This document shows, in pieces, positions 1 to 32,000 of a stretch of DNA of 32,000 nucleotides. This DNA is from Cuniculiplasma divulgatum (GTDB lineage Archaea > Thermoplasmatota > Thermoplasmata > Thermoplasmatales > Thermoplasmataceae). The stretch is from contig NZ_LT671858.1 in assembly GCF_900083515.1 (NCBI RefSeq), positions 1,620,001 to 1,652,000 of the forward strand, written 5' to 3'. The notes under the pieces are model-generated. The model was not told the origin of the DNA, searched no databases, and saw only the letters and a list, made by a program, of their open reading frames with translations. How positions within the stretch are numbered: position 1 is the stretch's first letter; the number at the start of each line of letters is the position of its first letter. A program made the translations under genes and the position numbers.

Positions 1-192
1 ATCTGATGTGACACCGGCGGATTTTCTTGCATTAAGTAGATTTTGCTTAAATTGAATAACCCTATCTTCTACATTGGAAATTCTATTCAACTTCTCAATG
101 TTGTTTCGAACAAGCAAAGACCTTCTAGCTGCCTCTTCTCTTACTTCCATCACAAGATTACTAACACGTGAATGGATTTCACTTGCTCCCAT
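1..192 (-). CDS. Partial CDS (first 64 codons; continues past window start), hypothetical protein
   Basis: Manual reverse-strand translation starts at the ATG on the complement of 190-192. It reads MGASEIHSRVSNLVMEVREEAARRSLLVRNNIEKLNRISNVEDRVIQFKQNLLNARKSAGVTSD with no stop down to position 1. It is absent from the ORF track, presumably because it is truncated. No family recognised. Confidence 0.35.
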   Translation of the reverse strand, partial: MGASEIHSRVSNLVMEVREEAARRSLLVRNNIEKLNRISNVEDRVIQFKQNLLNARKSAGVTSD

Positions 193-561
193 CAGGGGTC
201 TAATACATGTTGTGTAAATAATTGTTTTTATCAATACCTTATGATCAGTTTTCAGATCTGTTTACATTTTAGTAAATCAAATCTCCTGAAATATTTATTT
301 TCTAAATTCATAAACAGTCACAAATTCCTCTATGAGATATAAAAATGGATTAATATTGCCGATTTCCTTTGATACGAATAGAACATAACTTTTTGGCCTG
401 AATTTAATAAATATTAAGTCGAAAATTGCCGTAAAACCTGGAAAAGTCGTTTGAAGGATCTCAGTTCGATGACCTTACTTTATTATTAATGTTAATATGG
501 CAGAAATGGCTGCAGTATTCTATGATAAATAATATTATTATGTTATTCCAGATACAAACCA

Positions 562-1662
562 ATGTCCTTTAACCTCGGGATTGAAAATCTTGGAAAAAAT
601 AGAATAAATGAGAATGTGGCCTTATTAACTAATGCCAGTGGAGTAACTCAGAATTTAGAGCAAAACGTTGAATTTCTAATAAGAAAAGGGTTCAGAATTA
701 GAAGGATTTTTACAGCGGAACATGGTTTTTATGGAACACTAAACGATGGGGATGATGTTAAAAATGAGACATATAACGGGATAGATGTTGTATCCATTTA
801 TTCTGCAGATAGAAAGTCCATAAAACCGGAAGAGCTGGAAGATGTTGATACAGTGATATATGATTTACAGGATGCTGGCACAAGACCATATACATTTATC
901 TCTTCGCTAAAAAACCTATTAATCACAGCCTCGGAGCTTGGAAAAAAGGTTGTTGTGTGCGATAGACCCAATCCCCTTTCCAACATTGTAGATGGACCTG
1001 TGTTAAAGAAGGAGTTTGTTTCATTTGTTGGAGCGGACGAATTTCCACTAAGATACGGAATGACCATAGGTGAATTAGCTCAATTCATGAATAGAAATAT
1101 TGGTGCAGATCTGAATATTTCAAAGATGACAGATTACGATCCGTCAAGATATTATGACAATTACATGAAATATTACGTCCCACCATCACTGAACCTAAAT
1201 TCTCTAGACTCAATGTTTAACTTTTCAGGAATGGTATTAATGGAGGCAGCTAATGTTAGCGTTGGTAGAGGCACTCCATACCCATTTATGCAGTTTGGAT
1301 TGGAAGATCCAGTAGATCTTAGATCTGATGAGTTCGAAGGTGTCATTCTGAGAAAAACTTCCTTTATATCATTGCTAAATCCGCTTAAAGAAAAGAAACT
1401 AATAGGATATTTCATTCATATAAAGGATAAAAAGAGTTACAGTAGCATAAGGATGGTAGCCACTATCATGAAAAAACTCTATAACATGGATAAAAATCTA
1501 ATTAATTTAAAAAAGCTGAATCTTAATTACGGATCTGATGAGATGTCAAAATGGCTTGAGAAAAATGAGATAGTCACAGATCTTTATGAAAAAATTAATT
1601 CAGAAATCTCCGAATTCATGAAAATCAGGAAAGATTACTCACTTTACAGGTTTCCTAATTAA
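562..1662 (+). CDS. DUF1343 family protein, NamZ (B. subtilis YbbC)-like exo-beta-N-acetylmuramidase family; no signal peptide
   Basis: 366-aa ORF. It has blocks I recognise as DUF1343 hallmarks: LLTNASGV, AEHGFYG, DLQDAGTRPYTFIS, CDRPNPL, GPVLKKEFVSFVG, RYGMTIGELAQFMN. The N-terminus (MSFNLGIENLGKNR) is hydrophilic, so the protein is probably cytoplasmic. Confidence 0.8.
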   Translation: MSFNLGIENLGKNRINENVALLTNASGVTQNLEQNVEFLIRKGFRIRRIFTAEHGFYGTLNDGDDVKNETYNGIDVVSIYSADRKSIKPEELEDVDTVIYDLQDAGTRPYTFISSLKNLLITASELGKKVVVCDRPNPLSNIVDGPVLKKEFVSFVGADEFPLRYGMTIGELAQFMNRNIGADLNISKMTDYDPSRYYDNYMKYYVPPSLNLNSLDSMFNFSGMVLMEAANVSVGRGTPYPFMQFGLEDPVDLRSDEFEGVILRKTSFISLLNPLKEKKLIGYFIHIKDKKSYSSIRMVATIMKKLYNMDKNLINLKKLNLNYGSDEMSKWLEKNEIVTDLYEKINSEISEFMKIRKDYSLYRFPN

Positions 1663-1711
1663 TGAACCATAATCTTTATTTTACATTCTTACATAGTTTT
1701 TTGTTTTGATC

Positions 1712-2674
1712 TCAATCAACCATAGATTCCATCAGTTCAATATAAGGTTCTGATTCGCTTATTCTTACCTTCAGGTTAAGAGGTATTAGCATCTGTTCAT
1801 TTCCATGCCCAAAAGGTGCCATGGCTAGAGATGGTTTTGAATATTTTACCATGTATTCCCTTATTACATCTTCTATTGATGGTTTTCCTTCTCCTGAGGT
1901 TGACCTATTCTTAAATTCCCCAAATACAAATCCTGCAAGTTGATTAATCGTGCCATTGAGTATCATTATGTCCAGATATCTTTCTATGTCTACTGATCTT
2001 TCATTTGTATCCTCACAGAATAACACTTTATCAGTAAACTCCGGCATATAGGGTGTTCCAGTTAGAGATGAAAAGACTGACATGTTGGTTCCCATGGACC
2101 TTCCCTGGGCACTTCCTCCAACCACATACTTTACCAGTCTTTTTATATATGGCTTTAGGTCTGACAGTTCTCCTCTAAATATCTTAAACATTGTTTCCAG
2201 TTTTTCCCCTCGAAATTCTTCAGTGTCTGTGTCTGGCATAGGACCGTGAAATGTGACTAACCCAGAAATCTTATTTATGGCCATATGAAGATTTGTAATA
2301 TCACTGTACCCCATGAATATCTTTGGATTATCTCTTATTACATCAAAATCTAGAAATGGTAAAATCTGCCTTGCTCCATGGCCACCTCTTGCACAGAATA
2401 TTGCCTTTACCTTATGGTCCCTAAAAGCATCCATCAATTCTTTAGCACGCAACTCTGGATTTGCTGAATGATAAGTTTCCTGATTGAGCTTTTTCACGTT
2501 GATACCATATGTTACCTTATACCCAATTCTGGTTATTTCCTCAACTGATTGGTTTAAGGATATAATTTCAGGGTAACTTGACGGGGCTATTATTCTTATT
2601 TCATCCCCTATGTTCAGTCTAGCAGGCTTTATTACCTCTTTCCGTTCTCTGTAATTTTCAGAACTTCCTGTCAT
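1712..2674 (-). CDS. LD-carboxypeptidase (peptidase S66; LdcA/MccF family)
   Basis: 320-aa ORF. IRIIAPSS N-terminal strand, FMGYSDITNLH (nucleophile-Ser box G-x-S-D-x-T), FCEDTNE (acidic box) and APFGHGNEQMLIPLN (catalytic-His box). Convergent with the DUF1343 gene across a 49-nt gap. Confidence 0.85.
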   Translation of the reverse strand: MTGSSENYRERKEVIKPARLNIGDEIRIIAPSSYPEIISLNQSVEEITRIGYKVTYGINVKKLNQETYHSANPELRAKELMDAFRDHKVKAIFCARGGHGARQILPFLDFDVIRDNPKIFMGYSDITNLHMAINKISGLVTFHGPMPDTDTEEFRGEKLETMFKIFRGELSDLKPYIKRLVKYVVGGSAQGRSMGTNMSVFSSLTGTPYMPEFTDKVLFCEDTNERSVDIERYLDIMILNGTINQLAGFVFGEFKNRSTSGEGKPSIEDVIREYMVKYSKPSLAMAPFGHGNEQMLIPLNLKVRISESEPYIELMESMVD

Positions 2675-2913
2675 TTCATTCAGTTTGTAATATGGACTCC
2701 ATATAATAAATTTTTAAGTATCAAATATAAATTTTAGACTAATAGCTTGTGGAAATGGTTGGGATAATTTCAGAAACAGACACAGGTATCCAAGGAATCT
2801 TAACCAATAAAATTAATGTGAAAATTGAAAATAAATATTTGGGTAAATGTTGAAATATAAAAGAAAAGATTTGTGATGCCAGAGATCTTTATCTGACATA
2901 TTCATTTTAAAAA

Positions 2914-5900
2914 TTAGTTTTTAGGTATTTTCGGTTTTCTTATGAGATAAACACCTGCAACCGCAACAATAACTATCACAACTGCTATTATGGCAATTAT
3001 CTCATAGAGGTAGTTGCTGCTTGATGGTTTTACAACTTTTTCAGTTACGGTGTAATTGACGAAGGAGTATGCAGGTACGACAGAGCTATTTGATGTGCTT
3101 GCCTTGGCAACAATGCTTTCATTTGCCGTGACATAAGACCCGCTTCCTGAACTTGCATCCCCTACCGTAAATGTGAATACCGCAACACCAGCGCTATTTG
3201 TTGTCAGGTTATATCCACTGATTCCAACATTTACACCGGAAAGACTATATGATGTGATGTTAACATATGCTCCAGGTACCGCGGTTCCATTTTCGGTCAC
3301 TGTGAATGTTATTTTACCTGTTTGACCTGACGTGTAACTGGTACTTCCCAAGTTATATGACATAACCAGAGATGGATTTATTACGAATACATTGTTGTAT
3401 GCGTATCCCGCGCCTGTTTGGTTCTGGTTTCCCACAGATGCGACTGCAGTTATGTTAATCTCCTGATAATAAAGAGACATGGGATTTCCAGATGAACCAT
3501 ATGTTGTCATTAAGTTTGAAAGTGTCTTAGGAATTGTGAATGTGAAATTTGCACTGTTTCCAGTAGATGTGTTAAAAGTGAATGCACTGCTTGTAACACT
3601 TCCGGGTATTCCCGACATTACCACGGTTATGTTTGCATCTTTTACCTTTGTTCCAGTGCTATTAGTTACAGTGTACATGTATTTACCGCTGCTTCCTGCA
3701 GATAGATGGGTTTTGCCTGAATAAGTAGATGTAACTCTTAGATTATTCTTTTCGTTTGTGTTTATCAACTCTATGTTAAGATATGTTGATGTTGTAATTG
3801 TATGAATATCCTTAGTGGGTGGATTTACTGTTGCAGAAATGTTAACCTCTTCATCTGGCAGGTTTATTATGTTTCCGCTGCTTGATGTTGTTTGCAACAA
3901 AAGGTTGAGATTTTTGAATACTTCATACTTCCAAGTTGCTTGACCAGCTGAGTTTGTAGTAAGCTGGTTGGATGTTGTGTTGATCAACCCTTTTGCTATG
4001 GATGATACAGATACTCCAACTGTGGCACCCTGAACCGGTAAACCAGTTGTCTTATTAAGAACTGTGTATGTTATACTTCCACTATCTCCCTGCTTTTCTA
4101 CGAGAGCTCCTGTTAATTTCTCTTGTACCTGCATGTTATACTTATAGCTTACGGAAGTTGTTGTCTTGGCCTTGTTTACCTCCATAAGTGTGAAATAAAG
4201 GCTGAATAGAGAATTCGAGTTCTCTGTGGTAAAGTTAGAGAACTGGTTTGTTTGGAATGCATCTATCGTTGTTGTATATCCAAGGTTGATTAGAGTTGCT
4301 TCTTCTATGATTAATGTCTGAATCTCCTTTGAAATATGAATTGCCTGCTGATATGAGTCCGACTGCAACAATTCATTTGATAGGTTGGTTAGAAGAGTGG
4401 TCACCTGTTGACCGGAAAGATGTTTCCCATTAAAGTTCAACGATGTATATGGTCCTAGAGTACAACCTACACTGAAATAAGCTGGGGCATCATTTATGAA
4501 TAATGCGCATAGGTCTGCTGGATCTCCAGATTCTGTTCCCTGTCCATATTCTGCCATCTGATAGAAATTTCCTTTACCAGTGATGGTTTCGTATATGTTG
4601 TTAAACATTGTTGTGTAGGCTTCTTCTTTTATCACCGTCGTTATACCAAGGGCTGCGAATGAGGTTGACATTTCATTTGCAATTTCAGCAGCGCAAGGTG
4701 TCTCACTTCCTGGAGCTATCTGTATTTGAATTGTTACCTTCTTACCGTTATATGTCAGCGTTCCAGAATTGTTAGCCATTCCAGGTATGGCACTAATCAT
4801 TGATTTGGCTTTCTGCATATTATAAGTATACTGCGGGCTTGATGAATTGTACCAGAGCACATTGCATGGAGGTACGGTATTTGAAGATGGTGTTAAGAGT
4901 CCATCATATACTGTTCCATCTATTGTTTGGTATGGAGTTGCATAGCTCAATGCCTGTCTGAAGGTAGTAATGTTAAGAGGCGTTTCGTTTTCATTTATTC
5001 TAACTGCACAGAAAACCTGAGATGGCTTAATATAAATATATGCTCCTGGAGTTCCCTTAACCAGTGACAGGAAAGATGGTGTTACTGGTAGAAGATCCAG
5101 TTGTCCTTTGGTGAAGGCTGCTACCATTGAAGACTGAGAAGAATAGTATGGTTGATAGAATTCATATATCTTTGGAGAGTACTGTCTTAGGCCACTGCTC
5201 GCGTTGGCGTACTGTGCAAAGAAATGTGGATTTACATAAAACTTATCATATTGGTTTGGTACAATGCCACCTTGAGGCATACCGTATCCATTAACGACCA
5301 TAAATGGTCCGTCTCCGACCAATCCTGGAGCAGAACCAGTTGCGGTGTTCCATCCTAGATCCCAGCCATAATATCCATTTCCAGAAGACATTCCTGGAGT
5401 GTAATTGAATAATCCTTTAACACTCGTAAAGTCGTGATGTACCCAGATATTATATGGAAGAATATATGATTGCAGGGAGCTTGATTGAATTAACAGTGTT
5501 GGTTTTGGTACAAATACCTTTACTGAAAGATTTCCATTAGGAATTACATTAACTACTCCTGGCCATCCACCAAGGGCAGCCTCAAGCCTCCAGCTCAGAA
5601 CTACATCCCCAGACTGCAGATAATATTTCTTCATTACAGTCGGTGCATAGCTCGTGTATGTGTGCGTGAATGATACTCCTGTTGAATTTCTATAATCTAC
5701 CTTGTTCGAAAATGTATATGTTTGCGAAGCATTTGCCTTTGACCAGTCTGTCCACTGTGCATATGGTCTCAGATATATTGTGTACACATATGAGTAATTC
5801 GTCATTTTGCCAGTTTCAATGTCAAAGGTTTTATTGTTTGACGTAACGTGTGTCAATGTGTAGTTTGTGGCAAGCCATGGTTCTATTTGCCCATCAGGCA

Positions 5901-6195
5901 TTGTTTTGTAAAGACTCCCGTATACCAATTTGGCAATGAATAAATCGCCAAAAGTAATTCCGGTAAATGTATTCAGATCACCTATGGTACAGTCGAGACC
6001 ACAAGTAAATGTTCCATTAGTGTAACCGGGCTCTTCCATTGTAGTTGTTGGCATTTGCCATGCTGTTGATGATGAACCATCAGGCTGTACATTCAAATAA
6101 CTACTCTGACTAATACCAGTATTTGTAGATGATGTATTAATTGGTAAATTAGTTCCAAAGACGAAAAACGCGGAACCTACCATTAATAATACCAT
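2914..6195 (-). CDS. Extracellular solute-binding protein family 5 (Opp/Dpp-type peptide-binding) fused to Ig-like repeat region, C-terminal transmembrane anchor
   Basis: 1093-aa ORF. Short hydrophobic N-terminus (MVLLMVGSAFFVFG). The N-terminal roughly 650 aa have the look of archaeal SBP_bac_5 proteins, which is a weaker, gestalt call. The C-terminal third consists of Thr/Ser/Asn-rich beta-repeat modules, with LTTNSAGQATWKY and LTTNSAGVAVFTF recurring. It ends with a Ser-rich linker, the hydrophobic helix IIAIIAVVIVIVAVAGVYLI and the basic tail RKPKIPKN. I counted about 31 N-x-S/T sequons by hand. Confidence 0.7.
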   Translation of the reverse strand: MVLLMVGSAFFVFGTNLPINTSSTNTGISQSSYLNVQPDGSSSTAWQMPTTTMEEPGYTNGTFTCGLDCTIGDLNTFTGITFGDLFIAKLVYGSLYKTMPDGQIEPWLATNYTLTHVTSNNKTFDIETGKMTNYSYVYTIYLRPYAQWTDWSKANASQTYTFSNKVDYRNSTGVSFTHTYTSYAPTVMKKYYLQSGDVVLSWRLEAALGGWPGVVNVIPNGNLSVKVFVPKPTLLIQSSSLQSYILPYNIWVHHDFTSVKGLFNYTPGMSSGNGYYGWDLGWNTATGSAPGLVGDGPFMVVNGYGMPQGGIVPNQYDKFYVNPHFFAQYANASSGLRQYSPKIYEFYQPYYSSQSSMVAAFTKGQLDLLPVTPSFLSLVKGTPGAYIYIKPSQVFCAVRINENETPLNITTFRQALSYATPYQTIDGTVYDGLLTPSSNTVPPCNVLWYNSSSPQYTYNMQKAKSMISAIPGMANNSGTLTYNGKKVTIQIQIAPGSETPCAAEIANEMSTSFAALGITTVIKEEAYTTMFNNIYETITGKGNFYQMAEYGQGTESGDPADLCALFINDAPAYFSVGCTLGPYTSLNFNGKHLSGQQVTTLLTNLSNELLQSDSYQQAIHISKEIQTLIIEEATLINLGYTTTIDAFQTNQFSNFTTENSNSLFSLYFTLMEVNKAKTTTSVSYKYNMQVQEKLTGALVEKQGDSGSITYTVLNKTTGLPVQGATVGVSVSSIAKGLINTTSNQLTTNSAGQATWKYEVFKNLNLLLQTTSSSGNIINLPDEEVNISATVNPPTKDIHTITTSTYLNIELINTNEKNNLRVTSTYSGKTHLSAGSSGKYMYTVTNSTGTKVKDANITVVMSGIPGSVTSSAFTFNTSTGNSANFTFTIPKTLSNLMTTYGSSGNPMSLYYQEINITAVASVGNQNQTGAGYAYNNVFVINPSLVMSYNLGSTSYTSGQTGKITFTVTENGTAVPGAYVNITSYSLSGVNVGISGYNLTTNSAGVAVFTFTVGDASSGSGSYVTANESIVAKASTSNSSVVPAYSFVNYTVTEKVVKPSSSNYLYEIIAIIAVVIVIVAVAGVYLIRKPKIPKN

Positions 6196-6462
6196 AAATA
6201 CTGATAAAACAATTTTTTATTTATCATTAGTGTCGAATCTGATCTCTTATTAATAAACATTTCTATAATTTTTTTTCCGATATAAAAGTTTTAATAATAA
6301 AAAGTAATCCCCTACCGTGTTTTTGACAATAACACATATTTTCTGATTGTCATTATCAAATTATTTAAATGTTCTTAAACTAAAAATTTAATTGATCTGA
6401 TTTATTTCTTGTATCACTTATTGAGGTTCAAAAATTTAATTATCAGATTCCCATTTCTCACC

Positions 6463-7557
6463 ATGAAAATACATAGAGAAAGTGTGACTTCTTTTTGCTT
6501 TCTGGATTCAGAGGGTAAGATTGTATTATCAAAAAACGAAAATTTACCAGTAATTCCTGCTTCAAATATGAAATTGGTCACCTCCCTTTGTGCACTGGAG
6601 TCCCTAGGAACGGATTATATATTTACCACAAGTTTTTCTTCAGATAAAGATGATTTACACATTGATGGTGACCCATCTTTCTTTTTAAATATAGGTGAAT
6701 GCAGGAGAATCATTAAAGAATTAAAAATTGAAAAGGTAAACAACATTTATCTTGAAAAACCAAGAATCGATAGAGAGTTTTACAATGGTGATTGGGTTTA
6801 TGGTGATTCCAAGTACAGTTATCAGCCAAGAATATCTAATTTTTTTATTGGTGAGAATTGCAAAATTAAAAGTGGTTTCAAATTTGACAATAATGATTTC
6901 AACTATATTCATCAGAACGAGCAATTATTTCAACCAGTTAAAAACCCAGATAAACATTTAGTAGAAGCTTTTTCAGAGGAAAAAAATCTGAGGACAATAA
7001 GGAAAAGTTTGTCTTCTAATAATAATTTTGAAAAAGTTATTTCCCACAGTGCGAATATAAGAGATGTTCTAAGACATATTCTCTTCGAAAGCTGTAATTT
7101 TTATGCTGAAGTTATATTCAAGTATCTTTCAAGTAGCGAAAAATCGCTGGGCACATGGGAAAATTCTTCTAAATTTGTAATGGATTATATTTCCAGGATA
7201 AATGGATCTGAAAATGTAAGGATTAAAGATGGATCTGGACTGAGTAGAGAGAATTTCGTAACCACAGGATTTCTTTCTAACATGCTTTTATATGCTAAGA
7301 AAAATTTTGGAAACACCTTTATAGAACTAATGCCAACAATAGGTCAGGGAACACTGAGGAAACGCCTTATTTCTCTTGAAAAAAATGGAATTTATGCAAA
7401 AACTGGAACACTATCTGGAGTCTCTGCTCTTAGCGGATATATAAGTTCAATGGATACTTTTTTCTCTATAATTATTAATAATAGTCTTGATGAAGGATCA
7501 GTTAGGCAGATGGAAATAGACAGGATTCTATCGGAATTTATTGACAAATATAAATAG
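6463..7557 (+). CDS. D-alanyl-D-alanine carboxypeptidase/endopeptidase homolog (PBP4 type, peptidase S13), short form without signal peptide
   Basis: Active-site boxes PASNMKL (SxxK), DGSGLSRENF and AKTGTLSG (KTG). The ORF track starts at a TTG (6409). The first ATG is at 6463 (MKIHRESV...), which I prefer. Neither start gives a signal peptide. At about 364-382 aa it is shorter than the roughly 480 aa I recall for bacterial DacB. Confidence 0.75.
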   Translation: MKIHRESVTSFCFLDSEGKIVLSKNENLPVIPASNMKLVTSLCALESLGTDYIFTTSFSSDKDDLHIDGDPSFFLNIGECRRIIKELKIEKVNNIYLEKPRIDREFYNGDWVYGDSKYSYQPRISNFFIGENCKIKSGFKFDNNDFNYIHQNEQLFQPVKNPDKHLVEAFSEEKNLRTIRKSLSSNNNFEKVISHSANIRDVLRHILFESCNFYAEVIFKYLSSSEKSLGTWENSSKFVMDYISRINGSENVRIKDGSGLSRENFVTTGFLSNMLLYAKKNFGNTFIELMPTIGQGTLRKRLISLEKNGIYAKTGTLSGVSALSGYISSMDTFFSIIINNSLDEGSVRQMEIDRILSEFIDKYK

Positions 7558-7607
7558 AGAAACTATTTTTCAAATTGTTTGATTTACCACATATAGGCTG
7601 AATGATT

Positions 7608-8486
7608 TTACAGTAATAATGACATTATCTGAAATTTTCTTGTAATTCTGAAACCAAACCTTCCATATAGATGTGAAGCCTTTTCTGTAGTCCATAAAAA
7701 GTATGCATGTCTAATTCCATTTGATTTCATGTTTATTAGTGTAGCCGTCAGAAGCTTGCCTCCTATTCCCATTGAACGGTAATCCTCCAGAACCTCAAAA
7801 CATCCGAACCTCTCGCCTGGAGATGATTCAAATGGCCCTTCTCCACTTGCATACATGGAATAACCAACAATTTTATTATTTACTATAGCAATGGTGATCT
7901 GATCTAAACTTCCGTGCTTTATTACCCCATCGACTCTAAGGTAGCAATCATAGGGAAAGTTACTTCTTACCATTTTTAGGAGTTCTTCTGTTTCTTCAAT
8001 TTTTAGATTTCTGATTTCTGCTTTGCCTCCTTCTTTTTGAATATATTGGTGTTCCCCTATCTCTGCTTCCATTGCTAAAGCCTCTGATTCTGCAGTGAAA
8101 CCTACTTCGACAAGCGAATCGTATAGATCTGAATATTTCTCTCTATCAATGCCAGGAAAGAAATACCCCGGTGAAAAATTGGAATAAAATATACGCTGTA
8201 CTCCAACCTTTTTGGCCTGTTCTATCTGTTTTTTTAGAAGTTTTATAAGATCATCTTTCTTTGTATACCCGGCAGCAAAGATCCATGCTTTCTTTTCTGT
8301 ATCTTCATCTATACCATTTCTTGCACACAAGAGTGAGAATGCCCCCTCGTTTACCTGCTCACCTATTGGAACCACGTACTCATTTCTAAAATATTTCCTT
8401 TCCAGTTGAAATTGAGATGTTGGATCGAATTTATAAAACTCATTCCAGATTTCCAGAATTTTTTCCCTTTCTGTGATCTTGATCAT
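7608..8486 (-). CDS. GNAT family N-acyltransferase (C-terminal GNAT domain, N-terminal uncharacterised half)
   Basis: 292-aa ORF. Acyl-CoA binding motif A, YRSMGIGGKLLTATL, followed by HAYFLWTTEKASHLYGRFGF. Confidence 0.7.
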   Translation of the reverse strand: MIKITEREKILEIWNEFYKFDPTSQFQLERKYFRNEYVVPIGEQVNEGAFSLLCARNGIDEDTEKKAWIFAAGYTKKDDLIKLLKKQIEQAKKVGVQRIFYSNFSPGYFFPGIDREKYSDLYDSLVEVGFTAESEALAMEAEIGEHQYIQKEGGKAEIRNLKIEETEELLKMVRSNFPYDCYLRVDGVIKHGSLDQITIAIVNNKIVGYSMYASGEGPFESSPGERFGCFEVLEDYRSMGIGGKLLTATLINMKSNGIRHAYFLWTTEKASHLYGRFGFRITRKFQIMSLLL

Positions 8487-8686
8487 ATGTTTTGGTATTC
8501 GAAAGTGATTTAACTAGATTTTCCAAGCTTTAAGATCCTTTTTTTATAACTAATATTTTCGGACAGATTGCATTTGGTATATTACCATTCAAAGAAGAGA
8601 ATATTTTTAATTTGACTTATTTTAAAATTAGAGCTTAGACTCTTAACTTATTATGATATAAAAGCATTAAAGATGGGATTTGAATA

Positions 8687-8694
8687 TTTATAAA
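8687..8694 (+). promoter_or_regulatory. Archaeal TATA box (TTTATAAA) for the downstream Ntn amidotransferase gene; implies a leaderless or near-leaderless mRNA
   Basis: TTTATAAA ends 22 nt upstream of the ATG at 8716. That is the distance expected between a TATA box and the transcription start. No Shine-Dalgarno-like purine run lies in between. Confidence 0.5.
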
Positions 8695-8715
8695 GACCAT
8701 CAAGATATAGCTTGA

Positions 8716-9450
8716 ATGTGTCGCATGTTTTGTTTATCTGGAGATTTCTCTAAAGAATATAAAAAAATACTGGACTCCTTTATTGAGGTCACACGAAACG
8801 ATCCTCTCTCCGTAAACAGTGATGGTAGTTTAACATCACATGATCATGGATACGGATATGTAAGATACGATAGTTCTTCACTGGATTTTTTTAGATCACG
8901 AACTCCGGTGTTTGAATCTAATATTCCAGACTTCAGGTCAGGTCAGTTTATTATGCACGCCAGAAAAGCTGCCCCTGATGAACCAATTGGAACTCTAGAG
9001 AGTCATCCCCACTATGAAGTTGATGAAGATTATGAAGTATTTCTAGCGCACAATGGATGGTTTGATAAGAAAAAAATTGCGGTAGAGCTTGGTATTGAAA
9101 ACTTTACGAGATATGTTGATAGTCAATTATTTCTCAAATATATCCTTTCATTCAATGGAGAATTTAGAACTCGTTTGGAGAAAACAATATCCCTTGCAAA
9201 AGAGAAGGATTTGATCAGGGCAACCGCCAATTTGATGATTCTTTCAATAGATCGCAATACGCGAAATTCCAAGTTGTATTACTATACAGATGTAAAAGAA
9301 GGTAGTGAGTATAGTGATTATGTGAAGTTGTATCACGGAAATACAGACCTGTGGAATGGAGTTTTTTCTTCCAGTATTATAAAGTCCATTTCCTTCCCTA
9401 AAAATGTTACTATGAAAGAGGTGAGGAGAGGCGTTTTAAATGAGCTCTAA
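8716..9450 (+). CDS. Class II (Ntn-type) glutamine amidotransferase-like amidohydrolase (YafJ/EgtC-like)
   Basis: 244-aa ORF beginning Met-Cys (MCRMFCLSG), the nucleophile Cys2 arrangement of Ntn amidotransferases. HGYGY and LAHNGWF boxes are present. No synthase domain is attached. Confidence 0.7.
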   Translation: MCRMFCLSGDFSKEYKKILDSFIEVTRNDPLSVNSDGSLTSHDHGYGYVRYDSSSLDFFRSRTPVFESNIPDFRSGQFIMHARKAAPDEPIGTLESHPHYEVDEDYEVFLAHNGWFDKKKIAVELGIENFTRYVDSQLFLKYILSFNGEFRTRLEKTISLAKEKDLIRATANLMILSIDRNTRNSKLYYYTDVKEGSEYSDYVKLYHGNTDLWNGVFSSSIIKSISFPKNVTMKEVRRGVLNEL

Positions 9451-9463
9451 TTTTTCTTTTTTT
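9451..9463 (+). terminator. Oligo-T tract (TTTTTCTTTTTTT) immediately after the stop codon, archaeal intrinsic-terminator-like
   Basis: A T5-C-T7 run starts one nt after the TAA at 9448-9450. It is followed by a 210-nt AT-rich spacer before the next gene. Confidence 0.45.
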
Positions 9464-9673
9464 GTGAACTAATCTAAGAACGATGATAATATTTTAATAT
9501 GTTTTGTTTTTATAATAAATAGGCTAAATATTAACTTTCGAAATTTTACTTTCTCTAAAAATTGGCTAAAAATAATCCATAGACAAGAAATAGTAATTAT
9601 TTTTTAAACCAGTTGACTAAAACTAATACGTAGTTTCAATTACTAGAGAGAATAGTTAGCGTGGTGATAAATT

Positions 9674-10996
9674 TTGGAACTGAGTTTGGAATTTAGATCG
9701 TTGAATGAGATCGAAAGTCTAGTAAAAAGTAATGCAATTTCCCCATGCACGGTTTTAGAAAGACTCATGGAGAGAATTCACAAACTGGACACAAAACTCA
9801 AAAGTTACACAAGATTGAATTTAAATTCCCTTGAAGAATGCGCAAAAAGAGCGAAGTCGTCGGAAAATGTAATACCAGTTTCAGTCAAAGATTTATTTGA
9901 TACAAAAAATATTGAAACAAATTATGGATCAACGATTTATAGAGATCATTTTCCTTCCAAAGATTCCTCGGTTGTAGCAAATATCAAGAAAAGAAATGGT
10001 ATAGTTATAGGTAAAACTGTGACTCACGAGTTTGCCCTTGGAATAATTTCTTCACCAACTAAAAACCCATGGGATTTGAGAAGAATTCCTGGAGGTTCTA
10101 GTGGAGGGTCTGCTGCGGCTGTAGCAGCCGGATTGTCGGTATTTGCTACTGGAACTGATACTGGTGGATCTATTAGAATTCCAGCGGCGATGTGTGGTGT
10201 TACTGGATTTAAACCTACTTACAACCTCATACCCAGAGGTGGAATTTACCCAGAATCCTGGTCTCTGGACCATGCAGGGCCTATAACCAGATATGCCAGT
10301 GATTTGACCCTTGAACTGGAATTAATGACCAGAAAAAACTTTATTATTAAAGGAAGAGAAAGTAAAAAATTTAAAGTGGGTGTTGCCTGGGAAATGTTTG
10401 AATACTGTGAATCCAGTGTGAAAAAAGTCTCATTAGCTGCACTTGAGAAAATTAAAAAAGAGCTGAATATTGAATATATTCATGTTAAAGAAAAATGCCT
10501 GAGATTTAAGGAAATGAAGCACTTTCATGAGATTATTGATACAAGTGAAATTGCCCTAATTCACAGGGAGAACTATGAAAAATATCCAGATAGTTATTTA
10601 GATAGCTCTATTGAGCAGATAGAAGAAGGTATGCGGGTTAAAGCTGTGGATTATGTTAATGCTAAAAGATCCAGAGAGAAATACAGGGAACTATTAGACT
10701 CACAGTTTAAGACTCTCGATATAATTATAATTCCCACATTACAGGACGTGGCCCCTCTTACAGTTCACCAAAAGAAAAGAGAGGAAGTCGATGATATATC
10801 TGAAATTGATTTTCTTTCGCCTTTAAATTATTCAGGAAATCCTGCATTAACTATTCCAGTTGGGTTTTCACATGAACTTCCTGTTGGAATGCAGATAATC
10901 GGAAAGAATAATTCAGATTTAAGATGTATTGAGTTTGCTTCTCTTGTGCAGGATCTCACTGATTGGCATAAAGCAATTCCACAGGGCTTTTCCTGA
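9674..10996 (+). CDS. Amidase-signature family amidase (GatA-like fold, stand-alone)
   Basis: 440-aa ORF. It has the signature GGSSGGSAAAVAAG, GTDTGGSIRIPAAMCG and an upstream catalytic-Lys context, VSVKDLFDT. The ORF track start is a TTG, so the true start is uncertain. No gatB or gatC is adjacent. Confidence 0.85.
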   Translation: MELSLEFRSLNEIESLVKSNAISPCTVLERLMERIHKLDTKLKSYTRLNLNSLEECAKRAKSSENVIPVSVKDLFDTKNIETNYGSTIYRDHFPSKDSSVVANIKKRNGIVIGKTVTHEFALGIISSPTKNPWDLRRIPGGSSGGSAAAVAAGLSVFATGTDTGGSIRIPAAMCGVTGFKPTYNLIPRGGIYPESWSLDHAGPITRYASDLTLELELMTRKNFIIKGRESKKFKVGVAWEMFEYCESSVKKVSLAALEKIKKELNIEYIHVKEKCLRFKEMKHFHEIIDTSEIALIHRENYEKYPDSYLDSSIEQIEEGMRVKAVDYVNAKRSREKYRELLDSQFKTLDIIIIPTLQDVAPLTVHQKKREEVDDISEIDFLSPLNYSGNPALTIPVGFSHELPVGMQIIGKNNSDLRCIEFASLVQDLTDWHKAIPQGFS

Positions 10997-11229
10997 ACTA
11001 TCTTTGTCTGGCACGGTAATCTTAGAAACCACAAATGGCAATTGCATTGTAGGATTGGCTGTTACATAATATCTGTGGTATTGTATTTCTATGACCTTAT
11101 GAGTGATGCAATTAACTACTTCCTATATATTTCTATTTAAAATTAGTATAAAATTGAGCTTTTACTGATTTATAGCTATATCCTACTTATAAGAATATAT
11201 TTATCATCTCAAGTACATTACAGTACTTT

Positions 11230-12015
11230 GTGGAAATTGAAACCGTAATGGATCCTGATAAATTAAGAGGCATGATTCCGATAATTAAATCAGCATGGGG
11301 AATGAGCACCATGGATCAACTTGTGAAAGATATGATTGCTGCAATGAGGTTTCATGGTGGTTTGGCCCTAATTGCCATGGAAGATGAAAAAGCGGTAGGA
11401 ATGCATTTTAGTTTTACTGGAAGAAGAAACGGTAAGATATACCTTTACTCACATATGACTGGAGTTCTAAGTGATAAAAAGTATTCAGGTATTGGATTCC
11501 AGTTGAAAATGAGACAAAAAGAGTGGGCTATTGAGAATGGTTTTGATCTTATAGCATGGACATATGATCCACTCATGGATTTAAATGCCAATTTTAATAT
11601 TCACAAAATTGGAGCCATTTCAAGGACATATCTAAGAAATTTTTATGGAGATATGGAAGATTCGATCAATTACGGGATTCCAAGTGATAGGTTCGTGGCT
11701 GAATGGTGGATACTTGACGACAAAATAGAGCAAAAAAAACCATTGATTAGCGTCAATACAGTTGATGAAAATCAGGAACTGAATGCTAAAGAATTGCCAG
11801 ATGTGATTTCATTTAAAATCCCCGTGGATTTCTTATCTATAAAAAGAAATGATAAAGATACATCACTTAATATTAGATTATCAACCAGGGCTATGATAGA
11901 AGATTTGTTTTCTGACGGATTTATAGTGACTGATTTTAAAAGAGATTCCTCATCGTATATCATGGTTAGGCGTAATAAGGAAGATTTAGAATACCATAAA
12001 AATTTTTTTACCTGA
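11230..12015 (+). CDS. GNAT-fold acyltransferase; candidate D-amino acid N-succinyl(acyl)transferase by context
   Basis: 261-aa ORF. GNAT motif-A-like YSGIGFQLKMRQKEWAIENGF. GTG start at 11230, alternative ATG at 11248. A TATA-like ATATTTAT at 11197-11204 lies about 26 nt upstream of the GTG. Convergent with the M20/racemase operon. Confidence 0.55.
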   Translation: MEIETVMDPDKLRGMIPIIKSAWGMSTMDQLVKDMIAAMRFHGGLALIAMEDEKAVGMHFSFTGRRNGKIYLYSHMTGVLSDKKYSGIGFQLKMRQKEWAIENGFDLIAWTYDPLMDLNANFNIHKIGAISRTYLRNFYGDMEDSINYGIPSDRFVAEWWILDDKIEQKKPLISVNTVDENQELNAKELPDVISFKIPVDFLSIKRNDKDTSLNIRLSTRAMIEDLFSDGFIVTDFKRDSSSYIMVRRNKEDLEYHKNFFT

Positions 12016-12061
12016 CTTCGCTACACCAACTATTAATTGGTTTTGAGATTAAATTTTGTTA

Positions 12062-13171
12062 TCACATGGTCATTATCAGGCCTAAAAGGGCTGAACGTTC
12101 TGGAAGAGTATCAAGGAGCAGATATTCATTTTCTGAATGTGCACCATCACCGACAGCTCCAAGACCATCGATTACTGGACAGTATTTAGAGCAGATATTT
12201 CCATCGCTTGCTCCAGAAACTGAAACTTCATCAATATTTAATCCAATATTGCTGGCAAGTAGCTTTACTTTTTGAAAAAGATCTTTTGTTAAATCTGTTC
12301 TGGTCATGGGTTCTCTCATTCTGTAGGTAACTGATGTTGTAGAACCTGCCAGCCCTGTTTTTAATGATTTTAGAAATAATAACACATTTTCTGCAGATTC
12401 TTCAGAGCTGTATCTAACATCTATTCCAATCTCACAGAAATCAGGTATCACATTGGTTCTTGTGCCACCATGGATCGTACCTATGTTAATTAACGTACCA
12501 TCATTAATACCCGCGGAAAAGTTTTTAATTTGCTCAATTATGGAACTCATTGCATTTATTGCATTAATACCTTTCTTTGGGTCCAGTCCTGCATGCGCCG
12601 CCTTTCCAGTTATTTTCAGCATTATTGTTCCAACACCTTTTCTTTCGGTTTTGAGATTTCCATTAAGAGATGCTTCCATGACCAGAGCAAATTTAGATCT
12701 CTTTGCCTCTTCCTCGATTATTGATCTGGAGAAGGCTGAGCCTATTTCCTCATCTGACGTAATTAGTAAAACAACTTTGTTTTTTATTGTTTTATTTCTA
12801 ACAAGATATTCCATGGCAAAGATAGTCTGCACCAGGCCTCCTTTCATATCAAAGACACCGGGTCCATATGCTTTTCCACTTTCAATCCTGAATGGATTTT
12901 TCTTTGTGGTTCCCTCATCAAATACGGTGTCATAATGAGTTAACAACAAAATCTGTTCCTGTGCGTCAGGGTTGAATATACATCTTATAATGTTTCCAGC
13001 AGATTCTGACCTAATTAATTCACACTTTAACCCCGTTATATGTTCTATTATATCCAGAAGGTGATTTGCAAATTTATCCAGAAGTGGTTTATTTACTGAA
13101 GGAGTTTCCATATTGACAAAATCCTCCAGCATTTGTATCATATCCATCTTTCTGCTTTTCATATAATCCAT
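12062..13171 (-). CDS. M20 family metallopeptidase (carboxypeptidase G2 / N-acyl-L-amino acid amidohydrolase type); candidate N-succinyl-L-amino acid desuccinylase
   Basis: 369-aa ORF. THYDTV (His/Asp metal ligands), GPGVFDMKGG, ITSDEEIGS and a C-terminal GDGAHSENEY. Its start lies 5 nt downstream of the stop of the enolase-superfamily gene, on the same strand. Confidence 0.8.
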   Translation of the reverse strand: MDYMKSRKMDMIQMLEDFVNMETPSVNKPLLDKFANHLLDIIEHITGLKCELIRSESAGNIIRCIFNPDAQEQILLLTHYDTVFDEGTTKKNPFRIESGKAYGPGVFDMKGGLVQTIFAMEYLVRNKTIKNKVVLLITSDEEIGSAFSRSIIEEEAKRSKFALVMEASLNGNLKTERKGVGTIMLKITGKAAHAGLDPKKGINAINAMSSIIEQIKNFSAGINDGTLINIGTIHGGTRTNVIPDFCEIGIDVRYSSEESAENVLLFLKSLKTGLAGSTTSVTYRMREPMTRTDLTKDLFQKVKLLASNIGLNIDEVSVSGASDGNICSKYCPVIDGLGAVGDGAHSENEYLLLDTLPERSALLGLIMTM

Positions 13172-13176
13172 TATGT

Positions 13177-14265
13177 CTATGATAACACCCCTTCTTCAAC
13201 TTTAAATTGTGTTAGGACTGATTCATTGATTTTGACACCTATTCCGGGAGAATTGAATGGTTTTATAATTCCATCATTCATTTCAAACAGCCTATCCACT
13301 ATATCCTGACTAAAATATCTTTCGTTTGGAGATGTGTCCCCTGGGTAGTCTATGAGTTCGCTGGAAGCCATTGCTATGTTGAATGATCTTCCTATGCCAG
13401 TTTCAAGCATACCACCAATCCATGCATGTCCCTTATTATTACTGGCTATTTTTGCTATAAGATTTGAATTATAGAGTCCCCCTACCCTTCCTGGCTTAAT
13501 GTTCACAACTCTACATGCACCTATTTCAAAAGCATTTTCAGCAATTTCAGGGGATGTAATAGATTCATCCAGACATATGGGTGTTGAAAGTATTTTAGCC
13601 AATTTCGAATGGTATATTATATCATCATGGTAAAGAGGTTGCTCAAGGTATATCAAATCAAATTTGTCAATTTTTTCAAGCGTCTTAAAATCCTTTACTG
13701 TATAATCACTGTTCGCGTCCGCACTGAGAGGTATATCAGGAAAGTGGTCCCTTATTGGGGCCAATATTGAAACTTCTCCTCCTTTCCTGATTTTTACCTT
13801 GATCCTTTTGTAACCCTTATCCAGCGATTGCTGAATTTTCTCAAGTGTTACATTTATTTTATCAATACCAAGTGATATTCCAGCGTTTGCATAACCTCTT
13901 GGTTTTTCATTTATAAATTCAAAAAGGGGTTTTTCTGCCACTTTAGAATGATAGTCATACAGCAACATCTCCATGGCTGCTTTTGCCATATTGTTCCCCC
14001 TGATAAAATTTGAAATCTCATTAAACTTCTCCGGAGATGGCAAATTTTGAATCAATTTCACAAGATAATTCTTAATTATATGAAATGCTGTTGTATTATC
14101 CTCTGGTCCATAGAAAGGATCTTCACTTGTGATTAGTTCTGAGAATGCTTTAATACCATCATGATTAAGTTCAAAAATGATCACATCCTTATCCAGAGTA
14201 GTTCCAAAACTTGTGGTAAATGGAGACTTCATTGGAATCTTCAACCTGTAATATTTAAGGTTCAT
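13177..14265 (-). CDS. Enolase-superfamily enzyme of the N-succinylamino acid racemase / o-succinylbenzoate synthase (NSAR/OSBS) subfamily
   Basis: KRIKVKI (KxK acid/base box), SADANSDY, YLEQPL and CLDES (three metal ligands), VNIKPGRVGG (second catalytic Lys) and GGMLETGIGRS. The last two boxes match my memory of NSAR/OSBS rather than dipeptide epimerases. The ORF track start is a TTG at 14304. I prefer the ATG at 14265 (MNLKYYRLKIPMKSPF). Confidence 0.75.
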   Translation of the reverse strand: MNLKYYRLKIPMKSPFTTSFGTTLDKDVIIFELNHDGIKAFSELITSEDPFYGPEDNTTAFHIIKNYLVKLIQNLPSPEKFNEISNFIRGNNMAKAAMEMLLYDYHSKVAEKPLFEFINEKPRGYANAGISLGIDKINVTLEKIQQSLDKGYKRIKVKIRKGGEVSILAPIRDHFPDIPLSADANSDYTVKDFKTLEKIDKFDLIYLEQPLYHDDIIYHSKLAKILSTPICLDESITSPEIAENAFEIGACRVVNIKPGRVGGLYNSNLIAKIASNNKGHAWIGGMLETGIGRSFNIAMASSELIDYPGDTSPNERYFSQDIVDRLFEMNDGIIKPFNSPGIGVKINESVLTQFKVEEGVLS

Positions 14266-14449
14266 ACAAATTCGATTGATGTGATATAGATAAATATTTT
14301 GCAATGTTCTCTAGGAAATTGTAAGATTTCAACAATGTCGATTATATATTTATATTAATTTATTAACATTAACTTAAGAAATACTAGCCTTCGGGCCTAA
14401 TTTTAAATTTGTAGCAAACTTAATTTAATCAGGAATAATGTGAAGAATC

Positions 14450-15559
14450 ATGTATAGTGAGGTTAAAAGAGGTTCAGTAGAAAATAGACAATTGCTTATA
14501 GATTCTCTTGATTCAGTTTTTCGACCAGGAAATGTTCAGGGCTCATCAATGGCACTTGAATTCCCCCATCTTTTTTCTGATGATAATATAGAAAACACCT
14601 TCTATATCGATGATGGCAAAATTCCTGTTAGCCAGGCAAGTGTACTTTTATCAAAAACATGCATAAACGGAGCCATACTTGACGTTGCTTCACTTGGTTC
14701 AGTATCCACAATGAAGGATCATAGACACAAGGGTTTATCCACAAAAATCATAAACAGAATGATTGAAGTTTACAGGAATTCTGAAATAGACCTTCTCCTG
14801 GTTTCAGGGGAGATTGAACTGTATACTAAGCTCGGTTGTGTGAAAACAGGATCGGATTATTCAGCAGTAATAGAAAAAATTGGAAAAAATGAAGATATAG
14901 AACAAAATGGAAAATATTTTGTCAAACTGTCCTCACCGGAGGAAAGAATTGCTAATGCAGTAGAATACCACAGGATTCATATTAAAGAAAAGTTCAGGTA
15001 CATGAGAACTTCTAAAGAATTCAGTATCTTGTTAAACGCTCTATGGTTTAAGAGAAATGGATTTCGGATGGACCTGTTTGAAATCAGAAATGAGAATGAA
15101 ACTATATTAGCTTACGTTGTAGCATTCAAGAAAATAGGAGATTCAAAGTTAAAGATAATGGAATATGCAGGTTCTCGAAAGGCCATAGCCAGTTGTCTTC
15201 TCGATATAATGGCTAAAATGGAATGTAGTGAAATTAGATTCAGAGTAAACGAGGAGGATTTTAATTTTATTGAGGAGCTCTCCAGATTAAATGTTAAGCT
15301 TGTTCAGGAAAACTCACAGGGAACTTTAAAGATTCTGAATTCCCAGTCCATCTTCAGAAAATTAAGACCGCTTATAATAGAAAGAATAGGAGAATATTTT
15401 GAATTTAGGGAAATAGGCAATGAAAAGTGGTTATTTATATCTGGTTCATTAAAGAAGGAGATTAATGGATATGATGATTTAACTCACTTCATATTTGATA
15501 AGAAGGAGGGTTCTCTGGGTATTCCCCTGATGTTTACCGATGATTTGAATTATATATGA
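14450..15559 (+). CDS. GNAT family N-acetyltransferase, Eis/COG4552-like architecture (GNAT plus C-terminal extension)
   Basis: 369-aa ORF. Motif A, HRHKGLSTKIINRMIEVY, sits in the N-terminal third. The long C-terminal region is of the size seen in Eis-like enzymes. Divergent from the racemase gene across a 145-185-nt spacer. Confidence 0.55.
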   Translation: MYSEVKRGSVENRQLLIDSLDSVFRPGNVQGSSMALEFPHLFSDDNIENTFYIDDGKIPVSQASVLLSKTCINGAILDVASLGSVSTMKDHRHKGLSTKIINRMIEVYRNSEIDLLLVSGEIELYTKLGCVKTGSDYSAVIEKIGKNEDIEQNGKYFVKLSSPEERIANAVEYHRIHIKEKFRYMRTSKEFSILLNALWFKRNGFRMDLFEIRNENETILAYVVAFKKIGDSKLKIMEYAGSRKAIASCLLDIMAKMECSEIRFRVNEEDFNFIEELSRLNVKLVQENSQGTLKILNSQSIFRKLRPLIIERIGEYFEFREIGNEKWLFISGSLKKEINGYDDLTHFIFDKKEGSLGIPLMFTDDLNYI

Positions 15560-15638
15560 TGCGCTGTCTTTGCCATTTTTTTATTTGTTATTAAAGGGAT
15601 TCAAGGATATAAATTAAAAATGGTAGAAATAATAACTT

Positions 15639-16652
15639 TCAATCAGAAATTCTCCCTGCTTTCTGCTGATCTTCTGCACGCTGATCATAGGGGTAGGTTA
15701 CCTCCAATTCACTTGCATTGTTTATCCTTGCTATATCAGCTTTTGACAGTTCCCATCCGGTTCCACCAAGATTATCCTTCAGCTGTTCAAGGTTTCTCGC
15801 CCCTATTATGGGTGAAGTAACAGCTGGATTTCTCAGAAGCCAGTTAATAGATACCTGTGCCATGCTTTTATGATTCTTCTCGGCTACTTTTTCAAGTGTG
15901 CTGATTATGTTCTTTGCCCTTCTTGTTTCGAACTGTTTGTAAAATTCGGCATTGTTTGAGTCTCCTATTCTGGTTCCTTTAGATGCACCTTCTATTCCAC
16001 CTTTGTATTTTCCAGTCAGGAACCCTCCTGCAAGTGGACTCCATGGCATAACGGCAATATTTTCTTCTCTGGCCATGGGTAACAACTCAAATTCAGTGGC
16101 TCTTACGAAAATATTGTAATGGGGCTGAAGACTTACCGGTTCATTCCATCCCTTTGATCTGCATAACTGGAGTGCTTTTTCAAACTGCCATGCCCTGAAG
16201 TTACTTATTCCAATATATCTTACATAGCCATCTTCAACCATTCCATTGAGTGTTCGAAACGTTTCTTCCAGTGGAGTCAGAGCATCCCATGTGTGCAACT
16301 GTAAAAGATCTATATAATCAGTATTCAATCTCTCCAAACTTTCCTTTACTGAATGGATCAGATGTTTTCTCGATAATCCGACACCGTTTGCATGATCACT
16401 CATCCTGAATCTAGCTTTCGTTGCGATGACCAGGGATTCCCTATCCTGTCTTTTTAGCCATTCACCTATAATTGTTTCAGATTTACCGTGTGAATATACA
16501 TTTGCAGTATCAATAAAGTTGCCTCCATTTTCCGTGAAATGGTCTAATATCTCATGGCTTTGAACCTCATTTGCCTGCCATCCAAAGGTCATAGTTCCAA
16601 GGCAGAGATCACTAACGAGCATACCTGTATTTCCAAATTTCTTCATTTCCAT
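15639..16652 (-). CDS. Aldo/keto reductase family oxidoreductase
   Basis: 337-aa ORF. LGTMTFG, GGNFIDTANVYSHGKSE (Asp/Tyr of the catalytic tetrad), IATKA (Lys) and LQLHTWD (His). Confidence 0.9.
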   Translation of the reverse strand: MEMKKFGNTGMLVSDLCLGTMTFGWQANEVQSHEILDHFTENGGNFIDTANVYSHGKSETIIGEWLKRQDRESLVIATKARFRMSDHANGVGLSRKHLIHSVKESLERLNTDYIDLLQLHTWDALTPLEETFRTLNGMVEDGYVRYIGISNFRAWQFEKALQLCRSKGWNEPVSLQPHYNIFVRATEFELLPMAREENIAVMPWSPLAGGFLTGKYKGGIEGASKGTRIGDSNNAEFYKQFETRRAKNIISTLEKVAEKNHKSMAQVSINWLLRNPAVTSPIIGARNLEQLKDNLGGTGWELSKADIARINNASELEVTYPYDQRAEDQQKAGRISD

Positions 16653-16828
16653 AATGGAACATATAAGCCCTTAAACTTAAAAATGTTTACCCGCGTTTTA
16701 AAATCCTTTATTAAGGCTATTCGGGACTCCAACCATTGGTCAAACAACAAGAACCAATAATACGCCCTATGATCTTTACCTGACCTGATTTATCAACACT
16801 GCGCAATTGCATACCAATATCCTCTCAA

Positions 16829-16854
16829 CAACAGAAACATCATAATTTCTGTTG
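16829..16854. other. Perfect 9-bp stem / 8-nt loop hairpin (CAACAGAAA-catcataa-TTTCTGTTG) inside the long non-coding region
   Basis: Read directly: 16829-16837 is the exact reverse complement of 16846-16854. Function unknown. Confidence 0.4.
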
Positions 16855-17417
16855 CAGACATAAGATATATTAGAAATGATGTATCTTCCAAAGAATGAAA
16901 AATGTCCAATCTATCTCTTATCATAACATGTTTCTTCCGATTTCTCTTTTTCATTGATATTATCCCCTTGTTTCCCGTTGAATATTAGATCGCCAGCAAA
17001 ATTCACCTACCACTATTTATATCATTAAGTGGAATTGCATATCTATTGCCCATGAAGTTTGTCCGCGAAGTAATAATATATATTTAATAAATCATAAGCA
17101 GTATGCATGAGAATGTATTCATGACCTAGAATAGAATCTATACTTCAGGTTTTTCTGAGAGAATTTTATGGCAGAAAATTTTAATCAGTTTAAGGGTGTT
17201 CTTTCCTTCAAATTAAATCAATACATATTAGGCAAGCGCATCACCTGATTTGATAGGGTAATTTCATGTTTAATCTCAGTCTATTGGTGGATATAACAGT
17301 AAATTGAGGTAAATAGAAAATATTTGTTAGCCTTCATCCTGCCATACGAAGCGGGAAATTGAGATGCCAACTGCCTGAGTTAGTCTAATTTTATGTTAAA
17401 AAATGATGATTTAAAGA

Positions 17418-18158
17418 ATGAAAAGTGTTTATAACCCTTTTACATTTATAATACAGATGCTAGGAAATGAAGGTAACTTGAAAACACTGAGTTGCGAAAA
17501 TATTCTTGGAAGGGAATTAAATGATGTGGAAAAAAAGTATGCACCTCAGAAGCTCTTTGTAAAGGGATCAATTCCTTTACCCATATATAAACCTAGGATA
17601 TCAGTTGTTGGAACCAGGAAGCCCTCTGAAGTTGGAATAAATATTACCAAGAACTTGGTCAGATTGTTAGTTAAAAATGGTATTGCTATATTTAGTGGGT
17701 TGGCACGAGGAATAGATACTGTTGCGCACAAAACAGCAATAGAAGAAAATGGTGATACCATTGCGGTGCTGGGTACTCCAATTAATCGTTATTACCCACC
17801 TGAAAATAAAGAATTACAAGAACTCATGGAAAGAAGACAGCTGGTTATAAGCCAATTTGACATGGGTCACTATACTAACAAAAGGGACTTTTTAACGAGA
17901 AACAGACTAATGGCACTTCTCTCTGATATTACTATAATAATGGAGGCAGGTGAAGTAAGTGGCTCAATTTCTCAGGGATGGGAGACACTAAGATTGGGTA
18001 GAAAGCTTTACATATGTTCTCCTACTTTTGAGAATGAAAGCCTTGAATGGCCAAGGGAAATGCAAAAATATGGTGCAAACGAACTTGATATAGGTAATGT
18101 TGAACTGATATTAGAAGAAACATCAAATTATGTTAAGGCAAGTATGGATGATCAGTAA
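17418..18158 (+). CDS. DprA/Smf-like Rossmann (SLOG superfamily) protein, minimal single-domain form; ShosA-like
   Basis: 246-aa ORF. ISVVGTRKPS, SGLARGIDTVAHKTAIEENGDTIAVLGTPINRYYPPENKEL, LVISQF and FLTRNRLMALLSD match the DprA core. It lacks the N-terminal SAM and C-terminal winged-helix extensions of long DprAs. Confidence 0.8.
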   Translation: MKSVYNPFTFIIQMLGNEGNLKTLSCENILGRELNDVEKKYAPQKLFVKGSIPLPIYKPRISVVGTRKPSEVGINITKNLVRLLVKNGIAIFSGLARGIDTVAHKTAIEENGDTIAVLGTPINRYYPPENKELQELMERRQLVISQFDMGHYTNKRDFLTRNRLMALLSDITIIMEAGEVSGSISQGWETLRLGRKLYICSPTFENESLEWPREMQKYGANELDIGNVELILEETSNYVKASMDDQ

Positions 18159-18879
18159 CAAAAATGAACTTCATTATATTTCCATACTCTCATATCTGCC
18201 AAAAAAATACCTTCAAAGTATAACAGATAAAGACACTCTTAAGGATGCAATAAAATCAATTGATATAATGAGAACCTTGAAACAAAACCTTCATGTGATA
18301 TCTCAAGGAAAGAGCATTCCCATCACAGAATGGTTGACTCATTATATCACACATGCAAATCAAGATAATTTAGGTTTAGACTTTGATAATTTTTTTAGGT
18401 CAGACACTGTATTAATCCCTGTCCCCAGAAGCATTATTATTAAAAAGGATACTCTTTGGGTTCCTAAAGACATCGCTACTACTTTCAGCAAAAAGATGAA
18501 CTTAAAAATGATCCCTCTTCTAACGAGATTAACTCCAGTTAATGTTTCTTCTAAAAGTTTACCTAATAATAGACCTAAACCACTCGATCACTTTAATTCC
18601 TTATCATTATCAAAAGGCATGGATAGTCAAATTAGAAACATAGTAACAAATAAATTGGGAATTATTCTTGTGGATGACGTGATAACGAGAGGTTCCACTT
18701 TAATGGGATGTTACTGGAAAATTTTGGAAATTTTTAAATCGTATCAGTATTACCCACAAATATCGGGCTTTTGTGCAATGAGAACTATTAGTAATAGTCT
18801 TGAGTTTAGGAAACCAATTGACCCCCACGAAGGAGATATTACATATAGAGATTCAAATGGTGATACCTTGAGAACGTGA
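18130..18879 (+). CDS. ComF-like phosphoribosyltransferase-domain protein; ShosT-like
   Basis: 249-aa ORF. Canonical PRPP-binding loop LGIILVDDVITRGSTLMG, preceded by a ComF-like LIPVPRS box. There is no N-terminal Cys4 zinc finger. It overlaps the DprA-like gene by 29 nt, or by 11 nt if the ATG at 18148 is used. Confidence 0.75.
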   Translation: MLRQVWMISNKNELHYISILSYLPKKYLQSITDKDTLKDAIKSIDIMRTLKQNLHVISQGKSIPITEWLTHYITHANQDNLGLDFDNFFRSDTVLIPVPRSIIIKKDTLWVPKDIATTFSKKMNLKMIPLLTRLTPVNVSSKSLPNNRPKPLDHFNSLSLSKGMDSQIRNIVTNKLGIILVDDVITRGSTLMGCYWKILEIFKSYQYYPQISGFCAMRTISNSLEFRKPIDPHEGDITYRDSNGDTLRT

Positions 18880-19051
18880 TTGACACACAGAGAAACCATC
18901 GTGGAAATGGTATCATGATTTTGCCTTAAATTTCAAGAAAGTGTAAGAAGTCTAGATGAAAGATGAGTTTGGTCTATTCAGTTTCGATTAAATGGACATA
19001 TAGAACTCATTCATGAAAAATAATTAAATCACAATCAGCATATACCCCATA

Positions 19052-19876
19052 ATGAAATTAATCGAGAATTGGTTTTCGGAAAGGTATTCAGATAACCTTC
19101 AGCTGTCTTTTAGAGTTAGTGATCAGTTGTTATCAGTAAAAACTGATTTCCAGAGAATTGACGTTTTTGAAACCTACGATTTTGGAAAACTACTTTCCAT
19201 AGACGGAACTGTTCAGCTAACAGAAAAAGATGAATTCGTTTATCATGACATGATAACAAGGATGCCCTTTTACTATGCAGATAAGATACCTGAAAAAGCA
19301 CTGATAATTGGGGGTGGAGATGGAGGAGCTGCTGGGGAATTATTGAAGCTTGGACTTAAATCCATAATTAATGTTGAGATCGATGGCCAGGTTGTAGAAG
19401 TCTGCAGGAAGCATTTTCCAAAATTAACTGCTTCATTCAATGATCCTAAGGTGAAACTTATTGTGGATGATGGAATAAAGTATGCAAGGAACACAAAGGA
19501 AAAATTTGATATTATAATTGTAGATTCCACTGATCCTGTAGGTCCAGCAGAAGATCTATTTAATGAAGAGTTTTACTCCAATGTATCCAGAATTCTGAAT
19601 GATGGTGGAGTGGTAGTTACCCAGTCTGGATCACCATTCTACCAGCCCAGGGGAATTGAACTGGCCAATAAAGGAATGAGAAAATCCTTCCCTCATGTGG
19701 CAAGTTATGTGGCATTCATTCCAACCTATCCAAGTGGCTTCTGGAGTTTTACCATGGCAAAGAAAAGCCAGATTAAACTTAGAACAGAAAATGTGGAGAA
19801 GGGTGAATATTTCAATCTTGAAATAGCAAAATCAAGTTTTGCACTTCCAGAGTTTGCAAAAAAACTCACGCTTTGA
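19052..19876 (+). CDS. speE: Spermidine synthase / polyamine aminopropyltransferase
   Basis: 274-aa [34 protein letters not shown] and [16 protein letters not shown]. Confidence 0.92.
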
Positions 19877-20243
19877 TTTTCCAGAAACTCTTCTTATTTT
19901 GTAGCATCTGCTGGTAGAGGCTACCATGCTCCCTTGCAATTTTTTCCAGTTTTTTCATGTTTTTCATAAAGTGAGATTTACTATCTGAGTTGATATTTTT
20001 CATGAAGAATCTGTCATCATCAATCCACTTATACACATAGTACAGGAAAGCCCCGCTTACGAATAAAGAAATGATAAATACCCAGTCGTTCCAGTTTCCT
20101 ATGGTGTTCATCCCAAATGAGTATGTGTTTACTGCTCCGTTGTGGAAGAAAATGTAATTTGTCGAAAATAGCAGGAATATTAATCCAACCACTGCAATTA
20201 CAAGATAGAAATATAGTGAGAATTCTCTTAATTTTGATGCCAT
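19866..20243 (-). CDS. Small membrane protein, hypothetical (two predicted TM helices, basic C-terminal tail)
   Basis: 125-aa ORF. Hydrophobic segments [16 protein letters not shown] and [18 protein letters not shown]. Same strand and close spacing with the upstream rdgB-like gene. Its 3' end overlaps the speE 3' end by 11 nt (convergent). Confidence 0.5.
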
Positions 20244-20275
20244 CAGTCAACACATATATATTTTAAATTATAAAC

Positions 20276-20827
20276 TTAGTCCTCTATTCCTAGATAACTG
20301 ATAAAACTCCTTAAGGCATTGATCCTGTGAGAATGCTGATTCTTTTCCTCAATGCTCATTTCTGCCAGTGTTTTTTCGCAGTTTTCCGGTACAAATACTG
20401 GATCGAATCCAAATCCTGTTTTGCCCTTTTCTTCCTCTGCAATTTTCCCATTCAATTTTCCCTGAAATGTCAGAACATTCGCTCCATCGAAATAAGAAAT
20501 AACTGTCAGGAAATAGGCTGATCTTTCTTTATTTTTCAGGAGATCCAGAATTCCTTCGTTTCCTATTGTCTTTGAAATATACGATGAATATGGCCCTGGA
20601 AACCCCTTAAGTGAATTTATATACAATCCTGTGTCTTCCAGAAAGAATTTATCATCCATCTGTCTGGACAATTTCACTGCACTGTCCCTTGATATTTCCT
20701 CTGTTGATTCTCCCTGAATTTCCTCGTATTTCATCTTTACCCACTGGCATTCGATTCCAAGTTGTCCAAGAAATGCCGATATTTCATTGTATTTATGCAT
20801 GTTACTTGTGAGAAATTTTAACTTCAT
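20276..20827 (-). CDS. Non-canonical purine NTP pyrophosphatase (RdgB/HAM1/ITPase family)
   Basis: 183-aa ORF. FLTSNMHKYNEI, EDTGLYINSLKGFPGPYSS, GFGFDPVF and SHRINAL. Confidence 0.88.
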   Translation of the reverse strand: MKLKFLTSNMHKYNEISAFLGQLGIECQWVKMKYEEIQGESTEEISRDSAVKLSRQMDDKFFLEDTGLYINSLKGFPGPYSSYISKTIGNEGILDLLKNKERSAYFLTVISYFDGANVLTFQGKLNGKIAEEEKGKTGFGFDPVFVPENCEKTLAEMSIEEKNQHSHRINALRSFISYLGIED

Positions 20828-22404
20828 GCATATCTCCTCCTTTTCTCTATATCATGAAGCACATTTATTACCTCGTTGCTAGTTTCACTCATTTTGCGGT
20901 AAATTTCTTCAAATCTATCATATGGCTCGCTTCCGTAAATTGAAATCATGCTTTCCTTCAGAAGTCTTATATCATATGCCTTATCGGTAACCGTTTTTGA
21001 TATTTTTCCCATGCTTGGGTCAAGAATGTAAAGTGTGTTATCATGTATGATCATATTGTTCAATGTCAGATCTCCATGAATTATATCCCTTTCGTGGAGC
21101 TTTGAAACAGATTCTGCTATCTCTTCCAACAGTTTCTTATCCATTTTTTCAATGTTTGACGCCTGAGTTCCATGTATTTTTTCCATCTCAAAACTTACTC
21201 TGTCTTCATTAATTGAAAATACAGCAGGTACATTTATGCCTGCTTCCATCATTCTGTGGAGCATTACTATTTCATTTTTCATTCTTTTATTTCTCAGTTT
21301 TAGATCCAGTTCTACATTCCTGTAAGACTTTCTTATTCTTTCCTTTACTATTGAATCATAGTCGTGGAATTTTCCCTCAGTTATAACAGATTCTGCCCCC
21401 CTGTTGCTATATATAATATTCATCTCCGAAACCCATGGAGTGTTAACTTCATCAATTCTATACATCTGGTCAATTGCAGTATCTTCAATCTTCTGTGACC
21501 CAAAATTGTTATATGTGAGAATTGCAGCCTGTCCTATCATCGCACCATTATCCATACAGTATTTTTCCGGTGTTTCAAAAACCCTGATCTCAAGATCGTC
21601 TGCCATTCTTGAAATCATTTCCTTCAATCTGCTGTTTCTTGCAACCCCACCTGCCAGGAGTATTTCATTTTTTCCCGATGTGTATAACGCTCTCTCAAGA
21701 GTTTCTACAAGCATGGAGAACGATATTTCCTGAATGCTGAATGAGACATCATTTTCGCTCTCCCCCTTTTTTAGTAAATTTTTTGCCGCCGTGTATATGC
21801 CAGAAAATGAGCAGTCCATTCCATTGACTGAATATGGAAGATCAAGTAGTCTTGATCCATTGAGTGCCATTCTTTCAATTTCGGGTCCACCCGGAAATGG
21901 AAATCCCATATCTCTGGCTATTTTGTCCAGCATATTTCCAATTCCGATGTCAAGTGTTTCACCAAATACCCTGTATCTACCGTTCTTGTGTGCTATTATC
22001 TGTGTATTACCCCCTGAAACGTATAGCATTACTGGGTCATTTGCACCAGTTTCCCTCCTTCCGATTTCTATGTGCCCAAGAGGGTGATTTACCCCTACAA
22101 TTGGTATATGGAGCTTTAACGCCATAGCCCTGGCAGCAACTGCTGTTATTTTCAGCGATGGAGGGAGACCTGGACCTTTTGAAAATCCCACCATTTCTAT
22201 GTCATTTTCCGAGAATCCAGATTCCTTGATTGCAGTATGAATTACATCAACAACATTTTCAAAATGAAAATTTGCAGCTTCTCGGGGATTTATTCCACCC
22301 TTTTCCGGTTTATATGTTCTGGATACCATGGAGTATATTTGTTTCTCATCCAGTATGGATGCGCTTGTAGTATGAGCTGTGCCCTCAAGTCCCAGAGTTA
22401 GCAT
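20824..22404 (-). CDS. kae1-bud32: Bifunctional Kae1-Bud32 fusion (tRNA t6A threonylcarbamoyltransferase plus Bud32 kinase/ATPase)
   Basis: 526-aa ORF. N-terminal LGLEGTAHTTSASI, VNHPLGHIEIG (His metal site) and GGVARNSRL. The C-terminal roughly 200 aa have the Bud32 catalytic loop IHGDLTLNNMII and ILDPSMG. Its TGA overlaps the ATG of the downstream rdgB-like gene (ATGA, 20824-20827). Confidence 0.9.
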   Translation of the reverse strand: MLTLGLEGTAHTTSASILDEKQIYSMVSRTYKPEKGGINPREAANFHFENVVDVIHTAIKESGFSENDIEMVGFSKGPGLPPSLKITAVAARAMALKLHIPIVGVNHPLGHIEIGRRETGANDPVMLYVSGGNTQIIAHKNGRYRVFGETLDIGIGNMLDKIARDMGFPFPGGPEIERMALNGSRLLDLPYSVNGMDCSFSGIYTAAKNLLKKGESENDVSFSIQEISFSMLVETLERALYTSGKNEILLAGGVARNSRLKEMISRMADDLEIRVFETPEKYCMDNGAMIGQAAILTYNNFGSQKIEDTAIDQMYRIDEVNTPWVSEMNIIYSNRGAESVITEGKFHDYDSIVKERIRKSYRNVELDLKLRNKRMKNEIVMLHRMMEAGINVPAVFSINEDRVSFEMEKIHGTQASNIEKMDKKLLEEIAESVSKLHERDIIHGDLTLNNMIIHDNTLYILDPSMGKISKTVTDKAYDIRLLKESMISIYGSEPYDRFEEIYRKMSETSNEVINVLHDIEKRRRYA

Positions 22405-22439
22405 TGAAATGCATATGTCAGATCTTTATTTAATTATGA

Positions 22440-23657
22440 TCAGGCCTTATTGTAAGTAAAAAGAGCGTATATTGTGGCAATGAAGAGTATTCCAGCTCCT
22501 ATTGAACCGTAAGCAAGTGTTTTGAGCCTGTTCTTTAAGGTTCTGGTTGCAACGGAACCTGCGAAAACCATGGATGCAACAGCTGATGAAGTGGTACTTA
22601 ACCTGTATAATATGTCTAAATTAGAAATATGACCATGAAAATGAAATCCAATCATGCTGAATATAGCGGGTATGAATCCCCTGAAATGTAACACTTCAAG
22701 AAAGATAAGTCCCTTTAGGAGAATAACTACAAGAAATACAATTGGAAGGGTGTATGTGAATATCTGCTCAAACTTATAGAATTTATTTGCTTTTTTCAGA
22801 GAGCCGTTTCTTAGACTCTTGAAGAATGTTCTCCATCCAGTCCTCGACCATCTTATGTTCTGTTTCATATAACTTTTTATGCTGTCCTTGGGGAGGGTTG
22901 TTACCCTTGCTTCAAAGGATTTTGTAGCGACATAGCCCTTACCAATTATGTATGAGGTAAGGTCTGCATCGTCACCACCTCCATAATATGGAATGTTTCC
23001 CTGAATCTTGAAATCATAAAATTCTGGTGATGTTATGTATTTTCCAACCACATCCATCCTGTAAGATCCGAAGCCACCATCTATCAGCATTACACTTCCG
23101 AAATGCTTCATTGATCTCTGGATGATTTCCTTTGATCTCTCTATGAATTGAGAGGCATAGGATACAAACTTACCATCCATGGTGTCAAATGTTATATTAC
23201 CGCCAACACCTCCTACTCTGGGCGAGTATTCTTTCATGATATTTCCGATGGCATCAGATTCAGGGATCATATCCCCATCCATGAACACTACCACTTTCGT
23301 CTTTACTTTTGAAACTCCAAGAGCCATTGCTTTTCTTTTTCCTGAATGTATTCCAGTGGATAGAAAGGTAACACCTTCATCCCTGCACATGGAAAGATAT
23401 GGTTGCTCAACACCATCCCCTACTACTATTATTTCACTGACCTGATCTCTGACTGAAGCTATGGCCCTTTTCAGATGCTCCACTGATTCGTTGAACACAG
23501 TTATAACAATAGTTGCATCCTGCGGTGTTAATCCCTCGGATTTTTCTTTAGGTGTATTCCTTTTTCTTGAAAGATATGAATTTAAAAGGTAATATGTAAC
23601 GGAGAGTACGGATGAAACCGCCGTGATGGTAATAAAAAGGAGGAATTCTATTCGCAT
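22440..23657 (-). CDS. Membrane-integrated family 2 glycosyltransferase, NodC/hyaluronan/chitin-synthase-like (processive type)
   Basis: 405-aa ORF. N-terminal TM helix, VITVFNE, FMDGDM (DxD), GGGDDADLTSYI (equivalent of the GDDR/GEDR-x-LT box) and QNIRWSRTGW (QxxRW). The C-terminal third is hydrophobic. Confidence 0.75.
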   Translation of the reverse strand: MRIEFLLFITITAVSSVLSVTYYLLNSYLSRKRNTPKEKSEGLTPQDATIVITVFNESVEHLKRAIASVRDQVSEIIVVGDGVEQPYLSMCRDEGVTFLSTGIHSGKRKAMALGVSKVKTKVVVFMDGDMIPESDAIGNIMKEYSPRVGGVGGNITFDTMDGKFVSYASQFIERSKEIIQRSMKHFGSVMLIDGGFGSYRMDVVGKYITSPEFYDFKIQGNIPYYGGGDDADLTSYIIGKGYVATKSFEARVTTLPKDSIKSYMKQNIRWSRTGWRTFFKSLRNGSLKKANKFYKFEQIFTYTLPIVFLVVILLKGLIFLEVLHFRGFIPAIFSMIGFHFHGHISNLDILYRLSTTSSAVASMVFAGSVATRTLKNRLKTLAYGSIGAGILFIATIYALFTYNKA

Positions 23658-23748
23658 TTAATACTATAGTATATTACTGAGTAATACTAATAAGTTAGTG
23701 GTACGACTATTTAGTACATATAGTCTCTGTATCTGTATTTAACGAAAA

Positions 23749-24654
23749 TCAGTTGAAGACAGGTTCCTTTTCTCTGACAAATGTGCCATTTCTCAGATCT
23801 TTAAGTGCTTCGTTCAACTGTTCCCTTGTATTCATGACCACAGGGCCATACCACTCAATATGTTCATCGGTGGGATTTCCTGCTATAAACATTATATCGC
23901 TTTCCCTTTCCCTTCCCTTAATTTCTATGTAGTCTCCGTTCCTCGAAAATATGAAAGCTTTTCTTTCTGTCATCTCTGTTTCTCCATTTATCCTCACATT
24001 ACCGGAAAAGTTGAACATAATGGCCCTCTTTCTTTCGAGGTTACTCAGTTCGATGCTGTCCCCTTCCTTTATCTTTATATGATAATAATGAAGACTGAGG
24101 TCGTATGGAGATCTGTATGGCCCGGTGGCGTCTCCAAATTCTCCGGCAAATACCTTTACAATCGATCCGTTATCCGTTTTGTACTGAGGTATATCAGATG
24201 ATTTGTAATATGCATATTCTGGTGTTTTCATCTTTCTTTCTGCTGGGGTGTTCACCCATAACTGCAACCCCAGAACTGTCCTGTCGAAGTTTTTATCGTT
24301 ACTCCCTTTCATATTTAATGATGCTGGCATTTCCTGGTGAAAAATACCACTACCAGCACTCATATCCTGTACATCACCTGGATAGATGGTGCCCTTATTT
24401 CCGTTGCTATCCTCATGATCCGTTTTACCCTTTACCTGGTATGTGATGGTCTCAATTCCTCTGTGAGGATGCCATGGAAATCCCTTTTCGTACTCCGATG
24501 GTTCAGATGAGCCGAAATAATCAAGCAGAAGAAATGGGTCGGTGTATTCAAATGTAGAAGGCCCGCCAAAAACTCTCAGAAGCCTGACACCTGCACCATC
24601 TATTGTGTAATTACCACTCATTTCAGCTTCAATAGATTTGCTTTTGATATTCAT
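23749..24654 (-). CDS. Pirin family protein (bicupin)
   Basis: 301-aa ORF. FPWHPHRGIETITYQVKG and GDVQDMSAGSGIFHQEMP are characteristic pirin N-terminal cupin boxes. Confidence 0.88.
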   Translation of the reverse strand: MNIKSKSIEAEMSGNYTIDGAGVRLLRVFGGPSTFEYTDPFLLLDYFGSSEPSEYEKGFPWHPHRGIETITYQVKGKTDHEDSNGNKGTIYPGDVQDMSAGSGIFHQEMPASLNMKGSNDKNFDRTVLGLQLWVNTPAERKMKTPEYAYYKSSDIPQYKTDNGSIVKVFAGEFGDATGPYRSPYDLSLHYYHIKIKEGDSIELSNLERKRAIMFNFSGNVRINGETEMTERKAFIFSRNGDYIEIKGRERESDIMFIAGNPTDEHIEWYGPVVMNTREQLNEALKDLRNGTFVREKEPVFN

Positions 24655-24729
24655 ATATAAGGAATCAAAAAATGAGAATAAGCATTATCGTTTTGTTTTA
24701 CTTTTGTTACCTAATTTACTTTTTGGCAA

Positions 24730-25401
24730 CTACCTTGCATTTTTCCTGAATAAAGTTTCCATAATCTTTTTCTCAGCATTTCTTATGTGATATAGTGTGG
24801 TAACCTTTGATGCTCCATTGTCTAAAGAAATCTCTTCCAGCCCATTTTTTCTGGGCCATTCATAATAGCCCGAATTAATGGCAACCTTCAGGGTTTCAAT
24901 TTCCCTGTCTGTCAAACCATACAATGACGGGGAGGCACTGTGCAGAATATTTCCAGAGATTATATCTGATATGGATACCCTGTCGATAATCTGCCTTTCC
25001 ACAACATTTTCTCTTCCAACTTTATCAACTATATTCTCAAGATCTGCCCTGAATCTTGATACCAGACGGAAATTCTCTATTCCATTTCTTGCAATTATAG
25101 GGAAGAGCATAAAAACATCCTGATTCATCACTGCCTTTAACATTCCATGCCCTATCTTATATGAATCAACAAACATGTTTCCCTTTAATGTTGATGTTTC
25201 ATAACTCCTGAAATCACCCTTTAACACTTCTAATACCTGATCACTTTCTCTTTTGGCGACTGTCAAAATAACGTGGTTCAGGTTTCCCTTTATAATTCTT
25301 GCATTCTGGATCAGAATCGAGTCTGGACTATAACCACTGGCATTTGCTATGCTGCATTTACCTCCGACTCCCATTTCTAAATAATACAATGCGCTATGCA
25401 T
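24730..25401 (-). CDS. HTH_10 (bacterio-opsin activator-like) transcriptional regulator
   Basis: C-terminal LTDREIETLKVAINSGYYEWPRKNGLEEISLDNGASKVTTLYHIRNAEKKIME matches the archaeal HTH_10 pattern. The ORF track start at 25437 is a GTG. I prefer the ATG at 25401. Divergent from the leuC-like gene. Confidence 0.7.
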   Translation of the reverse strand: MHSALYYLEMGVGGKCSIANASGYSPDSILIQNARIIKGNLNHVILTVAKRESDQVLEVLKGDFRSYETSTLKGNMFVDSYKIGHGMLKAVMNQDVFMLFPIIARNGIENFRLVSRFRADLENIVDKVGRENVVERQIIDRVSISDIISGNILHSASPSLYGLTDREIETLKVAINSGYYEWPRKNGLEEISLDNGASKVTTLYHIRNAEKKIMETLFRKNAR

Positions 25402-25455
25402 GAAGTGGATAAACTTAAATCTTTTGAAGGTGCCCACTGCATATTAATAGTATGA

Positions 25456-26694
25456 ATGCATTTTTTGGTCGTGAGGACTCAAAAAACCGCAGCAGAGAAG
25501 ATTTTTTCTGAAAAGTCAGGAATGGATGCCCACTCTGGAGAATATGTATGGGCAGTTCCGGATCTGGTTTACATGCATGATGTTCTTGGCCCTTCCTCGA
25601 TTAAAGCTCTCAGGGAGATATCAGGAGGAAAGACAAGGTATAAGGGAAGGGTAATTGTTGTAAATGATCATATATTTCCTCCAAAGGATATTGAAAGCTC
25701 CAATAACATAAAAAATATGAATGAAACTTCAGAAAGTGAAGGATGGGAAACTATTCCATTTGGAGAAGGCATAGAACACACGTTGCTAATTGAAAATGGA
25801 ATAATAAAACCAGGTATGCTTGTTGTGGGTACAGATTCACATACAGTTACTGCTGGTGCAGCTGGTGCCATGGGAGTAGGTCTTGGTTCTACTGACATTG
25901 GATCTCTACTGGCAATGGGAAAACAGTGGTTCAAGGTGCCCGAAACTATACTGCTCAATGTATATGGGAGAAAGGGGAAGTACATTACTGGAAAAGACCT
26001 GATTTTAATGGTTCTAAAAGATATAGGAGTGAATGGAGCTAATTATGCTTCCATGGAATTTCATCTTCAGAAAGATACTTCTTTTAACATGGATGATGAT
26101 CTATCAATTGCAAATATGACCGTTGAAGCAGGAGCTAAAACGTGCATTGTAAAGAATTCAAGTATTTTAGAAAGTAATGAATTTCCAGAGAGCGATGCTG
26201 GTTCAGAATATACAGAAAAACAGTATGATATTTCTGAGCTGGAACCTCAGATTTCGATGCCATACTCACCCGGAAATGTAACGGATGCGAGAGAACTGGA
26301 GGGAACCGAGGTAAATCAGGTATACATCGGAAATTGCTCTAATGGCACAATAAGTGACCTGAGGGAGGCTGCTTCTGTCCTGAAGGGTAGGCGTGTTAAA
26401 AAAGATGTGAAGATGATAATTATCCCGGCAACAAGGAAAATATTCAAGCAGGCAATAAGTGAGGGGTTGATAGATATATTTATTGATTCGGGAGCAACAG
26501 TTGGGCCATCAACATGCGGGGCGTGCGCTGGTCTGCATATGGGAGTGCTTGCTGAAAATGAGGTGTGCATAACAAACATAAACAGAAATTTCAGGGGGAG
26601 AATGGGTCACCCAACAAGCAAGGTATATCTTGCAAACTCATACGTTTCAGCTGAGAGCGCAGTAAAGGGATATATACATGTGCCAGGTGAATAA
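25456..26694 (+). CDS. Aconitase-family dehydratase large subunit (3-isopropylmalate dehydratase / homoaconitase type)
   Basis: 412-aa ORF. TAAEKIFS, VGTDSHTVTAGA, YIGNCSNGT and PSTCGACAGLHMG (Fe-S cluster Cys ligands). The true start may be the internal GTG at 25471. Confidence 0.88.
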   Translation: MHFLVVRTQKTAAEKIFSEKSGMDAHSGEYVWAVPDLVYMHDVLGPSSIKALREISGGKTRYKGRVIVVNDHIFPPKDIESSNNIKNMNETSESEGWETIPFGEGIEHTLLIENGIIKPGMLVVGTDSHTVTAGAAGAMGVGLGSTDIGSLLAMGKQWFKVPETILLNVYGRKGKYITGKDLILMVLKDIGVNGANYASMEFHLQKDTSFNMDDDLSIANMTVEAGAKTCIVKNSSILESNEFPESDAGSEYTEKQYDISELEPQISMPYSPGNVTDARELEGTEVNQVYIGNCSNGTISDLREAASVLKGRRVKKDVKMIIIPATRKIFKQAISEGLIDIFIDSGATVGPSTCGACAGLHMGVLAENEVCITNINRNFRGRMGHPTSKVYLANSYVSAESAVKGYIHVPGE

Positions 26695-27166
26695 GTTGGT
26701 ATCTGTTTTTTTATTAGGAGATAATATTGATACTGACAATATTGCCCCTGGAGGATACCTGCATCTGTCCATAGAGAAGCAGGTTGAGCACTGTCTTGAA
26801 TCAATAATAGATGGTTTTTCTAACAAAGTTACAAAGGGAGATATAATAGTTGCTGGGGAAAACTTTGGTACTGGTTCCTCAAGAGAACAGGCGCCGGTTC
26901 TTCTAAAGACTATTGGGATTCAGGCCGTGTTTGCCAGAAGTTTTTCAAGATTGTTTTTCAGGAACGCAATCAATGTTGGACTGTACCCGGGAATATATAA
27001 AGGTAATATTCCATTTTCAAACGAAGAAAAAGTGAATATTGATTTCGAACATTGCAAAATAAAAGGTGATCTTGGTATTTTGCCATTCGATTCACCTAAA
27101 GGAATTCTGAAGGAAATACTTGATTCGGGCGGGATGGTTAATTACGCGAGAAAAATTATAGAATGA
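26678..27166 (+). CDS. Aconitase-family dehydratase small subunit (LeuD/HacB type)
   Basis: 162-aa ORF. LLGDNIDTDNIAPGGYL and AGENFGTGSSREQAP. It overlaps the large-subunit stop. Alternative in-frame starts are a GTG at 26687 and a TTG at 26696. Confidence 0.88.
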   Translation: MCQVNKLVSVFLLGDNIDTDNIAPGGYLHLSIEKQVEHCLESIIDGFSNKVTKGDIIVAGENFGTGSSREQAPVLLKTIGIQAVFARSFSRLFFRNAINVGLYPGIYKGNIPFSNEEKVNIDFEHCKIKGDLGILPFDSPKGILKEILDSGGMVNYARKIIE

Positions 27167-27240
27167 GTATATGAGAGGTCAATGGTTTTAGATTGCATTA
27201 TGTGAATAAGGAGAAACCAAATATTGAAATGATCTCTATG

Positions 27241-28359
27241 TTACTTTCCTGAAATTTTAGTGATTTCCACAGTGCTAAATCCGAGACTGGAAAGTATGTC
27301 AACTGTATCCTCACCAAGTTCAGGCACACGTTCTTTCCTGTTTGACGAAACTGGCACTGCTGGTAGAAAAATTTCCCTATCCCTGAATGTAACACTATTC
27401 ATCCCCTTTAAAGCATCCTCATCATCTAGAAGATTCCAAGGTTTTCTTAGGAATGAATAAACTATTTGATGCTTATCCAGTAAGTCAGAAAGCTCCTTTG
27501 AGGCGTATTTTGAAATTGTTTCAGAAAGATATGGAATCAGTGTTTTCCTGTTTTCATATCTGTCCCTGTTGGTAGCATATCTGTTAGAAATATCTTCTCC
27601 TATTCCGAATACATTGCAAAATTTCTTCCATTGCTCATCAGTCGTAACTGCAATGAATATCTTCATGTTATCTGAGGTTGGGAAAAAATCATATATCCCC
27701 CATGCGAAACCTGCCTCGTTTATTGGTAATAATTCCTTCTGATTTATCTGATATGTTGATATGTGCTGACCTATCATAAACATTGCATTTGAAAATAATG
27801 AAGAGTCTATGCTCCTACCCTTTCCAGTTTTTTCCCTCTCAAGAATTGCATCATAAATTCCTATTACTGCCATTGAAGCTGAAAACATATCTACCAGTGA
27901 AGCACCAACCCTCATTGGCCTGTCCTTTAAACCATTCATATAGGCTATCCCGGAATCTATCTCTATTGGGTAGTCAAGGGACCTCCTTCCCTCCTTTTTT
28001 CCCTTGCCATATCCTCTTATTGATACATAAATCAACCCCGGGTTTGTTTTCTTCAGATTTTGATAATCAAGTCCTAGACCCTTAAGAAAATCACTGCTGA
28101 AGTTGTCTATTACTATGTCAGAGCTGTCTATCAATCTCTTAAGTGCCTCTCTACCATCTGGAACTTTTGTGTTTATGACAACACTCCTTTTGTTTCTGTT
28201 GTAATAAGGAAATGAACCAGCACTCTCTCCAGTAAGATTTCTTGCAATGTCTCCAACACCAGGTCTTTCTACCTTAATTACTTCAAAACCCATTTCGGAA
28301 AGAATTAAGCCAGCGGTTGGACCTGCCACTATATGTCCCAGTTCAACTACTCTGTACAT
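27241..28359 (-). CDS. Family III CoA-transferase (CaiB/BaiF/Frc family)
   Basis: 372-aa ORF. N-terminal VVELGHIVAGPTAGLILSEMGFEVIKVERPGVGD is the family's typical Rossmann start. It overlaps the upstream gene by 13 nt. Confidence 0.82.
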   Translation of the reverse strand: MYRVVELGHIVAGPTAGLILSEMGFEVIKVERPGVGDIARNLTGESAGSFPYYNRNKRSVVINTKVPDGREALKRLIDSSDIVIDNFSSDFLKGLGLDYQNLKKTNPGLIYVSIRGYGKGKKEGRRSLDYPIEIDSGIAYMNGLKDRPMRVGASLVDMFSASMAVIGIYDAILEREKTGKGRSIDSSLFSNAMFMIGQHISTYQINQKELLPINEAGFAWGIYDFFPTSDNMKIFIAVTTDEQWKKFCNVFGIGEDISNRYATNRDRYENRKTLIPYLSETISKYASKELSDLLDKHQIVYSFLRKPWNLLDDEDALKGMNSVTFRDREIFLPAVPVSSNRKERVPELGEDTVDILSSLGFSTVEITKISGK

Positions 28360-29396
28360 AGATCCCTTGCCTCCTTAATTATTTCATCAGCTCCAATTAC
28401 TCTTCCCTGAGTGGCTGAAATATCCTTTACCCTCCTCATCAATAGGGACAGATCCTCCTTTGTCAGATCGATTCCTCTTCCCTCAAGAATCTTCTTCAAC
28501 ATGGATTTTCCTGTGTAAACATTCACGGAAAAGTCATTTCCCTCAAATACATCGGAAAAAGCTGCATGAGTTCCTGCTGTATGTGTATTGGTATTTTTCC
28601 CAATATTTGGAAGATTGTTTTTGAAAAAATATTCACCGGTTTTCTTTATGACAATGTCCAGAAACTCAATTGACAATCGATCAATCTTTTCAGTTTGCAA
28701 ATCGTTTGCCTCACCGATTTCCTTCAGGTATCTTGCCAGCGTGCCTGTATCAGTGATTCCGTTTCTCTCACCAAGGCCTAGAAATGTGGTATCAATTATG
28801 TCTGCCCCTGCTTCTATTCCAGCTATTGCGTTAGACACAGATAAGCCTCGATCATTGTGGCAGTGAATTTCAATCTTTGATTCTGAAACCTTTCTGGATT
28901 CGCCCACTACATTTCTGATTAATCCAGGAGTTGCCTTTCCCATGGTATCAGGGAGTTGTATTGTATCAACGCCCAGGCCTGATAGAATCTTTACAATTTT
29001 TACCAGTTGATCTGTTTTATACTGTGTTATATCTACGATACCAACTTCAACCTTCTTTCCCAGTGATAGGGCATATTTTACATTGCTGTATATTTCATCT
29101 AGAGAATCATACTTGAAAGGGAAGTGAAGAGATATATTGGCTCCAGTTGAGTCTATGAGATCAATATCTTCTTTTATTGCTCTCCCAAGTCCATAAACCT
29201 CTTGAAAATATCCCTTCTTTGTAATTTCAGATGCAACTAAAGCCTCTGATTCGTGCGCCGATGGATAGGAAACCAGTATTCTCTTCAATCCGCATTCAGA
29301 TATTTTTTTCGCAAGGTTAAGCTTTTCATCTACACTAAAACTTATCCCGGGAGCCTGCATACCTTCCCTTAGAGAATCATCAGAAATCATAGTCAA
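28347..29396 (-). CDS. DRE-TIM Claisen-condensing enzyme, short form (2-isopropylmalate / homocitrate / citramalate synthase-like, no C-terminal regulatory domain)
   Basis: 349-aa ORF. LREGMQAPG, HCHNDRGLSVSNAIAGIEAGADIIDTT and GLGERNGITD. The HxHND box points to the IPMS/HCS type rather than the HMG-CoA lyase type. Confidence 0.8.
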   Translation of the reverse strand: MTMISDDSLREGMQAPGISFSVDEKLNLAKKISECGLKRILVSYPSAHESEALVASEITKKGYFQEVYGLGRAIKEDIDLIDSTGANISLHFPFKYDSLDEIYSNVKYALSLGKKVEVGIVDITQYKTDQLVKIVKILSGLGVDTIQLPDTMGKATPGLIRNVVGESRKVSESKIEIHCHNDRGLSVSNAIAGIEAGADIIDTTFLGLGERNGITDTGTLARYLKEIGEANDLQTEKIDRLSIEFLDIVIKKTGEYFFKNNLPNIGKNTNTHTAGTHAAFSDVFEGNDFSVNVYTGKSMLKKILEGRGIDLTKEDLSLLMRRVKDISATQGRVIGADEIIKEARDLCTE

Positions 29397-29481
29397 ATAT
29401 TCGAAATATTTACTTAAATCAATACCCTAACACATTAGAATGAAATAAAAAATGAAAAGTGTTTATAAATTTTAGGAGAGT

Positions 29482-30849
29482 TTATTTTGCTATTGCTTCA
29501 ACAAACTTGTTCGTGCTCTTAGGTCCAAGTAATATGAGAACCAGTGAACAAATTATGACCAATATCCATACAAAGGTGAAGATTCCGGGGGCGTTGTGAC
29601 CCCCTATAAAGAATGCTATGAACAGCACAAGTATTGTTGTTGAAATCCTGCTTATGGAATAAACAAATCCTGCGGCGGTTGTTCTGACTCTCGTAGGAAA
29701 TATTTCTGCATTATACTGGTGCATAAAGTTCGAGAAGTTCCATAACATGAATGCAGTAAGGAAACCGAATATCACTGCCTCATCTATTCCATGTATTACC
29801 GCAAAGAATGTGCCAAAAATACCTCCCAGAACTGCGAAAAGTATGATACCCCACTTTCTTTCTATCTTATCAATTATGAATATATTGAAAACGCTTCCTA
29901 CCAAAAATCCAGAGAAAATTACTGCTGCAGCACCTAGAGGATCACTTGTAGGATATTTCACAGAAACCAGTCCTGGTGCAAAGGTTGTAAAACCATAGAA
30001 TATACCGGATTGGAAAAACATAAAGATGGCCATCATTATTGTCTGATTCCTAACATCTGGAGCAAATATTTCTTTATACTTAGATACGTGCACTGGAGCC
30101 TCTATTGTATCTGTAACTGGAGGAAGAGCTGTCAATTTTGTTTCTTTTAAAACCTCAGCCTCGATTTTATCCATCTCTTTCTTTGCTTCGTCCATTTTTC
30201 CGTGAGTAGAAAGCCATCTTGGAGACTCTTTCAATCTGAACCTTATTAACCAGACCACTATTCCAGAAGCTCCCATGAACCATAGTGGAATTCTGAACGA
30301 GTAGTATCCAAGTCCTGCAGTCAAAGCTGTGATATATATTATAAGAGGAGCAGCTGTAACTGCTATAGTATAGATGAGAGCCAACCATGCACCTCTCCTT
30401 TTCCTGACAAAGATTTCTGTTCCATAACTGTCTACCAGTGGGAATTCTCCACCCACTCCAATTCCGCCAATTAGTACAAAGACTGCAACGAGTTGCCACG
30501 AATCCATGAAACCGGCTATTATCATACCAAGCCCAAAAATCAGTTGGTTATAAAGAAACACTGCTCTTCTTCCCCTGGTATCCGCCAGTCTACCAAAAAA
30601 TATAGACCCCAAGAACTCTCCCACGAAGAAGAAAGCAGGCAAAGCATAGGTTGCTAATACAGAGGTGCTTGATATTGCAAAGTATGTTGCAACCAAACCA
30701 AGGATTGCTCCGTTACCCAGCAGCATTAAACTCTCTGCCCACTCTCCGCTCGTCAGCATAAGAGCAAATTTCACATGAAATCTGCTATATGGCAGCCTTT
30801 CCAATCTTCCGGCAATATTATTATCCGGATTCGAGTCATTTTCTACCAT
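29482..30849 (-). CDS. MFS transporter (metabolite:H+ symporter-like)
   Basis: About 12 hydrophobic segments. MFS motif A, GRLADTRGRRAV, lies between TM2 and TM3. There is a long central cytoplasmic loop. The ORF track start at 30867 is a TTG. I prefer the ATG at 30849 (MVENDS). Confidence 0.85.
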   Translation of the reverse strand: MVENDSNPDNNIAGRLERLPYSRFHVKFALMLTSGEWAESLMLLGNGAILGLVATYFAISSTSVLATYALPAFFFVGEFLGSIFFGRLADTRGRRAVFLYNQLIFGLGMIIAGFMDSWQLVAVFVLIGGIGVGGEFPLVDSYGTEIFVRKRRGAWLALIYTIAVTAAPLIIYITALTAGLGYYSFRIPLWFMGASGIVVWLIRFRLKESPRWLSTHGKMDEAKKEMDKIEAEVLKETKLTALPPVTDTIEAPVHVSKYKEIFAPDVRNQTIMMAIFMFFQSGIFYGFTTFAPGLVSVKYPTSDPLGAAAVIFSGFLVGSVFNIFIIDKIERKWGIILFAVLGGIFGTFFAVIHGIDEAVIFGFLTAFMLWNFSNFMHQYNAEIFPTRVRTTAAGFVYSISRISTTILVLFIAFFIGGHNAPGIFTFVWILVIICSLVLILLGPKSTNKFVEAIAK

Positions 30850-31101
30850 GGTGAAATAAAACTTCAACTCTATATATAGTGAGATTATAACAGGTTAGGG
30901 GTTGCGTGTGTCGTATATTATTGAATACTTATAAATATAGATAAAATTTTATTTTTTACCACTATATTCATAAATAGACTCACCAAAATAAATCTATGAT
31001 ACATGAACTAAAAATTTAGGCGCAACGGAATTAAATTGTTCTGTAATACATGGTAACTAAAATTTGCCTCTAATATGATAGAATATTTTTGAATTGATAA
31101 A

Positions 31102-31108
31102 TTTATAA
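31102..31108 (+). promoter_or_regulatory. TATA box (TTTATAA) with purine-rich upstream BRE-like context, promoter of the rps6e-aIF2gamma unit
   Basis: GATAAATTTATAAGC lies about 46 nt upstream of the rps6e ATG. This is compatible with a short leader carrying the Shine-Dalgarno site. Confidence 0.45.
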
Positions 31109-31139
31109 GCCATTTTAGTATTTCCCATAATCTTAGAAA

Positions 31140-31144
31140 GGAGG
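31140..31144 (+). promoter_or_regulatory. Shine-Dalgarno sequence (GGAGG) for rps6e
   Basis: AAAGGAGGATTAATTAAATG: GGAGG sits 9 nt upstream of the ATG at 31154. Confidence 0.7.
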
Positions 31145-31153
31145 ATTAATTAA

Positions 31154-31543
31154 ATGGCTGGAGGAAATTCGTTGGCAATCATTGCTGACAAAAAGACTGG
31201 AAAAACATACAAGAAAGAGATTAAACCTGAGAACCTTAGTCTGCTTAATGGAAGGAGAGTAGGAGAGGAAATAGATGGGATATTTTTTGAAATGCCAGGT
31301 TATAAATTAAAGATAACTGGTGGCTCTTCAATAGACGGCTTCCCTATGAAGCCTGATCTTTTCATTCAGGGAAAGAAGAGAATACTTGTGACCTATAGTA
31401 AAGGGAATAGGGGAAAAAGTGGATTAAGGGAGAGAGTTACCTTCAGGGGAGCTATTGTGGGACCAGATATTTCTCAGTTAAACTTTATTGTTACCCAATA
31501 TGGACCAGATCCACTTGAGAAGCCTGAGGAAACCAAAGAATGA
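31154..31543 (+). CDS. rps6e: 30S ribosomal protein S6e
   Basis: 129-aa [13 protein letters not shown] and [18 protein letters not shown] are typical archaeal S6e boxes. Confidence 0.92.
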
Positions 31544-32000
31544 GCAATCAGTTGCCACAGCCTGTGGTAAATATAGGAATGGTAGGTCACGTAGATCATG
31601 GTAAGAGTACACTTACAAAGGCATTAACTGGTAAGAAAACAGATATACATTCAGAAGAGATAAAGAGAGGGATATCCATAAAGCTGGGATACGCTGATAC
31701 TCCAGTGTATATATGTGAAAATGGAGAAAAAGTTTATTCCAATAAACCAGTTAATGAAAATTGTAAACTTGAGCGTGTTATTTCTTTTGTAGATGCTCCT
31801 GGCCATGAAACTCTGATGGCGACAATGCTTTCCGGTTCGTCTATTATGGATGGTGCACTTTTAGTTGTTGCAGCCAATGAAAAATGTCCCCAGCCTCAAA
31901 CAAGAGAACATCTAACTGCACTGGAAATAATGGGAATAAAGAATATAATAATTATTCAAAACAAGATTGACCTTGTTACTAGAGAAAGAGCACTGGAGAA
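31540..32000 (+). CDS. eif2g: Translation initiation factor aIF2 gamma subunit, partial (N-terminal about 153 aa; continues past window end)
   Basis: Manual translation from the ATG at 31540, which overlaps the rps6e TGA as ATGA. It reads [31 protein letters not shown]...[17 protein letters not shown]...IIQNKIDLV, carrying GTPase motifs G1, G3 and G4. Not in the ORF track because it is truncated. Confidence 0.9.

Follow-up and report, generated by a model that had tools for sequence, protein, structure and literature searches.

Does a 15-kb run of genes resembling bacterial cell-wall and D-amino-acid enzymes have anything to do with peptidoglycan when it lies in the genome of an archaeon? The question is raised by the window, the whole stretch of 32,000 nucleotides analysed here, whose host was identified by exact protein matches as Cuniculiplasma divulgatum (Thermoplasmatales). 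Archaeal markers (a Kae1-Bud32 fusion, S6e and HTH_10) are found inside the same window, and the host is indeed of the Thermoplasmata-like lineage proposed in a preliminary description of the sequence. C. divulgatum is described as a wall-less scavenger without a complete lysine pathway (PMC5155288), and Cuniculiplasma and most Thermoplasmatales are reported to be cell-wall-deficient (PMC5155288; PMC12448462).

Gene families at 562–15559

Families were assigned using Pfam and NCBIfam, with AlphaFold models for fold-level cases. The open reading frames were found at the coordinates given earlier. As the preliminary description had stated, all 12 genes in this segment fall in named families, ten of them above Pfam thresholds and two (one Ntn hydrolase resembling EgtC, one GNAT) at the level of fold. 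The earlier claim that the hydrolases lack signal peptides also stands, as an N-terminal hydrophobic segment is absent from every enzyme and the binding protein SBP5 alone is membrane-anchored. The segment begins with NamZ1 (CSP5_1683, 366 aa; 562–1662, plus strand), a DUF1343/GH171-type exo-β-N-acetylmuramidase homolog (NamZ_N, E = 4e-59; NamZ_C, E = 5e-24) that was detected in the proteome and has no signal peptide. It belongs to an archaeal clade of 16 species with 42–82% identity, and its bacterial homologs reach at most 35%. Its last upstream neighbour is an α/β-hydrolase-fold-3 esterase (CSP5_1682; 1–192, minus strand), of which the window edge leaves the first 64 codons; this protein was identified from the L006 gene (Pfam Abhydrolase_3/BD-FAE) and is present in the proteome.

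NamZ1 is followed by a serine peptidase of the LD-carboxypeptidase/MccF-like S66 family (CSP5_1684; 1712–2674, minus strand; Pfam Peptidase_S66 and S66C, PDB alignment), represented by 12 peptides in the proteome. The catalytic triad is complete (Ser in GYSDIT, Glu in CEDTNE, His in FGHG), and the gene adjoins NamZ1 in the related loci L001, L008 and L009. The protein scores far higher against MccF-like structures than against LdcA. The next gene encodes SBP5 (CSP5_1685, 1093 aa; 2914–6195, minus strand; Pfam SBP_bac_5; in the proteome), an Opp-type substrate-binding protein with hydrophobic segments at the N-terminus (residues 1–19) and at the C-terminus (residues 1058–1090, the membrane anchor), as well as a Ser/Thr/Asn-rich extension of roughly 500 aa. 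Homologs of SBP5 adjoin an Opp ATPase (L001) or a full OppBCDF set (L097). Import of muropeptides is a known role of Opp-family binding proteins (PMC9790009), and SBP5 is a candidate for binding muropeptides or stem peptides.

The short S13 (PBP4/R39-type) DD-peptidase homolog (CSP5_1686, 364 aa; 6463–7557, plus strand, with an alternative TTG start at 6409; Pfam Peptidase_S13; in the proteome) retains intact SNMK (SxxK), SCN (SxN) and KTG motifs when aligned to R39, PBP4a and Bd0816. Its inserted domains are about 60 residues short, and the absence of a signal peptide indicates a cytoplasmic form. S13 genes accompany peptidoglycan genes in L001, L022, L095 and L097. Two GNAT acyltransferases and an amidase lie further along. 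GNAT292 (CSP5_1687, 292 aa; 7608–8486, minus strand) carries its GNAT domain in the C-terminal half (Pfam Acetyltransf_1/7/9) and keeps its position in Cuniculiplasma-genus loci only; the L094 and L095 clusters are flanked by a GNAT of like size and Pfam pattern, and tblastn detected no GNAT292 homolog beside them. Linkage of the amidase-signature enzyme (CSP5_1689; 9674–10996, plus strand; Pfam Amidase, E = 5.5e-83; in the proteome) is similarly confined to the genus. Every NCBIfam match of this enzyme is below its cutoff; identification as GatA was rejected in favour of a generic amidase. GNAT369 (CSP5_1693; 14450–15559, plus strand; Pfam; in the proteome) is a GNAT of the Acetyltransf_9 type that has a long extension at its C-terminus, and a 48% identical homolog directly follows S13 in L002.

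Ntn244 (CSP5_1688; 8716–9450, plus strand) is a stand-alone Ntn hydrolase of the class-II-glutamine-amidotransferase type, whose one Pfam match (GATase_4) is sub-threshold. The top Foldseek match of its AlphaFold model (pLDDT 95.6) is EgtC (TM 0.66–0.72), with further matches to GlmS/PurF glutaminase domains. Since the protein begins MCR, Cys2 is the predicted nucleophile. Among 35 homologs, all of those with an organism name are from Thermoplasmatales, and R83, N113, G114 and D135 are invariant in the family. Ntn244 shares with EgtC, the γ-glutamyl amidohydrolase of the ergothioneine pathway, a common fold (TM about 0.7) and an N-terminal Met-Cys, and its invariant Arg, Asn-Gly and Asp occupy positions typical of glutamine/γ-glutamyl recognition; it probably cleaves a γ-glutamyl-type amide. 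In contrast to EgtC, to which it is only 17–19% identical, Ntn244 has no ergothioneine genes nearby; its partners are peptidoglycan-catabolic genes, in whose clusters it is embedded in L094, L095, L097, L022 and L023. It is also present in T. acidophilum and B_DKE-type genomes without peptidoglycan genes.

Extent, conservation and expression of the locus

The preliminary description placed the cluster boundary at 562, which proved incorrect. Cuniculiplasma contigs reveal that the cluster extends at least 10 kb further upstream, past the window edge, and the segment at 562–15559 is the right-hand half of a locus of about 25 kb. The upstream part was read from contigs including the MAGs L006 and L007, and the fetched sequence stops at MurQ; window positions 1–561 are 100% identical to L006 9440–10000. 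Beyond the esterase, outside the window, lie genes for LysA, DUF218, NlpC/P60, NamZ2, an S15 hydrolase, a NagZ-like GH3, an L-Ala-D/L-Glu-epimerase-like MR_MLE protein and MurQ (C-terminus). Because L006 has an SBP_bac_1 gene at the place occupied by MR_MLE and MurQ in L007, cluster content differs between Cuniculiplasma strains. MurQ (303 bits, NCBIfam cutoff 168), LysA (348, cutoff 298) and the NagA of related clusters (272, cutoff 226) all pass, and the GH3, the epimerase and S13 fall below their equivalog cutoffs.

The same families recur as a group in about 20 independent loci of Thermoplasmata, which indicates that their grouping is not due to chance. In the genome collection, the 16 best NamZ1 loci all come from Thermoplasmata, and MurQ, NagA, GH3 and the epimerase are found in every one of these that has enough flank; NagA adjoins MurQ in a relative with a 58% identical NamZ. 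Clusters reached via the unrelated Ntn244 carry the same gene set and, in addition, a BadF-type kinase, AnmK, an MFS transporter, a D-lactate-dehydrogenase-like gene and a full Opp transporter (SBP5-OppBCDF). The gene order is preserved in L008, the 82% relative. Other additions in related clusters are NagA, a NagB-II-like SIS protein, an AmiE/PBP4B-like protein and an M19 dipeptidase. Several parts had previously been listed as missing. The NagZ-like GH3 and MurQ lie just upstream, whereas AnmK, the BadF-type sugar kinase, the AmiE/PBP4B-like amidase candidate and complete OppBCDF were located only inside homologous clusters of other Thermoplasmata; in the Cuniculiplasma sequence covered, which ends upstream at MurQ, a MurNAc kinase, a permease and a clear MurNAc-L-Ala amidase were not found. 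The cluster is expressed: at least 12 of its proteins (CSP5_1677, 1679, 1681–1686, 1689 and 1691–1693) were detected in a published proteome of a pure culture grown on complex medium without added peptidoglycan.

A proposed salvage route and its alternatives

These gene families and their synteny suggest that the locus probably serves the uptake and cytoplasmic catabolism of bacterial peptidoglycan fragments in wall-less C. divulgatum. Import and intracellular dismantling of such fragments had been proposed earlier, and the recurrence in other Thermoplasmata lends support to this proposal. C. divulgatum and many of its relatives carry a conserved, expressed cluster whose enzyme families match a bacterial import and breakdown pathway, and so they probably live on the walls of dead bacteria. 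In the flow described here the families are assigned, and we infer all substrates from them. Surface-anchored SBP5 would bind stem peptides or muropeptides and pass them to an Opp-type ABC permease, which is encoded outside the window and is adjacent in relatives. The NagZ-like GH3 and the two NamZ paralogs would free GlcNAc and MurNAc, a kinase (AnmK or BadF-type in relatives) would form MurNAc-6-P, and MurQ would convert this into GlcNAc-6-P and D-lactate. In relatives, NagA and then the NagB-II-like SIS deaminase could lead on to fructose-6-P; neither gene was seen in the fetched Cuniculiplasma sequence, which ends at MurQ. On the peptide side, S13 may trim D-Ala-D-Ala termini or DD-cross-links, tetrapeptides may lose their terminal D-Ala to the S66 enzyme, and NlpC/P60 may cut the γ-D-Glu-mDAP bond. 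The MR_MLE epimerase would convert L-Ala-D-Glu to L-Ala-L-Glu, LysA would decarboxylate the freed meso-DAP to L-lysine in an organism reportedly without de novo lysine synthesis, and Ntn244 probably acts on its γ-glutamyl-type amide. Finally, D-amino acids would be converted to L-amino acids through N-acyl intermediates by orf261, NSAR and an M20 enzyme. The pathway itself is known from bacteria; we found no paper on such a salvage cluster in Thermoplasmatales, where its occurrence is apparently undescribed.

The right-hand third (11230–14304) is a separately conserved module. Orf261 (CSP5_1690; 11230–12015, plus strand), annotated as a predicted GNAT, has no Pfam match. In its AlphaFold2 model (pLDDT 90) the fold is that of a GNAT, to which a further C-terminal domain is added, and the protein is a candidate D-amino-acid N-succinyl/acyl-transferase. 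CSP5_1692 (13177–14304, minus strand; 18 peptides in the proteome), annotated menC, is securely assigned from its sequence to the NSAR/OSBS subfamily (N-succinylamino-acid racemase/o-succinylbenzoate synthase): it scores 376 bits against TIGR01928 (cutoff 201), its best solved structures are N-acylamino-acid racemases (NSAR/NAAAR), and the motifs KxK, D, E, D and K-P-G-R are readable. The M20 metallopeptidase gene (CSP5_1691; 12062–13171, minus strand; Pfam M20 and M20_dimer; 2 peptides in the proteome) lies 5 bp downstream on the same strand. The protein is carboxypeptidase-G2-like (best PDB match CPG2) and is a candidate N-succinyl-L-amino-acid desuccinylase. [quoted passage not shown] In contrast to that pathway, orf261 is outside the Pfam families and carries its extra domain, and M20 is absent beside NSAR-orf261 in Oxyplasma and L091.

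Orf261 is a conserved partner of NSAR in Thermoplasmatales (a divergent pair in L090 and L091), where the two are found beside housekeeping genes without peptidoglycan genes. In Oxyplasma and another Thermoplasmatales genome the pair is 47–55% identical and neighbours glycine-cleavage and mevalonate genes. The module is thus a general one without peptidoglycan specificity, and adjacency is all that ties it to peptidoglycan. There is consequently a serious possibility, short of a probable one, that the peptidoglycan system comprises NamZ1, S66, SBP5, S13, probably Ntn244 and the upstream genes only, with GNAT292, the amidase, orf261, M20, NSAR and GNAT369 being unrelated amino-acid or xenobiotic-amide enzymes lying alongside; in that case the NSAR module would process D-amino acids of any origin, or belong to another N-acyl-amino-acid pathway. 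The genus-only positions of the amidase and GNAT292 are consistent with this composite, as is the relative with the 58% NamZ, in which SBP5 or GNAT369 comes directly after S13 and the six intervening genes are absent. The 12 genes described as one set are therefore upheld as families but not as a single unit. However, the GNAT369 homolog in L002, the like-sized GNATs flanking L094 and L095, and the order kept in L008 argue for a closer association. Furthermore, the left-hand enzymes necessarily yield D-Ala and D-Glu, and no alanine racemase is present among the proteome entries listed.

It is unlikely that the locus serves general peptide and amino-sugar scavenging, with annotations mirroring family names only and with ordinary oligopeptides, racemised or D-containing peptides and HexNAc glycans (fungal or archaeal glycoconjugates) as substrates. 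Such a role would suit a known peptide scavenger (PMC5155288), the MccF-like S66 protein, the sub-cutoff scores of GH3, the epimerase and S13, and expression without peptidoglycan in the medium. It is opposed by MurQ, which passes its family cutoff and is specific for the lactyl ether of MurNAc-6-P, by the joint recurrence of AnmK, NamZ, NlpC/P60 with SH3 domains, the epimerase-like gene, LysA and the D-lactate-dehydrogenase-like gene, and by a gene combination mirroring the B. subtilis ybb and ykfABCD sets. For CSP5_1692 alone, a role as a true o-succinylbenzoate synthase (MenC) in menaquinone synthesis, without racemase function, is suggested by the annotation and the OSBS name of TIGR01928, and NSAR/OSBS enzymes are often bifunctional (bioRxiv 10.1101/2022.03.03.481873). 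This role is improbable, because the futalosine-pathway enzyme MqnD is expressed in C. divulgatum; menB/D/E/F/A names are absent among the proteome entries listed, the operon with M20 and the GNAT pairing across the order match the published NSAR context, and the R266-equivalent residue is present (KPGR). Turnover of an unrecognised endogenous envelope or glycocalyx component containing MurNAc or D-amino acids would fit the constitutive expression and a cluster that occurs widely in Thermoplasmata, is apparently ancient there and shows no anomaly in composition, but is highly improbable given the wall deficiency reported in the papers cited above, enzymes that are all catabolic and cytoplasmic, and the absence of Mur ligase or other synthesis genes from roughly 25 loci inspected.

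Comparison with bacterial systems

The proposed peptidoglycan salvage by the archaeal locus has its closest parallels in bacteria. The MurNAc/muropeptide rescue genes of B. subtilis are murQ-murR-murP-amiE-nagZ-namZ (ybbIHFEDC), and its NagZ and AmiE are secreted; Tannerella forsythia scavenges MurNAc made by other bacteria. The archaeal locus has in common with the ybb and T. forsythia NamZ systems an adjacent NamZ (DUF1343), GH3 NagZ and MurQ etherase, and archaeal relatives add the AmiE/PBP4B-like beta-lactamase-fold protein and NagA. Similar to T. forsythia, the archaeon would scavenge foreign MurNAc, and since its host is without murein, unlike B. subtilis, the pathway can only be catabolic. 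In contrast to ybb, the archaeon has a pair of NamZ paralogs that have diverged strongly (28% identity), and the archaeal clusters lack the PTS (MurP) and MurR, with relatives using an AnmK/BadF-type kinase and ABC or MFS transporters. The secreted NagZ and AmiE also differ from the archaeal enzymes, none of which has a signal peptide.

The nearest stem-peptide catabolism systems are B. subtilis ykfABCD/dpp and E. coli LdcA-MpaA-YcjG-PepD with MppA/Opp or YejBEF-YepA import. These resemble the archaeal locus in the S66 carboxypeptidase, the NlpC/P60 γ-D-Glu-diamino-acid endopeptidase with SH3 domains, the MR_MLE L-Ala-D/L-Glu-epimerase-like gene, and an SBP_bac_5 binding protein with Opp ATPases. 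Distinctions are the archaeal extras (the short cytoplasmic S13, the EgtC-like Ntn hydrolase confined to Thermoplasmatales, a CocE/NonD S15 hydrolase and LysA), the anchoring and long extension of the binding protein, and an S66 member for which LdcA is a more distant match than the MccF-like proteins.

Gene identities, host, and expression

Cuniculiplasma divulgatum, a member of the Thermoplasmatales, is an acidophile without a cell wall; it is described as scavenging proteinaceous material and as not possessing complete pathways for lysine, proline, histidine, or the branched-chain amino acids (PMC5155288). The cluster at 562–15559 shares its window with archaeal markers (a Kae1-Bud32 fusion, ribosomal protein S6e, and an HTH_10 regulator), indicating that its genes do belong to an archaeon and were not placed there by faulty binning. 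Comparison of UniProt accessions with the published proteome table identifies NamZ1 and the S66 protein as CSP5_1683 and CSP5_1684 of strain S5. The twelve ORFs and family names given in the preliminary description were borne out by Pfam and NCBIfam searches, fold models, and active-site motifs. The Pfam and NCBIfam matches confirm NamZ_N/C, Peptidase_S66/S66C, SBP_bac_5, Peptidase_S13, Amidase, M20, MR_MLE, and two GNAT domains, and several cluster proteins score under equivalog cutoffs. The earlier statement that the hydrolases carry no signal peptide also agrees with a hydropathy scan, in which every enzyme lacked an N-terminal hydrophobic segment; the SBP_bac_5 protein (2914–6195, − strand) alone has such a segment, together with a C-terminal membrane anchor.

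The left-hand enzymes belong to families of peptidoglycan type. NamZ1 (562–1662, + strand) matches NamZ_N with 199.9 bits (cutoff 26.9) and NamZ_C with 86.2 bits (cutoff 25) in Pfam, shares only 30–35% identity with bacterial NamZ, and is predicted to be a homolog of the GH171 exo-β-N-acetylmuramidases. The S66 protein (1712–2674, − strand; Pfam S66 128 bits, S66C 94 bits) retains a Ser-Glu-His triad, as its GYSDIT, CED, and FGH motifs align to the catalytic positions of BA_5613. This protein fails the muramoyltetrapeptide carboxypeptidase equivalog (NF008424, 107.5 bits vs a cutoff of 378), and its nearest solved structures are MccF-like (E 5e-37) and not LdcA (E 1e-14 to 8e-29). The S13 protein (6463–7557, + strand) has SNMK, SCN, and KTG motifs that align to those of the R39 DD-peptidase. 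At 364 aa vs ~460–490, with inserted domains short by ~60 residues, it does not have the full PBP4 three-domain architecture, nor does it have an export signal (the N-terminal hydrophobic segment is absent); its TIGR00666 score of 105.6 falls slightly below the cutoff of 107.8. Identification of the amidase (9674–10996, + strand) as GatA is ruled out by a score of 235 bits vs a cutoff of 481, and "gatA" is likely a mis-annotation.

The hydrolase Ntn244 (8716–9450, + strand) matches Pfam GATase_4 below threshold (16.6 vs a cutoff of 23). A search of solved-structure sequences returned nothing for Ntn244, orf261, or GNAT369, and the folds of the first two come from prediction. The AlphaFold model of Ntn244 (26 homologs, pLDDT 95.6) best matches EgtC (TM ~0.7), followed by the glutaminase domains of GlmS and PurF. 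The protein starts with Met-Cys-Arg (MCR), and Arg83, Asn113-Gly114, and Asp135 are invariant. Model and alignment thus combine the αββα fold, N-terminal Cys, and Asn-Gly oxyanion pair of class-II glutamine-amidotransferase-type Ntn hydrolases, and Ntn244 is a likely γ-glutamyl-type amidohydrolase. Homologs are also found outside peptidoglycan clusters, including in Thermoplasma acidophilum. In that genome (AL139299.1, locus positions 6212–9729) the homolog is divergent beside an 857-aa penicillin-amidase-family (Ntn) gene, and peptidoglycan genes are absent nearby. This context suggests a wider role for the family in amide hydrolysis.

Expression was assessed from the supplementary tables of a proteome study of C. 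divulgatum S5 in pure culture (PMC7285479). Proteins detected there include the left-hand NamZ1, S66, SBP_bac_5, and S13 proteins (CSP5_1683, 1684, 1685, and 1686), the right-hand amidase (CSP5_1689), M20 (CSP5_1691, two peptides), NSAR (CSP5_1692), and GNAT369 (CSP5_1693), and the upstream products CSP5_1677 (S15), 1679 (NlpC/P60), 1681 (LysA), and 1682. According to the same supplement, S5 additionally expresses another LD-carboxypeptidase (CSP5_1596) and carries dapA (CSP5_1346), though the lysine pathway is reportedly incomplete.

Beyond the cluster, a DprA/Smf-type homolog is located at 17418–18879 (+ strand; Pfam DNA_processg_A 167 bits; TIGR00732 149.5 bits, cutoff 191). This gene overlaps by 29 bp a 249-aa ORF without a family (weak Tla3_N match only), and the two could form a SLOG-type conflict or DNA-uptake module. 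A 765-bp gap (16653–17417) separates it from an aldo-keto reductase gene; this gap wholly contains no ORF of at least 90 aa and has no Rfam or tRNA match. The region at 24730–30867 encodes an HTH_10 regulator, homoaconitase/IPM-dehydratase-like proteins (large subunit 470 bits, small subunit 154 bits), a CoA-transferase of family III, a short (349-aa) homocitrate/isopropylmalate-synthase-like protein, and an MFS transporter. Given the incomplete leucine and lysine pathways reported, these genes may serve 2-oxoacid elongation or the catabolism of organic acids. Rfam and tRNA searches of the whole window found nothing, and inspection of the AT-rich intergenic regions by eye revealed no convincing shared operator.

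Upstream extension and conservation of the cluster

The content upstream of NamZ1 was read from Cuniculiplasma contigs with an identical NamZ gene. The nearest gene encodes an α/β-hydrolase whose first 64 codons occupy 1–192 of the window (− strand). Proceeding upstream, it is followed by LysA (diaminopimelate decarboxylase; 348 bits, cutoff 298), DUF218, an NlpC/P60 protein with SH3 domains, a second NamZ (NamZ2, 403 aa), a CocE/NonD S15 hydrolase, a NagZ-like GH3 protein, an MR_MLE protein whose best family match is L-Ala-D/L-Glu epimerase, and, at the end of the available sequence, the C-terminal part of an SIS protein of the MurQ type. This MurQ C-terminus lies upstream of MR_MLE-GH3 in two Cuniculiplasma contigs (L007 and L008), and at the equivalent position a related locus (L001, NamZ 58% identical) encodes NagA together with a complete MurQ (303 bits, cutoff 168). 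Consequently, of the parts earlier described as missing, NagZ and MurQ are present just outside the window, and AnmK was seen in relatives. Within the Cuniculiplasma sequence reaching to MurQ, no MurNAc kinase, permease, or clear MurNAc-L-Ala amidase was seen, and a search of metagenome contigs for sequence further upstream, using the epimerase of Cuniculiplasma as query, gave one distant match only.

Cluster content differs among strains. In the Cuniculiplasma MAG contig L006, an SBP_bac_1 gene is located upstream of GH3 where L007 has MR_MLE and MurQ, and in L005 (MAG GCA_027309815.1, 4746–8100) DUF772 transposase fragments and two unannotated ORFs are inserted between lysA and the esterase gene. 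The S15 and DUF218 genes (2708–4342 and 6583–7113 of L006) have equivalents in L001, L003, L094, and L095. The S15 hydrolase always adjoins GH3 and DUF218 recurs in archaeal clusters; bacterial peptidoglycan catabolism has no step assigned to either.

A scan with the NamZ1 alignment, using one genome per species, returned 16 top loci with 42–82% identity. All 16 are from Thermoplasmatales, Thermoplasmata, or Thermoplasmatota, one being a complete genome (CP009479.1), and identity falls sharply to ≤35% in bacteria. Mapping of labelled proteins identified a recurring set at these loci of M19 dipeptidase, NamZ, epimerase, GH3, and S15. Also recurring there are MurQ, NagA (272 bits, cutoff 226), a GlmS-C/NagB-II-like SIS protein, NlpC/P60, AnmK, and a β-lactamase-fold protein that best matches PBP4B/YfeW, the family to which AmiE, the MurNAc-L-Ala amidase of B. 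subtilis, belongs. Candidates for the kinase and amidase in relatives are AnmK, a BadF-type kinase, and the AmiE/PBP4B-like protein.

Loci reached independently through Ntn244 carry the same peptidoglycan set plus further genes. One of these (L095) further encodes a sugar kinase of the BadF/BcrA type, an MFS transporter, S13, and LysA. Another (L097) has the order AnmK, GH3, kinase, an unannotated 291-aa ORF, SBP_bac_5, a D-lactate-dehydrogenase-like protein with its Fe-S partner, S13, Ntn244, OppB, OppC, OppD, OppF, NamZ, the AmiE-like gene, MurQ, NagA, and SIS. The FAD-linked oxidase (GlcD/D-lactate-dehydrogenase-like) and Fe-S CCG-domain partner lie at 6402–8950 of this locus, within the peptidoglycan cluster; by family, the oxidase would suit oxidation of D-lactate released by MurQ. 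MurQ occurs at all archaeal loci whose flanks extend far enough, which argues for conserved linkage of the peptidoglycan part. The synteny expected of the whole cluster therefore holds for this part, which recurs across Thermoplasmata loci, while the amidase and GNAT292 (7608–8486, − strand) keep their positions only inside the genus. A recent horizontal-transfer island is rejected, as the GC content of the region (0.30–0.41) is like that of the rest of the window and, judged by pairwise scores, the archaeal NamZ1 clade is deep (42–82% within Thermoplasmata, ≤35% to bacteria).

A proposed D- to L-amino acid module

The right-hand genes orf261 (11230–12015, + strand), M20 (12062–13171, − strand), and NSAR (13177–14304, − strand) adjoin one another at 11230–14304, with M20 located 5 bp downstream of NSAR on the same strand. 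NSAR matches the NSAR/OSBS subfamily model TIGR01928 with 376 bits (cutoff 200.65), and its nearest solved structures are NAAAR/NSAR enzymes. Its translation contains the motifs KVK, SADAN, LEQP, LDES, and NIKPGR, which supply the KxK motif, the D/E/D ligands, the second Lys, and the R266 equivalent. The gene is annotated menC, and an actual MenC (o-succinylbenzoate synthase) is the rival reading. This reading is weakened by the expression in C. divulgatum of MqnD, a futalosine-pathway enzyme, and by the lack of men gene names among the proteome entries listed; "menC" is likely a mis-annotation. The orf261 protein has no Pfam match, and its model (pLDDT 90) is a GNAT fold with an extra C-terminal domain. 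Several orf261 homologs are called "chorismate synthase" by JGI, which looks erroneous.

A GNAT succinyltransferase, NSAR/OSBS, and M20 desuccinylase constitute a published route by which D-amino acids are turned into their L-forms (bioRxiv 10.1101/2022.03.03.481873). In Cuniculiplasma, the CPG2-like M20 has been added to the orf261-NSAR pair, which completes this route. By homology, N-succinylation of D-amino acids, racemization, and L-specific desuccinylation are candidate activities of orf261, NSAR, and M20. The orf261 family is spread across Thermoplasmatales. In Oxyplasma meridianum and another genome, orf261 is divergently paired with an NSAR ortholog (50–55% identity) and adjoins glycine-cleavage and mevalonate genes, with peptidoglycan genes absent, which makes GNAT-NSAR a lineage-wide module. 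In one relative, the gene directly after S13 is a homolog of GNAT369 (14450–15559, + strand). The left-hand enzymes would inevitably release D-Ala and D-Glu, so the genes at 7608–15559 plausibly cooperate with them, in a role that may extend beyond peptidoglycan.

Proposed peptidoglycan catabolism and comparison with known systems

No Mur or Mpl ligase genes were found in any locus inspected, and the host is wall-deficient (PMC5155288); the early view that self-recycling is unlikely is thereby upheld. As the host makes no murein, the proposed system is one of catabolic salvage and not recycling. Uptake would proceed through the anchored SBP_bac_5 protein and an Opp permease encoded elsewhere, with presumed muropeptide-type substrates. 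E. coli MppA/Opp provides a precedent for such uptake. Agrobacterium YepA/YejBEF provides another (PMC9790009). In the glycan branch, GH3 and NamZ1/NamZ2 would be followed by a kinase, MurQ, NagA, and a NagB-like enzyme to give fructose-6-phosphate, with D-lactate as by-product. In the peptide branch, S13, S66, NlpC/P60, the epimerase, and the dipeptidase would act in turn, LysA would convert meso-DAP to the lysine that the cell cannot make, and Ntn244 would cleave γ-glutamyl-type amides. D-Amino acids would then pass through orf261, NSAR, and M20 to L-amino acids. The S15 hydrolase is a candidate for the absent MurNAc-L-Ala amidase or an aminopeptidase.

Tentatively, as a joint proposition that we consider possible but somewhat short of probable, many Thermoplasmata, cultured Cuniculiplasma among them, may be dedicated consumers of bacterial peptidoglycan. 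Following Opp-type muropeptide import, amino sugars would be burned through NamZ, NagZ, and MurQ, lysine auxotrophy would be covered by peptidoglycan meso-DAP via LysA, and D-Ala and D-Glu would become L-amino acids via the N-acyl racemase route. Enzymes without a bacterial counterpart here would contribute as well, namely Ntn244 acting on the γ-D-glutamyl bond, the truncated cytoplasmic S13, and the CocE/NonD hydrolase.

A large part of microbial necromass consists of peptidoglycan and the D-amino acids it contains. To our knowledge, peptidoglycan degraders in extreme and subsurface habitats are poorly known, and archaea are seldom credited with a complete MurNAc pathway. The cluster genes already bear routine database names; full-text literature searches, and genome and enzyme papers on Cuniculiplasma and Thermoplasmatales, yielded no account of Thermoplasmatales catabolizing peptidoglycan or MurNAc. 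If correct, dedicated consumption would tie the "scavenger" Thermoplasmatales nutritionally to the bacteria of acid mine drainage, and culturable C. divulgatum with its published proteome offers a direct test system for archaeal peptidoglycan use. The analysis also flags uncharacterized families that await a functional assignment (NamZ1, the EgtC-like Ntn hydrolase, the short cytoplasmic S13, the S15 hydrolase, and DUF218) and puts right the likely mis-annotations "menC" (NSAR), "gatA" (amidase), and "chorismate synthase" (orf261 homologs).

The ybb (murQ...namZ) and ykfABCD genes of B. subtilis and the recycling enzymes of E. coli have counterparts in the archaeal set. In contrast to those bacterial systems, the archaeal cluster has as features of its own LysA, an S15 hydrolase, an S13 protein that is truncated and cytoplasmic, and an EgtC-like hydrolase specific to the lineage, and it contains two NamZ paralogs, each of which is closer by pairwise score to bacterial NamZ than to the other paralog.

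Follow-up and report, generated by a model that had tools for sequence, protein, structure and literature searches.

[quoted passage not shown]

Organization of the locus

The window analysed here is a stretch of 32,000 nucleotides (32 kb) from the genome of Cuniculiplasma divulgatum, a wall-less, acidophilic archaeon, and all positions refer to this stretch. The following features are relevant to this work:

1712-2674: LD-carboxypeptidase (S66) gene
6409-7557: DD-peptidase (S13) gene
11230-12015, plus strand: gene for a GNAT-fold acyl-CoA N-acyltransferase, 261 aa, GTG start (open reading frame list; AlphaFold2 and Foldseek)
12016-12061, intergenic: 46-bp spacer between two convergent stop codons (direct reading of the sequence)
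12062-13171, minus strand: gene for an M20A (carboxypeptidase-G2-like) dinuclear metallo-amidohydrolase, 369 aa (Pfam Peptidase_M20 and M20_dimer)
13172-13176, minus strand: 5 nt (ACATA) separating the M20 start from the enolase stop (direct reading of the sequence)
13177-14265, minus strand: gene for an NSAR/OSBS-subfamily enolase, 362 aa (TIGR01928; MR_MLE_N and MR_MLE_C)
14266-14449, intergenic: AT-rich divergent region between the enolase gene and an Eis-like GNAT gene (sequence)
14450-15559, plus strand: Eis-like GNAT gene

The genes for the GNAT-fold protein, the M20 hydrolase and the enolase are clustered between 11230 and 14265 with gaps of only 46 bp and 5 nt. A first, sequence-only reading of this DNA had placed an enolase gene 5 nt upstream of an M20 gene on the same strand and a GNAT gene converging on the pair, and this layout was borne out. 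The enolase stop codon occupies 13177-13179 and the M20 start codon (ATG) 13169-13171, leaving exactly 5 nt between them, a distance which implies co-transcription. The GNAT-fold gene is read from the plus strand and stops at 12015; 46 bp separate it from the M20 stop codon, which reaches down to 12062, so that it converges on the enolase-M20 pair. Given its opposite orientation, the three genes do not form one co-directional operon. The region 14266-14449 probably holds the promoter for the enolase-M20 transcript. Translation of the enolase probably starts at the ATG at 14265, yielding 362 aa, because gene calls of relatives and all alignments begin there; the TTG at 14304 would mark only the longest open reading frame.

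The enolase is a member of the NSAR/OSBS subfamily

The enolase matched Pfam domains MR_MLE_N and MR_MLE_C, and its translation contains all of the boxes listed in the sequence-only reading (KxK in the form KVK, SADANS, LEQPL, LDESI, NIKPGRVGG and GGMLETGIGR). All catalytic and metal-binding positions are present (K156/K158 and K257; D183, E208 and D233) and align with those of the solved structures 1WUE, 1WUF, 2ZC8 and 1R0M. The NIKPGR motif contributes a second-shell arginine, R260, three residues past K257. It is the equivalent of R266 of the Amycolatopsis enzyme, a second-shell arginine kept in the NSAR/OSBS subfamily (10.1101/2022.03.03.481873).

Phylogenetic placement had been proposed as a check, and in a small, distance-based neighbor-joining tree the NSAR/OSBS subfamily, including the window enolase, was separated from enolases of 25-27% identity with 100% bootstrap support. 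Within the subfamily, the Thermoplasmata enolases formed one clade (99.7% bootstrap). The best solved relatives (223-257 bits) are the promiscuous NSAR/OSBS enzymes of Enterococcus (1WUE), Listeria (1WUF), Thermus (2ZC8), Deinococcus (1R0M) and Amycolatopsis (NSAR; 1SJA), with which the window enolase shares 35-38% identity, the KxK, D-E-D and K set and the R266-equivalent arginine. It is about equally similar to members of the OSBS type (1WUE, 1WUF) and of the racemase type (2ZC8, 1R0M), and sequence similarity by itself thus assigns no physiological reaction; the two are separated by gene context alone. The same applies to the NCBIfam model TIGR01928 ('menC_lowGC_arch', NSAR/OSBS-type), which the enolase matched with 376.3 bits (cut-off 200.65): an operon-type NSAR of Anoxybacillus scores 408 bits on it, so that the model fails to separate NSAR from OSBS.

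The converging gene encodes a GNAT-fold protein

The 261-aa protein had no match in Pfam. Its assignment to the GNAT fold by the sequence-only reading nevertheless held up: Foldseek matched its AlphaFold2 model (mean pLDDT 86.7) to GNAT proteins such as Naa50 and AAC(6') with a probability of 1.0 and target TM scores of approximately 0.75-0.85 over some 160 residues. A CoA-pyrophosphate motif, K84-x-x-G87-x-G89, is conserved among 24 relatives, with K84 and G89 being invariant and G87 present in at least 90%. The family to which the protein belongs is large (4510 clusters at 50% identity), and its bacterial homologues do pass the Pfam model Acetyltransf_1 (29-34 bits, cut-off 20.7).

Comparison with bacterial operons linked the protein to a specific group of GNATs. 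Identities of 33-35% over 236-256 aa (E-values 1e-45 to 1e-44) were found with the operon-encoded GNATs of Anoxybacillus (locus L069) and B. thuringiensis (locus L023). By these alignments the window protein is a homologue of the GNAT whose gene lies between the M20 and NSAR/OSBS genes in Bacillales operons. On the grounds of homology and gene context we propose that it functions as a D-amino acid N-succinyltransferase (or N-acyltransferase).

The hydrolase belongs to the M20A group

The hydrolase has the two-domain architecture of Pfam PF01546 (Peptidase_M20) and PF07687 (M20_dimer). Its best solved relative is carboxypeptidase G2 (CPG2; 124 bits), a member of the 'glutamate carboxypeptidase' group (M20A) with which it has this architecture and the metal-ligand motifs in common. 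At this score the alignment is visibly divergent; still, the motifs HxDTV, GPGxxDxKGG, DEE, xE and GxHS align with those of CPG2, and the metal ligands and the general-base glutamate are kept. None of the NCBIfam equivalog cut-offs was reached (best model PRK07338, 239 bits versus a cut-off of 357), and TIGR01891, the model of the M20D amidohydrolases encoded in bacterial operons, was absent among the best 25 NCBIfam matches. With the M20 protein of the Anoxybacillus operon, 30% identity was found over 91 aa only. By these comparisons the window hydrolase is an M20A enzyme and no orthologue of the TIGR01891 amidohydrolases. Its proposed role is that of an L-specific N-acyl-amino acid deacylase.

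Linkage of the three families in bacteria and other Thermoplasmatales

The genomic context of the GNAT-like family was determined at 80 bacterial loci, one per species, and for Anoxybacillus and B. thuringiensis the identity of the operon genes was checked against Pfam and NCBIfam models. An NSAR/OSBS gene directly adjoins the GNAT-family gene in 63 of the 80 species. An M20 amidohydrolase gene (TIGR01891, M20D) is located directly upstream at 42 loci, and the full order M20-GNAT-NSAR is present at 38. An M20A gene near the GNAT-family gene was found at none of the 80 loci.

The three-gene cluster recurs at loci L001, L002 and L089. The synteny of the window is retained in a relative with a GNAT-like protein of 79% identity. 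Orthologues of all three genes are also present on CP060531.1 in a divergent layout, with the M20A gene (41% identity of its product) directly downstream of the NSAR gene. The latter arrangement is likewise seen in Ferroplasma acidiphilum (M20A orthologue with 54% identity). In Oxyplasma the NSAR gene is divergent from the GNAT-like gene, and in one metagenomic relative an M20D gene is followed by the GNAT-like gene. The GNAT-like gene stands alone in Acidiplasma and a Thermoplasma sp. The clustering of the same three families in different arrangements within the Thermoplasmatales shows that their linkage is functional and not due to chance. The conserved partner of M20A in this order is the NSAR gene, an association that is not known for CPG2.

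A proposed pathway for D- to L-amino acid conversion

Conversion of D- to L-amino acids is known from a system in which a succinyltransferase of the GNAT type acts together with an N-succinylamino acid racemase and an L-desuccinylase of the M20 family (2006, Biochemistry 45:4455). [quoted passage not shown] The same pathway has also been predicted for operons of Lysinibacillus and Roseiflexus. The sequence-only reading had interpreted the window genes as a D- to L-amino acid module of acyltransferase, N-succinylamino acid racemase and M20 deacylase, an interpretation that gained support from the comparative gene context and the homology of the GNAT protein. We consider it probable that the three genes specify a thioester-driven pathway of the kind known from Geobacillus kaustophilus.

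In the first step of this pathway, homology and context suggest that the GNAT-fold enzyme N-acylates a free D-amino acid with succinyl-CoA or possibly another short acyl-CoA. The enolase would then hold the carboxylate of the N-acyl-amino acid on Mg2+ via D183, E208 and D233. Racemization at the alpha-carbon is predicted to proceed by two-base proton transfer between K158 and K257, with R260 in the second shell; this machinery is seen in the sequence. In the last step, the co-transcribed M20A enzyme would cleave the L-isomer only; the L-amino acid and succinate would be set free and the equilibrium thereby pulled. The net reaction would be D-amino acid + succinyl-CoA + H2O -> L-amino acid + succinate + CoA, and it would be irreversible because the thioester is spent.

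The claim that the window carries the gene set of G. kaustophilus holds in part, with the operon proteins of Anoxybacillus and other Bacillales standing in for those of that species. The window encodes the same three roles side by side: the racemase belongs to the NSAR/OSBS subfamily and is approximately 40% identical to operon-type NSARs of Bacillales, the acyltransferase belongs to the divergent GNAT family of the known system, with its C-terminal extension of roughly 100 aa, and the hydrolase is likewise an M20/M20_dimer enzyme. Several features differ, however. The host is an archaeon (Thermoplasmatales), and the Thermoplasmata racemases form a clade of their own. The hydrolase is of the CPG2-like M20A type instead of the M20D (TIGR01891) type found at the bacterial loci. 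Finally, in the window the M20A gene comes after the NSAR gene and the GNAT gene runs towards the pair from the other strand, whereas the bacterial M20-GNAT-NSAR operon is co-directional. As the M20 protein is non-orthologous to that of the bacterial operons, the gene set matches by superfamily and role and not gene for gene. A pathway known from relatives of Bacillus would thus occur in an archaeal version built with a different hydrolase.

Menaquinone biosynthesis and other possible functions

The enolase gene of such a module is commonly misannotated as a gene of vitamin K2 synthesis, and a function in menaquinone synthesis was considered in two forms. In the first, the enzyme would be bifunctional, racemizing N-succinylamino acids at this locus and also catalysing the OSBS step for MK-7, as proposed for the NSAR/OSBS enzymes of Lysinibacillus and Roseiflexus. 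Many enzymes of the subfamily catalyse both reactions, the near-equal scores against OSBS-type and racemase structures are compatible with either, and bifunctionality has been predicted where the gene lies in a D- to L-amino acid operon while OSBS activity is needed. Moreover, MK-7 is the main quinone of C. divulgatum and Oxyplasma (PMC11349054). The sequence-only reading had argued against a pure OSBS role from a lack of men genes nearby. Indeed, no men-pathway domain (Chorismate_bind, TPP_enzyme, ECH, AMP-binding, UbiA) was detected in the window in a scan of open reading frames of at least 100 aa, which covered all but short ones within or overlapping longer genes, and men genes were absent beside the enolase gene in all Thermoplasmatales contexts examined. 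Since the host makes MK-7, the lack of men genes nearby is by itself no bar to an additional OSBS role. However, the OSBS substrate SHCHC requires MenF, MenD and MenH, and among archaea the classical men pathway has been attributed to the Halobacteriaceae (Zhi et al. 2014, PMC3914697). In the same study, the 'MenC' proteins of non-halophilic archaea form their own clade, and Crenarchaeota and Korarchaeota are tabulated with MenC and without MenF or MenB. With men neighbours also absent, we regard a dual function of the enolase as unlikely.

A second alternative retains the logic of acylation, racemization and deacylation with other chemistry, i.e. with N-acetyl or other N-acyl groups or with a single substrate such as N-acyl-glutamate, as in a system of NAAAR and an aminoacylase-type enzyme. 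The relatives of the hydrolase, CPG2 and the 'glutamate carboxypeptidase' models, act on N-acyl-L-glutamates, and the GNAT-like protein shares no more than 33-35% identity with the Bacillales enzymes. NSAR/OSBS enzymes also accept N-acetyl substrates, and N-acylamino acid racemase is the name given to several of them in the PDB. An analogous route is known in the DgcN-DgcA pathway of N-acetyl-D-glutamate, in which a D-amino acid is likewise acylated, racemized by an enzyme of the enolase superfamily and deacylated. Its acyltransferase is of a different family and its enolase of a different subfamily, though: the window enolase scored 72.1 bits on the model of the racemase DgcA (NF042940; cut-off 400) and was rejected as an N-acetyl-D-Glu racemase of this type. 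The sequence fixes neither the acyl group nor the preferred amino acid. However, the GNAT-like protein falls into the family of the operon acyltransferase, which is called a succinyltransferase in the literature, and we regard a different chemistry as quite unlikely.

In its second form, the menaquinone assignment would make the enolase a MenC protein with OSBS activity only, as auto-annotated, and its adjacency to the M20 and GNAT genes would have no functional meaning. The 'equivalog' model TIGR01928 bears the name o-succinylbenzoate synthase, the host produces menaquinone, and the 'menC' of Ferroplasma has been interpreted in this way in print (PMC6289977). Yet the model leaves the two functions unseparated, as the score of the Anoxybacillus NSAR demonstrates, and according to the literature the Thermoplasmatales lie outside the range of the classical men pathway. 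Chance does not explain an adjacency that comes back, rearranged, across the Thermoplasmatales and that 63 of the 80 bacterial species show for the GNAT-like family. A function as MenC alone is therefore highly improbable.

An activity as L-Ala-D/L-Glu (dipeptide) epimerase with peptidoglycan peptides from the neighbouring peptidases as substrates, suggested by the LD-carboxypeptidase, DD-peptidase and NamZ genes in the window, which in bacteria are companions of dipeptide epimerases, can practically be dismissed: the family scores (59.5 bits on NF011708, cut-off 343; 45.1 bits on NF041118, cut-off 500; 70-75 bits for dipeptide epimerases in the PDB, versus 376 for TIGR01928 and 223-257 for the NSAR/OSBS enzymes) effectively refute it, and the second-shell residue is an arginine (R260) where a lysine is reported in dipeptide epimerases (PMC12006748).

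Neighbouring peptidases and candidate substrates

Upstream of the module lie genes whose products resemble enzymes of bacterial muropeptide recycling. The DD- and LD-peptidases mentioned in the sequence-only reading are both real (families S13 and S66, respectively). Their proximity to the module holds in the Cuniculiplasma lineage only. With the proposed D- to L-amino acid pathway in place, this neighbourhood makes scavenged D-amino acids plausible substrates, with D-Ala, D-Glu or other D-amino acids from bacterial debris as candidates.

Gene layout at the racemase locus

The window carries a Kae1-Bud32 fusion, ribosomal protein S6e, an HTH_10 regulator and a DUF3198 protein at a GC content of about 36%, as fits a Thermoplasmata archaeon. 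The genes for which the sequence-only reading had proposed D-to-L amino acid conversion are arranged as follows:

11230-12015 (+), GNAT-like gene, 261 aa, GTG start
12062-13171 (-), M20 gene, 369 aa
13177-14304 (-), longest ORF of the enolase gene, 375 aa from TTG

In alignments and in the gene calls of relatives, the enolase starts at the ATG at position 14265, which results in a protein of 362 aa. The proposed spacing was read directly from the sequence: the stop codon of the enolase gene and the start codon of the M20 gene on the same strand are separated by 5 nt, and the gene for the 261-aa protein converges on the M20 gene with 46 bp between the two stop codons. An antisense ORF within the M20 gene (12453-12935, 160 aa) was rejected as spurious; its translation is of low complexity, and relatives have no gene call for it.

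Divergent from the enolase gene, across an AT-rich spacer of 184 bp, lies a gene for an Eis-like GNAT (Acetyltransf_9, 369 aa; 14450-15559, +), a layout kept in two loci of close relatives (L001 and L002). In the Anoxybacillus locus (L069), a better-scoring Eis-like gene was found about 2 kb upstream of the operon (3792-4976). No similarity between the Eis-like proteins of the window and L069 was detectable at an E value of 1e-8.

The enolase belongs to the NSAR/OSBS subfamily

All motif boxes previously listed for the enolase were found in its translation. The protein scored 376 bits with the NCBIfam model TIGR01928 (cut-off 200.65) and far below cut-off with the models for L-Ala-D/L-Glu epimerase, DgcA, muconate cycloisomerase and other OSBS. 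Among solved structures it is closest to NSAR/OSBS enzymes from Enterococcus, Listeria, Thermus, Deinococcus and Amycolatopsis (223-257 bits); dipeptide epimerases in the PDB reached 70-75 bits. Identities as dipeptide epimerase or DgcA were ruled out by the HMM scores. In the 362-aa numbering, the catalytic lysines are K158, which is part of the K156/K158 motif, and K257; the metal ligands are D183, E208 and D233, and R260 occupies the second shell. Two papers describe such a second-shell arginine (R266 in Amycolatopsis) as a conserved residue of the subfamily and a pre-adaptation to racemisation (10.1101/2022.03.03.481873; PMC12006748).

The suggested phylogenetic placement was carried out with a neighbour-joining tree. 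Enolases of Thermoplasmata (the window, a relative with an 87% identical enolase, Ferroplasma and Oxyplasma) formed one clade inside the subfamily with 99.7% bootstrap, the position of which relative to bacterial clades was without support. In this distance-based analysis, they split from enolases of 25-27% identity with 100% bootstrap. Similarity alone cannot separate racemase from OSBS, because the window enolase is 35-38% identical to both kinds of enzyme and TIGR01928 also recognises an NSAR of the operon type, from Anoxybacillus, with 408 bits.

Downstream of the GNAT-like gene of an Ammoniphilus sp. (L072), two NSAR/OSBS-subfamily genes lie in tandem (8830-9888 and 9963-11036) and encode proteins with 41% and 38% identity to the window enolase.

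The convergent gene encodes a GNAT-like protein

The 261-aa protein matched no Pfam family and, by sequence, no solved structure. An AlphaFold2 model built with 24 relatives (pLDDT 86.7) agreed with the GNAT fold assigned earlier, as Foldseek matched the first ~160 residues of the predicted structure to GNAT acetyltransferases with a probability of 1.0. A C-terminal extension of about 100 residues follows and is common to the whole family, which comprised 4510 clusters at 50% identity in a profile search. Within the pyrophosphate-binding motif K84-x-x-G87-x-G89, K84 and G89 show no variation in the alignment and G87 hardly any.

In the source databases, family members are labelled 'predicted GNAT superfamily acetyltransferase', 'GNAT family N-acetyltransferase' or 'chorismate synthase'. 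The last is a JGI label carried by many members (P0032, P0070, P0084, P0094, P0433 and others); it is contradicted by fold and gene context and looks like a propagated misannotation.

Gene neighbourhoods were surveyed with a 5-sequence alignment of a Bacillales sub-group of this family, picked out by motif and protein names, keeping one genome per species and 80 loci in total. Because of this query the loci are skewed to Bacillales, and Geobacillus itself is absent. An NSAR/OSBS gene directly adjoined the GNAT-like gene in 63 of the 80 loci (60 downstream on the same strand, three upstream), an M20 gene lay directly upstream in 42, and the full order M20-GNAT-NSAR was present in 38. When the trio was checked gene by gene in Anoxybacillus sp. 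and B. thuringiensis, the M20 protein matched TIGR01891 ('amidohydrolase') and the GNAT-like protein passed Pfam Acetyltransf_1. This architecture is that described for the G. kaustophilus pathway, whose gene set is given in the literature as a GNAT succinyltransferase, an NSAR/OSBS and an M20 L-desuccinylase (10.1101/2022.03.03.481873). The 261-aa protein is 33-35% identical to the Bacillales operon acyltransferases over 236-256 residues (E ~1e-45). Given this homology and the operon-type context of the family, the proposal that the convergent gene would encode the pathway acyltransferase is well supported.

The hydrolase is of a different M20 subfamily

The nearest solved relative of the window M20 protein is carboxypeptidase G2 of subfamily M20A (124 bits), and the metal-ligand and general-base motifs are conserved. 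Its top NCBIfam matches, 'hydrolase PRK07338' and 'glutamate carboxypeptidase', were both below cut-off. Similarity to the Anoxybacillus operon hydrolase was limited to 30% identity over 91 residues. The bacterial operon hydrolase is an M20D enzyme (TIGR01891), whereas that of Cuniculiplasma is M20A and carboxypeptidase G2-like; in the 80 bacterial loci, M20A genes were absent to a distance of 8 kb from the GNAT-like gene. Hence, with Bacillales operons as proxy, the claimed match to the G. kaustophilus gene set extends to protein superfamilies and roles but, for the hydrolase, not to orthology. An enolase-superfamily gene in a Peribacillus M20A neighbourhood was dropped as a bacterial case of M20A-NSAR linkage, since at 120 bits on TIGR01928 (cut-off 200.65) it is not of the NSAR/OSBS type.

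Within Thermoplasmatales, M20A is a conserved partner of the racemase. In Ferroplasma acidiphilum (L086, CP133600.1) an M20A orthologue (54% identity) begins before the NSAR gene ends, and a small canonical GNAT gene (8144-8641, 165 aa, Acetyltransf_1) converges on the pair. It sits where Cuniculiplasma has the 261-aa gene, so that the acyltransferase may have been replaced too. The Thermoplasmatales genome CP060531.1 has orthologues of NSAR (53%), M20A (41%) and the GNAT-like protein (46%) together, the GNAT-like gene being divergent, not convergent. NSAR and GNAT-like genes form a divergent pair in Oxyplasma, and in one metagenomic relative the GNAT-like gene overlaps with one of M20D type (CpsA-like). 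The GNAT-like gene occurs alone in Acidiplasma and a Thermoplasma sp., as does M20A in Picrophilus. Recurrence of the three families in shifting arrangements is the usual signature of functional coupling, not of inherited synteny.

Proposed pathway and the menaquinone question

The trio is probably a module for D-to-L amino acid conversion; its folds, catalytic residues and gene linkage are evident from the sequence and the structural model. The GNAT-fold enzyme would spend succinyl-CoA to N-succinylate a D-amino acid, the enolase would racemise the N-succinyl derivative via a Mg2+-stabilised enolate with the aid of two lysines, and the M20A enzyme, presumably co-transcribed with the enolase, would hydrolyse the L-form only, which would make the net conversion irreversible. 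In this scheme we infer the acyl donor, the stereoselectivities and the range of amino acids.

An enolase with both NSAR and OSBS activity is an unlikely alternative, retained because Cuniculiplasma and Oxyplasma make MK-7 (PMC11349054). Against it speaks gene context: as first noted, men genes are not nearby, there being no men-type domain in the window, and the enolase neighbours in the other Thermoplasmatales surveyed had none either. Zhi et al. (2014, PMC3914697) attribute the classical men pathway among archaea to Halobacteriaceae, report MenC-like proteins without MenF or MenB in Crenarchaeota and Korarchaeota, and place the 'MenC' of non-halophile archaea in a separate clade. In a table of that paper, Deinococcus-Thermus has 12 MenC, one MenF and no MenB, with the futalosine pathway present; the Thermus and Deinococcus PDB relatives of the window enolase are named N-acylamino acid racemases. 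No statement on the route of menaquinone synthesis in Thermoplasmatales was found in the literature searched. An enzyme acting as OSBS only, kept in view on account of the same MK-7 and opposed by the same observations, is highly improbable.

A muropeptide-type neighbourhood

Upstream of the putative conversion module lies a run of seven genes:

562-1662, NamZ (exo-N-acetylmuramidase)
1712-2674, S66 LD-carboxypeptidase
2914-6195, SBP_bac_5 protein, 1093 aa
6409-7557, S13 DD-peptidase
7608-8486, GNAT
8716-9450, Cys2 Ntn-type protein (begins Met-Cys)
9674-10996, amidase (amidase-signature enzyme)

In a crude hydropathy scan the SBP_bac_5 protein showed a hydrophobic segment at its N-terminus and a membrane anchor at its C-terminus, and the remaining proteins looked cytoplasmic. 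In this wall-less archaeon the run is reminiscent of muropeptide recycling in bacteria and would be a source of D-Ala and D-Glu. It is syntenic only in the close relatives L001 and L002, where the GNAT-like protein shows 79% identity; Ferroplasma, Oxyplasma and CP060531.1 all lack such a neighbourhood beside their racemase genes. That the trio forms the last step of a muropeptide-scavenging island (~562-14265) is a hypothesis that we put forward tentatively and consider rather doubtful as to the peptidoglycan link. The membrane-anchored peptide-binding protein would capture fragments of bacterial cell wall, and cytoplasmic NamZ, LD-carboxypeptidase, S13 DD-peptidase, Ntn-type hydrolase and amidase would break them down. 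The GNAT/NSAR/M20A trio, in place of conventional amino-acid racemases, would then turn the freed D-Ala, D-Glu and other D-amino acids into L-forms. If so, Thermoplasmatales of acid-mine biofilms would feed on bacterial peptidoglycan by a pathway composed of bacterial-type parts, a racemase of an archaeal clade and an M20A hydrolase recruited to it.

Implications and other features of the window

The pathway type is already known; new are the archaeal host, the archaeal racemase clade and M20A in place of M20D. The literature searched, which did not cover subscription titles, yielded no paper on NSAR in archaea and none on D-amino acids or peptidoglycan turnover in Cuniculiplasma. The D-to-L assignment would carry over to archaea a pathway so far recorded from bacteria only, chiefly Bacillales, and would show that the hydrolase step is open to another M20 subfamily, a non-orthologous replacement with conserved pathway logic. 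It would also imply a systematic annotation error, as the TIGR01928 'equivalog' calls these archaeal enzymes o-succinylbenzoate synthase. This matters because pipelines will name the enzyme MenC, and conclusions have already been drawn from the label in at least one study, which took a highly expressed Ferroplasma 'menC' as a sign of menaquinone-based electron shuttling (PMC6289977). For organotrophic wall-less acidophiles, the module would offer a testable route to the D-amino acids of bacterial necromass, and thermo-acid-stable pairs of NSAR and L-acylase would be attractive in practice where amino acids are to be separated by dynamic kinetic resolution.

In PADLOC, two overlapping genes matched the Shosta anti-phage pair, ShosA (DprA-like; 17418-18158, +; 230 bits, E 8e-69) and ShosT (18130-18879, +; 56 bits, E 1e-15). 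The pair is present in the window and L002 and missing in L001 at the same site, between aldo-keto reductase and spermidine synthase genes, as would suit a small variable islet of archaeal defence genes. Finally, positions 25456-29396 encode large and small subunits of an aconitase-family enzyme, a family III CoA-transferase and an HMGL-like lyase, adjoined by an MFS transporter; they may form a small set for utilisation of an organic acid (citramalate- or itaconate-like). Aconitase-type and MFS genes adjoin the NSAR trio in CP060531.1.

Follow-up and report, generated by a model that had tools for sequence, protein, structure and literature searches.

The gene pair and the island that carries it

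The window analysed here is a stretch of 32,000 nucleotides from an acidophilic archaeon of the Thermoplasmatales. It contains two overlapping genes on the + strand, hereafter called A and T, flanked by an aldo-keto reductase gene and a spermidine synthase gene (Table 1). The open reading frame of A spans positions 17418 to 18158 (246 aa) and that of T positions 18130 to 18879 (249 aa), with an overlap of 29 nt. These reading frames, as well as the overlap of 11 to 29 nt described in the initial annotation, were confirmed. Both proteins are likely shorter than their frames. Because the reading frame of the A orthologue in a close relative (locus L012, 88% identical) is interrupted by a stop at A codon 13, A likely starts at M14, giving 233 aa. 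Likewise, T likely starts at its second ATG (M7, 243 aa), since the T gene of L012 is called from the equivalent of M7 and since N-termini across the T family agree. With this start, the overlap is reduced to 11 nt. In related loci, the two genes overlap by 4 or 20 nt or are separated by 3 to 20 nt; in 63 out of 64 loci, the end of the A domain precedes the start of the T domain by 17 to 59 nt. The A/T junction is that of a tight operon, in which translation of the two genes would be coupled. As compared to L012, dN/dS values of 0.08 for A and 0.27 for T were obtained, the flanking enzymes having a value of 0.02. A and T are real, intact genes under purifying selection.

Table 1. Coordinates of the features of the locus, given as positions in the window
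Feature	Position	Strand	Evidence or remark
Accessory island of variable presence (2,290 bp) with A and T	16716..19005		Window compared with L013
Lineage-specific non-coding block, 411 bp	16716..17126		77 bp at this place in L012
Non-coding region ahead of A, conserved along with the module	17127..17456	+	About 70% identity to L012, patchy
Gene A, DprA-like protein of compact ShosA type (putative antitoxin, predicted to bind ssDNA)	17457..18158	+	Pfam, PADLOC, PDB, model
Gene T, compact ShosT-type PRTase-like protein, predicted toxin/effector	18148..18879	+	PADLOC, Foldseek, model
11-nt overlap, T start codon with A end (ATGATCAGTAA)	18148..18158	+	Direct reading of the sequence
PRPP-binding loop ILVDDVITRGST of T	18664..18699	+	Sequence
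Downstream non-coding tail of the island	18880..19005		L013 homology restarts at 19006

The pair is bordered by long non-coding flanks, as previously described: 765 bp precede A, or 804 bp when its start is placed at 17457, and 172 bp follow T. All open reading frames in these flanks are of 68 aa or less, and no conserved small ORF was found in the 765-bp upstream region, which has no other match in the window or in the Thermoplasmata loci. Rfam scans gave nothing above threshold, either in the whole window at the gathering score or in the 16600-19100 region at E <= 1. No tRNA gene that could mark an integration site was found.

Comparison with close relatives delimited a variable island. Homology between the window and the closest pair-less genome (L013) ends at position 16715 and restarts 46 bp ahead of the spermidine synthase start. 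In place of the island, this genome has 242-268 bp of unrelated intergenic DNA, and its 268-bp 'empty site' has no match elsewhere in the window or in the Thermoplasmata loci. The presence/absence polymorphism that the initial annotation proposed to look for was observed: L012 carries the pair and L013 does not, their flanks are 99.0-99.7% identical, and 1,934 and 268 bp, respectively, stand between these flanks. At L014, the corresponding gap holds another cargo ORF. In 22 Thermoplasmata genomes (23 genome loci, L013-L035), the pair was not found in the speE flanks that were fetched, although it may lie elsewhere in those genomes; this distribution differs from that of a core gene kept in syntenic position across the lineage. 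Overall, the gene pair is accessory, being present or absent between near-identical genomes.

The left part of the island varies further. A strain-level rearrangement breakpoint was located at about position 16876, inside the lineage-specific block, of which no other copy was found in the window or in related loci. To the right of this position, three loci (L006-L008) match the window at 99.8-100% identity; to the left, they carry FixC/ETF genes and not AKR/GNAT genes. Two alternative left flanks of the gene pair thus exist within one species. Between the block and gene A, conservation with L012 is patchy and strongest right before A. Neither a conserved ORF nor an Rfam family was found in this region, which probably corresponds to the promoter and 5′ regulatory sequence of the module.

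At the ends of the island, the repeat search gave only short matches expected by chance; terminal repeats, whether inverted or direct, were not found, nor was a target-site duplication. As terminal repeats are lacking, a transposon or integrase mechanism cannot be proposed. The neighbours of the pair in the window are housekeeping or metabolic genes, with no defence island around it. The locus is an example of an archaeal defence-type cassette that behaves as a small island, varies between strains and has no recognisable mobility genes.

Sequence and predicted structure of A and T

A matches the Pfam family DNA_processg_A with an E-value of 3.3e-49 and the PADLOC ShosA model PDLC03961 with an E-value of 7.9e-69 (230 bits). 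Residues 38-223 of A align to positions 95-282 of the 303 positions of PDLC03961, positions 1-94 being unmatched. The PsyrA model is matched as well (5.8e-24), with ShosA scoring far higher, and Pfam SLOG matches are weak. With the NCBIfam dprA equivalogs, A remains below both cutoffs (TIGR00732, 149.5 bits for a cutoff of 191.15; PRK10736, 108.1 bits for a cutoff of 495). Among PDB sequences, DprA (9e-25) and ShosA (1e-19) were retrieved, S. pneumoniae DprA being the most similar.

The model of A (pLDDT 91.9) shows a stand-alone DprA Rossmann domain, in agreement with the single-domain DprA assignment made previously. Its TM-scores to DprA and ShosA are in the 0.74-0.78 range (0.77 for DprA; 0.74 for ShosA 8zva); for ShosA, the value is 0.74 when normalised to A and 0.57 when normalised to ShosA. 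LOG-type phosphoribohydrolases and Moco-carrier proteins come after them (E-values of 1e-5 to 1e-7, TM about 0.5). Only about 25-40 residues precede the Rossmann/SLOG domain, which is followed by a C-terminal helix and a disordered tail; there is no SAM domain. R54 (17616-17618) and R148 (233-aa numbering) are the equivalents of the ssDNA-binding residues R139 and R234 of ShosA, and both are invariant among 28 archaeal-type A homologues. In contrast, the RecA-contact residues K200 and R206 of ShosA are replaced in A by P115 and Q121, and the dimer-interface residues L181 and F182 by two glutamates.

T matches the PADLOC ShosT model PDLC03962 with an E-value of 1.1e-15 (56 bits), residues 10-204 aligning to positions 56-200 of 237. 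Of the two Pfam families that the initial annotation proposed to look for, DNA_processg_A was found in A, whereas Pribosyltran remained below significance for T itself, which has no Pfam match above cutoff. Across the family, 21-25 of the 40 members sampled for residue and model checks match Pribosyltran or PRTase_2 at 1e-5 to 1e-6. No match to the PsyrT models was obtained at E <= 1, and the NCBIfam comF model TIGR00201 gave 14.9 bits for a cutoff of 233.55.

The model of T (pLDDT 91.3) is a single domain with a type-I PRTase-like fold. Nearly all the top Foldseek matches are PRTases, with probabilities up to 1.00 and low TM-scores, the TM of T to all solved PRTases being at most 0.38. The best PDB match is H. 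pylori ComF (E = 1.8e-5), with PurF at 7.6e-4 and ShosT 8zvd at a probability of 0.98 and a TM of 0.38. A fold search in BFVD returned generic PRTases and nothing more. The predicted PRPP loop of T aligns with those of APRT and OPRT structures. According to the model, T thus is a type-I phosphoribosyltransferase fold equipped with a PRPP loop. This loop had been noted before, together with the absence of a Cys4 zinc finger, which follows from the presence of only two cysteines in T.

Residues K51, P97, R133, H154, D182, D183 and G188 are invariant in the T family, and the DD and G residues of the PRPP loop do not vary across the 40 sampled members. Using hhalign, the segment IvLVDDVVTRG of T was placed on ILVIDDFCTEG of E. 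coli ShosT, D182 and D183 corresponding to D331 and D332. The probability of this alignment between the T family and E. coli ShosT was 5.5% over 70 columns around the PRPP region. When two T-family profiles were compared to PDB sequences, neither ShosT (E <= 10) nor ComF was found; T is so highly diverged that the profile of its family misses E. coli ShosT in the PDB. The N-terminal region of about 100 aa, regarded earlier as unassigned, turned out to be part of the core conserved throughout the T family; the alignment to the ShosT model begins at residue 10.

Relationship to ShosTA and to other systems

T homologues form 2,105 clusters. A compact DprA gene was found directly upstream of T in 63 of the 64 loci sampled for linkage, and all 40 sampled T-family members matched the ShosT model, three of them also weakly matching retron PRTase_III-A models. 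Practically all sampled relatives retain the pairing and its A-then-T order, in archaea as well as in bacteria, on a plasmid and on viral contigs. The pair occurs in Archaeoglobus, in Nitrosotalea, on an Allochromatium plasmid, where it lies beside repB, and on three viral contigs. Among named database matches, the compact A-then-T modules are predominantly archaeal. T is always the more diverged partner, with 30-41% identity as compared to 44-50% for A. Some relatives adjoin Hachiman, PDC-S68, mad, AriA or Cas genes, in a census made without background control. In one clade of soil contigs, the pair has a fixed position by an M20 peptidase gene. M20 peptidase, SBP_bac_5 and amidase genes recur beside the modules of relatives. 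A synteny shared with the window was considered and rejected, the proteins being only about 25% identical and all coming from a single clade of soil contigs.

The original description of ShosTA was that of a toxin-antitoxin pair. Bacterial ShosTA has been validated experimentally as an anti-phage system that protects against T7, lambda and other phages; its antitoxin works by a mechanism linked to RecA. The E. coli system (APEC O1 / KTE181 / P2-like prophage hotspot; structures 8ZVA, 8ZVD and 9VZO) was studied by Pu et al. 2025 (PMC11961720) and by Yang et al. 2026 (PMC12961424). The D331A/D332A mutation abolishes the toxicity of ShosT, and the antitoxin function of ShosA requires both ssDNA binding and RecA binding (PMC11961720, PMC12961424). 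The pyrophosphatase domain of ShosT raises toxicity, the SAM domain is required for ShosA stability, and the two E. coli proteins do not bind each other. Computational surveys place ShosTA among the most frequent defence systems in archaea, and a haloarchaeal preprint correlates ShosTA with virus resistance. The view that archaeal ShosTA is unstudied therefore holds for experiments, of which none was found in the literature, but not for computational surveys.

The archaeal pair and E. coli ShosTA have several traits in common. PDLC03961 and PDLC03962 recognise both, the E. coli proteins (ShosA and ShosT from a P2-like phage) giving 2.4e-85 and 1.8e-53, respectively. T and ShosT share the DD-containing PRPP loop and a basic flexible-loop motif; A and ShosA share the ssDNA-binding arginines and a disordered C-terminal tail, and mobile or variable DNA carries both systems. 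The order with the DprA-like gene first had been read as a departure from ShosTA, but in E. coli ShosTA (phage 10W) the A gene also comes first, with the PRTase gene immediately after. T (243 aa, against 424 aa for ShosT) lacks the N-terminal pyrophosphatase domain; A (233 aa, against about 328 aa for ShosA) is devoid of the N-terminal SAM domain (ShosA residues 1-94), of the dimer-interface residues and of the RecA-contact residues. Beyond the PRPP region, similarity of T to E. coli ShosT is undetectable, and the E. coli-specific model PDLC03012 does not match T.

Judged by E-values with the broad PADLOC-DB v2 models, and not by PADLOC's own cutoffs, the adjacent genes match ShosA and ShosT and the pair is assigned to ShosTA. 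As regards the E. coli type, motif comparison indicates that the DD motif and the ssDNA-binding arginines are present, whereas the pyrophosphatase domain, the SAM domain and the RecA-contact residues are missing. At the sequence level, the pair thus is a stripped-down ShosTA, of a family already recognised by standard defence-gene models. The ShosTA-like reading of the initial annotation was therefore sustained by the PADLOC matches, by DNA_processg_A and by the accessory status of the pair; the gene-order contrast and the Pribosyltran match that went with it were not.

Other known systems resemble the pair less closely. With DprA (Smf; S. pneumoniae 3UQZ, H. pylori 4LJK/5MLL), A shares the extended Rossmann fold (26-30% identity), and the Rossmann domain of H. 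pylori DprA alone equals A in size (TM normalised to the target, 0.82). Canonical DprA is a solitary core gene, whereas A is always paired with a PRTase-like gene and has neither a SAM domain nor a C-terminal winged-helix domain. ComFC/ComF (H. pylori 7P0H) has, like T, a PRPP-binding type-I PRTase fold tied to ssDNA handling, but T is 14% identical to 7P0H with a TM of 0.35 and lacks its N-terminal zinc finger. PsyrTA / RqlHI and the type III-A retron PRTase effectors share the theme of a PRTase toxin with a nucleic-acid-linked partner. In contrast to them, T is a single PRTase-like domain of about 243 aa, with neither a reverse transcriptase nor an ncRNA nearby.

Proposed function and alternative explanations

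Our preferred explanation, to which we give a probability of about 0.7, is that the pair is a compact two-gene ShosTA-type toxin-antitoxin or abortive-infection module carried by a strain-variable island of about 2.3 kb in a Thermoplasmatales archaeon. By analogy with the bacterial system, T would be toxic, A would act as its antitoxin and the module would protect against viruses. T may be a single-domain non-canonical phosphoribosyltransferase binding PRPP via its DD(V/I)ITRG loop and the invariant Lys, Arg and His residues. When unrestrained, it would consume PRPP or transfer phosphoribose to an acceptor, thereby disturbing nucleotide pools and DNA replication, so that the infected cell would stop growing. 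A, a bare DprA Rossmann domain in which both key arginines are kept, would bind ssDNA and counteract T indirectly, rather than by binding to it. Co-expression from overlapping genes would keep the supply of A matched to that of T. If a virus shut off host expression, or if viral ssDNA built up, the protection by A might be abolished and T set free. Archaea use RadA and not RecA, and the host is without RecA. Since the RecA-contact residues are also lost in A, A would act via RadA or another route; this is the least certain step of the scheme.

The same module could alternatively be a selfish addiction element, persisting through post-segregational killing and bringing no benefit against viruses to its host. 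Its place on the Allochromatium plasmid, where the adjacent gene is the replication initiator repB, its behaviour as a small mobile island among housekeeping neighbours and the original description of ShosTA as a toxin-antitoxin pair would all fit. However, the protection afforded by bacterial ShosTA, the correlation with virus resistance in haloarchaea and the location of some compact relatives beside other defence genes point to a defensive role. Addiction and defence are not mutually exclusive. We consider a purely selfish module rather unlikely. Still less probable is an enzymatic neutralisation, in which A, as a SLOG/LOG protein, would bind or hydrolyse the phosphoribosylated product of T or a DNA adduct, with no recombinase involved. 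Members of the SLOG/LOG superfamily bind nucleotides and cleave N-glycosidic bonds. The LOG-type and Moco-carrier matches of the A model, the weak Pfam SLOG matches, and the absence of RecA from the host and of RecA-contact residues from A agree with such a role. Against it stand the dependence of the E. coli antitoxin on ssDNA and RecA, the invariance of the ssDNA-binding arginines in the archaeal A family and a TM to LOG enzymes far below that to DprA.

During competence, the bacterial proteins ComFC and DprA both handle ssDNA entering the cell. The initial annotation therefore considered that the pair might be a remnant of DNA uptake or processing. It could also be a working part of such a pathway, as in natural transformation, and H. 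pylori ComF and S. pneumoniae DprA are indeed the closest structure to T and the closest sequence to A. This explanation appears highly improbable in view of the comF and dprA scores below cutoff, of the missing Cys4 zinc finger and low TM to ComF, and of the absence of competence genes from the window; moreover, the pair is self-contained, polymorphic in its presence, and also found on a plasmid and on viral contigs. PRTases are central metabolic enzymes, and a housekeeping pair for nucleotide salvage or DNA repair, without any role in conflict, would agree with the metabolic neighbours in the window and with the fixed position by the M20 peptidase gene in the soil-contig clade. We regard it as the least probable of these explanations, because of the patchy distribution, with loss or gain between 99%-identical genomes, of the fast evolution of T as compared to the flanking enzymes, and of the fact that T is above cutoff for no metabolic PRTase family.

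Within the ShosTA-type toxin-antitoxin explanation, we tentatively propose, as a possible but doubtful extension, that compact A-then-T modules are a mechanistically distinct ShosTA branch. A bare DprA/SLOG protein would restrain a bare PRTase without RecA, SAM or pyrophosphatase, either via RadA or by binding or reversing the phosphoribosylated product or DNA adduct of T. If T is toxic, A neutralising and the pair protective, the pyrophosphatase domain, the SAM domains and RecA would be dispensable for the core mechanism, and a minimal system would be at hand in which to search for the acceptor substrate. Because both proteins are minimal, the subfamily could be the simplest one for identifying the acceptor of ShosT-type toxins. 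This compact subfamily is very large, with about 2,100 T clusters and thousands of compact DprA-like partners, the named ones being archaeal. As regards annotation, archaeal 'DprA' genes are mostly halves of such an A/T module and should not be taken as a sign of natural competence.

Two overlapping genes related to ShosTA

As described in the initial annotation, the DprA-like gene (A) and the PRTase-like gene (T) were found as overlapping ORFs on the + strand (see the table of features). Their starts were refined by comparison with the orthologous pair of a related locus, L012. In L012, codon 13 of A is an in-frame TAA, and the gene starts again at the codon matching M14. Therefore, the start of A is most likely at position 17457 (233 aa). 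For T of L012, the called start is the counterpart of M7, in agreement with the N-termini of the homologues of T (T-family), so that T most likely starts at 18148 (243 aa). With these starts, A and T overlap by 11 nt, ATGATCAGTAA. With respect to L012, A has a dN/dS of 0.08 and T one of 0.27. Both are under purifying selection in this comparison and are real genes, chance ORFs being ruled out. No ORF longer than 68 aa was found in the 765 bp upstream of A or in the 172 bp downstream of T, and these non-coding flanks contained neither tRNA genes nor Rfam matches.

A matched the Pfam family DNA_processg_A (3.3e-49) and, in the PDB, S. pneumoniae DprA (9e-25) and E. coli ShosA (1e-19). Its model (pLDDT 91.9) shows a stand-alone DprA Rossmann domain followed at the C-terminus by a helix and then a disordered tail, with TM-scores of 0.77 to DprA and 0.74 to ShosA (8ZVA). 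The latter is only 0.57 when normalised to ShosA, because the SAM domain is missing from A. All named sequences most closely related to A (50-62% identity) are archaeal (Conexivisphaerales, Caldarchaeum, Bathyarchaeota, Archaeoglobus, Nitrososphaerota, Nitrosotalea). T had no match above cutoff in Pfam or NCBIfam. The structural neighbours of its model (pLDDT 91.3) are nearly all type-I PRTases, including H. pylori ComF (1.8e-5), PurF (7.6e-4) and ShosT (8ZVD, probability 0.98). TM-scores to these neighbours were all at most 0.38, showing that T is a strongly diverged PRTase. It has two cysteines and thus no Cys4 zinc finger, as first noticed.

With the PADLOC models, A was assigned to ShosA (PDLC03961, 7.9e-69) and T to ShosT (PDLC03962, 1.1e-15), which bears out the ShosTA resemblance initially proposed. 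As a reference, the characterised E. coli ShosTA was recovered from a P2-like phage locus (L181) and scanned with the same models. E. coli ShosT matched the specific model PDLC03012 (3e-294) and also PDLC03962 (1.8e-53); ShosA matched PDLC02997 (2e-231) and also PDLC03961 (2.4e-85). PDLC03961 and PDLC03962 are therefore broad models that cover the experimentally studied proteins too. Only the broad models were matched by the window pair, by a pair from a bacterial plasmid and by one from Nitrosotalea. Positions 1-94 of the ShosA model, corresponding to the SAM domain, are absent from their A proteins, and the first ~36-55 positions of the ShosT model from their T proteins. ShosT was not found at E ≤ 10 when T-family profiles were searched against the PDB. 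Using hhalign, the T-family aligned with E. coli ShosT over 70 columns only, corresponding to the flexible loop (R...K-S) and the PRPP loop, with 5.5% probability. The gene order had been thought to differ from that of ShosTA; it is in fact identical to that of the E. coli system.

Overall, the window pair belongs to an uncharacterised compact ShosTA subfamily. The alternative initially considered, a remnant of a DNA-uptake system, was rejected, as family scores, architecture and distribution all speak against it. Occurrence of ShosTA in archaea is not new, since published reports include its enrichment in Asgard archaea and its correlation with virus resistance in haloarchaea. The literature search yielded no experimental work on ShosTA of archaea or of the compact type, and single-domain variants are not discussed in PMC11961720 or PMC12961424.

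Size of the family and linkage of A and T

An exhaustive profile search retrieved 2,105 T-family clusters (50% identity) at E ≤ 1e-3 and 783 at E ≤ 1e-30, with members nearly all 205-235 aa long. In a 40-member sample, K51, P97, R133, H154, D182, D183 and G188 were invariant. Linkage was examined in 83 T-family loci from metagenomes and viral contigs, the metagenome loci being the 80 top-scoring hits of a motif-seeded scan, near-duplicates included. In 64 loci, the sequence preceding T was 750 bp or longer, and 63 of these showed a compact DprA-like ORF on the same strand ending 17-59 nt before the T domain (231-326 aa, measured stop-to-stop). The 64th also has a DprA-like ORF, with a truncated T match. 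The A-then-T arrangement was also observed in Archaeoglobus, Nitrosotalea and two other contigs, and on the Allochromatium plasmid pALVIN01, where the pair adjoins repB. Between relatives, A (44-50% identity) is always better conserved than T (30-41%).

Three IMG/VR viral contigs (L174:5797-6441, L175 and L176) carry the compact DprA-then-T pair. Viruses or proviruses therefore carry the module in some cases.

In one clade of related soil contigs (L116, L125, L128, L129, L132, L134, L144, L165), an M20 peptidase gene occupies a fixed position ~115 bp downstream of T. Shared synteny with the M20 gene of the window was rejected, the proteins being ~25% identical; this context is lineage-specific.

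Possible mode of action

In E. coli, ShosT toxicity is due to the PRTase domain, which binds PRPP, and is abolished by D331A/D332A. ShosA does not bind ShosT but requires ssDNA binding (R139, R234), dimerisation and RecA binding (K200, R206). Because ShosA is intrinsically unstable, the system fires upon phage shut-off of host expression or ssDNA accumulation (PMC11961720, PMC12961424 for all these points).

Window T shares with ShosT the DD loop and the basic flexible-loop residues, and A has both ssDNA arginines (R54, R148). In contrast, the pair lacks the pyrophosphatase and SAM domains, and in A the RecA-contact residues are replaced by P115/Q121 and the dimer residues by E/E. From the features that are kept, we infer by homology the same overall logic: T would be a PRPP-dependent toxin, A would be an antitoxin binding ssDNA and acting indirectly, and infection would lead to toxin release. 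Archaea use RadA, and A may act through this recombinase or by another route.

A variable island and its surroundings

Coordinates of the pair and of neighbouring features in the window
Feature	Position	Strand	Remarks
A, ORF	17418-18158	+	246 aa
T, ORF	18130-18879	+	249 aa
Aldo-keto reductase (AKR)	15639-16652	-	immediate neighbour of pair
Spermidine synthase (speE)	19052-19876	+	immediate neighbour of pair
NamZ exo-N-acetylmuramidase	562-1662
LD-carboxypeptidase S66	1712-2674
SBP_bac_5 solute-binding protein	2914-6195		1,093 aa; GC about 0.40, higher than surroundings
S13 D-Ala-D-Ala carboxypeptidase	6409-7557
Amidase	9674-10996
M20 peptidase	12062-13171
MR_MLE-type epimerase	13177-14304

L012, which has the pair, and L013, a related locus devoid of it, have flanks 99.0-99.7% identical in DNA, enclosing 1,934 bp in L012 as compared to 268 unrelated bp in L013. 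Relative to L013, the variable segment (island) of the window is 16716-19005. Beside speE, the pair was found in none of 23 Thermoplasmata genome loci (L013-L035; 0/23, fetched flanks). In a related species (L014:1720-2526), the AKR|speE gap holds a different ORF of 268 aa, which has a hydrophobic segment near its N-terminus and did not match Pfam. With this different cargo, the gap resembles a small hotspot of variable gene content. Terminal repeats, integrase and transposase were not found at the island.

Three contigs of the window's own species (L006-L008) are 99.8-100% identical to the window from 16876 rightwards, over the island and right flank. Left of this point (~16876 in the window; L006:8581-8747), they carry FixC/ETF genes instead. 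FixC|speE adjacency was seen in at least ten more distant Thermoplasmata species, and AKR|speE adjacency in the window, L009 and the nearest species. Thus, two genome arrangements coexist within the species; they may stem from a reversible inversion, from recombination or from an older polymorphism.

Between the window and L012, dS is 0.58-0.65 for A/T (17457-18879 vs L012:4328-5750), about half that of flanking core genes (1.06-1.35), though estimates exceeding 1 approach saturation and codon usage is uncontrolled. This hints that the two lineages exchanged the island after their split. A 411-bp non-coding block (16716-17126) is specific to the window lineage, L012 having 77 bp there. No second copy of it was found in the window or at the related loci, and it contains neither a convincing ORF nor a match to an RNA family.

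The surroundings include archaeal genes (Kae1-Bud32 fusion, DUF3198, HTH_10 regulator and others), and host GC is low (about 36%). Spermidine synthase is 96% identical to a Thermoplasmatales MAG copy and 80% to a Cuniculiplasma sp. copy. These features identify the host as a member of the Thermoplasmatales. A GNAT-like gene adjoining AKR (14450-15559) is 72% identical to its L012/L013 orthologue (dN/dS 0.12), whereas genes around it are 94-96% identical (dN/dS 0.02); it evolves unusually fast as compared to its neighbours.

The window's lineage is generally regarded as wall-less. The gene run at 562-14304, which also includes GNAT acetyltransferases, is typical of bacterial peptidoglycan/muropeptide recycling and may serve for scavenging bacterial cell-wall fragments. 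Within it, ORFs 8716-9450 (244 aa) and 11230-12015 (261 aa) had no significant Pfam match, the former giving a weak GATase_4 hint (E = 0.004).
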